NCBI GenBank assembly: GCA_965240325.2
Contig: OZ251242.1
Location: forward strand, 744,001-808,000
Direction of reading: 5' to 3'
Length of the DNA stretch: 64,000 bases
DNA from: Rebecca billardiae RCC1528
Taxonomy: Eukaryota > Protista > Haptophyta
Under the pieces are notes generated by a model. The model saw only the letters and a program-made list of their open reading frames with translations, ran no database searches and was not told the origin of the DNA. A program made the translations under genes and the position numbers. This document shows, piece after piece, positions 1-64,000 of the stretch; position 1 is the stretch's first letter; each line of letters starts with the position of its first letter.

Positions 1-412
1 CCGCGCCCTGTCGATGCCTGCGCGGCCGGCCGCGCGCGGCGCGGCCGCGCCGCCGCGCCGCCGCAGCCGCCGCCCTGTGTTCGGGCTCTCGCAACAGCTC
101 GGGGGCAGCGGCGCATGATGCCGGACTGATCGATCTCTGAGTCTCCGACTTCACCACACGCCCCCCTTGCCATGCCTCTCCGCCAGGGTCTCCCAGAACT
201 CTTCTTCAGAGCAGGCGCAAGTCGAACTCGGAACTGGCCGCGGCCCCGCGCGCCGTCGGCTCCCCGTGGCTGTCAGCTCCGCGTGGCCTGGGCGCCTGGC
301 GTGCCCAGAGCTGGCCGTGCCTCTGCGACGCGTGCCGAGCCTGACCGAGGTGTGTCACCCCGTGCACGCGCGGCGCGCGCAAGCACCGGTGCTGCATGGC
401 TGCTCGCACCGT

Positions 413-751
413 GCTCCCTGGCTCGCGGTCAGTCAGCTCGGCCGCGTGGTGCCTGGTGTGCACGTAGAGTCGCGCTCATGCGTCGCTCACGCCTCGCGCC
501 CGCCTGTCGGCCGTCGCGCAGGCGCGCAGGTCGAACCCTACTGACCTGCAGATCATCTACTCCTGCGCTGCTGGCGTCGCGGCGACGACGGTCAGCGGCA
601 GGCCCGAACGAACGGTCGAATCCGCGCGGTCCCGCGCCGTCCGGCTCCCTGGCTGTCAGTCAGCTCCGCCGGTAGCCTGGCGTGCAAGAGTCGCGCTCGT
701 GCGTCGATCACGCCGAGTCGCATCCGCCTGTCGGCCGTCGCGCACGCGCAG
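413..751 (+). repeat. Degenerate direct repeat pair (~413-530 and ~644-751) inside a probable mobile element
   Basis: Shared blocks GCTCCCTGGCT..GTCAGTCAGCTC..CCTGG.GTGCA..AGAGTCGCGCTC.TGCGTCG.TCACGCC..CCGCCTGTCGGCCGTCGCGCA. Confidence 0.6.
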
Positions 752-885
752 GGGGTCAGGTAAGGGCCGTCTGTGATGAGGGCAGCTCGGCCGACGACCG
801 ACATCCACACTCGGCGCACGCCGGCGGCGGCGCGGCGCTGGGCGGCGCGCCGCTCGGGATGGAGTCTAGTTACACGTGTACGGGA

Positions 886-965
886 CGACTGCGACGGAGG
901 GTGCACCGCCACCGCGGGCCCCGAACTACGTTCGTTCTACGGAAAAGGACCGCGGAACGCGGTCA
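886..965 (-). mobile_element. Terminus of a (TA)n-associated element; body extends left, other end not seen
   Basis: ...GAAAAGGACCGCGGAACGCGGTCA|TATATA; its reverse complement matches 12224-~12300, which also abuts (TA)n. Confidence 0.65.
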
Positions 966-1157
966 TATATATATATATGGCTGCGCTGCTTACTGCCACT
1001 CACCGCCTTATTACTGCTGCCCGCCTGCTGCGGCGGGCATTCAGTCAGCCGCTGCTGACACTTTCTAATAGCCGAGGGCGCGCGCAGTATACTCTGTATA
1101 TAGGCTTCGCCGCAGGGCACCATCGCGACGTCTCAGTCTAATAAATAAATATCGTCA

Positions 1158-3016
1158 TCAGAAGCGGCTGTTGATTCTGACATCTCTTTGCCACGAGCTC
1201 GTGAGATGCCGCGCCTTGCGCGCCTGGCTCATCGACATCCCACCGCCGCCGAAGAAGGCGGCCGCGCCCGCGAACGGCGAGCGCGACGGCGGCGTGGCGC
1301 CGTCGCGCCTCCACACGGCCCCGTCCTCGATCGCCGTGTCCTTCACGAGCTCGTCGAAGTCGTACGCGCTGAACTCGTGCTCGCGGCTGTCCACGTCCAT
1401 CCGCGAGCGCTCCACGTTTGGGTCGACGCGCAGCAGGCCCGCGCGCCGCAGCCCGAAGAAGAGGGGCACCATCACGACGCTCACCCACGCGATCACGCAG
1501 ACGGAGAGCGCGACCTGCGCGCCGAGCAGGTCGGCCCTGCCCTCCCCGCCCTCGGACAAGACGTACAGCAGCCCGAACGAGCCGCGCTGGTTGTACGAGT
1601 ACTCGGGCCGGCAGAAGAAGCCGGGCGCGAGCACGCCCCACAGCCCGGTCGCGCCGTGCGCCGAGAAGGCGTCGAGAGGGTCGTCGATGCGCAGCCGGAG
1701 GAGGAGCTTGGAGGCGAAGTGGAAGACGAGGCCGCCGATCAGCCCGATCGGGAGCGCGGCCCACGGGTCGACGACGCTGCACCCCGCCGTGATCGCCACG
1801 AGCCCCGCCAGCACGCCGTTCCCGGCCGAGACCACGTCCCACACCTTGTACCGCGCATTGTTCAGTAGCACAACTGTGAGGCCGCCCGCGGCGGCGCCGA
1901 GCGTCGTGCACACGGCGACGCGCGCGACGTCGCGCGCGTACGGCGCGGCGCCGCTGAAGAGCGCGAGCACCGAGCCGCAGTTGAAGCCGTACCAGCCCGC
2001 CCACAGGATGAACACGCCGAAGATGGCGAGCGTGGGCTGGTGCGGCTTCACAGGCACGGGCTGTCCGCCCGCGTCGAAGCTGCGAGGGGGCGCGGCGCGC
2101 GCCGGCGCGGTGGCGGACGTGGGCGCGGGCGCCGATTGGAGGGGCGGCGCAGGCGGGAGCCGGCACGCGGGCGCGCGCGCGCCGCGCGCACCGGCCGATG
2201 CGCGGGCCGAGGATCGCCGCGCCGATCAGCGCGGTGAACCCGCCCGTCATGTGCACGACGCTCGAGCCAGCGAGGTCGATCGCGCCTCCGAACAGCGGCG
2301 AGCCTTTCGCGTTGAACGCAGAGAGGAAGCCCTGCTTGTCCCACACCCAGTGCGCGATCACCGGGTACACGATGCCGTGGACCATCCCCGCGTACACGAG
2401 GTACGCCACCTCCTTGCACCGCTCGGCCACGCCGCCGGACACGATGGTCGCCGCCGCGGCCGCAAACGTGAACTGAGCGGAGCGCGTGCGGCGGGTGGGG
2501 TGCGCGCGCGCGGCCGGGTCAGGCGGCGCGGCGCCGAGCGTCGCGCCGCAGTGTCGCCCGCGCGGGCCCATGCGCGCCGCGCCGTGCCCGCCGAGCCGCC
2601 ACGGCGGCCGCCGCGGCAGCAGGTGTCCTCGGCAGGCAGCGCTCCGCCGCGGAGTGCCGATGACACACCTGGAAGTACCAGAACGCCCAATCGTAGCCCT
2701 GCGTCTCGTACGACGGGTCCCAGTCGCGCGGGGAGAGCGCGAAGCTGGCAGGCCCCGAGCCGATGAAACCCCCATCGTTGTCATCACCGTACGCCAGCCC
2801 GTACCCGACCAAGTACCACACGATCGCGCCGATGCACGCGTCGAGCGTGTTCTTGAGCAGGATCGACGGGGCGTTCTTGGCGCGCACGGAGCCGGTCTCG
2901 AGGAGGCAGAAGCCGACCTGCATGAAGAAGACGAGCACGCCCGCCCACACGAGGAAGAACGTGTCGCCCTTCGCCACGATCTCGGCGAACTGCGCTCGTC
3001 CAAGACTCTCATCCAT
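1158..3016 (-). CDS. AMT: Ammonium transporter (Amt/Mep family), 3 exons
   Basis: Exons 3016-2669, 2472-2192, 2079-1158 joined by GT-AG introns. Amt motifs FFMQVGFCLLETGSVRAKN, FQ|FTFAAAAATIVSGGVAER, DLAGSSVVHMTGG, LGPRIGR, ILWAGWYGFNCGS, NGVLAGLVAITAGC, IDDPLDAFSAHG. Confidence 0.96.
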
Positions 3017-3511
3017 GGCGCGTGCGTCGCGGTCGTGCTCTGCGCGCTCAGGTTCTCGAGCTGCCAAGGAGCCCGGCGCACGCGCTCCGCCGGCGTACCA
3101 GTACCTACTGGTAGATAGGCCATCAAGAGCTATGGCGGGCCGTATATGTGGGTAAAACACCAACGAGAGAGACAACTTCACACGCGATCTACCCAAAGTT
3201 CAAAATCGGTCGCTCCGCGATCAGTATTCATCGCTCAAATTCAGACCGGCGTGTCTGTCGCGCCATATCAAGCTAAATGACCCGAAGGTGCCTCATTGTA
3301 TGCTCAGACTGTCCGAGACAGGCTGAAACTGCTATTGAAAGCACCACCTTCAGGCTTTCAGGCCCGCGCACTACTAATAATGAGAACGGGCGCCCACCAC
3401 ACGGCACACGCCTATCGCGAACGGCGCGCCGCCCGCGCGCGCACTTTTCAGCATCGCGACATCGTATTCGGCCCGGACCCTGCTCGCGGCGCGCCACCAC
3501 GCGGCCGCGGC

Positions 3512-6500
3512 ATGTGCGGCAACCTGGGCCTGCTGCTCACGGCCGATGCGTCGGGTAATGTGATCGTGCGCATCGTCCCCGCCGAGGCCGCTGGCGGCGA
3601 CGACGACGACGCCCGCGCCGGCGGCTCGGCCGCCCCCGCGACGCTCAAGAAGCCGGACGAGATCCTGAGCGACATGGTCGCGGCGACGGAGGTGCGCGGC
3701 GGGCAGGCGGGCGGGATCTCGGCGTTCGAGTTCCACGGCGCGGGCCTCTCGCACCCGGTCGTCGGCCGCGTGCGCGCCGTCGCGCGCAAGCGCTACCCGC
3801 TCTCGGAGGACCTGCGCCGGCTGTACAGGCGCCAGTGCCCGACCGGCGCGGCGGACGACGTGCGCGCGCTCTCGGTGGTGGGGCACACGCGCTTCGCGAC
3901 GGGGTCTGTGAACAAGATGCCCGAGCTGCACCCGCACGACTGGTACCAGTCGGGCTACCGCGGCGAGAACACCTCGCGCGACGAGGGCTCGGGCATGGTG
4001 CTCCCGGCCGTGTTCCGCTGGGACGCGCACGCGGGCGCGCTCGTGCCGATCGACGACAAGACGAAGGTGAGCGAGACGGTGTACATGTGGGACGCGGAGG
4101 CGGGGGAGCTCGCCGCGATGATCAAGCCGTGCATCATCCACCTCACCCACAACGGCGACTTCGACGCGCTCGAGATGTACGGCGGGCTCGCGCTCAACGC
4201 CGAGCTCGGCCTCTGGCTTGAGCGCGTGCTGCAGCAGCCCAACTCGACGACGGGGGACAGCCCGAAGCTCGCGGGGATGATGGAGCTGCTCCGCGTGCAG
4301 GGCCGCTGGGGCCCCGCCGCGCGGCTCGCCTGGCTGCGCACCGCGTGCACCTCGCTCACCGACGTGACGGCCGGCGAGCCGCTCTCGAAGACGGCGCCGT
4401 TCGACGCGATGCCGTCGGACGCGCTGTGGCACCAGCGCTGGGCGCCGCTCTTCGAGGCGGCGTGGCAGGCGTTCTCGCACAAGATCGTGCAGCCGCTGCA
4501 GAGCGACCCGCGCCGGTACACCCTCTCGCTCTCCGCCGTCCGCGCGATGCGCGAGGCCGTCATGCGCCACATCGACAACCCGTTCAAGCGCGACAAGATC
4601 ATGCCGGGCGCGGGCCGCTGGCCGCGGCCGCAGCTGCAGGCGTTCGTGCACCACACGATCCGCGGCTTCCTGCGCTTCGACCTGTACACGGCGCTGAACG
4701 AGGTGCTCGGCCGCGCCGTCGGCTCCTTCGGCATCCAGGTGCACTGCTCGCTCGAGCCGGGCGTCGTCGTGCTCGGCGCGAAGGGGCAACCGATGCAGGT
4801 GGCGTTTTCTCACGAGCTCCCTCTCGTGTTGTTCGGCTCGGAGGCGGCGGCGGTGCGCGCGGCGGTGACGAGCAGCGGGCAGCCGCTGCCGTGGCTGCTC
4901 GCGCTCGACGAGCTGGGCGAGGTGGTGCGCGTCGGCCCGCCCGCCGCGCTCATGGACGGCACCTTCACCAACTTCAAGGACCGGCGTGAGTACTTGCGAA
5001 AGTTGGAGGCGGCGAAGGAGAGCGACCGCCACCTCGGCCGGATGACGACCGTGGCGCACTTTGGCGGCGCGGCGGGTGACGAGCGGGGCAAGCTGGGCGC
5101 GGCGGGCGCGGCGGGCGCGGGCGCGCAGCACGGCACGCAGCACGGCCTCGTCCTCGGCGCGGGCGTCCACCTGCGCGCGTACTCGATCAACGCGTGCGTC
5201 GAGCGCACGGCGGACGCGCTCCGCGCGCGCACGGTGCCGCAGGAGGCGCCGCTGCCGCACCCGCCGGCCGGCGTGGACCTGGTGGCGTCGGACCTGGCCG
5301 AGACGCCCGGCGTGCTCCGCGCCATCGACGACGAGTGGGACACCACCTCGAGGGAGGACCTGCGCTCGCCCACCGTCGTCGCCGCGGACTCGCTCGCGCA
5401 GCTCCTCGTGCGGCTCATGCAGGCCAGGCGTGCTAAGAGCACCTCCGCCATCGACCTGCTGATCGGCGCGATCGAGGTGTCGCTGTGGCTCGCCGAGCAG
5501 TTCGCGTCCGACCTGCTCGCCACGTTCCCGTACCTCCGCGTGCGCTGCGTCTCCGCCAACCAGCTCCTCGGCATCGGCGCCTTCTCGCCGCGCAAGGTGC
5601 GCGCCCGCCCGCCCTCACACGCGCCCGCGCGCGCGCGCGCGCTCGCCCTCGCCTCGCGCGCGCCCGCGCCGCGCGGTCTCACGCCCGCCGCCGCCCGCCC
5701 CGCTGCCCCCACTGCGCACGCCCCTCGGCACGCGCGCGCGCGCGCGCACGCACGCAGACCTTCTTCGCGGGCGAGCAGCCCGTGGACATGGAGGACCTGC
5801 AGCACTCGGCCGTGCTCCTCGTGAGCCACTCTGGCCAGACTTTCCCGACACTGCACGCGACGCGGCTTCTTGACAGCCTGTGCCCGGGCCGGGTGTGGCT
5901 GATGAGCGGCACGCCCAACTCGCAGATGGAGCAGGCGCTGCGCAACGCGTACGCGATGCGCGGGCTGCCGCCGCCCGTCGACCGCACGATGCTCACGCAG
6001 GCGGGCAACCGGCCGGCGGAGCCGACCAGCCTCGCCGCGGCCGCGATGCAGCACACGTTTACCCACGTGCTGCTCCACCTCGTTACGCGCACGCGGCAGA
6101 GCGTCGCGCCGCGGCTGAACGCGCAGACGTGGGAAGGGCGGCGGCGCGGCGGCGGCGCGAGCGCCGGCGGCCGCGCCAAGCGGCCGCCCGCCGAGCCCCT
6201 CGTCCGCCTCTCCGAGGGCTGCCTCGCCGACATGCGCATGCTCGTCGGTCTGGTGGTGCCGGACGTGGAGCAGATCGTGGGCGCGAGCTCGCGCGCCGAG
6301 ATCGCGAGCTCGGGCGGGAAGGAGGCGCGGGTGGCGTCGGAGACGCACGCCGCGCTGGTGCGGCAGGGGCGCGCGTGGGCCGAGCACATCCGCGAGCCCT
6401 GGCTCGTCCTCTGCCTCGTCGGCGCGTACGTCTTCGCCTCGGTCACGCTCGGCGCGCCGCTCGTCTGGCTGACTATGCAGCTCGTGCTGCGCGCGGCGGG

Positions 6501-8250
6501 CGCGCGCGCCGCGGTGCCGCTGGCGTGGTCGCTCGCCGAGCCCGAGGGCGCGGCCGGGCTGCACGGCGGCATCGTCGCGCTCGGCTTCGTCGTGCGCGCG
6601 CTCGACGCGCTCATCTACGTGTACTGCGCCAAGCTGCTCACCTGGGCGCTGCGCCTCGCCCGCGGCCGGCCGCTGTGGGCGCGGCACGGCAAGCGCACGC
6701 TCGTCATCGTCGACACGCCGACCAACCATCAGATGCTCGAGATGTTCTGCTCGAAGCTGTTCGCGCTCTCGTACTCGTTCAACGGGATCGAGGTGCACGG
6801 CGCGAACGGCGTCGACCACTTCGTGCACACCTTCACGCACCGCGTCGCGCGCGGGCTGCTGCTCGCCGTCGGCCGACCGGACGGCCGTCTCTGCTGCCTT
6901 GCAAAGACAGAGCAGGCGTTGCTGCTAGCGTGTAAGCAGGTGGGCGCGGGCGCGGCGCGGGCGCGGCGCGGGCGTGCCCACGCGCGGGCGCGGCCGCGTG
7001 GGGCGGCCGCGTGGGGCTGGAGGCGCGCGTTGCCGCACGGGCGCACACGCCGCCAGCCCGTCCCCGCCGCCGACGCGCGCGCCGCAACGGCCGCGGTGCG
7101 CCACGGCTCACGCGACGCGCGCGCTCGCGGCCCGCCGCGCCCCCGCGCGGCCGCGCGCCGCACGGCTGCGCACCGGCTGGCTACCGCGCCGCTGCTGCGG
7201 CGACGGGTGTGCGGCGACCGGCTACAGGCGATCTTCATCCAGAACCCGAGCTACTCGATGGCGCCGGACTCGGGCAACGCGCCGGAGGTCTTCTCCGTCG
7301 GGTGCGCGCGCCGCGCTCGCCAGCTCGCGCGCGTCGCGCGCCTCGCGCGCCGAGATCGCGATCTCGCGCGCCTCGCGCGCCTCGCGCGCCTCGCGCCCTG
7401 CCGGCCCCTCCCTCTCCCTCTGAGGTGCGCGCACGCACCGCCGTGGCTGACGCGCGCACCCTCGCGCTCGCGGCGCGCGCGCTCCGTGCCTCCGCGCGCG
7501 CACACCCCGCGCAGGCACAACCCGATGTCCCCGGGGTACCTCCACACACACGTGCCGCTGCCGTCCACCGCGCGCCGCCGCTTTGTCGACGAGCTCGTGT
7601 ATGAGCGGACCATCCTCACGCGCGCGGCGCAGGCGCCCAAGGCGGTGCTCCGGACCGTGCGGGAGAAGGCGGCCGCGCCCGAGCTGCGGCACTCGACGCG
7701 CGCGCTCGCGCGCGGGCAGTCCCTCATGGACGTGCACCGCACCGGCGTCTTCGACACGTGGCAGAGCCTGCCGTACGGCGCCCACTACGCGACGGCCAAC
7801 GACTCACTCGACGACCACCCGGGGGACGCGCTCGTCCGCCGCCGGATGAAGATGGCCTTCAGCGGGGGCAGCTCGTCGCGCCAGCCGCCCGCCACCTCGG
7901 ACGATCCGGGCATGCGGCTCAGCTTCGCCGACAAGCTCGACGCGACCACCAACGAGATCCAGGACCGGCAGATCCACCTGCAGCGCTTCTACGAGTCGCG
8001 CGTCGCGTCGCTCGAGCGCTACCTCGCGTTCTGCGTCACCTTCCACGAGATGGCGCGCGTGAGCTCGAAGCCGTGGTTCAGGCGGCGGTGGCAGGTCGAG
8101 CGCTCGCAGTCCAACCTGCGCGTCGCGACGACGGCCGCGCCGATCTCGGCGTCCGACGCGCAGGTCGAGGAGGCCGGCGTGCCGATGGAGGTGCTGGCAA
8201 ACGTGCGCAAGGTGGGCACGCGCATGCGCGGCTTCGTCTCGCACTTCTAG
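3512..8250 (+). CDS. GlmS-like protein: class II (Ntn) glutamine amidotransferase + SIS-like domains with internal transmembrane segments, 4 exons
   Basis: Exons 3512-5596, 5758-6939, 7228-7301, 7515-8250 (GT-AG, frame kept). N-terminal MCG, GHTRFAT, HPH, HNGDFD; SIS-type VSHSGQTFPTLHA (cf. ISQSGET); hydrophobic WLVLCLVGAYVFASVTLG and IVALGFVVRALDALIYVY. Confidence 0.85.
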
Positions 8251-8691
8251 CTAACTGCTTGCTGATGCGTTATTCAGCTGGCAGACACTCGATCTTATTA
8301 TAATCACGCCGCCTGCGCAGTATTATTATAATAATAATGGAAATAATTATAATATATATGTATATATATGATGTATGTATTATTTATTCAGATACATATA
8401 TATATAGTTATATATTATAACTGATCAGATCATGACGTCATCGTCGTCATCCGACCGTTAGACTACTTAGAGTGGTCACTCAGAGAGTACACTGCGCAGC
8501 GCTATTATATAATAACACAGTAAAGATGAAATCGATTTTCGGCGTTACCGTAACCCGTCCGCACTTCCGCCCAGTGGGGATGCGGGGGATTTTTTTTCAT
8601 GTTGCGTTCGCGGCACTTCGCGCCGTAATAATATTTCTGACGACTCGGAGACAGTCGGCAAGTCAGTGACATTAATAATACATTTTATAAT

Positions 8692-9788
8692 CGGATATCC
8701 CACTGCTGTCCTGTGCCATAGGACTGGGTCCTATGGGACCACAGGACAGCCACAGGGACGACTCAGTAGACGACATTTTCTGATATTGCCGAATGGTACG
8801 ACTGCACCTAGGGGTCGGTAGCAGTGTCGCCACCACCCGTCAGAGCGAGCTTGTTGTGATTTTCGACCACCACCGCATGTTTTGGGCTCCACGGATGGAG
8901 CGCGTGAAGCCGTCGCGGTCGTTGCCGCCTTGCGACTCCACGGCGGCAACGCCGACCGCCATGTGGCACTTGTAGATGACACCCAGCTTGATGTTCACAC
9001 ATCGTGGTTCACTGTGTTCGACCGGAGCCGTATGAGGTTCATCCACAATGCGTTTTGGTCCTCGCCAAGCATGGCATTGTACGTCACGCCGGGGCTGCGC
9101 GCGCAAGCTGCTGCGGGTCTCTCGCGTCGTCAGGTGGTTGCGATCGAGCATCGGCGCGCATGTAGAGCAAGCCTCGGAGGTAGCCGGAACATCTTGCCAT
9201 GTCGCGTGCGTGGATGGTATCGCACCTGTAGACACGCCATGCGTGTGCCGCAGTCGATTTACGCGACGCTCGACCCGCACGCTATTGGATTCGTGGGCTC
9301 ATCGTCCACAAGGACGGCTGCCACCTTCGTGGGAGGTCCGTGGCCGCTCGCACAATGGCGGTTGCCCTCTCTTCGCCCCGCCCCAGAATCGGTGTGCTAC
9401 GGGCAGCAACGCGCCTGGCGGCGTGGGCGGCGGTGCGGGCGGTGGCGCGGGCATCCGGCGCGAGCACTCGCCTGCGCTGTCCGTGCCCAGGGTCGCCGCT
9501 CGGCTGCCAGGGGCGAGCAACTGACGCTGTCATGTGCTGGTTGTGGGGCCGTCCCTGGACGCCGGTTGTCCCACAACCGAGCGCGCGCGCGCGCGCGCGT
9601 ACGCGCGCGCGCGCCCGATCGCTGTAGCAGTGGCGGCAGGCGGAGACGGTGTGTGTCAATAGCCGGTTGAGTTGTGTGTACGATATAGCCACACCGATGA
9701 TCGTACGCGCAGAACTGAGGCGCTGGCGCTCTGGTGATCTTGTCCTATGGCATAGGACCGAGTCCTATCTGTTGCAGGGGGATATCCG
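8692..9788. mobile_element. Non-autonomous TIR element, 1097 bp, 4-bp TSD TAAT
   Basis: TAAT|CGGATATCCCACTGC ... GCAGGGGGATATCCG|TAAT; subterminal ATAGGACT.GGTCCTAT and TGCCATAGGAC motifs at both ends. Confidence 0.8.
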
Positions 9789-10374
9789 TAATAAGTAGCA
9801 GCATGTATATAGCTAAAGGCATGGCACTTGGCAGCTTGCCGCGCTCCGACCAGGCTGCCTTGGTGGCCAGGGCGGGTCCGACCGGGTCACGGAGCGTGTG
9901 GCAGCTCGCTTTCAAATTCAGAATTCAGTTCGGGTGTGTGACGAACCGCAGGAAAGTGAGCTTGCGCCGGGAGTTGACTGCGGGCGGAGTGACCGGCTTA
10001 ACGGCTTTGCCTTTGGTGAGCAGGAGCGAGTCTCGCCCAGCAGCCGTCCGCGTTCCCGCCCGACCGCGCACGGCGCACCTCGCCCTGCGCCCCTGCCCGA
10101 CCGCCGCCCGGACCCTGGCAGCCGACCCTGGCGGTGGGGGGTGGAGACCCCCTGGCTGGTACGGCGTACGCACCCAGCCGCCTTGGCTCCCGGACTCCTG
10201 GCCTCCTCCGGCCGCCAAGGCTTGGAGACCCCGCCTTTCTGATGAGCTCCGCGCTGGAATCGATATCGCAAACCGCTTTTCTCAGCAAGTCAGCACGGCA
10301 TCACGCCGTGACGGTCGTGCATCCCGCAGCATTGCCCAACTTGCCCAACCCTCCCCGCGCGGGACAGGACGACG

Positions 10375-11790
10375 ATGCGGTCGGCGCTGGTGCTGCTCGC
10401 GGTGCTCGCGTGCACGCCGGACGGGTGTGCTGCCGGCGACGCCGAGGAGTGCGAACGTCTTCACGCGGTGCTCGTGCGAGGGCAGGTGCTCATGAACACG
10501 CACCGTGGCGGTGCGTGCCAGGACCCCGGGGTGAAGGTGAGTGTCCATTCGGTGAGGACCACCACGAGCGCGGCGCTCATGGCGCAGTGCGCGCCCGACT
10601 GGTCGGCAGTGGTCCCAGCGAGCCCGCGCGGTGGCTCGCCGTGCATGCAGACCCGCGTGCCGACGTGTGATCTGGAGCGAGGTGCTATCACGTGCCGATA
10701 TCTCGAGTCGCTGCTGCGCCCGCACCGAGCGTCGCGGCGCGCGTGCGACCCGAGTGACCCGAATGCATGCTCTGGCCCGAAGCAAGGGGTGTGCACGTCG
10801 CGGGGGCGCTGTGAGTGCGCGCTTCAACAAGGCGAGCACCCCCCGACGCGCTACGGCGGTGCGGACTGCAGCGTGGACAACGAGCTCGCGCTGCGCGCCA
10901 CGCGCCCTACTCGCAACACAACGGCAGATGCTCTGTATGACAAACAGAAGTACGCCGTGTACTACAGGGACCTCGTGGCGCACGCCCGGAGCAGCGGGCT
11001 GTCTGCGAGTCAGGCGTACGGCGGGAGCAACACGTTCTGGACGGGTAGCGGCCCAGGCACCACGCTGCTTGCAACCTTTGGCATCCGCACTGCGCTGCCC
11101 GCCATCGTCGAGGGCCTCGGCATCCGCTCCATCGTGGACGTGCCGTGCGGCGACTTCTCGTACATGCGCAGCCTGGTGCACAGCTCGAGTGGCACGCCCG
11201 GCGCGGCGCGGATGCGCCGGATGGGCGTGCGGTACACGGGGTTGGACCTCGTGCCCGAGCTCGTGCACGCGCTTAACAGCGTCTTTGGCGAGCCGGGCCG
11301 CGTCTCCTTCATGCCGTTTGACGTGGTGAAGCAGCGGCTCTGGCCGGCCGACCTGGTGATCGTGCGGGACCTGCTCTTCCACTTCTCGCCCGAGCGCGTC
11401 GGCGAGGTGCTGCGCGCGGTGAACGCGTCGGGCGCCAAGTACTTTCTGTCCACATTCTTCCCGTACGGCAGGAACAAGAAATCAGCCAAGGTCTTCATCC
11501 CAGGGAGGGGCTTTTACTCCTTTTGGCCCGTGAACCTTCTTGACGAGCCGTTCTCCTTGCGCCCACCCATCCTCGCGATAGGCTACGATGGCGCTTTGCC
11601 CAACAAGACGCTGCCGCCCGAGATGCAGCTGAACGTGCAGAAGCCAGGGCCAGCACCAGATGACCCAGATCCGGACGCAAATCGCTGGCGCTGGCGGCTC
11701 AACCACAGCGCACAGGCCTCTGGCTCTGCTCTATATCCCGAGCACGAGCACTTTATGAGGGTGCTCGGCTTGTGGAAGCTGCCTCTGTGA
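10375..11790 (+). CDS. Secreted protein with Cys-rich/EGF-like region and class I SAM-dependent methyltransferase domain
   Basis: Signal peptide MRSALVLLAVLA; EGF-like CSGPKQGVCTSRGRCEC...YGGADCS; MTase motifs GSGPGT, IVDVPCGDFSYM, YTGLDLV, DLVIVRDLLFHF. Confidence 0.85.
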   Translation: MRSALVLLAVLACTPDGCAAGDAEECERLHAVLVRGQVLMNTHRGGACQDPGVKVSVHSVRTTTSAALMAQCAPDWSAVVPASPRGGSPCMQTRVPTCDLERGAITCRYLESLLRPHRASRRACDPSDPNACSGPKQGVCTSRGRCECALQQGEHPPTRYGGADCSVDNELALRATRPTRNTTADALYDKQKYAVYYRDLVAHARSSGLSASQAYGGSNTFWTGSGPGTTLLATFGIRTALPAIVEGLGIRSIVDVPCGDFSYMRSLVHSSSGTPGAARMRRMGVRYTGLDLVPELVHALNSVFGEPGRVSFMPFDVVKQRLWPADLVIVRDLLFHFSPERVGEVLRAVNASGAKYFLSTFFPYGRNKKSAKVFIPGRGFYSFWPVNLLDEPFSLRPPILAIGYDGALPNKTLPPEMQLNVQKPGPAPDDPDPDANRWRWRLNHSAQASGSALYPEHEHFMRVLGLWKLPL

Positions 11791-12103
11791 TCAGTGAGGC
11801 CGAGCATGGACGACACCGCGCGTGTGTCAGCCCGCTGAGTGATGATATGCGATATAAGTATCCGGCCTCGGCGGAGCGCCACTCCCGTAACCGGGTCGCT
11901 ATGAGCCTATCTATAAACCATATGACTCGCTGTCACTAGAATCACGGCGTGATGCGGGCGGCCGGCGTGCAGCCTGAGCTACCCCCGACCCCGGCGAGGC
12001 TGACGAGCAGGCCCGCCGGGCGCGTCACTGAGTGCGGTGCCGTCGGTAACTGAGTACCGTACGACTCAGGCACTACTTATTATTTAATATATATATAGAG
12101 AGA

Positions 12104-12305
<202 letters not shown>

Positions 12306-12474
12306 GTAGTGGCAGTTCGCCAGTTGAAGTCGGTTCTGAGATGACTGAAGCTATATTAGTCCGACCGTCGCCCTGCCTGCGCGACCGCGAGACTCATTCA
12401 CACTTCACACAATCACAGCAGCGGACCTGAGACCGCACCCGGCACCGGTCGTCAAATCGGACGTCCGTCTGACA

Positions 12475-12622
12475 ACTAGCTGCCAAATGTCCAACTGGCT
12501 GATCAGCTCGGATCCGACCCGTCCGCGATCGTGCCATCGGCATCGGAATTACTACTAGTAGCTGCCAAACTGTGTCCAACTCTGGCTGATCAGCTCGGAT
12601 CCGACCCGTCCGCGATCGTGCC
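12475..12622 (+). repeat. Two ~62-bp direct repeats
   Basis: TAGCTGCCAAA..TGTCCAACT..GGCTGATCAGCTCGGATCCGACCCGTCCGCGATCGTGCC occurs twice. Confidence 0.85.
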
Positions 12623-14731
12623 GAGTGAGTCGTGCCGCGGAGCTCGGAGTACTGAAGGAGTCGGGTGTGACAGCAGGGTGCTTTAGCGCTGCGGCCCGTG
12701 CCAGCCAACGACCAGACGTACTCTGGCCACTTGACCCGTTGCACGGGTGAGTGACCGTACGCCCTGCCTAGTGCCTACCGCGCGCGCCGCGCGACCGGCG
12801 ACTCGGGGTGATGGAGAGCGGATGGCGACAGCAGCAGCAGTCCTCATGAAGACGATGAAACTGGCGGCACGGGTGCACGAGGTGGCAGGCGAAAGCGCGC
12901 CGACGAGACCGCATTTGACACACCTGAGCCGCACGCGCGTGCCGTCGCCGAGCCCGAGCGGCGTCAGCGCTGCAAACGCGCAACCGTACCGCGCGCGCCA
13001 CGACGGCGCGGCACTAGCTGATGCAGGCCGTACTGCCGGCACTGCTTCTGCGATCATGCGCCACGGTCGCAGCTGACTGCGTGAGCAGCAAGCGGGAGGC
13101 GGGTCCGGAGGCACGTGCAGGCGCCGTCCCGCATATCCGCCATCGCCCATCGTGCCGGGGCACGTCACCTCCGACGATCCGGATGTGGCCCAGTCCGGAC
13201 GTCACGCGATCCGGGAAGACGAGTACGATTCGCTCGTAACGAACCGTTACACTAATGTCACGTCCAGCTGACGTCCAGATCGCACTTTACTTAAGGGAAT
13301 CAGCTGGGCGCGCTTTTTTTTGGCCTGATAGACCTCTCAATGCGATCTCAAAAACTCGAAACTCGGTCTCCGCCAGCCCTAAAAATCGCCCCCCGTCCCT
13401 TTTTTTCCGCCGCCCCCCGTCCCTTTTTTCTTGATCAAAGATCTTTTTGAAACGTGGTTCGGGCCCGCTGGTGCGGGCTCCACGCTGCGCGCTCCGCCCT
13501 GCACCGCGGGCCATTATTCGATGCGCGCGCATGCATATATGATCCGAGCTGCGTGCGGCGCGCCCCCGCTGTCGCCGCTGCCCGCAGGCTCTGGTCACTG
13601 TCCGGGACGTCCAGCAGGGGTGCATTTAACCATTTGGGGGGGTCTGGGGGGGGCTCCCCCCAGCCCATCGAAGGACCAAATACGCCTCAATAGGGGCCCA
13701 ACTCGCCAGATTTGCATGGGCGCAGACTGCCGCAAATGCTGCGCTGAGCCTGAGGGCCGGAGCTGTGCAGCGGCGTCGATTGACAGCGTCAGCTGTGCGC
13801 CGCCTCGCGACGACCATGCGACGCCTCGCACAAAGCCCTGATCTCGGCGTCTCCCTCGCTAGTCAAGACGTAGCGTAGTGCTGGATCGAGCGACGCATTG
13901 ACCGCCGCCGCGGCCGCCGCACCTCGGCGCGCTCGCGAACTCGCTGAGCCGTCAGCCAAGCGCGAGCTCGTGCGCACGCCCGCGCCTCCGCGAGCTGACG
14001 GCGCGGCCCGGGGCGCGAGCAGCTCGACGCCGACAGCGCGCAGCTCGCTCGAGTTGACGCGCAGCGTCTCGCCCGGCGGCGACTCCCAGTGGCGGCAACC
14101 ATGACGTGCTTCGGGCAACGGCAATCCGTATGGCCAGGGCAAGCCAGGGTCACCGTGTACCTGCGCTCGTTGGGAGATGCGCGCGCATTGTCCCACCCAC
14201 GCGAGCGCGTCAGCGAGCCCGTCGTCATCGGATGGTCCTCTATCTGCTTGGCCAGCTGACGTCTCCGCGCGCCGGGCGCGGCTGCGACACCCGACATGGC
14301 CGCAGCTCACCGTTGGAGTCCGGGAACTTGAAAAAAAAAGTTCAGCACGATGGAGTCCTCCGTGTTCGACGTGACGACGCCTTCGAACACGTCGAGGCGT
14401 GAGAAGACGTCGATTACTTCGATGAGGACTACGTTACTTCGTCCGCCGCCCCGGAGATCTTTCGATTGGTACCCTCATCGCTTCCTGGCTCCCAGGGGTT
14501 CGACTAAATGCACCCCCCCCATAGGGTCAGTGGACGTCCCTGACTGTGGCTGGAGCCCGCACTGCTGCCGCACTGCGTGCCGCCTACCGCTGCTGGCGCC
14601 TGCTGGCGCGGGCATCGCGCCATGTCGTCGGGGGCGAAAACCAAAAAGGCGACGCAGCCTTGTCGCGATTGCATCCGTCGTTGTGCCCTGCTGGCCTTGA
14701 CAGTGACGACGCGGCTGTGAGACGACGCGGG

Positions 14732-15514
14732 TCATGCCGCATCGGCAGCTGGCGCCATGGCGCCCCGCTGTGGCTGGTGCGTGCGCTCTCGCCTTCGCTG
14801 CCTTTGCCGTCGCCCATGCCGGGCCCAACGCCCCTTCTGCTTGTCGGTGACGGACGATGCCCCTTCCGCCGGGATCGTGTCCTCCTCCTCGTCGTCCGAC
14901 TCCATCTCAGATCCGCCCTCCTCGTCAGAATCGGCCCCGTGGCCGGACCTGCCCCCCATGGGCACATCTGCCCTCCTCTTGTGCGCCCGTGCGCCGGCGG
15001 CCTCCGCGACGGCCTCCGCGGCCGTGCGCGAGCCCGCGCGCGCAGCACCGGCAGCTGCGCCGATTGGCCCGTGCATTGCACAGCCTGCCCCGTGCGGAGC
15101 GGGCGCGCTTGATGGAGTGCGGAGGTTGGTGCTGCCAGCGTGCGCGCGTACGAGTGCCTCGATCTCCGGGCTGGCGCGTGACAGCTCGAGCAGGAGCGCC
15201 TGAGCCTGTGAGTGCGAGAGGGTGCTCACAGCAGCCTGGACTGAGCGACACGCCCGCGCCGCCGCCGACAAGTCCGCCGGCTCGCCCACGTCCATGGGCT
15301 CAATACTAGGCTCAGGGCGCGTGGCCATGTCGGCGAGGCTCTCAATGCCGCCGCCGCAGAACGGGCAGCTGAGGCTGATGCTCGGCCGGGCTGCCGCCAA
15401 CGCGAGCATGCTGGCGCAGCCCGTACACAAGAGGTGCAAGCATGGCTGGATACGCTTCTCGTTGGGATCCGAGCGGCAGATGCCGCACACGTCGCGCAAC
15501 GGGCGGACGCTCAT
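14732..15514 (-). CDS. C3HC4 RING-finger protein with acidic low-complexity tail (3' end uncertain)
   Basis: CGIC...PCLHLLCTGC...CPFC; ATG at 15514. Confidence 0.7.
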   Translation of the reverse strand: MSVRPLRDVCGICRSDPNEKRIQPCLHLLCTGCASMLALAAARPSISLSCPFCGGGIESLADMATRPEPSIEPMDVGEPADLSAAARACRSVQAAVSTLSHSQAQALLLELSRASPEIEALVRAHAGSTNLRTPSSAPAPHGAGCAMHGPIGAAAGAARAGSRTAAEAVAEAAGARAHKRRADVPMGGRSGHGADSDEEGGSEMESDDEEEDTIPAEGASSVTDKQKGRWARHGRRQRQRRRERTHQPQRGAMAPAADAA

Positions 15515-15610
15515 GATGCGTGCGTCATGTGTGAGCCGCCACACATGTGTGGCATGGTGGTCTTTCCGGCACGACTCTTCCGCATCACTTGATTCTCGCG
15601 CATCACAACG

Positions 15611-16339
15611 ATGGCGGCGACGACGCCGCTCCTCCTCTTCTCCCTGGCCTCATTGAAGCCAGGGCTGCCGCGCAGCGCGTTCACGCGCTCCGCCGCCTCT
15701 TTCATCGCGGGAACGGCTCTGGTCTCGGCGCAGCCGCGCCCAGCGCCGGCCGACACGAACGCGGCGCTCGCAGACGTGCGCGTGGGCATGCGTCAGTTCC
15801 GCACGGGCGATGTTGCCGGCTCGATCGAGGCGTTCGACCGTGCGCTGCAGGCGGAGCCGGCGCTCGATCCGTACCTCTGGCAGCGGGGGATCAGCCTCTA
15901 CTATGCCGGGCGCTACGCGGACGCCGCCGCCCAGTTCGCGCGCGACGTCGCCGTCAACCCGAACGACACGGAGGAAGCTGTTTGGAACCTTCTTGCGCGC
16001 TCAAGAGTCGAGCCCGGTGGCCTCCGCGCTGCACGGCAGGACGTGCTCAAAATCGGACCGGACCGGCGCGCGGTGATGGGCACCGTGCTCGCGGCGTTCA
16101 CGGGGGACGACGCCGCCGTCGCGCGCCTCGAGCAGATCGCAGCGGGCACTTCAGCTGGCGAAGCCTACTATGCTGCTCTGTACCGGGCGCTGTTCGCGGA
16201 AGCGACCGGCGACGCAGCGGGCGCGCGTGAGTGGATGGCGCGTGCCCTCGAGGGGCCGTACGCGATGTCGCCAGGCGGGCAGGCTGACTACATGGTCTCT
16301 GTCGCCCAGGTGCACACGGCGCTTCGACTTGCAGCTTAG
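15611..16339 (+). CDS. TPR protein (NlpI-like), probably signal/plastid targeted
   Basis: Hydrophobic N-terminus; DPYLWQRGISLYYAGRY, DVAVNPNDTEEAVW. Confidence 0.85.
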   Translation: MAATTPLLLFSLASLKPGLPRSAFTRSAASFIAGTALVSAQPRPAPADTNAALADVRVGMRQFRTGDVAGSIEAFDRALQAEPALDPYLWQRGISLYYAGRYADAAAQFARDVAVNPNDTEEAVWNLLARSRVEPGGLRAARQDVLKIGPDRRAVMGTVLAAFTGDDAAVARLEQIAAGTSAGEAYYAALYRALFAEATGDAAGAREWMARALEGPYAMSPGGQADYMVSVAQVHTALRLAA

Positions 16340-16608
16340 CGATGCCGGCCGGCGTGGATTCTATTTCTACGCGGACAATTTGGCGCCCGTGATGCGCCGC
16401 CGCCGCCGCCGAGGCCGACGTCGCCGACGAATCGGCTGTGCTGCCAGTGTCAGCCAGCGGTGCCAATTGCCCGCAGTGGCAGTGCGTGACACGTCTGCAT
16501 ACCTTTCTGACCCGATCATATACATACATACAACTGCGCGTCTAATCCGCGACGACTATGAGTGTCCCGTCAGTCATGCAGTGACGACCGAGCACTGGCT
16601 ACTCTGGC

Positions 16609-17370
16609 TCAGGTCGGCATCCGAAACCGCGGTGGCGGCGACGATTCGCGCCTCGAAGCAGAGACACGAGCGCCTTCCATATGCCGCAGGAGTGCGCGCT
16701 CGTCGGCCGACGATGCATCGCCATCATGCTCAGCACCTCGAGTACTTGTCAGCTCAGCGATAGAGTCTGCTTTGGGTGCACCTGCAGGGGCAGCCGCTTG
16801 AGCGCGGCCCATGTGGCGATATCGGATGAGCGTGGGCTGGGCCGCGTGCTCACGACGAACGCGCTCCATGAGCTCGAACTCAGACGCCAGCGCATCGACT
16901 CTCCCGCCGAGCAGCTGCACGCTGTCACGGCTGAGCAGCAGGTGGCCCTGCACAATGGCCGCCGAGATGATTCGAAGCTTCACACCCGGCACAAGCGGCA
17001 TGCTCAGCTGCTCCAGGGGCTCGTGCTCGAGGGCGATGGCCTCCGCGTGGCCGTCGGTCAGCACCAGCCTGAGCAGGCGCCCTGCTCGTGGCGTCCTCTC
17101 AGAGGCGTCAGACTGACCTGCACGGCCGGCGGACTCATCGCCCTCGGGTACGCTCACATCCCTCGCGCTCACAAGCTGTAGCACAATCGCCGTGCGCAGC
17201 TGCGGAGGCACGATGGCGCCGCGCAGAACGGGCGCGCCAGTCTGACGCAGGTCGCTGTTCATCGCAAGCTCTGCCACGGGGCGCCCTGCCGCGCGAGCCG
17301 CGGCTCGGACGCGCTCGGCGCCATCGGGGCTCAATGCCAGGCCGCACAGCTCGTCCCGCGCGTCCGCCAT
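16609..17370 (-). CDS. RMI1_N/TDRD3-type OB-fold protein
   Basis: SDLRQTG, VLQLVSARDVS, RLLRLVLTDG, ALEHEPL, PGVKLRI, GHLLL...VQLLGGRVDAL. Confidence 0.85.
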   Translation of the reverse strand: MADARDELCGLALSPDGAERVRAAARAAGRPVAELAMNSDLRQTGAPVLRGAIVPPQLRTAIVLQLVSARDVSVPEGDESAGRAGQSDASERTPRAGRLLRLVLTDGHAEAIALEHEPLEQLSMPLVPGVKLRIISAAIVQGHLLLSRDSVQLLGGRVDALASEFELMERVRREHAAQPTLIRYRHMGRAQAAAPAGAPKADSIAELTSTRGAEHDGDASSADERALLRHMEGARVSASRRESSPPPRFRMPT

Positions 17371-17463
17371 CGTGCATACGTTACACGGTTACATCCGGCT
17401 GTTTCTTGTTCGTCGTGACGCCCGGACGTGTGAAGGAAGCGCATGGCCTAGCCTCTCCAACCG

Positions 17464-18513
17464 ATGATGCAGTTGGGCGGAGGCGCAGTGGGAGGCACGC
17501 AGATGGCGCGCCCACCAGGCGCGTCATACGCGCAGCGGCCCGCGTACGCCCGCGGCCCTGAGCGGGCCGCGCCCACGCTCGGTCCCGTCACCCGCGGTGG
17601 CGCGAGCCGTCGAGCACTGGTGCGGCCATCGCTGCAAGGGCCACGGCGCGCGCACCGCGTGCCGGCGCTCGAGGAGGGCGCGCGCGCGCAGCAGCGCAAC
17701 GAGCCAGCCGACTGGCCACCGGGACCATCGGCCCAACCGGCGCCCATGCCATCCGCGTCGGCGGCGTCCGGCGGGCGCGCGCCCGCCGCGCAGCCGCCCG
17801 AATCTCCGACGGCCAAAGCGGCCGTGCGGCGCCTCCCTCCCCCTGGCAGCGAGACGCGGGGCATCCCGCGCGTCGACCCCACCGAGCTGCGCGCGCGGCT
17901 CAAGGAGCACGCGCACGCGCTCATTGAGGAGGTGCAGTCCTCCTTCCAGCTCCCACCGCACGAGCACGAGAATTTCCAAACTCAACTTGTGATTAATTCC
18001 GAGCTGGCCGCGGCTGTGGATCAGATGGTCGCGCGGATGCACAGCGCGCTGCGCGCGCGGGGGATGGAGCCTGAGGCCGTGGTCGATCTCGGGGGGCACG
18101 GCCTCGTCTCCGACGACGTGGTGCGCGTGGCGCTGGAGTACGCGCGCGTCGCAAACCTCGCCGATCCAAGTGATCTGCTGAGGCGGCACAACACTCGAGG
18201 CGGGATGCCTGTCAGGCGCGGCGCGGGCGCGGCCGCTCAGCAGGCACGCAGGCGCACGCAGCCGCGGCCCGGCGGAGCAGACGGCAGCGGCGCTGACGCG
18301 CGCGCTGGCGCTGAGCAACCACCCCAAGGGATGACGCCCGTGCTCGTGCTTGAGCGGCCTCCACCCGATGACAGGCCTGGACCCGCCGCGGCACCACTCG
18401 GACCACGACAGCCCGCACCGCCGCAGCGGCGGGACAGCAGGCCGCTCGCAGAGCGCGCACACGGGGCGCACATTGGCGCGCAACGCCCCCCGGACAATCG
18501 GATAATCCGATGA
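17464..18513 (+). CDS. Hypothetical Pro/Ala-rich protein with a small helical core
   Basis: 349-aa ORF divergent from the RMI1-like gene, coding-like codon pattern, AT-rich 3' flank; no family recognised. Confidence 0.6.
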   Translation: MMQLGGGAVGGTQMARPPGASYAQRPAYARGPERAAPTLGPVTRGGASRRALVRPSLQGPRRAHRVPALEEGARAQQRNEPADWPPGPSAQPAPMPSASAASGGRAPAAQPPESPTAKAAVRRLPPPGSETRGIPRVDPTELRARLKEHAHALIEEVQSSFQLPPHEHENFQTQLVINSELAAAVDQMVARMHSALRARGMEPEAVVDLGGHGLVSDDVVRVALEYARVANLADPSDLLRRHNTRGGMPVRRGAGAAAQQARRRTQPRPGGADGSGADARAGAEQPPQGMTPVLVLERPPPDDRPGPAAAPLGPRQPAPPQRRDSRPLAERAHGAHIGAQRPPDNRIIR

Positions 18514-18743
18514 TATTGATCATAATTGGGCGGAATATGTTTAATAACGATGACGTGGCATGCAATGCGGGGCGGGAAAATATATATATATAATTTATTA
18601 TAATATATATATATATTAATAACGACGTGACGTATGCAAGATTGGCAACGGGCCGAGGCGTCAGATTCTCGGTCTTCGAGCAAGCTGAGTAGTTAGCAGC
18701 AGATCGAGCAGCATTAAGAGATGACATCAAACACCAGGATCAG

Positions 18744-18745
<2 letters not shown>

Positions 18746-18829
<84 letters not shown>
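18746..18829. repeat. (AT)n microsatellite
   Basis: About 42 AT units. Confidence 0.98.
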
Positions 18830-18833
<4 letters not shown>

Positions 18834-18907
18834 TAACTGCTACTACAATATAGTAGCCGGCCGGCGTCGGGCGGCCGACCACCACCGAGTGAATTAATAT
18901 ATATATA

Positions 18908-20878
18908 TGATTAAACTTTTCTGAGGATAGCGCACCAGCAAAATCCCTTGACCGCCATCCGGATTTTACGGAGGCCGCGTTTGGACGCAGAAACGCGCGA
19001 TGGCGAGGCCCGCCCTCGCACCACCGCTCTCGCGAGATCGCGACCGTGCGACCTGCGGCGTTGCGCTCGACGCGCTCTTTCTGCTCGGAGGCCGCGAGGA
19101 CTCCCAGGTGCGCCAGCTCGCGAGCGCGCACCTTCCTCCTCGCCGCGCTCGCCGAGCACAAGCCGATCTGCAGCAGATGTGCAAGGAGCCGCATGTGGCC
19201 TTCCTCGCGCGCGCGGCACGGCTGCACACGAAAATCGTTAGAGGGCACTTCTCCGCGCATTCTACATTTTGGGGAAAGAACGCCTGAACTGCACAGAAAG
19301 TGCCCTCTAACGCTTCCGCTCCTCGCCGTTGCGTGCACGCGCAAAGGAGCACTGCAAAGGGTGCGACTGGGAGCATTCCTTCTCCCGGGCGGCCACCACG
19401 GCCTCGGAGGTGGTGAGGAACGCGTCGGCGACCACGGCATGGACCACCTCCGTCGCGCCGGACACTCCGGTCGCCCCTCGCCGGACTCCATCCTCGCTGC
19501 GCGCTGACCGTTTGCCGAGCGGGCTGCCCCCGCCGCCTGCCCGGCGTGTGCCCGCGTGGTGACACAAGATGGTCGAAGGCGTGGCAGCGCGGTGGTGCGT
19601 GCGATCGGGGGACCCCACCTGAGCTACGACACGGGCGCGCGCGCTCATCCGTGCTCATCACGGTGGTGCACGCGCGCGTCGCGCGCTCGTCGGCTGTCGC
19701 GCGCTGACGGCTGGGCTGCTTTGGGGTGTCGGCGGCGGCCACAGCTCGCTGGTACGGGCGCGATGGTGGCTGCGAGTGGTACGCGGCGTTGCACCAGGTC
19801 CATGTGCGTCACGCACGACGCTCGGCCGGCTCGCCCTCGGACCATTGGCTGAGTTCTACTCGCTGCGCGCGCCGCGCGCGGGAGCCGCTCGGCAGCTGCT
19901 CGAGGCGCAAAGTGCGCCCCGCGCGCTGAACGTGGGCACGACGAGGTGGTGCGGCGAGCGTGCGCGGGTGTGTGTGCGTGATGGGCACCCCCATTGCGCT
20001 ACTTGCCATGCACATCTGCCTCTCGCCAAGCCTTCGACACGATTGCTGCAAGCGCTGCTCGGAGGCGCGCTCGCGGGCTCGCGCGCGTTTGAATCTGGGC
20101 TCGGCGGCGATCGCGTGGACGAGGAGCAGCGCGGTGCACGGTGGCGGAGCGCGTGCGGAGCGCAGCCTACACCTCCTACACGCTCAATCCAGACACATCG
20201 CGCATGCTCGCGCGACCTCCTCGGTCCATCACGTGCGCGTGCGCGCGCGAGCAGGTGTGCATTCGCCGGGCGCGTTCACGGCGCGCCGCGTTGGCGCGCG
20301 CGCACCGATACCCGTGCGCAGCTCGACGAGCGAGCGCGGTGTGTTTCGATGCGTATGGGGAGGCTCGAATTTACGCGCGCGCACGCGCCGGCCCTCGCCG
20401 CCCCTTCGCTCGCCCACGCCTCATCTGCGCGCTCGGCGTTTGCACGCAGCTGCTCATCCTTTCCAACACGTGCACAAACGAGCAGATAGCGCTGGGCGAG
20501 GTCGATTGGTGCGTCAGATATTCGGCAACGACCAGCCCCGCTCGTGTGCCGCCGCTCGTGCTACTCTTGACGACCACCTCTGGCTCGGTCGCGCGCACGA
20601 GGCTGCTCGCGGGCCCAATCGTGCCGTGTACCGTCAAGCTGTACCGTGCGCAGCGAGGCGCACTCAGACGTCCGCATGGGCTCGCATGCGAGGGCCCGGC
20701 AGTGCGACGCGTCGATGGAGCATGCTCCGGATACGCTTCGGCGCACTTTCCGACGCGCACGAGCCGCTCGAAGGCGCGGAAGGGCGCCCAAACGGGGCAA
20801 CCGCCATTTTGCGCCACTTCGGCCCGGATGGCGGTCAAGGGAAATTGCTGGTGCGCTATCCTCAGAAAAGTTTAATCA
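18908..20878. mobile_element. Non-autonomous TIR element (1971 bp, ~55-bp TIRs) inserted in (TA)n
   Basis: TGATTAAACTTTTCTGAGGATAGCGCACCAGCAA..TCCCTTGACCGCCATCCGG at the left end and its reverse complement ending at 20878; TA repeats on both flanks; no transposase ORF. Confidence 0.9.
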
Positions 20879-21135
20879 TATATATTATATATATATATAT
20901 ATATATATTCTATATATGTGTCTGCTGCACCGTCTTAGGAGCCTGACGCTACTTGCCCGTTGCATACCACGTCGTTATATATATATATATATATTATTTA
21001 ATAATAGATGTCAATGATGCTGACCGGAGCAGACGACGCATCAGCAGCGTCAATGCATGCTGAGGTGTAGCCTGGGACTCATGGAGATCCAGCAGCAGCA
21101 GTAGTCCTCATGCTGGCAATCGTGCCGGCACTGAG

Positions 21136-22734
21136 TCAGGCGGCAGCACTGGTCCCAAGGCCAAGGCTTCGGGCGGCGGCGGCAGGCGTGGCGGTGGTGG
21201 GCGAGGCTGATGATGATAATGATGACGGTGACGTTCCTTCAGGAAAGCGCCGTCGAGGCAGCTGCGAGTTGGGTCGGTGGGCATACATGTCGTCGGCGAC
21301 CGCGCACGGCGGGCGCAAGTGCTCTAAAATGTCGCGCGGCATGCCGTCGCCTGCGTGGTCGCTGAGCAACGCAATTCCCGGCGCGTTCGCTTGTGTTGCA
21401 TCCGCTTGGCCATCGGCGTGGCGTACATCGCCTCGCGCGTGGCGCGCGTACCTGCTCGCGTCACTGGAGCGCATGATCAACGCCGCGGCCTGCACCGCGC
21501 GCGAGACGCCTCTGCCGCCCGCGCATCCCAGGGGCGATGGCCATGCAGCTTGTGTGGCGTCAAAGCGCGGCTGGTCCCACATGCAGATCTGCCACACGCC
21601 CGCGACGGCGCGTGACTCCCAGGCGAAGCGGAGGAGCGCCCCATTCTGCTCGGTGAACGCGCGCGTGTACGCAAGCCCGGCGATCTTGTGCGCCGCCTCG
21701 TCGTTGAGCTGCTCCGCCGTGCCGTGCAGCGTGTCGCGCAGCAGGTTGGCTGTGTTGAGCGGCATTATCATCTGCCCGAGCTGCACGCTGGCGTTGCGAC
21801 GGCCGGCGTCGGCGAGGCCGAGCGCGATGCAGCGCACGAGGTCGAAGTCGAAGGCCGTGCGCGTCGAGCCACTGTTGCGCGCGTGGTTCACCGCGCACGC
21901 GTACTCCACCGCGTTGATCGCGCCGCCCTTCTCGATCGCGCGCGCGAGCCGGTGCTCTCCAAAGACCTTGGCACTGCGCAGCGTCTGCAGCAGGAGCAGG
22001 CCCGGCGCGACGGTGAGCAGCTCGCGCAGCAGGTAGGGGTAGGGCGAATCGAGCGCGGCGACGATGCCGCTTACGGCCAGCGCGCGAATCGCCTCGCGAA
22101 GCTGGCTCAGCCAGGAGCCCGGCTGCGCGCACGCCGGCCGGCGACACCCGGCCTTGCTGAGCGCGGAGCACTCTGCACACTGGCGCAAGATGCGCCACAG
22201 CACGACGAGCTTGTCGTGCGGCGCGCGCTGTGCGGGCGAGAGGTTGCACGCGAGGTGGAAGTGCACCGCGGGGACCCCGGCCTTGCACAGCCCCTCGTAC
22301 AGCCCGTGCGTGGCAGTCGTGCCAAAGCCGATGTTTGCAATGCGCAGCGTTGGCCGCTCTGCGCGCGTGAGCCCGCGGATCACGGGCGCGCGCCTGAGGT
22401 CGTCACCTGAGTCGGGGCCGCCCGCGCCGCGAGGGAGCGTCTTGACGACAGAGCCGACATTTACTGCGCTCGAGCAGTTCGAAGGTGGGTGGACGAGCAC
22501 GTCGAAGCGCACGTTTGCTGGCCAACCGTCGTACGCGCGAACGCCGTGTGTCGGTGCCTGCTCGCCCTTCACGGTCAGCGCAAACGAGCACGGCGACGTC
22601 ATCGTGCGCATGGGCTTGCGCGCGCAGTCCACAGGGCCCCGTTTGAGCACTGCGTCGTCGATCATCATGCCGAACTGCGCGCTGAGGGCGGTCCTGATGA
22701 CGGCCAGCGCGACGAAGGACGTGCAGCTGCGCAT
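21136..22734 (-). CDS. Secreted P-loop sulfotransferase-like protein (Sulfotransfer_4-like)
   Basis: Signal-like MRSCTSFVALAVIRTALSA at 22734; IANIGFGTTATHGLYEGLCKAG..H and DSPYPYLLRELL..P...LQTLR match the family pattern; C-terminal extent uncertain. Confidence 0.65.
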   Translation of the reverse strand: MRSCTSFVALAVIRTALSAQFGMMIDDAVLKRGPVDCARKPMRTMTSPCSFALTVKGEQAPTHGVRAYDGWPANVRFDVLVHPPSNCSSAVNVGSVVKTLPRGAGGPDSGDDLRRAPVIRGLTRAERPTLRIANIGFGTTATHGLYEGLCKAGVPAVHFHLACNLSPAQRAPHDKLVVLWRILRQCAECSALSKAGCRRPACAQPGSWLSQLREAIRALAVSGIVAALDSPYPYLLRELLTVAPGLLLLQTLRSAKVFGEHRLARAIEKGGAINAVEYACAVNHARNSGSTRTAFDFDLVRCIALGLADAGRRNASVQLGQMIMPLNTANLLRDTLHGTAEQLNDEAAHKIAGLAYTRAFTEQNGALLRFAWESRAVAGVWQICMWDQPRFDATQAAWPSPLGCAGGRGVSRAVQAAALIMRSSDASRYARHARGDVRHADGQADATQANAPGIALLSDHAGDGMPRDILEHLRPPCAVADDMYAHRPNSQLPRRRFPEGTSPSSLSSSASPTTATPAAAARSLGLGTSAAA

Positions 22735-22832
22735 GGCTGCCGTGTGCCGACGAAGCCCATGCATCATCATGCATGGGAAGAGTCCGGGAGGCATTTGGGA
22801 ATTGGGACGACGACATTGCATGCGCGCGTTCG

Positions 22833-22880
22833 TACAGTTTACTAAGAATAAGAGACGCACACAGCTCAGGCAGGCGAGAT
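22833..22880 (+). repeat. Dispersed 48-nt unit, copy 1
   Basis: TACAGTTTACTAAGAATAAGAGACGCACACAGCTCAGGCAGGCGAGAT, ending 14 nt before ATG 22895. Confidence 0.95.
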
Positions 22881-22894
22881 AGCTCCAGGGAGCA

Positions 22895-24346
22895 ATGCCT
22901 GCCGCTGGCCGCATCGCCGCCACGCTGGCCTTCGTGCTGGCGTGCACGCGCGGCGTGGGAGGCGCGCAGCGCGTGCGCAAGAACTTCCCGGCGGTGCGCC
23001 TCTGCATGGTCGTGCTCTACGAGTACGAGAAGAGCACCATTTTTCATCACCTCGCCTACCACCAGCTCGCCGGCGTCGAGTCTGTCTGGGTCTACGTGGA
23101 CGACCGCACGCGCGACTCGCCGCTGCGCCACGAGTGGCTGCACGCGCTGCACGCGATGCGGCCGTACGTGCGCGTGCTGCTGTGGTCGACGGTGGGCGTC
23201 CCGGACCAGGAGGGCGTGCGGAGGCACTGCCTGCGCGAGACCGAGGAGGCTCGAGACGTGACGTGGGTCGGGTTCTGGGACGCAGACGAGTACTTGCACT
23301 TGGGTGCGCCGCTCGTCGCCAAGCCGGAGCAGAGCGGCAGCGCCGACGGGTGGAACGCGTGGGATATCCGCGCGGAGCTGCGCGGTGTCCCGAGCGCCGT
23401 GCTCGGCCTCATCCTGCCGCGGCTGCCCATCACCGACATGTCTGGCGATGGGCCGGGCGAGCGCGGCGCGGCAGCGCCGATGCGCCCGCAGCCGCCGACG
23501 GCCGAGCTTGGCAAGTTCTTCTTCGAGCCGCGAGCGTACACGGCGACGCGGCGCGACGCGGAGGGCCGCGCGCGCGCCATGTGCAATGGCAAGCCGCTGC
23601 TGCGCGTGGGCCGCGGGCTGCACGCCTTCACACACAACGTGCTCACCGACGTGCCCGCCCGGCACGTCGGCCCGCGCGCGCCGCCCTTCGAACCGTACCC
23701 GGCGCCTCTCACCTCGCTGCAGGGCGACAGCTCGTGCGCCGGCTGGCGTCGGCGTCCGCCCACCTTGGTCTGGCCAGCCGAGCTGCCTGACGCGCCCGCG
23801 GACGCGCTCGTCAACTACTCGGCGGTGCACCTGTACCACTACGCCACGCGCTCGCAGGCCGAGTGCACGGCCAAAGCGTACAACCAGGGCCACGGCCGCG
23901 GCGCGACCATACCGCTAGGCGGGCACAGCCTACACCGCGTCAACCGGCCGATCAACTGCACGCTCGGCCGCCACGAGGCGATCAACGTCTACGGCGTCGC
24001 CGCCGCGGCCGAGGCCGCCGATCGACGCGTGCGCGAGATGCTGCCCTTGCTGGCGCAACGCGTGAGGCTGGACGCGCGCCAGTGGAGCGTGGCACCGCTC
24101 CGGCCGGAAGAGCACGGGCGCAGGCCGCACGAGCCCGCGCCCGCGCCCGCGCCCGAACGGGGAGCGATGGCCGGGGCTGCGATGGGGATCAGCCAGCGAG
24201 CGGCTTTCAGGCGCATCGGCGGCGCCGACCTCCGCGCGGGGCCGCATCCGCCGGTCGCGTGGCGGCTGCCCCGCGCCGAGCCGGGTGCCTCGCGCCACTG
24301 GTCAGCCGGAGTCAGGGCGCCGGCGCGGCCTGAGCCACGTGCGTGA
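22895..24346 (+). CDS. GT-A fold glycosyltransferase (GT92/GT2-like), signal-anchored
   Basis: N-terminal hydrophobic segment; YHQLAGVESVWVYVDD, WVGFWDADEYL (DxD), HLYHYATRS. Confidence 0.8.
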   Translation: MPAAGRIAATLAFVLACTRGVGGAQRVRKNFPAVRLCMVVLYEYEKSTIFHHLAYHQLAGVESVWVYVDDRTRDSPLRHEWLHALHAMRPYVRVLLWSTVGVPDQEGVRRHCLRETEEARDVTWVGFWDADEYLHLGAPLVAKPEQSGSADGWNAWDIRAELRGVPSAVLGLILPRLPITDMSGDGPGERGAAAPMRPQPPTAELGKFFFEPRAYTATRRDAEGRARAMCNGKPLLRVGRGLHAFTHNVLTDVPARHVGPRAPPFEPYPAPLTSLQGDSSCAGWRRRPPTLVWPAELPDAPADALVNYSAVHLYHYATRSQAECTAKAYNQGHGRGATIPLGGHSLHRVNRPINCTLGRHEAINVYGVAAAAEAADRRVREMLPLLAQRVRLDARQWSVAPLRPEEHGRRPHEPAPAPAPERGAMAGAAMGISQRAAFRRIGGADLRAGPHPPVAWRLPRAEPGASRHWSAGVRAPARPEPRA

Positions 24347-24740
24347 CGAATTGGCTGGGGCCTTCGGACGGTGTTGCGATGTCCACATCATCGATGGCAT
24401 TCTGCGCGCCTGTGAGACGCGCGAGTACCAGTTCTACCGTGCCCCGATGTCCGCCATCGCGAGCACTCGCGGCAGCTGGCCCGCGCCGGGCACAGATGGA
24501 CCTCCTACCTGGGCGCAAGCCGCTGTTCATCGGTGCACGACGGTGGTGGGCAGTGTTCATCATCAGAGGGAAAGAGAGCCGGAGAGTTGGGGAGTCCGAA
24601 CCGGCACGTTGAACGCCGCTAAGGGTCCGGTGCAACTGCCGCGCTTGCGCCACCGCCCACCGTAGCGCCGGTTGTCCCCGGACAAGTGGAGCATCTCCTC
24701 GCGCGGTCGTCGTCGGGCGCGGTTCGCCGAAAGCAGCACC

Positions 24741-26472
24741 ATGCTCGCGCGCGCTGCACGTGTGGGGCTCTCGCCCGCGGCGGGGAGGGAGGCGCGCGCG
24801 GTGGCCGCCCTGGCGGCGACGGCGGGGCGGCGCTCCCTCTCCACCCCGACAAAGATGACCGTGCGCGACGCGCTCAACTCGGCGATCGACGAGGAGATGA
24901 CGCGCGACGACGACGTGTTCGTGCTCGGCGAAGAGGTCGCGCAGTACCAGGGCGCGTACAAGATCACGAAGGGGCTGTGGCAGAAGTACGGCGACAAGCG
25001 GGTGATCGACACGCCGATCACCGAGGCGGGCTTCACTGGCATCGCCATCGGCGCCGCGCTCCACAAGCTCCGGCCGATCTGCGAGTTCATGACGTTCAAC
25101 TTTTCGATGCAGGCGATTGACCACATCCTCAACTCGGCGGGCAAGATGTACTACATGTCGGGCGGGCAGTTTAAGGTGCCCATCGTGTTCCGCGGGCCGA
25201 ACGGCGCCGCCGCGGGCGTCGCCGCGCAGCACTCGCAGTGCTTCGCCGCCTGGTTCAGCCACTGCCCGGGGCTGAAGGTGGGAGCGAGCGCGCGCGCAAC
25301 GCGCCGCGCGCTCGCGCTCACGCGCGCGCGCAGACCGACGCCGCGCGGGCCGACGCCGCGCGGCGAGGCGCCGGCGCGGCGCGCGCACGCGCACACAAAA
25401 CGCACAACCCCCGCCCTCCTCCCTCCGCGCGCCCTCAGGTCGTCGCGCCGTACGACGCGGCCGACGCGCGCGGCCTGCTCAAGGCAGCCATCCGCGACGA
25501 CAACCCGGTTATTTTCCTGGAGAACGAGATCCTGTATGGTATGGAGTTCGACATCGGGCCGGAGGTGCGCGTGCGCGTGCGTGCGGGCGTGTGGGCGTGC
25601 GCGCGGGCGTGCGGGGCGGTGTGTGTGCGCGCGGGGGGGTGAGGGTGTGGAGCGGGGGGGGGGCGGGGGCGCGCCGCGCGCACGCACGCACCCCGCGCGC
25701 CGCGCGCGCGCCGTGCGCGCGCTGTGCGCGCGCAGCAGCGCACGGCAGCGCGCCACCGCGCGCGGCCGCGCGAAACCGCCGTGCCGCGGCCTGGCGCTCA
25801 CGCGCAGCCGTGCGGGTGTCGCGCGCGCGCGCGGCCGCAGGTGATGGATAAGGACTTCACGGTGCCCATCGGAAAGGCGAAGGTCGAGCGCGAAGGCACC
25901 GACGTGACCATCGTCTCCTATTCGCGCGGCGTGCACAAGGCGCTCGAGGCGGCAGAGGTGCGTGCGCGGCGCCGCGCGCTTCTCGCGCTCGGCCTCTCGC
26001 GCGACGTGGCCACGCGCGGCGGGCGGGCGCTCGCGCCCCGTGCTGCTGCTGCTGCTACCGCCGCCGCCGCGGTCGCGCTCGCGCGCGCAGCCAGCTCAGT
26101 CGCCTCGTTCCGCGCGGGGCGCGCGCGCGCGCCCTTGCCTGCCCGCAGGAGCTTGCGGCGCAGGGCGTGAGTGCCGAGGTGATCAACCTGCGCACGCTGC
26201 GGCCGCTCGACCGCGCGACGATCGTCGCGTCCGTGCAGAAGACGAACCGGATGGTCACGGTCGAGGAGGGCTGGCCGCAGTCCGGCGTGGGCGCAGAGCT
26301 CGGCGCCATCATTTACGAGTCGGAGGCATTTGACTATCTGGACGCGCCCGTCGAGCGCGTGACCGGCGCGGACGTGCCGATGCCGTACGCCGAGAACCTC
26401 GAAACGATGGCGCTGCCGCAAAAGCACAACGTGGTCACCGCGGTGCAGCGCGTGTGCTACCGCTCCGGATGA
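24741..26472 (+). CDS. PDHB: Mitochondrial pyruvate dehydrogenase E1 beta subunit, 4 exons
   Basis: Exons 24741-25277, 25439-25564, 25841-25957, 26149-26472; [64 protein letters not shown]; Arg/Ala-rich presequence. Confidence 0.98.
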
Positions 26473-26860
26473 GCGCGCTCGGCCGCGCGGACGGCGCGCA
26501 CCGCGCCTCGTGCGCCACGGAGGGCGCAAGCGCGCGCGCAGCGCTAGGCTGCCAGCGCCAGCCTTGCGCGGGGCGCGGGGCCGCGCGCCGCGGGGCCTCT
26601 CCGAATCCGCTCGCTGCCGGTGCGTGCAGAGGGACTGCGACTCGGCCAGGGCACGCGATGCATGCCTGGCGAGCTGGGGCTCGTCGGGCCTCACGCCGCA
26701 CGGTCAGTGCAGCGAATACATCGGCACCCATCAGCCAAGCCGCGTGCGCGCGCGCGAGCATTAAACGATGACGTGGCGAGTCATCATCATCTCACATAGT
26801 CTGCCCATCTGGCGCCGCTGCGTCATCGTCCGTATACTGCTACTATATATTCCGTCCGTA

Positions 26861-26864
<4 letters not shown>

Positions 26865-26954
<90 letters not shown>
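26865..26954. repeat. (AT)n microsatellite, left flank of the split-repeat element
   Basis: About 45 AT units. Confidence 0.98.
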
Positions 26955-26957
<3 letters not shown>

Positions 26958-29900
26958 TAGCCGTCCTCGAAGCGCCTGCGCCATCCAGATGCAGTGAGGA
27001 GGCGAGGCACATCGAAACAAAGTGCGAGCGGCAGCCAGCGCTCGGGCCGAGCGCGCGGCAGGACTGGCCGCTCGACGCCGACAGACGCGCGGTGTGAGAT
27101 GGATCCCGCGCGCCGGCCCGCAGAGTGAGAGCGAGCAGCATGCCAAACCGAGGAACAGATCGATGGCGGAGGGCGCACCGCGCCGACGCAGCGGCAAAAA
27201 ACGCCAGGCAACATCAAGCTGCCAACAGCAGGGGTGGGCGGGCGGGGCAGCTTGGACGACGCAGCTCGAGAGCCGCCAAGCCGCACGACAGCGAGGCACG
27301 AAGGACATCGTGCATAGGGCGCCTCGAAGCTGCGGGCCGCCGGAAACGGCTGCGAAGGGCGCTCGCTGCGAGTGAGCAGGAGGCATGCAGCAGCGACGGT
27401 AACGGTTGGCTCGGCGCCTGATGGAAAACCCAGTTCACGAATTGGCCGCCCTGACCGCCATGCCAACCTTGCCTAGTGAGCTTATGGCCCAGGAGCAGCG
27501 CAGAGAGTAGGTCGTTCTAGGCCGTCGTGCGTGCACACAGAGCACGGGCTCGAAAGTCCCTCGTGGCACGAGAAGAGGGTGGCCAAGATGGCAGCCGGAC
27601 TTGAGCTCGGCCGCCTGGCTCAGGCTGAATGGCAGGCAGGTGTTGATACGGCGCATTGCGCTCCCACCGTCCTCTTAGACAATCAGTTATTGTGCCAATA
27701 ACCCCACGTCTAGCCGTCCTCGAAGCGCCTGCGCCATCCAGATGCAGTGAGGAGGCGAGGCACACGCCGGGCAGGGCGGAGCCACGCTGCGAGAGACCAG
27801 ACTTTATACATATTGTATGGGATTTTTGTTCCTCGAAACAAAGTGCGAGCGGCAGCCAGCGCTCGGGCCGAGCGCGCGGCAGGACTGGCCGCTCGACGCC
27901 GACAGACGCGCGGTGTGAGATGGATCCCATTTGTGGTTGTACTGGTGGGTGGTCCGCACGTCGGGGTTGAAGAGGAAATCCCATAAAGAAAGGTGGACGA
28001 AGTAGTGGGGAAGGCAACCAGGCGATAGGACGAGACCGGTAGTGGATGCGGCCCACGCGCCCAGGATCGGACCCAGCCAAAGCCAAGGACGGCAGAGGCA
28101 GTTGTGCACGACGGCGACATAATGCCCAGAGCCACGAGTGCCAGCGGAGCGGGCGGGCGAGCCGGTAAATCAAACGCACGGAGCCGCGAGCGACTAGACG
28201 GCGGAGCGAGACCAAAGATGCCGCCATCGCGGGCCGTCGGCGTTTAGGAACCACCAAGCGCTCGTAGAGGCAGCTCGATGCGGGCGCCGGGGGAGGGGCG
28301 GGGAGTAGGGTGGAGGCGAGGCCACGCGAGAGCAGGGGGCGACGCGAGCGCGTGAAAGCAGCGCACGCATGCCGCTGGCTAGCGACCCCAGGGCCGCGCA
28401 CGCCGACCCGCTGGCCGGAGGGGGCCGAAGGCAGCAAGCACGCGCGACCCGTGGGCGGCACGCGCCCACCGCGGGCCGGAGGGGGGGCCAAGGACAGCCG
28501 GCACGTGCGACCCGAGGGCCGCGGGTGCCGACCGCGGACCGGAGGGGGGGGCAAGGACAGCCGGCACGCGCGACCCGAGGGCCGCGCGTGCCGACCGCGG
28601 GCCGGGGCCAAGGACAGCCGGCACGCGCGACCCGAGGGCCGCGCGTGCCGACCGCGGGCCGGAGGGGGGGCCAAGTACAGCCGGCGCGCGCGACCCGAGG
28701 GCCGCGCGTGCCGGCCGCGGGCCGGGGCCAAGGACAGCCGGCACGCGCGACCCGAGGGCCGCGCGCGCCGACCGCGGGCCGGGGTCAAGGGACGGCCGGC
28801 ACGTGCGACCCGAGGGCCGCGCGCGCCGACCGCGGGCCGGGGCCAAGGGACGGCCGGCACGCGCGACCCGAGGGCCGCGCGCGCCGACCGCGGGCCGGAG
28901 GTCGAGCCGCGCGGGCGTGAGCACGCCCCTGAGCGGGCGGGCAGCGGCGAGCGGCGGCGAGCGGAGAGCGTGCAGCGAGCACGAGGGCGCCGAGTGCGAG
29001 CGGCGCAGCCACCGTGCAGCGGGGCGACGGCGGCGGAGCGAGCCGACGAGGCAGGAGCGCGCCGCGCGTTGATGAGCGCGCGAGCAGCACGCCGTTGCCA
29101 AGCGGCGCGGGCGTGTGCACGCCCCTGCGCGGGCGAGCGGCGGCGAGCGGCGGCGTGCGGAGAGCGTGCAGCGAGCACGAGCGCGCCGAGTGCGAGCGGC
29201 GCAGCCACCGTGCCGCGGGGCGACGGCGGCGGAGCGAGCCGGGAGCGCGCCGGCGCCGATGAGCGCGCGGGCAGCTGGCTGGTGTCGCGCGGCGCAGGCG
29301 CAAACTCGCCACCGCGAGGGCGGACCGTGGCGAGCGGCGGCGAGCGGCGGCGTGCGGAGAGCGCGCAGCGAGCACGAGCGCGCCGAGCGCGAGCGGCGTA
29401 GTGGCAGCGCCGCGGGGCGACTGCGGTGGAGCGAGCGGCGGGCCGCGCGTCGAGGAGCGCGCGGGCAGCACGCCGCTGTCAAGCGGCGCGAGCGTGTGCA
29501 CGCCCCTGCGCGGGCGACGCAGCTCGAGAGCCGCCAAGCCGCACGACAGCGAGGCACGAAGGACATCGTGCATAGGGCGCCTCGAAGCTGCGGGCCGCCG
29601 GAAACGGCTGCGAAGGGCGCTCGCTGCGAGTGAGCAGGAGGCATGCAGCAGCGACGGTAACGGTTGGCTCGGCGCCTGATGGAAAACCCAGTTCACGAAT
29701 TGGCCGCCCTGACCGCCATGCCAACCTTGCCTAGTGAGCTTATGGCCCAGGAGCAGCGCAGAGAGTAGGTCGTTCTAGGCCGTCGTGCGTGCACACAGAG
29801 CACGGGCTCGAAAGTCCCTCGTGGCACGAGAAGAGGGTGGCCAAGATGGCAGCCGGACTTGAGCTCGGCCGCCTGGCTCAGGCTGAATGGCAGGCAGGTG

Positions 29901-29965
29901 TTGATACGGCGCATTGCGCTCCCACCGTCCTCTTAGACAATCAGTTATTGTGCCAATAACCCCAC
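26955..29965. mobile_element. Non-coding A-B-A'-internal-B' (split direct repeat or head-to-tail) element in (TA)n
   Basis: A 26955-27107 matches A' 27708-27928 (68-bp indel); B 27257-27707 matches B' 29515-29965 (451 bp); ends ATAT|GTCTAG and CCCCAC|ATAT; internal junction CCCCAC|GTCTAG. Confidence 0.88.
28440..29514 (+). repeat. Internal GC-rich minisatellites: ~57-63-bp unit x~8 (28440-28900), then ~185-bp unit x~3
   Basis: CACGCGCGACCCGAGGGCCGCGCG.GCCGACCGCGGGCCGG repeated; GGAGAGCGTGCAGCGAGCACGAG.GCGCCGAG repeated. Confidence 0.9.
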
Positions 29966-30606
29966 ATATATGCGCTCGTCATCATGTCATCACTCACTAA
30001 TACGCCTACGGTGATATGCTGACGCGGTCAGTCCGAAGTGGCGCGTCCCGGGTCCGCGGGGGCTGAGGCCTTCACCGCCTTCAGGCTCGTCACGGCTGTG
30101 AGTAGTAGTGCTGTAGTGACGGCGGCGGGACGAAACTCCTAAGTTACGACGACGACTAATACGCTGGCGGCCGCCCGCCACGCCCACGGCCAGCACGGCA
30201 CGGCCACGGGGCCGCCGGGCGCGGGCCTGGGCGGCCCTGTTCAAAATAATTATAATAAAGAGGTATAACGTGCTGATATGAGCAGACGATATACTATGAC
30301 GTGCGCACAGCGTCACAGTGACACACTGTCAGACTGTCACAGCAGCGCGCGCCAAGCTAGAACTCATCGGACATCGGTCCGAGAGGCGCCGCGGGACGCG
30401 CGGCCAGAGGTGCGGGTGACAGGCTGCTAGTTAGGCTTCACTTGATGGAGCCGCACGTTACTGACGCTGCAGCGCGGCCACGGGCGGCTGCGTCACACTA
30501 GCTCAGCACCTCAGAGTCCTAAGCACTTGCATCAGTCACTCAGTACGTCAGGACGGACCGGGCGCCAGGCGGGCGACAGCCTGCGGCGGCGGCACGGCCC
30601 GCGCGG

Positions 30607-31494
30607 TCACGCCCAGTCGTTGCCGGGCGGGAGAAGGACCGGCTCCTCGTCGGGACCGCAGCGCGCCCACACGAAAGTGCCGCCGCCCGGCTCGTACCGG
30701 GAGATACGGATCCCGGCGGACCGTGCCTCTTGTGAGCCGTCCGCCTCGTCATCAGGCGCGCCGCCGCTCAGCACACTCGTGACAAGCTCGATGTCGGCGC
30801 TCCCGGGCCGGACTCGCTCGAAGAGGTCGGCGGTGGGGAACGCGATGTCGTCGATGGACATGAACGGCGCGAGCTGCGCGATCGAGGAGCGCAGCACCTG
30901 CGTCTTCTGCACTCGCAGCGCCGTCGAGAGCGGCAGCGGCGGCGCCGGCCCGTCAGTGGCCCTGGGCAGGACGGCCGCGGTCGACGTCATCAGGCTGCTG
31001 GCGCGGGGGAGCAGCGCGTCGAAGAGCGTGACGAAGAGCTCGATCTGCGAGACGAGGCGCGTGGGGCTGATGGACTGACGCGCCATGCCGACCGACTTGA
31101 ACGGGATGCCGTCCGTGACCGCGTACACCGCATCGGCCAGCGAGCTGCTGGCAGCGTTGCGCGGCGTCACCGCCGCGTCCATGCCGGCGGCGAGCTTACG
31201 GAAGGCTGCGAAGAACGGCGAGGCGCGGTACGCCGCCTCGGTGGCGTACACGAGCTTCCATTCGCCGTACAGCAGCTCTGGATCACCCTGGGCGAGCGGC
31301 GAGCTCTCGAGCGCGTGGATGAGGCGCACAGCTGCAGCTCGCTGCGCGTTGCTCGCCACCTGCCCGCGGTCAGTCGCCGCACCGAGAGCGAGCAGATCGC
31401 GCTGGGCCGCGCGAAACGCACGCGCCGTTGCGAGTGGGCCGGAATCGCTGACGGTCGCGAGCACAGCCGTCGCCACGAGCCACAAGGGCGGCAT
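30607..31494 (-). CDS. PAP/fibrillin family plastid lipid-associated protein
   Basis: Signal peptide; TDRGQVASNAQR...LIHALE; LLYGEWKLVYAT. Confidence 0.85.
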   Translation of the reverse strand: MPPLWLVATAVLATVSDSGPLATARAFRAAQRDLLALGAATDRGQVASNAQRAAAVRLIHALESSPLAQGDPELLYGEWKLVYATEAAYRASPFFAAFRKLAAGMDAAVTPRNAASSSLADAVYAVTDGIPFKSVGMARQSISPTRLVSQIELFVTLFDALLPRASSLMTSTAAVLPRATDGPAPPLPLSTALRVQKTQVLRSSIAQLAPFMSIDDIAFPTADLFERVRPGSADIELVTSVLSGGAPDDEADGSQEARSAGIRISRYEPGGGTFVWARCGPDEEPVLLPPGNDWA

Positions 31495-31918
31495 GCCGGG
31501 CGTCTCTCGCCGACGCCACCGTCGTCGTCAGCCCGATGCGCGCGATGAATCATGAATCCGCGCGACGGGCGGCCGCGACCGAGCGTGGGAGGCGAAAACT
31601 AAAAGACCCGCGAGAAAGGCAGAAAGCAGACGAGAGAAAATCCATGCGCAGTTCTAACGATGGTGGATCAGCAGGCCCGCCTTGGGACCAGGCGGCAGCC
31701 CGCCGCAATTGGCAGCTCGTCGTCGGAGGCCAAGCCTCAGAGTGGCCTAAAGGCCGCCAGCTGGAGCCAAAAGGCCAACATCGCGCGAGCTCGGCCTCAT
31801 CTGCAGGTGGCAATCGCCCCGCGGCCAGCGACGGAGGTCGACTGCCGCGCACGGCGCACGCAGCCGCCGCGCAGGCGGCTACCCTAGGCACACGGCGGCT
31901 GGCGGCGATCCTCGAGCT

Positions 31919-32668
31919 TCACCTGCGTGCGCCAGGCCCCGGCCTCTTGCGCGCGCCCTTGCGCGCAGGTCGCCGCTCGCCCGCACCACCGCCCTGTGCG
32001 CCCGCAATGGCCATGATCCGGTCTCGCCTGCGCCGGTACAGCTCGTCAGGCAGCCGGAAGCTCGTGGCCTGCAGCTCGTCGACGACGCGCGTGTGCTCGG
32101 GCATGCTGATCTCACGGAAGTGCATCCGGGCGTCGCGATTGGCGTAGAGCGCGGCGACCGAGCCGCGGTCGATGCTGGGGAAGAGCACCTTGTCCTTCCT
32201 GGCCCCTTTGTCGTCGTCGATGGCGAAGATCACGCCCTCCTTGAGCAGCTGCTCCACGTCCTGCCGCACAGTCGGGTACTCTTCCTTCACGTCCGCAATG
32301 ATCGTCGAGAGCGGCGTGCCCGAGCGGGCGCCGGCGAGCGCCGCGGCGAGCGAGCGGCGGTCCCTGAAGGCGAACGTGGTGCGGTACACGTACATGCGCG
32401 CGCCCTCGTGCTCCTGCAGGTCGATGTGCGGGTTGACGAGCAGCGCCTCGAGCGCGGTCTTGAGCGAGCCGTCGGCCGCCTCGTACTGCTGCTCCGACAG
32501 CCGCTCGCCGTCCCACTGCGTCCAGCTGTGGCCGCCCGCGTCGAGCCACGCGGCCAGCTCCTCGCGCGTGTGCGGCTTCTCGCGCACACGCAGCTCGAGC
32601 TGCTTGAGCACCACCGGCAGCGCCGGCAGCTTCTTGCGCGCCTTCCGCGCGGCGTCGGCGGCCGACAT
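31919..32668 (-). CDS. GTF2E2: Transcription initiation factor TFIIE beta subunit
   Basis: Winged-helix pattern ALLVNPHI...YVYR...FRDRRSL...IADVKEEYP...VEQLLKEGVIF...KDKVLF...FREISMP, basic C-tail; ATG at 32668. Confidence 0.75.
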   Translation of the reverse strand: MSAADAARKARKKLPALPVVLKQLELRVREKPHTREELAAWLDAGGHSWTQWDGERLSEQQYEAADGSLKTALEALLVNPHIDLQEHEGARMYVYRTTFAFRDRRSLAAALAGARSGTPLSTIIADVKEEYPTVRQDVEQLLKEGVIFAIDDDKGARKDKVLFPSIDRGSVAALYANRDARMHFREISMPEHTRVVDELQATSFRLPDELYRRRRDRIMAIAGAQGGGAGERRPARKGARKRPGPGARR

Positions 32669-32740
32669 CGTGAACTCGCGAGCCAGAGCTCCAGATGGGG
32701 CGTCCTCGCCGGACTTGGCCTGCCGAGGCGTTACCAGTAG

Positions 32741-33849
32741 CAAGGGTGTCCAGGGTCCGCAACAGCCAGTGCGCAGCGCGGCAGAGGCTGTGACATCGCG
32801 AGGTCGCCGCTCGCCAGTGGGACTCGCCCGCCCGCCGCCGTGCACGGCGGCGGAGCCGCTCGCGCCGTGCGCTCCTGCGGCCGTCGGATCGGGCTGCGTA
32901 GGCGGCGCGCGGCTTGGGCCGTCGCAGAGCCACCCAGCGCCCCTCTCTGCGCCGCGCGCCTTCCTCGTCCTCGCCTCCTCCGCGCCTTGGAGCAGCACGC
33001 ACACGCGCGGCGCCGCACAAAGGCAGCCCAGGCGCTCGCGTGCAAGCGTGCGCGTGCGCAGCGCGACGGGCTCGACTCGGGGCTCGCGCCGCTGCGGGGG
33101 CATGCAGCACCATCCCATGCGCGCGCGACGCCACCTCGAGCCTGCGCATCGCTGTGACCGTCACGCCCCAAATGCTCACACGTCCTCGTGTTAAAGTAGG
33201 CCCAATCTGACCAGAACCTGCCATGCGTCAGGACAACTTCTTAGGCAAGACACGATGACAGCTACGACGCGGCGCTTCTCAGCAAGCGTGGAGACCACAA
33301 GAGAAGCGCACGCAAGCATGACCGTCTCCGCATCGATCGCGTCGACGCACTCAAGGCCCGTTGTGGAAGCTTCCGTCGCACGTGTGATGATGCCAAGTCA
33401 GACCATTTTGTAACGTGCATCAGCGTGCACTGACAGTCAAACGCGCAGGTTCGAGGTGGCGTCGCGCGCGCATGGGATGGTGCTGCATGCCCCCGCAGCG
33501 GCGCGAGCCCCGAGTCGAGCCCGTCGCGCTGCGCGCGCGCACGCTTGCACGCGAGCGCCTGGGCTGCCTTTGTGCGGCGCCGCGCGTGTGCGTGCTGCTC
33601 CAAGGCGCGGAGGAGGCGAGGACGAGGAAGGCGCGCGGCGCAGAGAGGGGCGCTGGGTGGCTCTGCGACGGCCCAAGCCGCGCGCCGCCTACGCAGCCCG
33701 ATCCGACGGCCGCAGGAGCGCACGGCGCGAGCGGCTCCGCCGCCGTGCACGGCGGCGGGCGGGCGAGTCCCACTGGCGAGCGGCGACCTCGCTCTGTCAC
33801 AGCCTCTGCCGCGCTGCGCACTGGCTGTTGCGGACCCTGGACACCCTTG
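32741..33849. mobile_element. Foldback P/Galileo-like non-autonomous element FB-A, 1109 bp, 7-bp TSD CCAGTAG
   Basis: CCAGTAG|CAAGGGTGTCCAGGG...CCCTGGACACCCTTG|CCAGTAG; arms 32741-33147 and 33443-33849 (407 bp); 295-bp loop. Confidence 0.92.
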
Positions 33850-34023
33850 CCAGTAGGTCCGGCCTCGTCGGCCTCGAGTCTCGGCCTTGGTTGACGAGTT
33901 ACTGGCGATTTCGCAGCATCTCGACCGCATCTGAAAGGGCGCCCGCGCCGAGACTGCAACGCTTCTGCCTCCCGGCGCGCACGCCGTCCGCCAGTCGCCG
34001 AGCCGCACGCACGAGGACCTCTG

Positions 34024-35118
34024 ATGTCGATGGGCCAGCTCAGCAGCCGTGGCCGCCCTGCCGAAGATGGCCGCGCCGACGACGGCGTCCGCACGCTCGT
34101 GCAGATGGGCTTCGAGCCGGCGATGGCGCGCGAGGCGCTCGCGGCAGCCGCTGGCGACGTGAACGCGGCCGCCGAGCTGCTGCTCTCGTCCTCGCGCGAG
34201 CGCGCGGCGCGCGAGGTGCCGGCACGGCCGTCAGAGGCCGATGAGCGCCGCCAGCGCGCGCTGCTCGCCGCGCAATCGCGCGCGGCCTCCTCGCACGCCA
34301 CGCGTGCCCCGGCCAGCACCGGCCGCGGCGGCGCTGCCGCTCAGGCGGCGCGCGGCGTGGCGGCGGCGGCGGCGCGCAGCGTCGCGCCGCCCGCTCGACG
34401 CGCGCCGTCCCGCGAGGAGCGCATCGTGAGCTCCGCGCGCCAGCTCGCCACGATGCCGCAGTCGCTCGACCTGCTCATCACCTCGCTCACGCGCGTGCTC
34501 GCGCATCCGGGAGACCCCAAGTACCAGCGCGTGCCAGTGAACAACCCCAACTTCAAGCAGCACGTCGTGGACGCGCCGGGCGGGATGGAGCTGCTCGCCG
34601 CGGTGGGGTACGAGCGCCGCGACGACGCGCTCGTCCTCCGCGCGCACGACCAGTCCGTCCTCGAGCTCGCGCTCTCCGCGCTCGAGGGCGAGCGCGCCGG
34701 CTCTCGTTATGTGGAGGCCAAGGAGGAAGCGCTGCTGTCGGAGGCGCTGCAGGCGAGCAGGGCGGAGTGGGACGAGAGCGAGCGGGCGCGGCGCGCGGCG
34801 GCGGCGGCGCGCGTGCCCAAGGAGCCCGAGGACGGCGCGGCGGGCAACACGCTCCTCTGCTTCCACCTGGGCAAGTCGAAGGAGCGATCTCGCACCATCT
34901 GGCGCCGCTTCGAGTCGTGGAACACTCTGGAAGAAATCATTGCGTTCGTGGAGTCGACGACGCCGTTCGTGGTGGGCAAGACGGCGCACCTGTACGACAT
35001 CACGCTCGCGACGCCGACGCGGCTGGACGAGCGCCTCGAGATCGGGCGCACGCTGCAGGTGCTCAACCTGTGGCCGAGCGGCCACCTGCGCGTGCAGCCG
35101 ATTGTGAGCGCCGCCTGA
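34024..35118 (+). CDS. UBA-PUB-UBX-like p97/Cdc48 adaptor
   Basis: LVQMGFEPAMAREALAAAAGDVNAAAELLL (UBA); VLAHPGDPKYQRV..NNPNFKQHV..GGMELLAAVGY (PUB); VPKEP...RRFESWNTLEEI...LNLWPSGHLRV (UBX). Confidence 0.88.
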   Translation: MSMGQLSSRGRPAEDGRADDGVRTLVQMGFEPAMAREALAAAAGDVNAAAELLLSSSRERAAREVPARPSEADERRQRALLAAQSRAASSHATRAPASTGRGGAAAQAARGVAAAAARSVAPPARRAPSREERIVSSARQLATMPQSLDLLITSLTRVLAHPGDPKYQRVPVNNPNFKQHVVDAPGGMELLAAVGYERRDDALVLRAHDQSVLELALSALEGERAGSRYVEAKEEALLSEALQASRAEWDESERARRAAAAARVPKEPEDGAAGNTLLCFHLGKSKERSRTIWRRFESWNTLEEIIAFVESTTPFVVGKTAHLYDITLATPTRLDERLEIGRTLQVLNLWPSGHLRVQPIVSAA

Positions 35119-35479
35119 CAGCGCTCCAGCTGTGGCTGACTGGCTGTCGGTGCCGCCGATGCGCGGCCGCCGACGCCGCGGGTGCCATGCGGGCCAAGCA
35201 CGACGCGTGAGACCATGCCGATCAGAGCGGTGCTGCCGACGGCGTCACGTGGCCACCACGTGCCAGCACGTGGACACGATGTGCCAGCGTGCTGGCGCCG
35301 CCCTCAGCCATCAAGCGGCCAGCGGCCAGCGCCGCCGTCGCGGACGTGGCCCGTCGCCGTCGGCCGTCGGGCTCACTCTACACTAGGCCTAGCGGTAGGG
35401 CCGTGCTTGTCGCCCTGTCGGGCCGCCGACAAAGATTTAGTTAGGACTGGCATCAGCAGCACCATCAGCATTGGCAGCC

Positions 35480-36447
35480 GGCCTGTTTTAATTCTACTGT
35501 AATCTCGCCTGCCTGAGCTGTGTGCGTCTCTTATTCTTAGTAAACTGTACGAGAGCCCAACGGCGACATGCCGACATCCGCCAAAACGCGGCAAAATGGC
35601 GGCTGCTTGGCCGCTGGTGCGGTGCCGGCGCGATTGCGGAGTACTGATGGCACGTCGTTGGCGCATTCTCGTACTAGCGCGCTGACCTGTAGCGAAAGAT
35701 GTTGCCATGGCATGCTGCTTAGCCTTGCCTGGTGCTTCGCCCTGACACAGGGGTCAGTCGCGGCGCACGGTTGTGTGACGATCGTCGCCGAGGTGGCAGC
35801 TGCGGGCTTGCTGCAAGCTGCAGGCACTCTACCTTGGCTACGTCGCGCCCGTGTCAGTTGGCGACTCTGAACAGGTGATGAACAGATAGACTGCAATCGC
35901 CACCAGCTCTACAAGCTCCTCCGCCACTACTTTGTCGGGCTTGAGATGCTTCCGTTGCGTGCCGCTCGCATGCAGCTTGCCGCCTGCATTTGAACGTGAT
36001 CGTGGCAGGCTGGTTGACGTGGATGCTCAGGCCTCGTCGGCGTAGACTACGATAGGATGCGTGCAACGCGCACTCATGACGCGCGGAAAGGCATGCACAC
36101 GCGTTCTCGCGCATCTGGCAGGCTGCAGCCTTGGCCAAGATGAAGAACAAGCCTGCCAGTGCCTCGCCGCGCGAGCGCGAGCGCGCGGAGAGTTCTGCGA
36201 TCCGACCCATGGTGTTGGATGTACCTCGTGTGCGACAACGACGAGGCGGACGAGCGCCGCAACTGGATTCGTGCACTCACCGGTCACCGAGGAGTGCACG
36301 AATCGCATTCCTCACGCACGTGGAGGCCGCCATCGGCCGTGAGAGGTACATCCAACGAGGCGTGACCGGTGACACCGATTCCCACTGGCGGGCACGGGTT
36401 TGTCGCCGTGACATAGTAAATGGAATCTGGTAGAAATAAAACAGGCC
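35480..36447. mobile_element. Candidate short-TIR element, 968 bp, apparent 4-bp TSD AGCC
   Basis: AGCC|GGCCTGTTTTAATTCTAC ... GTAGAAATAAAACAGGCC|AGCC (18-bp inverted repeat, 1 mismatch). Confidence 0.55.
35496..35549 (-). repeat. Dispersed 48-nt unit, copy 2, plus the first 6 nt of a next unit
   Basis: 35502-35549 is the exact reverse complement of 22833-22880, followed on the minus strand by TACAGT. Confidence 0.95.
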
Positions 36448-36798
36448 AGCCGCTGTATACCTGTGTCGTTAAATCATAGAATGGGTATACTGCCCCGCCA
36501 CAAGGATGCGAGTTCCAGGCATCACTCACCCAGACCCCAGTCACCTACTCGGCAATCGCGTCACGATCATCACTGTCAAATGTGTAACCTGTCTGCTGAT
36601 GTCTGGATAATAGCGTGCGATGAAGGATGGCGCGGCAACCTGCCACCGTGAGCCTTACGCACGTTAAAACAAATAAACTGTAACGTAACAGCCGCAGTTG
36701 CACAATTATTTATCCGCGCACCAAATTCCTTGTGGGCAGGCGCGGAGCCGCGGACGTGGAGTCGTGGACAGCGTTAGACAGCGTGGGCGCGTTGCGCA

Positions 36799-37797
36799 AT
36801 GGCTTCCCCCAGCAAGTCATGGGTGCCGCTGGCAAGGCGGCAGGCTGAGGTGCACGACAGCGAGGCGGACGTGCAGCGCGCCATCCGCAAGCTCGCAGAC
36901 GCATCGAACGGCACCGTGCTGACCCAGCTCACCAGCGCCGTGCGGCACAAGCTCCAGACCCTCGCCGAGCGCATCGACACGCTCGAGGATGAAGCGATGG
37001 TGGCTGATGACGCGGTCGCGGCCGAGGCGGCGCTCGGCACGATCGCGGCGCACCGCGCGGAGCACTCACGGCTCTCGCACGATCTACGCACAAAGCTCGT
37101 CGCCGCTCGCGGCATCGTCGCCGTGCGCATGGAGGAGCAGCGCGCGAGCGCGAGCGCGCGCGAGGCGGCGCCTGCTGACGAGAGCGGCGCAGAGGCGGAC
37201 GAGTCGGCAGACGATGGCGGGCTGCCAGCGCGGTCGGCCGTGCAGTCCGCGGTCGAGGCAACGGAGGCGCTGAAGCGCACGCGCAAGCTGATGGCGAGCG
37301 AGGTCGCGCGCACAGAGCAGGCGCTCTCCACGCTGCATGAGTCTGGCGGCACGCTGCGCAGGGCGGCTGATGAGCACGATGCGATCGCAGACGGAGTGGG
37401 CAGCGGCTCGAAGACGCTCCGGCGGATTCGCAGGCGGGAGGCGATGGACAAGGCACTCACGTGGGGCTCGTTCGGCATGTTTCTGCTGGTTGTGCTCCGC
37501 GTCTTCCTTCGCCGCATGCCGTTGGCAGGCTTATGGCCGCTCGGTGTTGACCCCGCGAGTGCCCCTCGCGTCCTGTCGCCGTCATCGCCGCCCGACCACC
37601 TGCGCCACTCGGAGCTGGAGTCGCTGCCCGTGCACGACGCTGCCGTTCAGGAGAAGCACAGCGTTCTGGGGGACAGCGCTCGTGACGCAGCGCCGCAAGG
37701 CGCATCGGAGAGCTCTCCCGTGGACGCCTCTGACGAGACACGAGGTGAGCTCGCTGCCGATTCTCAAGAGCAACAGCGAGCTCGCGACGAGTTGTGA
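36799..37797 (+). CDS. SEC20: Sec20/BNIP1-type ER SNARE with lumenal tail ending RDEL
   Basis: ATEALKRTRKLMASEVARTEQALSTLHES..TL, REAMDK + TM helix + RRMP; C-terminal RDEL. Confidence 0.82.
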   Translation: MASPSKSWVPLARRQAEVHDSEADVQRAIRKLADASNGTVLTQLTSAVRHKLQTLAERIDTLEDEAMVADDAVAAEAALGTIAAHRAEHSRLSHDLRTKLVAARGIVAVRMEEQRASASAREAAPADESGAEADESADDGGLPARSAVQSAVEATEALKRTRKLMASEVARTEQALSTLHESGGTLRRAADEHDAIADGVGSGSKTLRRIRRREAMDKALTWGSFGMFLLVVLRVFLRRMPLAGLWPLGVDPASAPRVLSPSSPPDHLRHSELESLPVHDAAVQEKHSVLGDSARDAAPQGASESSPVDASDETRGELAADSQEQQRARDEL

Positions 37798-38332
37798 CCC
37801 TGGCGCGAGCCTTCGCTGCCAGCCATCCGGTTCTGGGCGAGCCAAGTCCTCCACGTCAGGGAGTGCGGGGTGCAACTGTCCGGCTAGAGTGGACAACGCC
37901 TGTGGGCGGCGCCCGTCAGTCAGACTGCGAGTCCGACACCGAGCGGGCCGCGCTGGCCTGATGCGAGTGCGACGCCGCGCACGCTCCCGACTCACCTCCC
38001 GAGGATGCTGGATGGTGTCCGGGTTAGACCCGTCTGCCACTCAGTCTCACTCTGCCAGCGCAGGCGGTGAGTGGTGCCGCGCTGATGATGTATCAGCATC
38101 AGCTACTTCATCATCATGTCAGCAGCTAGCACTCATCGCGTCGTCAATCAGTAGCGCAGCAGTCGGCCCGACTGATGATGCTGACTGTAGAGTGTAGTAC
38201 TCAATTACACGCGCGCGCTGATCCGCCATCGTCACCCGATCGTGATCGATACCTGTAAGGCGCCGAGGGCTCGTCGGTAATCCGCCCCCGCCGGCGGCAG
38301 CGGTGCCGGAGTAGTGGAAGAGGCGGCGCTAG

Positions 38333-39913
38333 TTAATTCTCAATGGCTGCCTGTGCGCACCACTCGATGCAGTGGGGCTTGTGCACCTTCCACGAGCTGC
38401 GCAGGTGCTCACGCGAGCAGAAGACAGCCACGTGGCACCGCTCGCACTTCTTCAGACCGCTGCCCGTGCGTCCGCAGGTGATGCAGCACTGGGAGACCAC
38501 CTCGCGCACGCCCGCTACCGCAGCTAGCCCAGCGCACGCGGTATCTCTGAGGTTGGGGTCGAGCTCTTGGCCACGGCGCAGCAGCCGCGCGCCCTCCTCC
38601 ACGTCACGCTCCACTCCCACACCCTGAAGCGTCAGCGACCCCAGCGAGACGTGCGCACGTGCGTTCCCGCCGTTAGCAGCCAGGCGGTACCAGCGCGTCG
38701 CCTCGCCACAATCATGCTGCACACCCTTGCCTTGCAAGTAGCACAAGCCCAGATTGCACTGCGCCTCAGCATAGCCCTCCTCGGCCGCCAGCCGGTAGAA
38801 GCGCACCGCCTCTGCCATATCCTGCTGCACACCATTGCCGCACGAGTAGTGCACGCCCAGATTGTACTGCGCTGCAGCAACGCCCTGCTCGGCCGCCAGC
38901 CGGTACAAGCGCATCGCCTCGCTCAAATCCTGCGTCACATCCTTGCCTGTGCTGTAGCAAGCGCCCAGACAGAACCGTGCTTCAGCATGGCCCTGCTCGG
39001 CCGCCAGCCGGTACAAGCGCACCGCCTCTGCCATATCCTGCTGCACACCATTGCCGCGCGAGTAGTGCACGCCCAGATTGTACTGCGCGTCAGCAACGCC
39101 CTGCTCGGCCGCCAGCCGGTGCAAGCGCGCCGCCTCTGCCATATCCTGCTGCACACCATTGCCGCACGAGTAGTGCACGCCCAGATTGTACTGCGCTGCA
39201 GCAACGCCCTGCTCGGCCGCCAGCCGGTACAAGCGCATCGCCTCGCTCAAATCCTGCGCCACATCCTTGCCTGTGCTGTAGCAAGCGCCCAGACAGAACC
39301 GTGCTTCAGCATGGCCCTGCTCGGCCGCCAGCCGGTACAAGCGCACCGCCTCTGCCATATCCTGCTGCACACCATTGCCGCGCGAGTAGTGCACGCCCAG
39401 ATTGCACTGCGCTTGAGCATCGCCCTGCTCGGCCGCCAGCCGGTACAAGCGCACCGCCTCGCTCCAATCCTGCTGCACACCCGCACCTTGCGCGCAGCAC
39501 CAGCCCAGATTGCGCTGCGCTTCAGCACAGCCCTGCTCGGCCGCCAGCCGGTACCAGCGCGCTGCCTCGCCCATGTCCTGCTGCACACCCTCGCCACGCG
39601 CGTAGCACCGGCCCAGATTGCGCTGCGCTTCAGCACAGCCCTGCTCGGCCGCCAGCCGGTACCAGCGCGTGGCCGCCTCGAGGTCCACGGGCTGACCAAG
39701 CTCGCCGGCCAAGCAGATGTCGCCCATTCTCGCCTGCGCATCGGCAAAGCCGCGCTCAGTGGCGAGCGTGTACAGGCGAAAGGCTTCGCGCTCGTCCTGC
39801 GCGACGCCGTCACCGATGTCAGCCCGCCGCGCCAGAAGGAACGCCGCACGCGCGTCGCCGCGCCCCGACTTGCGCCGGAGGAGCCTAACCGCCGCGCTAG
39901 CATCCGTCGCCAT
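38333..39913 (-). CDS. Sel1-like repeat protein (~12 repeats) with C-terminal MYND zinc finger
   Basis: 36-aa AQYNLG.HY..G.GV.QD..EA.R.YRLAAEQG repeats; CITC...LKKCERCHVAVFCSREHLRSSWKVHKPHC. Confidence 0.93.
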   Translation of the reverse strand: MATDASAAVRLLRRKSGRGDARAAFLLARRADIGDGVAQDEREAFRLYTLATERGFADAQARMGDICLAGELGQPVDLEAATRWYRLAAEQGCAEAQRNLGRCYARGEGVQQDMGEAARWYRLAAEQGCAEAQRNLGWCCAQGAGVQQDWSEAVRLYRLAAEQGDAQAQCNLGVHYSRGNGVQQDMAEAVRLYRLAAEQGHAEARFCLGACYSTGKDVAQDLSEAMRLYRLAAEQGVAAAQYNLGVHYSCGNGVQQDMAEAARLHRLAAEQGVADAQYNLGVHYSRGNGVQQDMAEAVRLYRLAAEQGHAEARFCLGACYSTGKDVTQDLSEAMRLYRLAAEQGVAAAQYNLGVHYSCGNGVQQDMAEAVRFYRLAAEEGYAEAQCNLGLCYLQGKGVQHDCGEATRWYRLAANGGNARAHVSLGSLTLQGVGVERDVEEGARLLRRGQELDPNLRDTACAGLAAVAGVREVVSQCCITCGRTGSGLKKCERCHVAVFCSREHLRSSWKVHKPHCIEWCAQAAIEN

Positions 39914-40518
39914 GATTGTGCTGGGGACGTGATGCACGTCGCGAGATCTGACGAGCCTCGCGATGGCGTCGGCCGGAATGCCCCCCCGCAGCCACGTCCC
40001 TGGGCGGAGGGCGGCGCAACGCCGCGGCGCGTGCGCTCAGGCGGCGGCGAGGTGCGCGCCTGCACGCACCGGTCACATGTGGCCCTGCTCCGCGCGTCCG
40101 CGGCCGAACAGCTGCGCTCCATCGCCCGCCCGCCCGCTCGCGCGTGTGGCGTGCTGCTGCGGCTGCGCGGGGTGGCCGCGTACCCTCGCGGGGGCGCGCG
40201 CGCGTGGCATGGCCGAGGGTGGCCAGGCGGGCACCGCGCGCGAAGGGTGTCCGCGTCCTTGGGCCGTTGGTACAGAATAAATGAGTGGCGCGGACGGTCA
40301 ACCGCTCCAAATCATCAGCCTCTGGGCCTGAGTGTGGCCCGGATTTCAATACTAATAGTCTGATGACTGATTCCGCGGCGCGAACGCCCTCCGCGGCTCG
40401 GATATTAGTGATATCGCGCCGCCGGGACAGGCGTCACACTGACTTCTGACCCTGATCGGCAACAGCGAGCAATTAAGTACGACGACGCATCATCAGCTTC
40501 GCGGAGGCGTCGCCATCG

Positions 40519-41751
40519 TTAGTTCTGCATGCGGATGCCGTCGTCCCATCGGAAGCCGACCCCGCTCCCGATCCAGACGCCCTGGCCGAGCGGGTTGGCC
40601 CCGAACACGTTGAGCGCGGGCGGCAGGCCGTGCGGCGGGTCGAAGTTGACCATCGCCTTAACGGTCGTGCGGTGCAGGACGCGAAGCCCCTGCTTCGACG
40701 CCGCCTCGTGCGCCTCGGGCGCGGCGCGGTGGGCGATGGCGAGGTTGTCGATGAAGACCATGTCTCCCTCCTCATACTCGTACGCGAGAGTGTACGCGGG
40801 CGCTCCCGCCGGCAGCCGCTGGCGCTCGGGGGCGGTTTTGTGCGGGGAGCCGTCGGGCAGGCCGGCATTGAGGAGGTCGTTGTACTGGTTGAAGAGCGCG
40901 CGCATCTCGCCCGCCTCGAGCAGGCGCAGCGAGCGCTCCTCGCTCCCCGCCTCCCCCGCGACCTCGAGCACCGCGCCCGTCATCCCCAGGTGGAGGTACA
41001 CGGAGCGCCGGCCGGAGATGGGGTGCTCGTGCACGAGCGGGTGGAGCACGCCCGAGTTGGAGTTGACGGACACGTACCGCGACCACCGCGTCTGTAGCTC
41101 GGGCGGCAGCACGTCGTACGCCACGCCCTGGTGCGCGAAGAGCGTCGCGCCGCCCGCCTCGGGCACGCGCACGATGTGGTAGCCGACGTGCGAGAAGACG
41201 CCGCGCTCGAACGAGCCGTCGTTGTGCCACTGGGGGCCGACGCCGAGGATGCCGACGTCGCGGTCGTTGGCGAGGCGGAAGATGTGCCGGTTCGGCGCCT
41301 GCGGGTGCACGCCGTGCGTGGAGTGGATCTCGCGCCCTCCCCAGTACTCGGACGCTCGCACCTGCTCGTCGCCGCTCAGCACGCCCTGCCCCTTGAAGAC
41401 GAGGAAGCCGCGCGCCGCCATCTCGAGCTGGAGCGCCTCGAGCACGTCCTCGTCAGGCTGAGTTCGCAGGTCGAGCCCGCTCACCTGCGCGCCGAGGGGC
41501 TCAAGGGGGGCGATGGCCACCCCCTTCGACGCGAGGAAGCGCACGCGCTCCTCGCTGAGCGGAGGCACGCCCGCCGAGCACGTCTCCGAGAAGGCGATGG
41601 TCGGGATGGGCGCGGCGGAGACGCTGGACGAGCCTGAGGACATGGTGGCATGCGCTCGGCACGCGAGCGACGCGGCGAGCCAGCCGAGGCGGCGCACGGC
41701 GAGTGCGGCGAGCGGAAGCGTGCGTGCGAGGAAGAAGCCGGGGCCGCACAT
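40519..41751 (-). CDS. TauD/TfdA family Fe(II)/2-oxoglutarate dioxygenase (start 41751 or 41643)
   Basis: PLGAQVSGLDL, WHNDGSF (HxD), HPLVHEHPISGRRSVY, GDMVFIDNLAIAHRA, RVLHRTTV. Confidence 0.92.
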   Translation of the reverse strand: MCGPGFFLARTLPLAALAVRRLGWLAASLACRAHATMSSGSSSVSAAPIPTIAFSETCSAGVPPLSEERVRFLASKGVAIAPLEPLGAQVSGLDLRTQPDEDVLEALQLEMAARGFLVFKGQGVLSGDEQVRASEYWGGREIHSTHGVHPQAPNRHIFRLANDRDVGILGVGPQWHNDGSFERGVFSHVGYHIVRVPEAGGATLFAHQGVAYDVLPPELQTRWSRYVSVNSNSGVLHPLVHEHPISGRRSVYLHLGMTGAVLEVAGEAGSEERSLRLLEAGEMRALFNQYNDLLNAGLPDGSPHKTAPERQRLPAGAPAYTLAYEYEEGDMVFIDNLAIAHRAAPEAHEAASKQGLRVLHRTTVKAMVNFDPPHGLPPALNVFGANPLGQGVWIGSGVGFRWDDGIRMQN

Positions 41752-41961
41752 CCAGCGGACCCAGCCCTGGGACCCAGCGCGGTCGTTCTCACGGGCCGAC
41801 TTGGGTGGCTTCTTTTGCATCCGCCAGCAGCCCCCTCCCCAGCGGGTGGGGTCGTTGGCGCCCCCTTGCACACGCGCGCGCAGAGGCTCGAGGCGCCGAG
41901 CTGCTGCCGCGCGCGGCCCGTGGGTGCCACCCCCCGGCCCTCGCACGCCAGCGAGCGCGCG

Positions 41962-44060
41962 ATGCCGCTCATCGAGTTCACCGACGCCGAGCGCAAGGAG
42001 CTGCTCGAGGATGATCGCGTGATCGACCTCGGCCCGGTCAAGGCTCGCGCGCTCGCGAGCTTCCGCGAGGCGCTCGCCGGCGAGATCGCCGCGTACGCGG
42101 CGCAAGCGCCGGCAGACGTGGAGGTGATCGCAGACGCGCGCCTCCTGCGCTACATGCGCGCGTGCGGCTACGACCTCGAGACAGCCGCCGCCATGTACAC
42201 GGCCACGCTGCAGTGGCGCGCCGAGAATGGCGTCGCCGCCATCCGCGACCAGGCCGTGGCGCCCAACTACGCGCCGCCGCACTGGCACGTGGTGAACAGG
42301 TACTGGCAGATCCGCCCTCTCTACTGCTACGACGCCACGGGCTCGCCCGTGATGATCGAGTGCATCGGCCGCTCCGACCTGAAGGCGCTGCTGAACGATT
42401 CGGGCCTCTCGCGCCAGCAGCTCCTCACGTTCTGGACACACATGATGGAGTGGCAGATGCTGCTGCTGGACAGGCTGACGCTCGCGCGCGGCGCGCTGGT
42501 GCGCAAGTGCGAGGTGCGCGACCTCGACGGCCTCGGCGTCGCGCACACGTACAAGGCGGGCCTGGACTTCTTCAAGGAGTGCGCGGCCATCACGGCCAAA
42601 CACTACGTCGAGATCGTGCGGGTGCGTGCGGCCGCTGCCGCGCGCTCGGTGTGCGGCCGTGTGCGTGCGCCCGCTGCCGCGCGCTCGGTGTGCGGCCGTG
42701 TGCGTGCGGCCGCTGCCGCGCGCTCGGTGTGCGGCCGTGTGCGTGCGCCCGCTGCCGCGCGCTCGGTGTGCGGCCGTGTGCGTGCGCCCGCTGCCGCGCG
42801 CTCGGTGTGCGGCCGTGTGCGTGCGGCCGCTGCCGCGCGCTCGCTCGCGCGGTGTGCGGCTGGATGTGGGGCAAGGCGGCCCAGGTGTGGGGGCGGGCGT
42901 GCGCGTGCGCGGGGCGGCCAGGTGCGCTGGTCTGCGGCGTTCATTACACATTTCGCGGGCGGGGCCGTGGGGTGGTGCACGCCCCGCCGCGCGCGCTCAC
43001 GGCTCCACGCGCCGCGCCGCGCCGCCCCGCTCCCTCCACCGCCGCGATCCCGCTCGATTCGCAGACCGTGGTGATTGTCAACGCGCCGAGTGTCTTCCAG
43101 GCGGTTTGGAAGGTGCTCGCCGGCGTGATCCCGGAGTCGACCAAGGCGAAGATCCACGTGTGCGAGAAGGGGCCGGCCGCGGCGCAGACGCTGCAGTCAG
43201 TGATCGGCCCGGGCCGTCTCCCCGCGAGGTACGGGGGTCCGGACGGGCACGAGATGCAGTGGCAGACAGACGCGCCGTGCGACCACCTCGGGGGGCCGGA
43301 CGGCGCGCTCACGTCACTCGCCGCGCCCGGCTCGGCGCTCGGCGCCGCCGCCGATCACCGCAAGCGCTCTGCGACGCCACCCATGAACGGGCTGTTGGGC
43401 GGCGGCGCGGGCGCGGGCAGCGCTGCGGCCAGCGCGAGCGGCGGCGCGGAGGGCGCGGCGGCGCAGCAGCCGCAGCAGCAGCAGCCCGCGCTGGGCGCGA
43501 CGCCCTCCGTTGGCAGCGGCTCAGAGGCGACCACAATGTCGCGCTCGCTCCTGCGCAACCTCGGCGTAGGCGACGCGATCACGTCAGCCTACTCATCGGC
43601 GACGGCGTACGCGACGTCGGCAACGACGAGCAGCCGGGCGGCGGCCGGTGGCGGCGAGGAGCGGACGCCGCCCCTGCGCGACACGGGCCGCGGCGGCGAC
43701 AGCAGCCACAGCAGGTCGCGCGCGCGGAGCGGCGCCGGCGAGCACGCCGCGGGCGCTGCGCTCGGCTCCAACCCGCAGCAGCACGTCCCCTCGCCCATGG
43801 CGGCGGCGGACGGCCCCGACGGCGCGTGGGAGGCGCGCGATGCCGTGCGCACCGGCGCGGGCTTCTCGTGCACGGGGCGGATGCGCGAGCTCACGCGGAG
43901 ACTCTGCTGCTGCGGTGGCGGCATCTCGCGCGAATCTCGGCTGGATCTGGATGTGTCAGACAGCCCGCGCAAGCCGCACACGCCGCGCCGGCTGAAGGGC
44001 GGACCCATCAACGAGGGCTCGAGCTCAGGCACGCAGCTGCTCAACGCGGGCCCACGCTGA
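41962..44060 (+). CDS. Sec14/CRAL-TRIO lipid-binding protein, 2 exons
   Basis: Exons 41962-42621 and 43065-44060; LLRYMRA..YDL..A..MY...LQWR, YCYDATGSPV, VRDLDGLG, HYVE, VIVNAPSVFQAVWKVL...ESTKAKI, LPARYGG. Confidence 0.92.
42622..42845 (+). repeat. 39-bp intronic tandem repeat (~5.7 copies) starting at the splice donor
   Basis: GTGCGTGCG(G/C)CCGCTGCCGCGCGCTCGGTGTGCGGCCGT repeated. Confidence 0.92.
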
Positions 44061-44182
44061 CTGAGTCTGAGTGCCGCCAACTGTATAGCTGCCTCAGCGC
44101 ATCTGAGCGGATCGCCGATGATTCGCCAGGGTACCGTATGACGATCGTTTGTTGACGATGAGTTTCGCCGCGTCAATCGGAC

Positions 44183-44265
44183 TACAGTTTACTAAGAATA
44201 AGAGACGCACAGCCTGACCCACAGCTCAGGCAGGCGAGATTACAGTTTACTAAGAATAAGAGACG
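44183..44265 (+). repeat. Dispersed 48-nt unit, copy 3 (1.5 tandem units, 10-nt insertion)
   Basis: 44183-44240 full unit with AGCCTGACCC inserted; 44241-44265 partial unit; ends 13 nt before ATG 44279. Confidence 0.95.
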
Positions 44266-44278
44266 ACCGACGGACACA

Positions 44279-45223
44279 ATGGCGGCGGCGGTACCGGCAG
44301 CGTCCGGCCGAAAGCTGGTCGGTGCCGCCCTCATCCTCGTGGCAACGGCATGCGTCGTGCGATGGGCGCCCACGCGCACGGGCGAACGCACGTGGCGAGA
44401 CACTCGCCACGCTGATCATACACTCGCGATCACGTACACGCACGGCCGCACCCGCCAGTACGATCGACGAGTGCTGCGGCCGCAGCTGGAAGCGGCTGTG
44501 CGTGATGGCGCACGCGGGCCGGAGAGCTCGATACCCTTCCAGGCGAGGCAGCCGCCGACGGCCGCAGAGTGCGCACGCAAGCGGCGCCGGAACGCCTGCC
44601 TCCGGGCGCTGTGCATCTACTGCCCCCAGCTGCCAGACGTGAGTTGCCTGGCCAATCTCACGTCGGGGCAGGCGATCCAGTGCGGCGTGGGCCCGCAAGA
44701 TTTGGGTGTGCACGCGCCTCACACGTACCACTACCACTCGTCGTCGCATTCCAACCGCGCGGACATGACGTACTACAACGCTCAACCGCCGCAGACCTCG
44801 CACAGGCGCTCGTCGCCGGTGCAGAGGCTCGTCGGCGACGCGGTGACGACGGCATCGGGTGGTCTGCCCCCCACGCGAGCGAGTGGCACTGCGGAAGAGC
44901 TGGGCGCCGAGGGGCCGCAGCCACCCATCGGATCGTCCCTCGTCGACCGCCATCAGGGCCTTGCCGCGCTGCTCAACCACTGCGACGCCGGGCAGCAGCT
45001 CTTCGTGATGATCGCCTTCCCCCTCTGCCAGCAGTTCTGTGCACAGCCCGCGGAGGTGGCCTCGTCGCTCGCTAAATTGCGCGCCGAGTCCGAACCGGAC
45101 GGCTGCTTTGCGCGTGGGTACGCGCGGGTGCAGGAGCGCAAGCGGCTCTCTGACTTCAATGGCGGTTGGGACGCGCTCGTGTGCGCGTTCGGGGATGTGG
45201 AGGGCTCCGCAGCTCGTGCGTGA
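44279..45223 (+). CDS. Hypothetical Cys-containing protein with N-terminal signal/anchor
   Basis: 314-aa ORF; KLVGAALILVATACVV; AT-rich 3' flank; no family recognised. Confidence 0.6.
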   Translation: MAAAVPAASGRKLVGAALILVATACVVRWAPTRTGERTWRDTRHADHTLAITYTHGRTRQYDRRVLRPQLEAAVRDGARGPESSIPFQARQPPTAAECARKRRRNACLRALCIYCPQLPDVSCLANLTSGQAIQCGVGPQDLGVHAPHTYHYHSSSHSNRADMTYYNAQPPQTSHRRSSPVQRLVGDAVTTASGGLPPTRASGTAEELGAEGPQPPIGSSLVDRHQGLAALLNHCDAGQQLFVMIAFPLCQQFCAQPAEVASSLAKLRAESEPDGCFARGYARVQERKRLSDFNGGWDALVCAFGDVEGSAARA

Positions 45224-47904
45224 GCGCGCCCGCTGCGCCGAGTGCCCGCTGCGCCCGTTCCGTTCTGCGCCACCAACGTCACTGGCAGGCTGTCCGACCC
45301 CGGGACGACAGCGCTGAGCGCGCTCGCGCGGAATAATGCAGCTGCGGATGCATCGGACGACTGCGTGATGCGGCCGCCCTGACTGATATGCTGATGCGCG
45401 CGCATATATTATTATTAGTATTATTTATTATTACTATTATATAATAATAATACATATATATTGATGTATATGTGTGTGTATATATATTCGATCTGACTGT
45501 TCTACTCACTCCGTTTACGTTACTCGCGTCAGTCTTACTGACTCGCTGAGTCGCTCAAGTCTCAAACGTTTACTGGGATTGATGGTGCCCAGCGCCCGCA
45601 GCCTGTGACCCGACACACTGGCTCGCCGGTTGAACTACATCAGGTCCGGCCGGCGGCCGCGCGTCGTCGACAGTCCGTTGCGGCACCGCACTGCTCAACT
45701 TGCAGCACCAGACCGGGCTCCCGGGCCCGGCGCCGACTGCTGCGGCCAGGAATAATTCAGCAGCAGCCGAGTAGAGTGCGCTGATGCTGATGATGACGAC
45801 GGCGCACTGGCGGCGGCCGTGGGCCGCCTGATGCCGCGCATCAATGATGCCGGCGCTGCTAGAGTCTGCTGTGCCCGGCTGACGATCGGGTCCGAGATCG
45901 CCGGTCGGCCCTGTGGCCTGCCGCGCCCGGGTCGGAGGTCCGTGCGAGACTGTCCGTGCGTGCATCGTCTGATCATCAAGTATTTGTTGCTGGCGCCGGA
46001 GAATTCTCCGCAGACTCGGACTAGACTGGGCGGTAGGGTACGACTAACGGCCGTCTTCCGACAACACTGGCGTCAGTTCCCGCCGCCGTCGCGGGCGCGA
46101 CCGCATGCCGCAGCATTGCCTGGCCCGCCTGTGGGCGCCTCGGCGTAGTAGCCGCCGCGCACCACGCGGACCGCCGCGGGCGCACGGCACTGCCCGATCC
46201 GCGAGCCTGGACGGCCAGGCTTGCAGATCGGACCTACCGACTCTGACCTGTGACTTAGTGTGAGAACCGTGAGACTCTGCGGCCTCAGTCGCGCCGCACT
46301 CATGGCTCACTCATCCGGGCATCACTGGCCGTCGTCTGGCCACCACGCGCGCCAGCAGCACGGTGAGCGAGCACGCCTTCTCAACAAACGGAGACAGGCT
46401 GCCTGAGGCGCGACGCGGCCCGCTGACAATGTGACTCACACTTGTCGTGTTTAGTATGAGTCATATTGTCAGCGGGCCGCGTCGCGCCAGCAGTGCCGCC
46501 GCCGGCGGCCGCATCGTCTCAGGCGCAGCGATCTCTCTTCCGTCTTCGCCGCAGCCCATGAGCCCGCACCGGGCCGGAACGGCGAGTGGCGCGCAGCCCG
46601 GCGGCGCTGCTGGGCCCGGATGCCAGGGAGCAATGGGCTTGAGGCGCTCGCAGTGTGGAGACGGCAGGTGCATTTCCTGAATCGCAACTTCCGTATCAAT
46701 CAGCATCACCGCAAGCGCGTGCCGGCGGTGGAGCTCGTTGTCCCGGAAAATGGCACCTGCTGCGGCGTGAGTCAGTCAAGACCATCTCACGCCGTGCCCG
46801 TCCCGCTACAGGGCGAGCTTCGGCCGCAACGGCGCGGTGCGCCACCGCACCGAGCACGTGGCGCCAGAGCGGCGCAAGCAACTGCAGGACCTCGATCGCG
46901 AGACCTTCAGCACGTGGGCCCGCACGAGGCGCGGCGCAACACCTTAGCCCCTGAGATGATTACATCCGACACGGCGAGTGTCACGCGCAGCCGGGGGTGG
47001 CGACAAGAGGTGGACCGAGTAATGACTCAAGAAGGTCGGCAAGAGGGGCGGGACGGGTGGCGGGCGCGTCTCAGCGCGCCCTGACGTCCCGCCGTCGAGC
47101 TGCTCGGCACACCAGCAGGCGTTCGTGAGCCCAAGGAATCAGAGCCTGCCCAGCTTGTCCAGGATTCCGCGGTATGATTCTTTACCGGTCGTCGTCGTAC
47201 CCCATCGGAGACAATTCATCCCGATAGTTCATCATTTGCAACAGCTGAAATTGCTTCTTCATCATCGATATCCCCACGCCGTTTGGCAGCATTCTCATCG
47301 CCTACTACTGTGCCGTATGTATACCCGGATCTCTTCGAGAAGGGAATGTCTTGCCGATTTGGGCGCACCCGCGCTGAGATTTTTATAGGAGCGTACCGCT
47401 TCAGGTAAATGATACTACCTTTCGGCTTTCGAGGTCATTTTTCGGCGATTCGATTTTACGACCATTCTTGACCATTTGATATAGACTGTTGTCCTCACGA
47501 CAACCAAGACATATCATCATCCGCGCTAAGCGACGTCAAAGCTATAGCAATGTCTGTGCTGGCACAATATGATGCTTAAGTACCATACATCAATCTCCAT
47601 ATAGATGAAGCAATCTGCCCATATTGTATTGAAGGGAATTGAACTTCTCGGGTGCGGTCAAGACCTTTGATATCGGTTCACTCGTGACGAATACGGTACA
47701 GGCTCATTACTACCTTCACCTTGCGAAGCGTCGCAAATGGAAACGGCTCGCGTGCTTGATAAGGACAAGGGATCGCGCAGAAGTCATCGCGCGGCCGCTG
47801 CGAAGCAGCACAGCTACGAGGCGAAGGAACCAGTTCAGCGCGCACTGTTGATCACCACCTCTGCCCTGCCCGCGCTGAGCCATCCCCCGGTGCCGAGCCG
47901 CGCG

Positions 47905-49252
47905 ATGGAGCCGCAGCCCCACGCGAGCAACTACCGAATGGGCCACAACCCGCGGCCGTACTCGTACGGCCAGTTCACCTCCTTGCGCGAGATGTGCGCG
48001 TACGGTGCCCCGAAGCAGTCCGCGCAGCCGGCGTCGACCGGCTACGCGAGCGCTCCGCAGCTTGTCCGACCGCCCGGTGCGCCTGGCGGTGGGCTGCAGG
48101 CCGCTGGAGCGGTGCCGACGGCCGCAGCCGTCGAGGCTGGCTCGCCTCGTCGCAAGCCATCGGCCGCTCCGCCGACCAACGACGACCGCCCGCCCACGCC
48201 GACGATGTGCCTGAGCATCATCTCGGACGGCGCGGGCTCCTACGTGCAGCGCGTGCCGCAAGCGGCCGACGAGGCCGGAGCGCAGTGCACCGCGGTGTGC
48301 GGCGCGGCGCCGCCGTCGGTGGCGCAGCCAGTGTGGCAGGCCGGCGCGTGCATCATGCCGCAGCCGCACGCGGGGCAGCACATGCCGGTCGCGCTCGGCG
48401 CGCAGCCGGCGGTGCACTACGCGCCGGTCGCGCCGTCGCCGTACATGGTCGCGCACTCGGCGCAAGTGCACCCAACCGCGCAGGTGCACATGCACGCATG
48501 CGCGAGCGTTGGGGTGGCACCCGCGCAGATTCAGCCCGCGCAGCTCGCCTGGGTCCCAGGCCCGGGACACGCCGCGTACCCCGCGACCCTCGTCGCCGTG
48601 GACCAGCGCGGGTCGGCGCACGAGCACGAGCGCGCCGCGCCCGGCGCGGGCGCGACGGTCGTGCCGGCGTACAACGGCGGCGCGCCGCCGAGCGCGACGA
48701 ATGGGAAAGAGAAGCCCGGGAACGAGCTCATCAACGGCAAGGACGGCAGCAAGGACCACCCGATGCTCTCCTTTGTCAAGGTGGCGAAGACGTTCCACCT
48801 GCCGATCGAGGAGGCGGCGCGCGTGCTCGGCGTGTGCACGTCCATCATCAAGCGCGTGTGCCGCGCGAACGGCGTGCAGCGCTGGCCGTACCGCAAGATC
48901 CACTCGCTCTCGCGCCGAATCGCAACGCTCGAGGAGGAGGTCCAGAACGGCTCCGCCACGTCGAGCCACATACGCGAGCTGGCAACTCTGGTGCGCGCCG
49001 CACCCCCGCTGATGCCCTGCCTGCGCCGCGGCGTGCAGCTCACGGGTGTCGCGCGCGCGCGTGTGCTGCGCTGCGCGCTTGCAGAAGTCCCGCCTACAGC
49101 GCACTCTCGCCGGCGACGACGACGATTCGAAGGACGGCGGCTCTCGCGAAGGCGGCTCGCAGAAGCGGGCACGCGATCAGCCAAACAGCCTGGTGGCCGC
49201 AGCAGCGCTCGCGCAGCCTCTGCCAGTCCCGCCGCACTGCACAGCGCCGTAG
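47905..49252 (+). CDS. RWP-RK (RKD/NIN-like) transcription factor, probably 2 exons (upstream ATG 47737 possible)
   Basis: FHLPIEEAARVLGVCTSIIKRVCRANGVQRWPYRKIHSL; probable phase-0 intron 48991-49084 giving ...RELATL|KSRLQR... with stop at 49252. Confidence 0.88.
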
Positions 49253-50135
49253 GCGCGCTGCGGCGGAGCGGACGGCGGCATGCTGCCGTGCCGATGGTGC
49301 TCGCTGGCGAGCATCGTGTGTGCGCGCATGACTTCCGCTCCCTCCCTTCAGAACCGCGCAGCGTCGATCTCACTCAGGTTGGCGGTGTTCAAGGTGGCCT
49401 CTCACATCACGATGAAGGGGCCGCCGCTTTGCTTCCGCTCCGGACCCTCGGACCCGTCCCGGCCACGGGGCCCGCGCCCGACACGGGCGTGAACGTGTCC
49501 AACGCGTGGTCGCATCCGCCCTGCTCTCTCAGACTCAGTATCTGGCTGCTGACTTGAGTCTTGACGACCAAACGACAGCGCGCGCGCATGGCGGTTGATC
49601 GATTTCGACATCGAACGCCATTCATCAGAATCCGAAGCAGTGAATACACAAATAAATAAATTGTAAATTTATAAAAATAATATTTAAAACTAATTAAGTC
49701 GCGCTCATTTTATAATAATATTCGCATTATTTTTATTAATTGATTATCTGTACTGTATCATAGTAACCTATATATAGACCAGTGCCCAGTCGCGTGATGG
49801 CTCGACGACTGCGCGATCACGAATACTACTACTCGATCAGACTCTGATGAGTCCTGATGGAGCCCCTCAGACAGTCAGAGTCAGACTGTAGTGGGACGAC
49901 GGGCGCCGCGCTGTCTAAGTGTCTACGAGTAGTGGGCCCGCGCCGCGCGCGGCCGGCGGGGCGGCAGCACCGCGGTGCAGTCGGCAGTCGCCGGCGGCTG
50001 CGCGGGACGGCGGGGTGATTCGCGCTTGGTGATTGGTCAGCGTGCCAGCCCCAGTGAAGTGAGCGCGTGCGACTGCGGCCGTCGACGGCGGCCGCCGTCG
50101 ACATCCGGCAGAGGCGTCTGGAACGCCGAGACCTC

Positions 50136-51128
50136 TCAGTCCGAGTCCCCCAGCGCAGCACGGCGCCGCTCTGCGCTCGCGAGCAGCCTGCGGTACTGGG
50201 CACCGTTTGCCCACTTGTTCAGCTCACTGGCCCGCAGGATCGGGAGCGGGTGTGTCAGGCTCTGCGCCTGCGAGCGCGAGATCGCGCCGCCAAGCCGGCT
50301 CTTCGCGCTCTCGTCGAAGCGCTGCACCTGCCGCAGAAACGCCTCCGTCGACAGCTCTGCGCCGAACGCTGCGCTGCCGCCGGCCAGCTTGAGGATGACC
50401 GAGACGACGACGGCCGGGTCCTGGGCGACGAGCAGCGCGGCGCGGTCACAGGTGAGCTCCGCCGAGCGGCGCCACGAGAGGAGCGCCGCGTCGAGCGCCG
50501 CGCCCAGCCGCCGGTCGATCACATCCGCGCCCACCGCGAGCACGTTGGCCACTGTGATCCATAGGCCGTGCTCGCAGACTAGGTGGCCGCACTCGTGCGC
50601 GAGCACGGCCTGCGTCTCGGCCGGGTTGAGCAGGTCGAGGAGGGAGGTGTGCACGACGATGAACGGCCGCCGCCCGTCGACGGCGAGCGTGTAAGCGTTC
50701 GGGTACGGCGACTGCCGCACGTACAGGTCCGGTGGCGTGCGGATCCCGAGGATGGCGCATGCCTCGATCAGCTTAGCATGCAGCGTCGGCATCTGGTCTG
50801 AGGTGACCTGCACGCCCGAGGCGATGTTGTCGAGGAATGAGGCCTCTTCCACGACGGGGAAGAGCACGTTGCGCAGCGCCAGCTCGATCGGCCAGAAGCG
50901 CCGAAGGCCAGCGGTCGCGGCGAGGTCGTCTGGATGCTGGAAGTCGCTCGACTGCAGAGTCGGGAAGCGCAGCCGCTCGGCGGCGGGGGCGACGGCGGTG
51001 CAGAGCGCTCGGCGCGTGGCGGCGCTCCGGACGAGACGCGCAGGCGCGTTCGCGGCGCGTGCCGGGAGCTGCAGCGCGTGCGCAGCTCCCAACGTGAGGA
51101 GGACGGCGGCGGCCCCCATGGCCCACAT
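50136..51128 (-). CDS. M48 (HtpX/Ste24-like) zinc metallopeptidase, probably plastid-targeted
   Basis: Signal peptide; FQHPDD, LYVRQSPYPNAYT, QAVLAHECGH (HExxH), RSAELTCDRAALL, THPLPILRA. Confidence 0.92.
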   Translation of the reverse strand: MWAMGAAAVLLTLGAAHALQLPARAANAPARLVRSAATRRALCTAVAPAAERLRFPTLQSSDFQHPDDLAATAGLRRFWPIELALRNVLFPVVEEASFLDNIASGVQVTSDQMPTLHAKLIEACAILGIRTPPDLYVRQSPYPNAYTLAVDGRRPFIVVHTSLLDLLNPAETQAVLAHECGHLVCEHGLWITVANVLAVGADVIDRRLGAALDAALLSWRRSAELTCDRAALLVAQDPAVVVSVILKLAGGSAAFGAELSTEAFLRQVQRFDESAKSRLGGAISRSQAQSLTHPLPILRASELNKWANGAQYRRLLASAERRRAALGDSD

Positions 51129-51194
51129 GCTCCCCTCGGACCTCCCCCAGCAGTCGTCTCTCGAAGATCGAAAGCGCGCGAAAGAAAGCTGGTC

Positions 51195-52303
51195 CAAGGG
51201 AGTCAAGGGTGCCCGCGCCCCAGTGGCGCGCTCGGCGGATGTTGGCACACAGATTTTTGCCCGCGGCCTGCGGCGGGCGGCGGCGAGGGCGTGCTCCGGT
51301 GGCGGAGCGAGCGCACGGGGCACGGCGCTGCGGGCGCGGATGTGCCCGCGAAGCCGGCGCGTGCGGACGGGCAGTTGCGGGAGAGCATATGGCGCCCTCC
51401 TGCGCCGCGCGACTTGCGCCACGCCTCTTTCGCCTCGGCTCAGAGCAGCGCGCACGCACGCGCCGCCTCAAGGCCAGCCTTGCCGCGCCGCAGCCGGCCG
51501 CGCGCGCGCCGTGCGCGGCGTGGTCGGGAAGGAGCGGGCGCTGCTGCCGGGCGAGATGGCGACATCATGTGCGCACGCCATGCCGCCCCGCCACGCCTTG
51601 ACGAGTGCGTCGTCGGTCCGTTTGCATGCCTCTTTGACTTGTCACAAATGGTGTGCACGGCCTCGCGGTCGTGACCCTTGGCGGGACGATCATTGAGACA
51701 CAGAACAGTGCCAGACGGGCACGCGGGCTACTCTTACATGAATGTTCATCACCGCGTGGTCATGCAGAAGTGCTGGGTGCGACGCTTTCCTCGCGCTGAT
51801 GCTCTTTCATCATCTTCTTCGAGCTCAGGTCTGGCTTCAGGCACGACAAGTAATCAGCGCTCGTCAACAGCTGTGCGGATCCGTTCTCGTGCCCTTTCGC
51901 GGCGCCACGGGGCGGCATGGCGTGCGCACATGATGTCGCCATCTCGCCCGGCAGCAGCGCCCGCTCCTTCCCGACCACGCCGCGCACGGCGCGCGCGCGG
52001 CCGGCTGCGGCGCGGCAAGGCTGGCCTTGAGGCGGCGCGTGCGTGCGCGCTGCTCTGAGCCGAGGCGAAAGAGGCGTGGCGCAAGTCGCGCGGCGCAGGA
52101 GGGCGCCATATGCTCTCCCGTAACTGCCCGTCCGCACGCGCCGGCTTCGCGGGCACATCCGCGCCCGCAGCGCCGTGCCCCGTGCGCTCGCTCCGCCACC
52201 GGAGCACGCCCTCGCCGCCGCCCGCCGCAGGCCGCGGGCAAAAATCTGTGTGCCAACATCCGCCGAGCGCGCCACTGGGGCGCGGGCACCCTTGACTCCC
52301 TTG
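51195..52303. mobile_element. Foldback P/Galileo-like element FB-B, 1109 bp, 7-bp TSD GCTGGTC
   Basis: GCTGGTC|CAAGGGAGTCAAGGG...CCCTTGACTCCCTTG|GCTGGTC; arms 51195-51590 and 51908-52303 (396 bp); 317-bp loop. Confidence 0.93.
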
Positions 52304-52310
52304 GCTGGTC

Positions 52311-53488
52311 CAAGGGCGGTAAGGGCTGTCAACTCCCAGTGGCGGCGGTGACAGAGGTTGGTCAAGGGCGGTAAGGGCTGTCAACTCCCAGTGGCGGCAG
52401 CGCCAGAGGTTGGCTCCCGCTTCGCTGCTGCGCGGCCTCGCTCCAGCGACTAACTCTCGTGGGCGCCCGCCCTGGAGGGCGAGTGGGGCGCGCACGGCGC
52501 GAGCTCCTGCGGCCGTGTACGCGCGCGCGGAGGCGGCGCGCGCGGCTGGGCAGGTGCTAGGGAGTGCATGTCGCCCTCCCACGCCGCGCGCCTTGCTCGC
52601 CGCCGCTGTTGCCGCGCCTGGGGCCAGCGCGCACGCGTGCGCCGCCTCCAGAGCCAGCCTCGGGCCCGCGGCAGCTGGCCGCGCGCGTGTGGTGCGCGGT
52701 CTGGTCGGCGCGAGTCGGTCGGGGCCATCGGGCGAGGTTAACATACTATAGACGCGCGCTCTGCCGCCGCGCGCCGCCGCGCACGGCTGTCATGGGTCGA
52801 CACGCAAGCATCTTAGGTCTGACACGAACTGCAGCACGAATGCGAAAATGCTCATGTTTGGACGCTCATGGAGACGCTGAAGAGCACAACAGACGAGCGC
52901 AGGCGATGGAGAGCGGGGCAATGCACTCATCGGACGCCGTACACGCACCCAATGCGGCCGCCTATCACGCGCATGGGCGCTCACTGTCGCGTGTTCGAGC
53001 TCATTTATGCTTGTCGTGCATTCATCGATCAGCTTCCTTCAACAGCTTCACGGGATGGTACCGGGCCCATGCGCGGCGGCGCGCGGCGGCAGAGCGCGCG
53101 TCTATAGTATGCGAACCTCGCCCGATGGCCCCGACCGACTCGCGCCGACCAGACCGCGCACCACACGCGCGCGGCCAGCTGCCGCGGGCCCGAGGCTGGC
53201 TCTGGAGGCGGCGCACGCGTGCGCGCTGGCCTGAGGCGCGGCGACAGCGGCGGCGAGCAAGGCGCGCGGCGTGGGAGGGCGACATACACTCCCTAGCACC
53301 TGCCCAGCCGCGCGCGCCGCCTCCGCGCGCGCGTACACGGCCGCAGGAGCTCGCGCCGTGCGCGCCCCACTCGCCCCCCGGGGCGGGCGCCCACGAGAGT
53401 TAGTCGCTGGAGCGAGGCCGCGCAGCAGCGAAGCGGGAACCAACCTCTGTCACCGCCGCCACTGGGAGCCCTTATGGTACCGCCCTTG
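52311..53488. mobile_element. Foldback P/Galileo-like element FB-C, 1178 bp including a 52-bp duplicated left end, same TSD GCTGGTC
   Basis: GCTGGTC|CAAGGGCGGTAAGGG...TACCGCCCTTG|GCTGGTC; arms to ~52783 and from ~53070; terminus repeated at 52363. Confidence 0.92.
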
Positions 53489-53583
53489 GCTGGTCGTTGC
53501 TCGGTGTTCCAGAGCTAGCGCGCGCGGGAATGCCAACCTTGAGTTCGGAGGCAGCCGGAGCGGCCGGACCCGAGCACGCCACG

Positions 53584-54681
53584 ATGGCGGCGTTCGCGCC
53601 CGCGCTCGTGCTGCTCGCGCTATGCGCGATACCCGTTGAGGTGCTCACGCCATCGACGCTCCGTGCGCCGCCACCGGTCGAGCTCGGAGACGGGGCCACC
53701 GGCGTGCACGTCGTGCACACCCGCTTCTGCCTTGGCCAAGGCGACCAGCCCGCGCTCGTGGCAGGCCGGATGGAGCTGCTGCGTGCCATCTGCCTGCCGA
53801 GCTTGTTTGCGCAGACCGAGCGCGCATTCATGTGGCTCTTCTACATCGACATGACGCTTACTTCTCCGGCCGTGCGCGAGCTCGTCCAGCTGCTCGGCGC
53901 GGACCCACGCTTCGCCCTCGTGCGCATGCGCACGACGTGGCAGACCATCGTCAGCCGCAAGACTGAGCACGTGTACAACTTGCCTGTGGCGAAGCAGCTG
54001 ACACTCGCCGGCATCGACGCACGCCCGAGCGGCGCGCGAGGCGCGGAGCTCGTGTACGTCTCGACGCGGCTCGACGCGGACGACGGCTTGCCCGCTGGCG
54101 CGATGGCGTACCTGCACGGCCAGGTCCGAGCGCTGCGCCCGCGGCTGAGGCCGTCCGACCCGAAGCTCGATCGCGGCCTCGTGTGCTGGATGGCTGCGCT
54201 CGACTGGTACGCGTCGGACGACGGGCGGCCGAACGTGTACCGGAAGTACTCGGTGAAGCACTGCGTGTCGGTCGGGCTCACCACCTTCTCGCCAAACCCG
54301 CGCGCGCTCACCGCGCACTCGCCGTCGCACACGCGCGCGCGCAACGCGATGCCCGCGCACACGGTCGCGCCAGCTGAGGAGGAGCTGATGCCGCTGCGTG
54401 GGCGCTCGGTCACGTCCGACTCGCTCGAGGGCATGCTCAAGACGAGCACGCAGTCGCGCATGCCGGAGGTGCCCGCACCCGCCGACGAGGTGCTGGCGCG
54501 AGTGCACAATACCTCGCGCGGCATGCTGCGGAGATGCGGCGCGGCGCTGCTCGCACAGAGCGCGCAGATCGCGCGAGAGCAGCTCGCGCGCCGGTGCCTG
54601 GCTGGGTTCGGCTGCCGCTCGGAGACGCAGAAGAAGCTGCAGCTGGCGGCGAGCGGCGCCGTCGTCGCCGAGGGCCCTTGA
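53584..54681 (+). CDS. Putative rhamnosyltransferase-like (Rhamno_transf-type GT-A) protein with signal peptide
   Basis: ALVLLALCA; HVVHTRF, RMELLRAICLPSLFAQTERAFMWLFYID, STRLDADDGL. Confidence 0.8.
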   Translation: MAAFAPALVLLALCAIPVEVLTPSTLRAPPPVELGDGATGVHVVHTRFCLGQGDQPALVAGRMELLRAICLPSLFAQTERAFMWLFYIDMTLTSPAVRELVQLLGADPRFALVRMRTTWQTIVSRKTEHVYNLPVAKQLTLAGIDARPSGARGAELVYVSTRLDADDGLPAGAMAYLHGQVRALRPRLRPSDPKLDRGLVCWMAALDWYASDDGRPNVYRKYSVKHCVSVGLTTFSPNPRALTAHSPSHTRARNAMPAHTVAPAEEELMPLRGRSVTSDSLEGMLKTSTQSRMPEVPAPADEVLARVHNTSRGMLRRCGAALLAQSAQIAREQLARRCLAGFGCRSETQKKLQLAASGAVVAEGP

Positions 54682-54844
54682 GAGCTGTGTGCTGGCATGC
54701 GCGTGGAATACCCATCAGTAAATAGTAGTATGGGTACAGTACCCCCATACAGTACAGTAGTGAGTCTTGACTCTTGAGCAGAGAATGATCGTCGTCGTCT
54801 TTCGCTCTTCATCAGACCGTCGTCGTCGCCGTGCGCGTCGACGC

Positions 54845-56329
54845 ATGTCGGGCGAGAGCATGGCGGGGATTACCCGTCGGCCTGCCTCGCCGCCGGCGTC
54901 GGTGCCGCTGGTGGGACCCAACGACGGCTTCCTGGCGCACATGGAGCATCTGAGGGCCGAGCTGCTGCCCGGCCACGAGAAGCGCGAGTCGATGCAGCCC
55001 ATCGCGCGCGCCATCCAGGAGCGCGTCAGTCTGTACTTCCACCGGCGCCAGCTGGGCGACGGCGCGGCGCAGCAGCTGCTGTCGAGCGCGCTCTCGGACA
55101 TGAGCGTGTGCCTGGCGGGCTGCGAGCCGTTGAGCGAGCTGCGCTGGAGCCTGCTCTCGCACCCCGCGCAGGCGCTCGCCGGAGCGCTCAGCTTCGAGTC
55201 CTTCCTCGCGACCGGCACGCTCGGCGCGCGCCCGGTGCTCGCGTCAACGTGGGCTCCGGTCGCGCCGGTGGATGCGGCCGTCACGGGGCAGCCCAGCGAG
55301 GGCTCCGCTGGCGGGCTGCAGGATACCGAGTGGCTCGGCGGCATGATCTCCGCCGCGCACGAGATCGGGCGCTACGCCTCTGGCCGCGCGACGGCGGGCG
55401 ACGCGAGCTCTGTCACGCTCGCGCTGCGTAGCGTGCGCGCGCTGCACGACGGGCTGCTCGGCTTCGACCTGCGGAACGGCCCGCTGCGCAAGGCGTTCGA
55501 CAGCCTCAAGTACGTCGTGCGCCGGCTCGAGGACACGCTGTACGACCTGAGCCTGTACGCGCCCGACATCACGGCGGCCGTGCCGCCGCCGGACCCGAGC
55601 GAGCCGCCGCCCATCGACACCGGCGCGCTCGAGGCGGCGCGCGCTCGTTACGAGGCGGAGGATGCCGCGCGAGAGGGTGCGATCAAGGCGTCGCGCGACG
55701 TGCAGAAGGCGGCGAAGCAGGCGATCGCGAGCCTGCACCGCGGCGACCTCCCGCGCGCCGAGCAGCTCCTCGCCACCGCCACGGCGGGCGCGCGCGAGCT
55801 GCAGCAGAGTCTGAGCGGCCAGCTCGCGCACCTGCGGCGCGCGTCGTTCGCGCAGGGCATGATGGAGGAGCTGGCGGAGGCATGGCTGCTGCACGGCTGG
55901 ACGCGCGAGCCGTCGGCGTGCGTGCTGCTGCGCCGGGACGCGCCGCCCCTCGTCGGCCTCGAGCTGCTCCCCGCCGAGTACCTCGGCGGCCTCTGCGATC
56001 TCGTCGGCGAGATCGGCCGTACCGCGGTGCACGGCGCGACCGCGCACGACTACGCACTCGTCAACCACGTGCACGCGACGGCGGTGGCCGTGCAGACGGC
56101 CGCGCTCACGCTGGCGAGCGCGTGGCCGCGCCGGCTCGAGGGCAAGCTGGGCGCGCTGCGCACGGCGATCAACAAGCTCGAGCGGCTGCAGTACGAGGGC
56201 GCGCTCATCGCGCGCGGCGCGCATCGCGCGCCGTCCGCAGTCGCAGGGACCGGCGATGAAGCAGGTGGACCTGGCATGCTGCCGGCAAAACGCCGCGCGG
56301 ACGACGAGGAGGGCGACGAGAATATGTGA
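54845..56329 (+). CDS. Tandem two-domain translin-family protein (translin-like + TRAX-like)
   Basis: Domain 1 ends LRNGPLRKAFDSLKYVVRRLEDTLYDLSL; domain 2 REGAIKASRDV...MEELAEA...EYLGGLCDLVGEIGR. Confidence 0.88.
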   Translation: MSGESMAGITRRPASPPASVPLVGPNDGFLAHMEHLRAELLPGHEKRESMQPIARAIQERVSLYFHRRQLGDGAAQQLLSSALSDMSVCLAGCEPLSELRWSLLSHPAQALAGALSFESFLATGTLGARPVLASTWAPVAPVDAAVTGQPSEGSAGGLQDTEWLGGMISAAHEIGRYASGRATAGDASSVTLALRSVRALHDGLLGFDLRNGPLRKAFDSLKYVVRRLEDTLYDLSLYAPDITAAVPPPDPSEPPPIDTGALEAARARYEAEDAAREGAIKASRDVQKAAKQAIASLHRGDLPRAEQLLATATAGARELQQSLSGQLAHLRRASFAQGMMEELAEAWLLHGWTREPSACVLLRRDAPPLVGLELLPAEYLGGLCDLVGEIGRTAVHGATAHDYALVNHVHATAVAVQTAALTLASAWPRRLEGKLGALRTAINKLERLQYEGALIARGAHRAPSAVAGTGDEAGGPGMLPAKRRADDEEGDENM

Positions 56330-56784
56330 CGCAATGCGGCACGGCGTGCAACGCCCTGGTGCCGCGGGCCTCTGGCATTTGCAACGCGAAACGTGCCACG
56401 CCCAGTGACGCGCTGCCGGCCTGCCGCTCAGCTTCCGCCCGTCGCCCCGCGGGCTGTTCCACCCGCGGCGTCCAGGTAGGCTACGGCCGTGGACTACTAA
56501 CTACTGCGGGGGCCGCGGCTTGGGACTGCGTTGCCGTTGGGTCGCTGGGGAGGCTCCTGGACCGTAGCCACAAGCGCAGCAGTGCAGTCAGCAGACAGCG
56601 GTCGTTACGATGCCAGTCACTTACTTCTAGGAGCCTACAGTGTAACCGACCGGTCCTGATAATGACCAGCAGTACTTCTCCCACCGGGCGGCCTGGCTGG
56701 TACTCTCCGCCATCGCACTCGCTCACGCGAGTCGGGCGGGCGGCGGCGAGTGCGATGGCTGTGCCCGCCGAGGTACGATGGCGG

Positions 56785-57204
56785 CAAGGGGAGTCATAAA
56801 GACTGGCCGCGGATGGACCTCAGGATGGAGGCCGTTTTGAACGCGCTCGCGCGCGGCGAGGTCAAGCGTGCAGGGGCGTTAGGCGCTGTGGGCCCCTTGA
56901 GGGCGTCAAGATGGACCGCGCCCAAGCGGATGTCGCCCCCTGGAGCGGCCTCTCCGCGCCGTGCGAGGCCGCGGCGCGCGGGCGGTACACGACCTCCTGT
57001 CTGACGGCCGAAGGTACGAGTGGTCGGCTCCCACTGCGCCTGCCAGCGGGCGAAGTCAGCGGCAGAGCGGCCGGGAGCCCCGCCATTTCCGCAAACGTGG
57101 CAAAATGTTTATTTTCGTGCAGTTTTGCGGGCAACGACCACTCGTACCTCGGGCCGTCAGGAAAAGCTATGGGAGTGTCGCCACATCGGCCAGTCTTTAT
57201 GATT
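56785..57204. mobile_element. Small CAAGGG-type MITE with damaged right end, 7-bp TSD ATGGCGG
   Basis: ATGGCGG|CAAGGGGAGTCATAAAGACTGGCCG ... CGGCCAGTCTTTATGATT|ATGGCGG. Confidence 0.65.
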
Positions 57205-57265
57205 ATGGCGGCGCAGTCCGAGGAGAGTACCAAGACACCCTTGCCAGTGCGGCCGGCAGCTCAGA

Positions 57266-58373
57266 TAGTAAGGTTCGGGGGGCGCCCCGGACTGCAGTCT
57301 GAAAGCTGCCCCTTCAACTTTAGTGGGCACGCTGTGGCCGCATGGCGGCCGGCCGCCCGCCGCCCACGCGAACAAAAGTCCGTGCGCGGGCGTGATGGGC
57401 ACGCGCGTGTCGATGGCGTAGGCCTGGCAGGTCCGTATGTGTCATGGCCGATCCCCAGGCGCGTTTTAGACCCCATCCCCGGCGCCTGAGGCACCACACA
57501 TGCTGGCGATGACAGATGTCGTGTTCAGCACAGGTTGCTGTGCACGCGCCGGTACGGCGGGGTGGTGCACACGGAGAGAGGGCCTAGAAAGGGGTGGCGC
57601 GCGTTCTCACAGGTCTGGTCTCCACTGACGTCGCCCAGCGCGCGCGTCGTGTGTCCCAGTAGGCTTGGAAGCTGCTTAAACACCGCTTATTCCACTATAC
57701 CACGAACACTCTTGCTTTTAAAACAAACATTACGCAACTGAGAGTTTTGTGTGTGGCAGGTGGCGATGGGGCAGAGCCATGGCATGAGCTCAATTCCAGG
57801 GCACAAGTAGCCGTCAAGTAGCCGGTGGAGCTGTCAGATTGCCCACGCAGGACACACAAGACCTAATGGGCTCCCTCTCTGCGAACTCTTCAGCCTGAAC
57901 GCCTCGCTGAGGGTACACGCCCAAGTGGTGCGTGTGTCAGAACAGTGAGCATGCTTTACCGTCAGCCAACAAGAAGCACTGAACAGGCCGCCCATCCTTA
58001 TGACGCGCGCGCCGGGCGACGGCAGTGGAGACCAGACCTGTGAGAACGCACGCCACCCCTTTCTAGGCCCTCTCTCCGTGTGCACCACCCCGCCGTACCG
58101 GCGCGTGCACAGCAACCTGTGCTGAACACGACATCTGTCATCGCCAGCATGTGTGGTGCCTCAGGCGCCGGGGATGGGGTCTAAAACGCGCCTGGGGATC
58201 GGTCATGACACATACGGACCTGTCAGGCCTACGCCATCGACACGTGCGTGCCCATCACGCCAGCGCACGGACTTTTGTTCGCGTGGGCGGCGGGCGGCCG
58301 GCCGCCATGCGGCCACAGCGTGCCCACTAAAGTTGAAGGGGCAGCTCCCGGACTCGGCCCCCGAACCTTACTA
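57266..58373. mobile_element. Foldback element FB-D, ~1108 bp, termini TAGTAAGG, no clear TSD
   Basis: Arms 57266-57648 and 58002-58373; ~350-bp loop; ends 5 nt before ATG 58379. Confidence 0.85.
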
Positions 58374-58378
58374 ATGAC

Positions 58379-60196
58379 ATGGAGCCCTCGCGGAAGCGCG
58401 CGCGCAGCGCCGCCGCGTCCCCGGTCTTCGAGGTGCCGTGCGCGCTGTGCGGCGATCGTATTGGCACCCAGCCGTGGGCGCAGCTCGCGTGCGGCGACGG
58501 GCACGTCGCGCACAACGTGTGCCTCTTCCAGCGCGCGCTCGCGTCCGAGCGCTGCGTCGTGCGGTGCGGCCGGCCGGGGTGCAAGCGCGTGACGAAGGCG
58601 GCGTCGGCGAGGACGCAGTTCGACGGCATTCACGAGCTCGGCTCTTGGCGGCATGTCGATGTGGCGACGTGCACCGGCTGCGCCGCGCCGGATGGGTCGA
58701 TCGTCATGCAGCGCGAGCCGCCTCCCAGCAACACTGCGGCAACGCCGACGATGACAGCTGGACTCACGCTGTGCGACCTGCCGACGGACGTGGTCTCGCG
58801 CATCCTCGGCTGGCTCGAGTGCGCGCATGATCTGGCGCGTGCTAACGCCACGTCGCGCCTCTTCCGCGGCGCGCCCGGCGAACGCTCGCCGGTGGAGCAC
58901 GCGCTGCGCGAGCGCGCGCGGCGGCGCGGGCACGAGGGCGCGCTGCCGGCGGCTCTCCCCACGGGCGCGTGCTCGTGGCGTGCGGAGCTGTTCGCGCGCG
59001 AGCGTGTGCTGGAGCACGCGGATGCGCATGCGTGCGTGGCAGTATGCGGCAGCCAAGCCGATGTGCAAAGTGCGATCAGCGCGCTTGTGGATGGATCGGG
59101 CGGGCTGCACACGTGCGGTGAGGAGTCTGGTGAGACAGGGCTGTGCGCGCCCGCTGCACTGGGCCATCCGGAGCTGCGCGACTCAGCCGTTCTCGTGCCG
59201 ACGCGCGTGGCATCGCTCTCGGCGGTGTGCATGCGTGCGGTGGCTGCTGGCTATCGACACCTGCTCGCGCTGAGCGACTGTGGTGCCGTGTACGCGTGCG
59301 GTGAGAATTATTTCGGCCAGCTGGGCCTGGGCGACAAGGAGACGCGCCGTGTCTTCACCGCGCTGGGCATGAGCAGCATGGGGCTCGTCGTGGGCATCGC
59401 CGCTGGTGCATACCACAGCCTCGCGCTCACTGCAGCGGGCGGAGTGTACAGCTGGGGATGGAACCGTTACGGCCAGCACGGCCACGGCGACAGTGAGAAT
59501 CGGCTGGAGCCTGTGCGCATCGATGCGCTGGACGGTGTGCGCGTGGGCGGCATGTCCGCGGGTGGCGAGCACACGCTGCTGCTGTCGACGAGCGGTGCCG
59601 TGTACTCGTGCGGTGTCGGCGAAGCAGGCCGCCTCGGGCATGGCGACCAGCGCACTCTGCGCACGCCGCAGCGCATCGAGGCGCTAGAGGGCGTGCGCGC
59701 CGTGCACGTGAGCGCGGGCGAGAATCACAGCCTGGTGGTGGATGCCACAGGCGGAGTGCACTCGTTCGGGTGGGGGGATCCTGGTTGCCTTGGCCATGGT
59801 GACACCTCCGACGCACTCGTGCCCAGGCGCATCGAGGCGCTGCAGGGCGTGCGCATCGTGCGCGCCTGCGCAGGCTGTGGTTGCAGCGCGGTGATGGGCG
59901 CGGACGGCAGCGTGTACACCTTTGGCTACAACGAGCACGGCCAGCTTGGCATCGGCCCAGCTGATGCAGATCAGCCGCTTCCGGTGCGCGTGCACGCCCC
60001 AGCGCACGGCCAGCTGGTGGACTGCTTTCTCGAGTACCGCCAGGCGCTTTGGATCACGTCGGATTGCGTTGCGCTCTCGTGTGGCAGGCAGTCCGCAGCG
60101 CTCGGCCACGGTGTGAGCTCTGTCGACGGGATGGACGACCTCATCTCACCTGCGCGGATTGCGCAGCTGCCGCCCCTGCGGCGCCGGGGTGCGTAG
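58379..60196 (+). CDS. RING-like + F-box-like + RCC1 beta-propeller protein, tandem copy 1
   Basis: CALC...C.DGHVAHNVC...CGRPGC; LCDLPTDVVSRILGWL..AHDL; repeated AG..H.L....G.VYS.G.N..GQLG.G. Confidence 0.9.
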   Translation: MEPSRKRARSAAASPVFEVPCALCGDRIGTQPWAQLACGDGHVAHNVCLFQRALASERCVVRCGRPGCKRVTKAASARTQFDGIHELGSWRHVDVATCTGCAAPDGSIVMQREPPPSNTAATPTMTAGLTLCDLPTDVVSRILGWLECAHDLARANATSRLFRGAPGERSPVEHALRERARRRGHEGALPAALPTGACSWRAELFARERVLEHADAHACVAVCGSQADVQSAISALVDGSGGLHTCGEESGETGLCAPAALGHPELRDSAVLVPTRVASLSAVCMRAVAAGYRHLLALSDCGAVYACGENYFGQLGLGDKETRRVFTALGMSSMGLVVGIAAGAYHSLALTAAGGVYSWGWNRYGQHGHGDSENRLEPVRIDALDGVRVGGMSAGGEHTLLLSTSGAVYSCGVGEAGRLGHGDQRTLRTPQRIEALEGVRAVHVSAGENHSLVVDATGGVHSFGWGDPGCLGHGDTSDALVPRRIEALQGVRIVRACAGCGCSAVMGADGSVYTFGYNEHGQLGIGPADADQPLPVRVHAPAHGQLVDCFLEYRQALWITSDCVALSCGRQSAALGHGVSSVDGMDDLISPARIAQLPPLRRRGA

Positions 60197-60405
60197 CACT
60201 CGGTGCGCGGTGGCGTGGAGCCAAGTCGCAACCGGCCGGCGCGTGCTCGCGGCAGCCGCCGATGGAGACGCAGGCGGCGCGTGACGGCACGCGAGCCGTG
60301 TAGTGATGTCTGTGAGCGAACGCGGGTGCTCCGTGCTCCGGCTGCCCGAGTGTCAGGCAACAGCACATAACAATGATGCACGCCTTACCCCAATCAATAC
60401 TACTA

Positions 60406-61012
60406 TGGAGCGTTCGTTGGAACTTGACGCCGGTTTGGCGCCCGCGCGGCGAGGGCGACGACGGGCGTACACGGGGCCCGCGGCGGCGGGAAGCGCGCGG
60501 GCGCGGCCGAGAACGGCACGGTCCGGACGCCTCTCGCCAGCCGCGGACGCGCACCGCGCCTCCTCCTCGCACGCTGCTAACTTGATCCGGGTTACGAACG
60601 GTGGTTTTGCTGCCGACCAGCTCAAGTTCCACGGCTGGTCAAGGTTCGGCTTGCGACCTCGCCGCTGGTGCTAGCAAGAAGGTACACGAGCTGGTCGAAC
60701 TCCCACGCACCCGCTCTGCGCTCGTCGACGCCCTCTGAAGGTGACTTGGGGTGCATGCGGGGCAGTGGAATGCAGTGGTTCGGCGTTGCCTCTCAGTCGT
60801 CCAGCGCGCAGGCCATGTGGCGCGGGTGTGGTGCGCGCATGGCCCGGTAATTCGGTCGCGGCATGTCTGTCTGGGCTGCCCAAGGCCTGCCGCACCGCGA
60901 AGCGAGCGCTCAGGAGCGTGTGCCGACCGTGCCAGCCCCGCCGAGATGGGGCACTTCGCTGGGAAATGCGGTGTCAAGTTCCAAGCCCCGCCAAGTTCCA
61001 ACGAGCGCTCCA
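60406..61012. mobile_element. 607-bp MITE with TA TSD
   Basis: TA|TGGAGCGTTCGTTGGAACTTG...CAAGTTCCAACGAGCGCTCCA|TA; empty paralogous site CAATACTACTACGATAC at 63127-63143. Confidence 0.93.
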
Positions 61013-61100
61013 TACGATACAATCGTAGTCGACGAAATCGTCCGCCGCGCAACGGTCATCGTGAGCACACGACCGCGCGCGCAGGCGAGCTCCGGACGAC

Positions 61101-62924
61101 ATGGAGCCCTCGCGCAAGCGCTCGCTCGCGGACGACGGCGCCGCCGCCGCGTCCCCGGTCTTCGAGGTGCCGTGCGCGCTATGCGGCGATCGTATTGGCA
61201 GCCAGCCTTGGGCGCAGCTCGCGTGCGGCGACGAGCACGTCGCGCACAACGTGTGCCTCTTCCAGCGCGCGCTCGCGTCCGACCGCTGCGTCGTGCGGTG
61301 CGGCCGTCCAGGGTGCAAGCGCGTGACGAAGGCGGCGTCGGCGAGGACGCAATACGACGGCATTCACGAGCTCGGCTCTTGGCGGCATGTCGATGTGGCG
61401 ACGTGCACCGGCTGCGCCGCGCCGGATGGGTCGATCGTCATGCAGCGCGAGCCGCCTCCCAGCAACACTGCGGCAACGCCGACGATGACAGCTGGGCTCA
61501 CGCTGTGCGACCTGCCGACGGACGTGGTCTCGCGCATCCTCGGCTGGCTCGAGTGCGCGCATGATCTGGCGAGTGCCAACGCCACGTCGCGCCTCTTCCG
61601 CGGCGCGCCCGGCGAACGCTCGCCGGTGGAGCACGCGCTGCGCGAGCGCGCGCGGCGGCGCGGGCATGAGGGCACGCTGCCAGCGGTTCTCTCCGCGGGC
61701 GCGTGCTCGTGGAGGGCGGAGCTGTTCGCGCGCGAGCGTGTGCTGGAGCACGCGGATGCGCATGCGTGCGTGGCCGTATGCGGCATCGATGTGCAGTGTG
61801 CGTTTAGCGCGTTCGTGGATGCATCGGGCGGGCTGCACACGTGCGGTGAGGAGTCTGGTGAGACGGGGCTGCGCGCGCCCGCTGCACTGGGCCATCCGGA
61901 GCTGCGCGGCTCGGCGGTCCTCGTGCCGACGCGCGTGGCATCGCTCACGGCGGTGTGCATGCGTGCGGTGGCTGCTGGCTATCGACACCTGCTCGCGCTG
62001 AGCGACGGTGGTGCCGTGTACTCCTGTGGGAACAATTATTTCGGCCAGCTGGGCCTGGGCGACAAGGAGACGCGCCGTGTCTTCACCGCGCTGGGCATGA
62101 GCAGCATGGGGCTCGTCGTGGGCATCGCCGCTGGTGCATACCACAGCCTCGCGCTCACCGCAGCGGGCGGAGTGTACAGCTGGGGATGGAACGAGGACAG
62201 CCAGCACGGTCACGGCGACACTGAGCACCGGCTGGAGCCTGTGCGCATCGAGGCGCTGGACGGTGTGCGAGTGGGCGGCATGTCCGCTGGTTACGGGCAC
62301 ACGCTGCTGCTGTCGATGGGCGGTGCTGTGTACTCGTGCGGGTGGGGCGTTCCAGGCTGCCTCGGGCATGGCGACCTGCGCACTCTGCGCACGCCGCAGC
62401 GCATCGAGGCGCTCGAGGGCGTGCGCGCCGTGCACGTGAGCGCGGGCGAGAATCACAGCCTGGTGGTGGATGCCACAGGCGGAGTGCACTCGTTCGGGTG
62501 GGGGGATTCTGGTCGCCTTGGCCATGGTGACGAGTCCGCCACACTCGTGCCCAGGCGCATCGAGGCGCTGCAGGGCGTGCGCATCGTGCGCGCCTGCGCA
62601 GGCTGTGATTGCAGCGCGGTGATGGGCGCGGACGGCAGCGTGTACACGTTTGGCTACAACGAGCGCGGCCAGCTTGGCATCGGCTTAGCTGGTGCAGATC
62701 AGCTGCTTCCGGTGCGCGTGCACGCCCCAGCGCACGGCCAGCTGGTGGACTGCTTTCTCGAGGACGGCCAGGCGCTTTGGATCACGTCGGGTTGCGTTGC
62801 GCTCTCGTGTGGCAGGCAGTCTGCAGCGCTCGGCCACGGTGTGAGCTTTGACGACGGGATGGACGACCTCGTCTGTCCTGCGCGGATTGCGCAGCTGCCA
62901 CCCCTGCGGCGCCGGGGTGCGTAG
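61101..62924 (+). CDS. RING-like + F-box-like + RCC1 protein, tandem copy 2
   Basis: Close paralogue of 58379-60196. Confidence 0.9.
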   Translation: MEPSRKRSLADDGAAAASPVFEVPCALCGDRIGSQPWAQLACGDEHVAHNVCLFQRALASDRCVVRCGRPGCKRVTKAASARTQYDGIHELGSWRHVDVATCTGCAAPDGSIVMQREPPPSNTAATPTMTAGLTLCDLPTDVVSRILGWLECAHDLASANATSRLFRGAPGERSPVEHALRERARRRGHEGTLPAVLSAGACSWRAELFARERVLEHADAHACVAVCGIDVQCAFSAFVDASGGLHTCGEESGETGLRAPAALGHPELRGSAVLVPTRVASLTAVCMRAVAAGYRHLLALSDGGAVYSCGNNYFGQLGLGDKETRRVFTALGMSSMGLVVGIAAGAYHSLALTAAGGVYSWGWNEDSQHGHGDTEHRLEPVRIEALDGVRVGGMSAGYGHTLLLSMGGAVYSCGWGVPGCLGHGDLRTLRTPQRIEALEGVRAVHVSAGENHSLVVDATGGVHSFGWGDSGRLGHGDESATLVPRRIEALQGVRIVRACAGCDCSAVMGADGSVYTFGYNERGQLGIGLAGADQLLPVRVHAPAHGQLVDCFLEDGQALWITSGCVALSCGRQSAALGHGVSFDDGMDDLVCPARIAQLPPLRRRGA

Positions 62925-63222
62925 CACTCGGTGCGCGGTGGCGCGACGGGGCCAAGTCGCAACCGGCCGGCGCGTGCTCGCGGCAGCCGCCGATGGAGAC
63001 GCAGGCGGCGTGTGACGCACGCGAGATGTGTAGTGATGTCTCTGAGCAAACGCGGGTGCTCCGTGCTCCGGCTGCCCGAGTGTCAGGCAACAGCACATAA
63101 CAATGATGCACGCCTTACTACCCTATCAATACTACTACGATACAATCGTAGTCGACGAAATCCGCCGCGCAACGGTCATCGTGAGCACAACGAGGGACGC
63201 GCGCAGGCGAGCTCCGGACGAC

Positions 63223-64000
63223 ATGGAGCCCTCGCGCAAGCGCCCAGCGCTCGCGGACGACGGCGCCGCCGCCGCGTCCCCGGTCTTCGAGGTGCCGTGC
63301 GCGCTATGCGGCGATCGTATTGGCAGCCAGCCTTGGGCGCAGCTCGCGTGCGGCGACGAGCACGTCGCGCACAACGTGTGCCTCTTCCAGCGCGCGCTCG
63401 CGTCCGAGCGCTGCGTCGTGCGGTGCGGCCGGCCGGGGTGCAAGCGCGTGACGAAGGCGGCGTCGGCGAGGACGCAATACGACGGCATTCACGAGCTCGG
63501 CTCTTGGCGGCATATCGACGTGGCGACGTGCACCGGTTGCGCCGCGCTGGATGGGTCGACCGCCATGCAGCGCGAGCCGCCTCCCAGCGACACTGCGGCA
63601 ACGCCGACGATGACAGCTGGACTCACGCTGTGCGACCTGCCGACGGACGTGGTCTCGCGCATCCTCGGCTGGCTCGAGTGCGTGCATGATCTGGCGAGTG
63701 CTAACGCCACGTCGCGCCTCTTCCGCGGCGCGCCCGGCGAACGCTCGCCGGTGGAGCACGCGCTGCGCGAGCGCGCGCGGCGGCGCGGGCACGAGGGCGC
63801 GCTGCCGGCGGCTCTCCCCACTGGCGCGTGCTCGTGGAGGGCGGAGCTGTTCGCGCGCGAGCGTGTGCTGGAGCACGCGGATGCGTATGCGTGCGTGGCC
63901 GTATGCGGCAGCCAAGTCAATGTGCATTGTGCGCTCAGCGCGTTCGTGGATGCATCGGGCGGGCTGCACACGTGCGGTGAGGAGTCTGGTGAGGCGGGGC
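63223..64000 (+). CDS. RING-like + F-box-like + RCC1 protein, tandem copy 3 (runs off window)
   Basis: ATG GAG CCC TCG CGC AAG at 63223, collinear with copies 1-2 to the window edge. Confidence 0.88.
   Translation, partial: MEPSRKRPALADDGAAAASPVFEVPCALCGDRIGSQPWAQLACGDEHVAHNVCLFQRALASERCVVRCGRPGCKRVTKAASARTQYDGIHELGSWRHIDVATCTGCAALDGSTAMQREPPPSDTAATPTMTAGLTLCDLPTDVVSRILGWLECVHDLASANATSRLFRGAPGERSPVEHALRERARRRGHEGALPAALPTGACSWRAELFARERVLEHADAYACVAVCGSQVNVHCALSAFVDASGGLHTCGEESGEAG

Follow-up and report, generated by a model that had tools for sequence, protein, structure and literature searches.

Galileo, a Drosophila transposon of the P superfamily, duplicates 7 bp of its target, has a palindromic target motif and long inverted repeats, and occurs in copies in which two arms flank a non-homologous spacer (PMC4168063). 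Four foldback elements, FB-A to FB-D, are found in the window, which is the 64,000-nucleotide stretch of contig OZ251242.1 (positions 744,001 to 808,000, forward strand) of Rebecca billardiae RCC1528 that was analysed here. Similar to Galileo, the group that contains FB-A, FB-B and FB-C (hereafter A–C) possesses 7-bp duplications, a palindromic target, long terminal inverted repeats (TIRs), many non-coding arm-spacer-arm copies, diverged subfamilies and other elements inserted at its termini (PMC4168063, PMC3573991). Different from Galileo, whose arms vary widely in length and often consist of tandem repeats, the arms of this group are uniformly about 400 bp long and without internal repeats. 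Moreover, its target is GC-rich (S-Y-Y-S-R-R-S), whereas that of Galileo is AT-rich (GTANTAC); transposase-bearing copies are known for Galileo, whereas no transposase is yet tied to the ends described here; and the host is a haptophyte alga rather than an insect. The P transposase makes a 17-nt staggered cleavage, which is distinctive among cut-and-paste enzymes, and leaves the tips at the donor site (PMC7776569). The Drosophila P element and the A–C group have in common a palindromic GC-rich target and local, repeated insertion. However, the P element has an 8-bp duplication, 31-bp inverted repeats and a 17-nt stagger, compared with 7 bp, arms of about 400 bp and a stagger bounded from below at about 10–12 nt in this group. 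The Drosophila-type Foldback (FB) elements, with their 9-bp duplication and tandem-repeat arms, do not include A–C, which have 7-bp duplications and arms of unique sequence. BuT5 of the Drosophila repleta group is said to be a non-coding element of about 1 kb and the partner of a divergent P element. It is reportedly moved in trans by a P-type enzyme with which it has only the ends in common, as is proposed here for A–C, and is said to be without 400-bp inverted arms, unlike A–C. We put at about 0.75 the probability that A–C are three subfamilies of one non-autonomous, P/Galileo-like foldback DNA transposon group and that FB-D represents an independent family.

Inverted-repeat structures with near-perfect arms were confirmed at all four places where a sequence-only reading of the window had put foldbacks (Table 1). 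Two other claims of that reading were also borne out: the loops are lower in GC content (0.56–0.58) than the arms (0.74–0.77), and the 7-bp target-site duplications (TSDs) of A–C are exact. The four elements range from 1104 to 1126 bp, with arms of 370–408 bp and loops of 280–353 bp. The arms of FB-A are 99% complementary and are predicted to fold into a single 400-bp stem (-740 kcal/mol). A three-copy target arrangement like that of FB-B and FB-C recurs at locus L054, with CCTCAGC as the target. The 52-bp extra end that precedes FB-C probably derives from an older C copy, of which it is the tip; a second C copy would have entered this older one, and recombination would have collapsed the arrangement later. 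The second copy probably entered about 50 nt from the tip, at a site used recurrently, and nesting at the tip plus 50 nt was also found in loci L043, L065, L067 and L068 and in end-pair composites.

Table 1. Foldback elements, their target sites and related features (positions in the window).
Feature	Position	Strand	Description
FB-A left TSD, CCAGTAG	32734..32740	.	Read directly; only the 7-bp register fits; right copy 33850-33856
FB-A	32741..33849	+	1109-bp non-coding foldback transposon, subfamily A; end CAAGGGTGTCCAGGG; at least 40 full-length copies
FB-A parts	32741-33147, 33148-33442, 33443-33849		Arm, loop, arm (407+295+407)
Target GCTGGTC, copy 1 of 3	51188..51194	.	7 bp; copies 2 and 3 at 52304-52310 and 53489-53495; common to FB-B and FB-C
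FB-B	51195..52303	+	1109-bp foldback, subfamily B; end CAAGGGAGTCAAGGG; 396+317+396, arms ~396 bp
Extra C-type end	52311..52362	+	52 bp; precedes FB-C; the right end of FB-C is matched by the outer piece and not by the inner one
FB-C	52363..53488	+	1126-bp foldback, subfamily C; end CAAGGGCGGTAAGGG; at least 33 full-length copies
FB-C parts	52385-52786, 53067-53468		Arms, 97% complementary; loop 280 bp
13-nt relic	57231..57243	.	4 nt of A-type left tip joined to 9 nt of A-type right tip; read directly
FB-D	57268..58371	+	1104-bp foldback (1108 with flanking TA pairs), unrelated family; ends GTAAGG...CCTTAC
FB-D flanking TA	57266-57267, 58372-58373
FB-D parts			Arms ~381 and ~370 bp; loop ~351 bp

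The arms of subfamilies A, B, C, E, F, G and I align collinearly at 53–65% identity, with 3–8 gaps per 400 columns. Their local alignment z scores were 14–40 against mononucleotide shuffles (115 for B with I) and 10–35 against dinucleotide shuffles. For the A, B and C arms alone, the latter scores were 16–35, and the B and C arms share 162-nt matches at 73–76%. The closest relative of subfamily B is I, whose arms are 84% identical to those of B and whose loop is alike. Thus, the view that there is no similarity between the elements does not hold, as A, B and C have homologous arms that are collinear and almost gapless. The sequence-only reading had named beforehand, as an outcome that would speak against it, alignments pointing to one ancestor, and this is what the arms of all seven subfamilies gave. 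Judged by these alignments, all seven subfamilies trace their arms to a single ancestor of about 1.1 kb, from which they have diverged. The loops of different subfamilies could not be aligned, with B and I as the sole exception, so the descent of whole elements can be traced through the arms only. The subfamily loops may have been replaced during descent. The conservation of whole arms here could reflect several transposase-binding sites spread over the long repeats (PMC3688188).

FB-D had been placed in the same system as A–C, from which it differs in its arms, flanks and ends. Its arms are unrelated to those of A–I (z below 2). Each of the five copies that were read has TA on either side, no 7-bp duplications were found, and the ends differ from those of A–C. 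The family has about 12 copies (21 ends). Its seven end pairs are all 1104–1117 bp long, and no long pair that might represent an autonomous partner was among them. An empty site was sought among paralogous gene copies, in which similarity begins only past the junction. From these sequence features, FB-D appears to be an independent foldback family of the Tc1/mariner type, although the TA might alternatively be part of the element. Similar to FB-D, the Tc1/mariner-derived (Stowaway-like) miniature elements have TA flanks, are non-coding and have low copy numbers; their arms, however, are usually far shorter than the 370–380 bp of FB-D.

The expected genome-wide length peak near 1.1 kb is real, with about 85% of roughly 250 end pairs falling within 1070–1150 bp, but it resolves into narrow family-specific modes. 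The sequence-only reading had explained such lengths by a rule acting on unrelated families, an idea that fails on three points: the arms are homologous, other lengths have multiplied and the indel numbers lie within the within-family prediction. The elements of other lengths with the same ends include at least 12 copies of 3.2 kb, five composites of 2.35 kb and at least eight copies of 615 bp. Within families, the ratio of indels to substitutions is 0.037–0.094, which at the observed K2P distance of 0.5–0.7 predicts 7–27 indels per arm pair. The gap counts observed are at the low end of this range and within the neutral expectation. As the seven CAAGGG subfamilies share ancestry, their length is inherited, and because equal length is thus mostly inherited, no new rule is needed. 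Length would have been retained by copies stemming from few master elements, by the rarity of indels and by occasional arm-to-arm gene conversion in active lineages, which would leave the length unchanged. For FB-D descent is no explanation, and its equal length is an unexplained coincidence.

A constraint on geometry or length that acts on foldbacks in this genome whatever the enzyme, through the transposition complex, a hairpin or cruciform, or chromatin, is unlikely. The concentration of end pairs near 1.1 kb, the nearly gapless alignment of arms at about 57% identity and the small number of shorter derivatives are in line with it. So is FB-D, which has unrelated arms and another target duplication, yet is 1104 bp long, with a stem of 370–381 bp and an AT-richer loop of 351 nt. 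However, the inherited length of the seven subfamilies, the neutral gap counts and the multiplied elements of 3.2 kb, 2.35 kb and 615 bp all argue against such a constraint, and FB-D is the sole independent case among the elements examined. It is similarly doubtful, if slightly less so, that at least two unrelated transposase systems, the 7-bp P-like one and that of the TA-flanked FB-D, converged on one hairpin design of about 1.0–1.1 kb with a GC-rich stem of 350–430 bp and an AT-richer loop of about 300 nt. If true, such convergence would suggest that the host or the mechanism sets an optimum, for instance because mobilisation or survival needs a cruciform or hairpin, or because arm-to-arm conversion limits the length of the stem.

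The preferred reading, in which A–C belong to one P/Galileo-like group, is also reflected in the copies found elsewhere in the genome. The CAAGGG group comprises at least eight subfamilies and roughly 450–500 copies, which occupy about 0.5 Mb of the 72-Mb genome, and it has been recently active. The full-length copies of subfamily A are 87–99% identical, loop included; subfamily B has at least 43 full-length copies and 134 ends genome-wide, and subfamily C has 169 ends. The loops had been described as unique, as decayed coding DNA and as possible carriers of host fragments. Each loop is, however, conserved in tens of copies within its family, nearly all of its frames contain stops, and none of the loops yielded a host fragment. 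Searches of the loop open frames against Pfam and of the 32–59 kb region against Rfam gave no match, and neither codon periodicity nor conserved open frames were found in the arms. Four further inverted repeats that flank fetched loci were considered as candidates for separate families; three proved to be truncated CAAGGG-group elements, and any relationship of the fourth to the group is weak at best.

The terminal doublet CAAGGG-N4-MAGGG that had been noticed at the ends of A–C stood up well: in the window it occurs six times at these ends, compared with 1.6 expected by chance, and genome-wide 871 times, compared with 24 for the control. An exact 7-bp duplication was found in 57 of 71 end pairs, and other registers do not fit. 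The 57 reconstructed empty sites gave the target logo S-Y-Y-S-R-R-S, which is weak but symmetric and palindromic. In Repbase-type classifications, the termini of the P superfamily are defined as 5'-CANRG, and all subfamilies here begin with CAAGG, which matches this pattern. CAAGG also fits the end pattern of hAT elements, so these ends do not discriminate between the two. A literature search for end-consensus definitions yielded no usable paper.

Excision scars were also found. Three local scars lie between exact 7-bp repeats and retain 5+5, 7+8 and 7+10 nt of the tips, whereas four shifted registers used as a control gave 0 of 424. Genome-wide, tip-to-tip joins number 279, compared with 7 in the control, with family-specific tips of up to 10+10 nt. 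The 13-nt relic in the window looks like such a scar; as its flanks carry no matching duplication, it is a candidate only. Scars retain 5–12 nt of each element tip, which argues for a long staggered cut inside the ends, and the stagger derived from the retained tips, about 10–12 nt, is a lower bound. In the preferred reading, the elements move as double-stranded DNA, and each insertion duplicates 7 bp at a weakly palindromic target. They frequently insert in or beside sister elements and leave scars upon excision, the cut being staggered inside the ends as with the P-element transposase.

Such a long staggered cut makes a P-superfamily transposase, supplied in trans, the most likely mobilising enzyme. 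The assignment of A–C to P/Galileo-type cut-and-paste elements is strengthened by the 7-bp duplications, CAAGG ends, palindromic target and tip-keeping scars. A 1322-codon open frame on contig 21 matches PF21787 above the cut-off (21:1533970), and a weak PF21789 match follows in that frame some 270 codons downstream; the P-type frame spans 21:1533082-1534365. No CAAGGG end lies beside it among the listed ends of E, F, G, C, B and I and the rare variants, a list that covers family A and the remainder of B in part. Elements of 5148, 4647, 3356 and 3331 bp also have I-type ends. In whole-genome profile searches, no PF21787, PF21789 or HMG-box match fell in those of 5148 and 4647 bp. A THAP search gave no match anywhere and was uninformative, and a metagenome scan with the 20-nt I-type tip returned two chance matches only. 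Three other loci were rejected as autonomous copies: L065 and L067 are nested insertions, the latter with a young repeat of 1.93 kb, and L066 belongs to a non-coding 3.2-kb family. None of the three has a Pfam match or a coding-like base composition, and comparison with solved structures gave no meaningful match, only two SMR-family chains at E of about 0.2.

That the mover is instead a non-P transposase, hAT-like or of an undescribed superfamily making 7-bp duplications, seems improbable to us. No enzyme is tied to these ends, CAAGG matches the hAT pattern too, and the only P-type frame in the Pfam searches adjoins no listed end, all of which would fit such a mover. However, the duplication is strictly 7 bp, compared with 8 bp for hAT, and the scars keep 5–12 nt of both tips, whereas hAT-type excision, which proceeds through a flank hairpin, leaves none such. 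Moreover, the hAT dimerisation domain gave a single weak, broken match. The 8-bp duplication and tip-free scars of hAT elements are thus not those of the A–C group.

Arm-to-arm conversion is suggested by variants within families. Among variants present in at least four copies, 18 of subfamily A are mirrored in both arms, 7 partly mirrored and 12 one-armed; the corresponding numbers for B are 17, 6 and 7. Of the private variants, most lie in one arm only (29 vs 9 in A, 28 vs 3 in B). In addition, the arm/loop boundaries vary while the total length is constant (408/296 or 428/259 in A, 396/317 or 403/303 in B). Although near-perfect stems across 400 bp, numerous mirrored variants and AT-richer loops would also suit host hairpin-RNA genes that serve as small-RNA sources under RNA-pairing selection, such an origin in place of mobile DNA is extremely improbable given that copies are dispersed in their hundreds and have exact target duplications, that excision scars and nested insertions occur, that one-armed variants are inherited by many copies and that no RNA family match was found.

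Taken as mobile elements of the P/Galileo type, the CAAGGG foldbacks show that scars allow P-type cutting chemistry to be recognised from sequence alone where no gene for the transposase is available. Candidate autonomous partners, namely the contig-21 frame and the long I-type elements, now have coordinates. The attractive but wrong idea of unrelated families held to one length is removed. It is replaced by a documented Galileo-like foldback group in a haptophyte-type alga, and about 0.5 Mb of the R. billardiae genome can be labelled consistently in annotation.

The inverted-repeat scan of the window, which spans contig 25:744001-808000, identified exactly four long foldbacks within the range named by the sequence-only reading, and reading of their sequences confirmed the sizes and structures that it had claimed. 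The four elements, FB-A to FB-D, each possess two arms that flank a loop, and FB-A folded as a single long stem (-740 kcal/mol). The motif CAAGGG-N4-MAGGG, found at the ends of FB-A, FB-B and FB-C, had 6 exact matches in the window vs. 1.6 expected, and three copies of GCTGGTC are the target copies on which FB-B and FB-C sit. Comparison of the whole elements with the assembly (72 Mb, 41 contigs, ~70% GC) identified at least 40 full-length matches for FB-A (87–99% identity), at least 43 for FB-B, at least 33 for FB-C and ~10 for FB-D, of which one was virtually identical. Each element is a copy of a family, loop included. Thus, contrary to what had been proposed, the loops are not unique, and equal length among the copies of one family needs no special explanation.

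Coordinates of the foldbacks and associated features (contigs are those of assembly GCA_965240325.2; L numbers are genome loci read around other family copies)
Feature	Location	Remarks
FB-A	window 32741-33849	1109 bp (407+295+407); flanks CCAGTAG; sequence read
FB-B	window 51195-52303	1109 bp; sequence read
FB-C	window 52363-53488	1126 bp; 52-bp extra end copy just before; sequence read
FB-D	window 57268-58371	1104 bp; sequence read
Long elements with I-type ends	contig 11:2633728-2638875; contig 20:98525-103171	5148 bp; 4647 bp
Shorter long elements with I-type ends	contig 8:3320995-3324350; contig 26:409786-413116	
Local excision scars	L025:1452-1468; L045:1457-1466; L049 about 1484-1498	10-17-nt joins
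Nested foldback composites	contig 7:3535269-3537616; contig 7:3929025-3931398; contig 12:1718856-1721213	
Further nested composites	contig 15:335963-338320; contig 1:945401-946589	
3.2-kb C-type form	L066:201-3446 = contig 1:4365152-4368397	11 other copies
Partial matches to interior of 3.2-kb form	contig 17:667439; contig 29:1133148; contig 26:531816	may be longer relatives
F-type ends in like orientation	contig 3:1016650/1019057; contig 5:855541/857958; contig 20:1202915/1205324	~2.41 kb apart
1.93-kb repeat	L067:1896-3824; contig 35:619679-621608	at least 17 other places
A-type tip join	window 57231-57243	13 nt (4+9 nt)
(AT)n microsatellite with short (GA)n part	window 12087-12229	perfect palindrome in repeat scan
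62-nt inverted repeat	window 18901-18962 / 20824-20885	97% complementary; arms 1861 bp apart; possibly another transposon's ends

FB-A, FB-B and FB-C belong to one CAAGGG-ended group, whose subfamilies include A, B, C, E, F, G and I. Their terminal motif occurred 440+431 times genome-wide vs. 14+10 times for the reversed control, and exact ends numbered 102 for E, 94 for F, 97 for G, 169 for C, 134 for B and 105 for I. With A added, though it has no separate end list, the group totals roughly 450–500 elements, well under 1% of the genome. Matches of 162 nt between the arms of B and C, with identities of 73–76%, were already visible in the window repeat scan. When family consensus sequences were compared, the local alignment scores among the arms of all these subfamilies were 14–40 SD above shuffles (115 for B-I) and 10–35 SD above dinucleotide-preserving shuffles. 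The multiple alignment of the arms was collinear across all ~400 columns with very few gaps, its identities were 53–65% (84% for B-I) and its conserved blocks extended over the whole arm, tip to loop. The arms of these seven subfamilies are diverged copies of one ancestor, and the description of those of FB-A to FB-C as unrelated was wrong. Moreover, three of four further inverted repeats met in the flanks of the read loci were of the same group. Apart from those of B and I, the loops of different subfamilies did not align and gave no more than a few weak hints on the reverse strand. Their lengths were alike (267–329 nt), and their GC contents were all 0.56–0.58 vs. 0.74–0.77 for the arms, which bore out the lower GC noticed in the window.

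The genome-wide length peak near 1.1 kb that had been predicted was present, as ~85% of roughly 250 pairs were 1070–1150 bp long. Measured as distances between the exact ends of simple pairs, the lengths ranged from 1070 to 1109 bp for F (mostly 1077), 1104 to 1122 bp for I (mostly 1105–1108), 1107 to 1117 bp for B (mostly 1109), 1102 to 1119 bp for A, 1111 to 1130 bp for G, 1098 to 1140 bp for E (plus four at 1189–1215) and 1120 to 1149 bp for C. Each family had its own narrow mode. The proposal that a length rule constrains these elements was, however, unsupported. The ratios of distinct indels to substitutions within families were 0.037–0.094, which predict 7–27 indels per arm pair at K2P distances of 0.5–0.7; the 3–8 gaps seen per arm pair, in arms of 396–424 bp, were at the low end of this range, yet inside it. 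Shifts of the arm/loop boundary left total length unchanged (408/296 or 428/259 in A and 396/317 or 403/303 in B). In addition, forms of other lengths with the same ends have multiplied, including a 615-bp C form (at least 8 copies), a 2.35-kb composite in which the E copy lies 56 bp from a C tip (5 occurrences of identical geometry) and a non-coding 3.2-kb form that has C-type arms of 148 bp and a 7-bp duplication of its own (at least 12 copies). The interior of the 3.2-kb form also had partial matches elsewhere. The remaining long pairs were nested insertions. The subfamily lengths would have been inherited from a single ~1.1-kb ancestor with few indels, which is enough for the peak without any rule. 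A role in ferrying host fragments was likewise unsupported, as none was found in the loops. FB-A/B/C-type elements are no new system.

The suggestion of unrelated foldbacks of like length failed for FB-A to FB-C, the arms of which are homologous, and stood only for FB-D. FB-D resembles A–I in its length, in the sizes of stem and loop and in the GC difference between arms and loop, without homology to them, and its arms matched those of none of these subfamilies (z < 2). Convergence on the same length and design is unlikely. Genome-wide, the FB-D family had 21 ends and 7 pairs, all 1104–1117 bp apart, with no long partner among these pairs. All five copies read had TA on both flanks and the ends GTAAGG...CCTTAC, a Tc1/mariner-type signature. 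A few bases lie between FB-D and the downstream start codon of the first RING/F-box/RCC1-type gene in a tandem array (window 58372-58390). An empty site was sought in the paralogous copies at 61125 and 63246, but the alignment begins only at the start codon. The TA may instead belong to the element. An A-type tip join with non-matching flanks, possibly an old scar, was found ~25 bp to the left of FB-D.

Three local scars, in which a left tip was joined to a right tip, kept 5+5, 7+8 and 7+10 nt, respectively. Each lay between exact 7-bp direct repeats, vs. 0 of 424 in four shifted-register controls. All three were at most 35 bp from an element that is still present, a sign that the same small neighborhoods are used repeatedly. 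Genome-wide, CAAGGG was followed by its complement within 14 nt at 279 sites vs. 7 for the control, and the bases between the two motifs were family-specific, up to 10+10 nt. Thus, the elements excise, and donor sites retain several nucleotides from both tips after repair. Excision of hAT-type elements is not known to leave element tips, and that of Tc1/mariner elements leaves 2–3 nt. P transposase stands out from other cut-and-paste enzymes by its unusually long staggered cut of 17 nt (PMC7776569). The tip-retaining scars, 7-bp duplication, palindromic target and long arms together match Galileo (PMC4168063) and strengthen the P/Galileo-like label given to FB-A to FB-C.

We infer that the CAAGGG-type ends are linked to a P-type enzyme. 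One 1322-codon frame (contig 21:1533970-1534365) matched PF21787, the Pfam profile of the N-terminal RNase-H half in P-type transposases, above its cut-off. The same frame had a weak match to the C-terminal half (PF21789) ~270 codons downstream, a spacing as expected if the GTP-binding insertion lies between. No end among the listed E, F, G, C, B, I or rare-variant ends was near this frame. I-type ends, which belong to the closest relatives of FB-B, also bound elements of 5148, 4647, 3356 and 3331 bp by end spacing. Profile searches of the genome found neither an HMG box nor P-type domains inside the 5148-bp element.

At the loci read, 57 of 71 end pairs had an exact 7-bp duplication, and the reconstructed target was a weak palindrome, S-Y-Y-S-R-R-S. 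About 10 of these insertions were inside or abutting a sister element, such as B in A, B in B, E in B and B in F. Two more sites were used twice, as by B and C in the window, and a site ~50 nt from C-type tips was hit repeatedly. Composites with one foldback 52–56 bp from the tip of another recurred with identical geometry, and the two nested elements apparently move together via the outer ends. The 52-bp extra end copy before FB-C is most plausibly what remains of a nested insertion near a C-type tip. F-type ends in like orientation at three loci may bound a larger repeat with direct copies of a foldback end. A 1.93-kb repeat, nested in an E copy and also located 14 nt away from a G-copy tip, had at least 19 virtually identical copies and thus moved very recently.

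Variants were compared among 27 A and 28 B copies. Private variants were mostly one-armed (29 vs. 9 in A and 28 vs. 3 in B); thus, inserted copies decay arm by arm. Among variants found in at least 4 copies, 18 of A were mirrored at the corresponding site in the opposite arm, 7 partly so and 12 were one-armed; the respective numbers for B were 17, 6 and 7. The shared yet one-armed variants show that both arms are faithfully copied in transposition, and the mirrored majority shows that arm-to-arm conversion has occurred repeatedly in active lineages. Moreover, private AT-to-GC changes per AT site were ~3–4 times as frequent in arms as in loops, by small counts. This excess fits GC-biased conversion, which may lift the GC content of the arms while the loops drift to AT.
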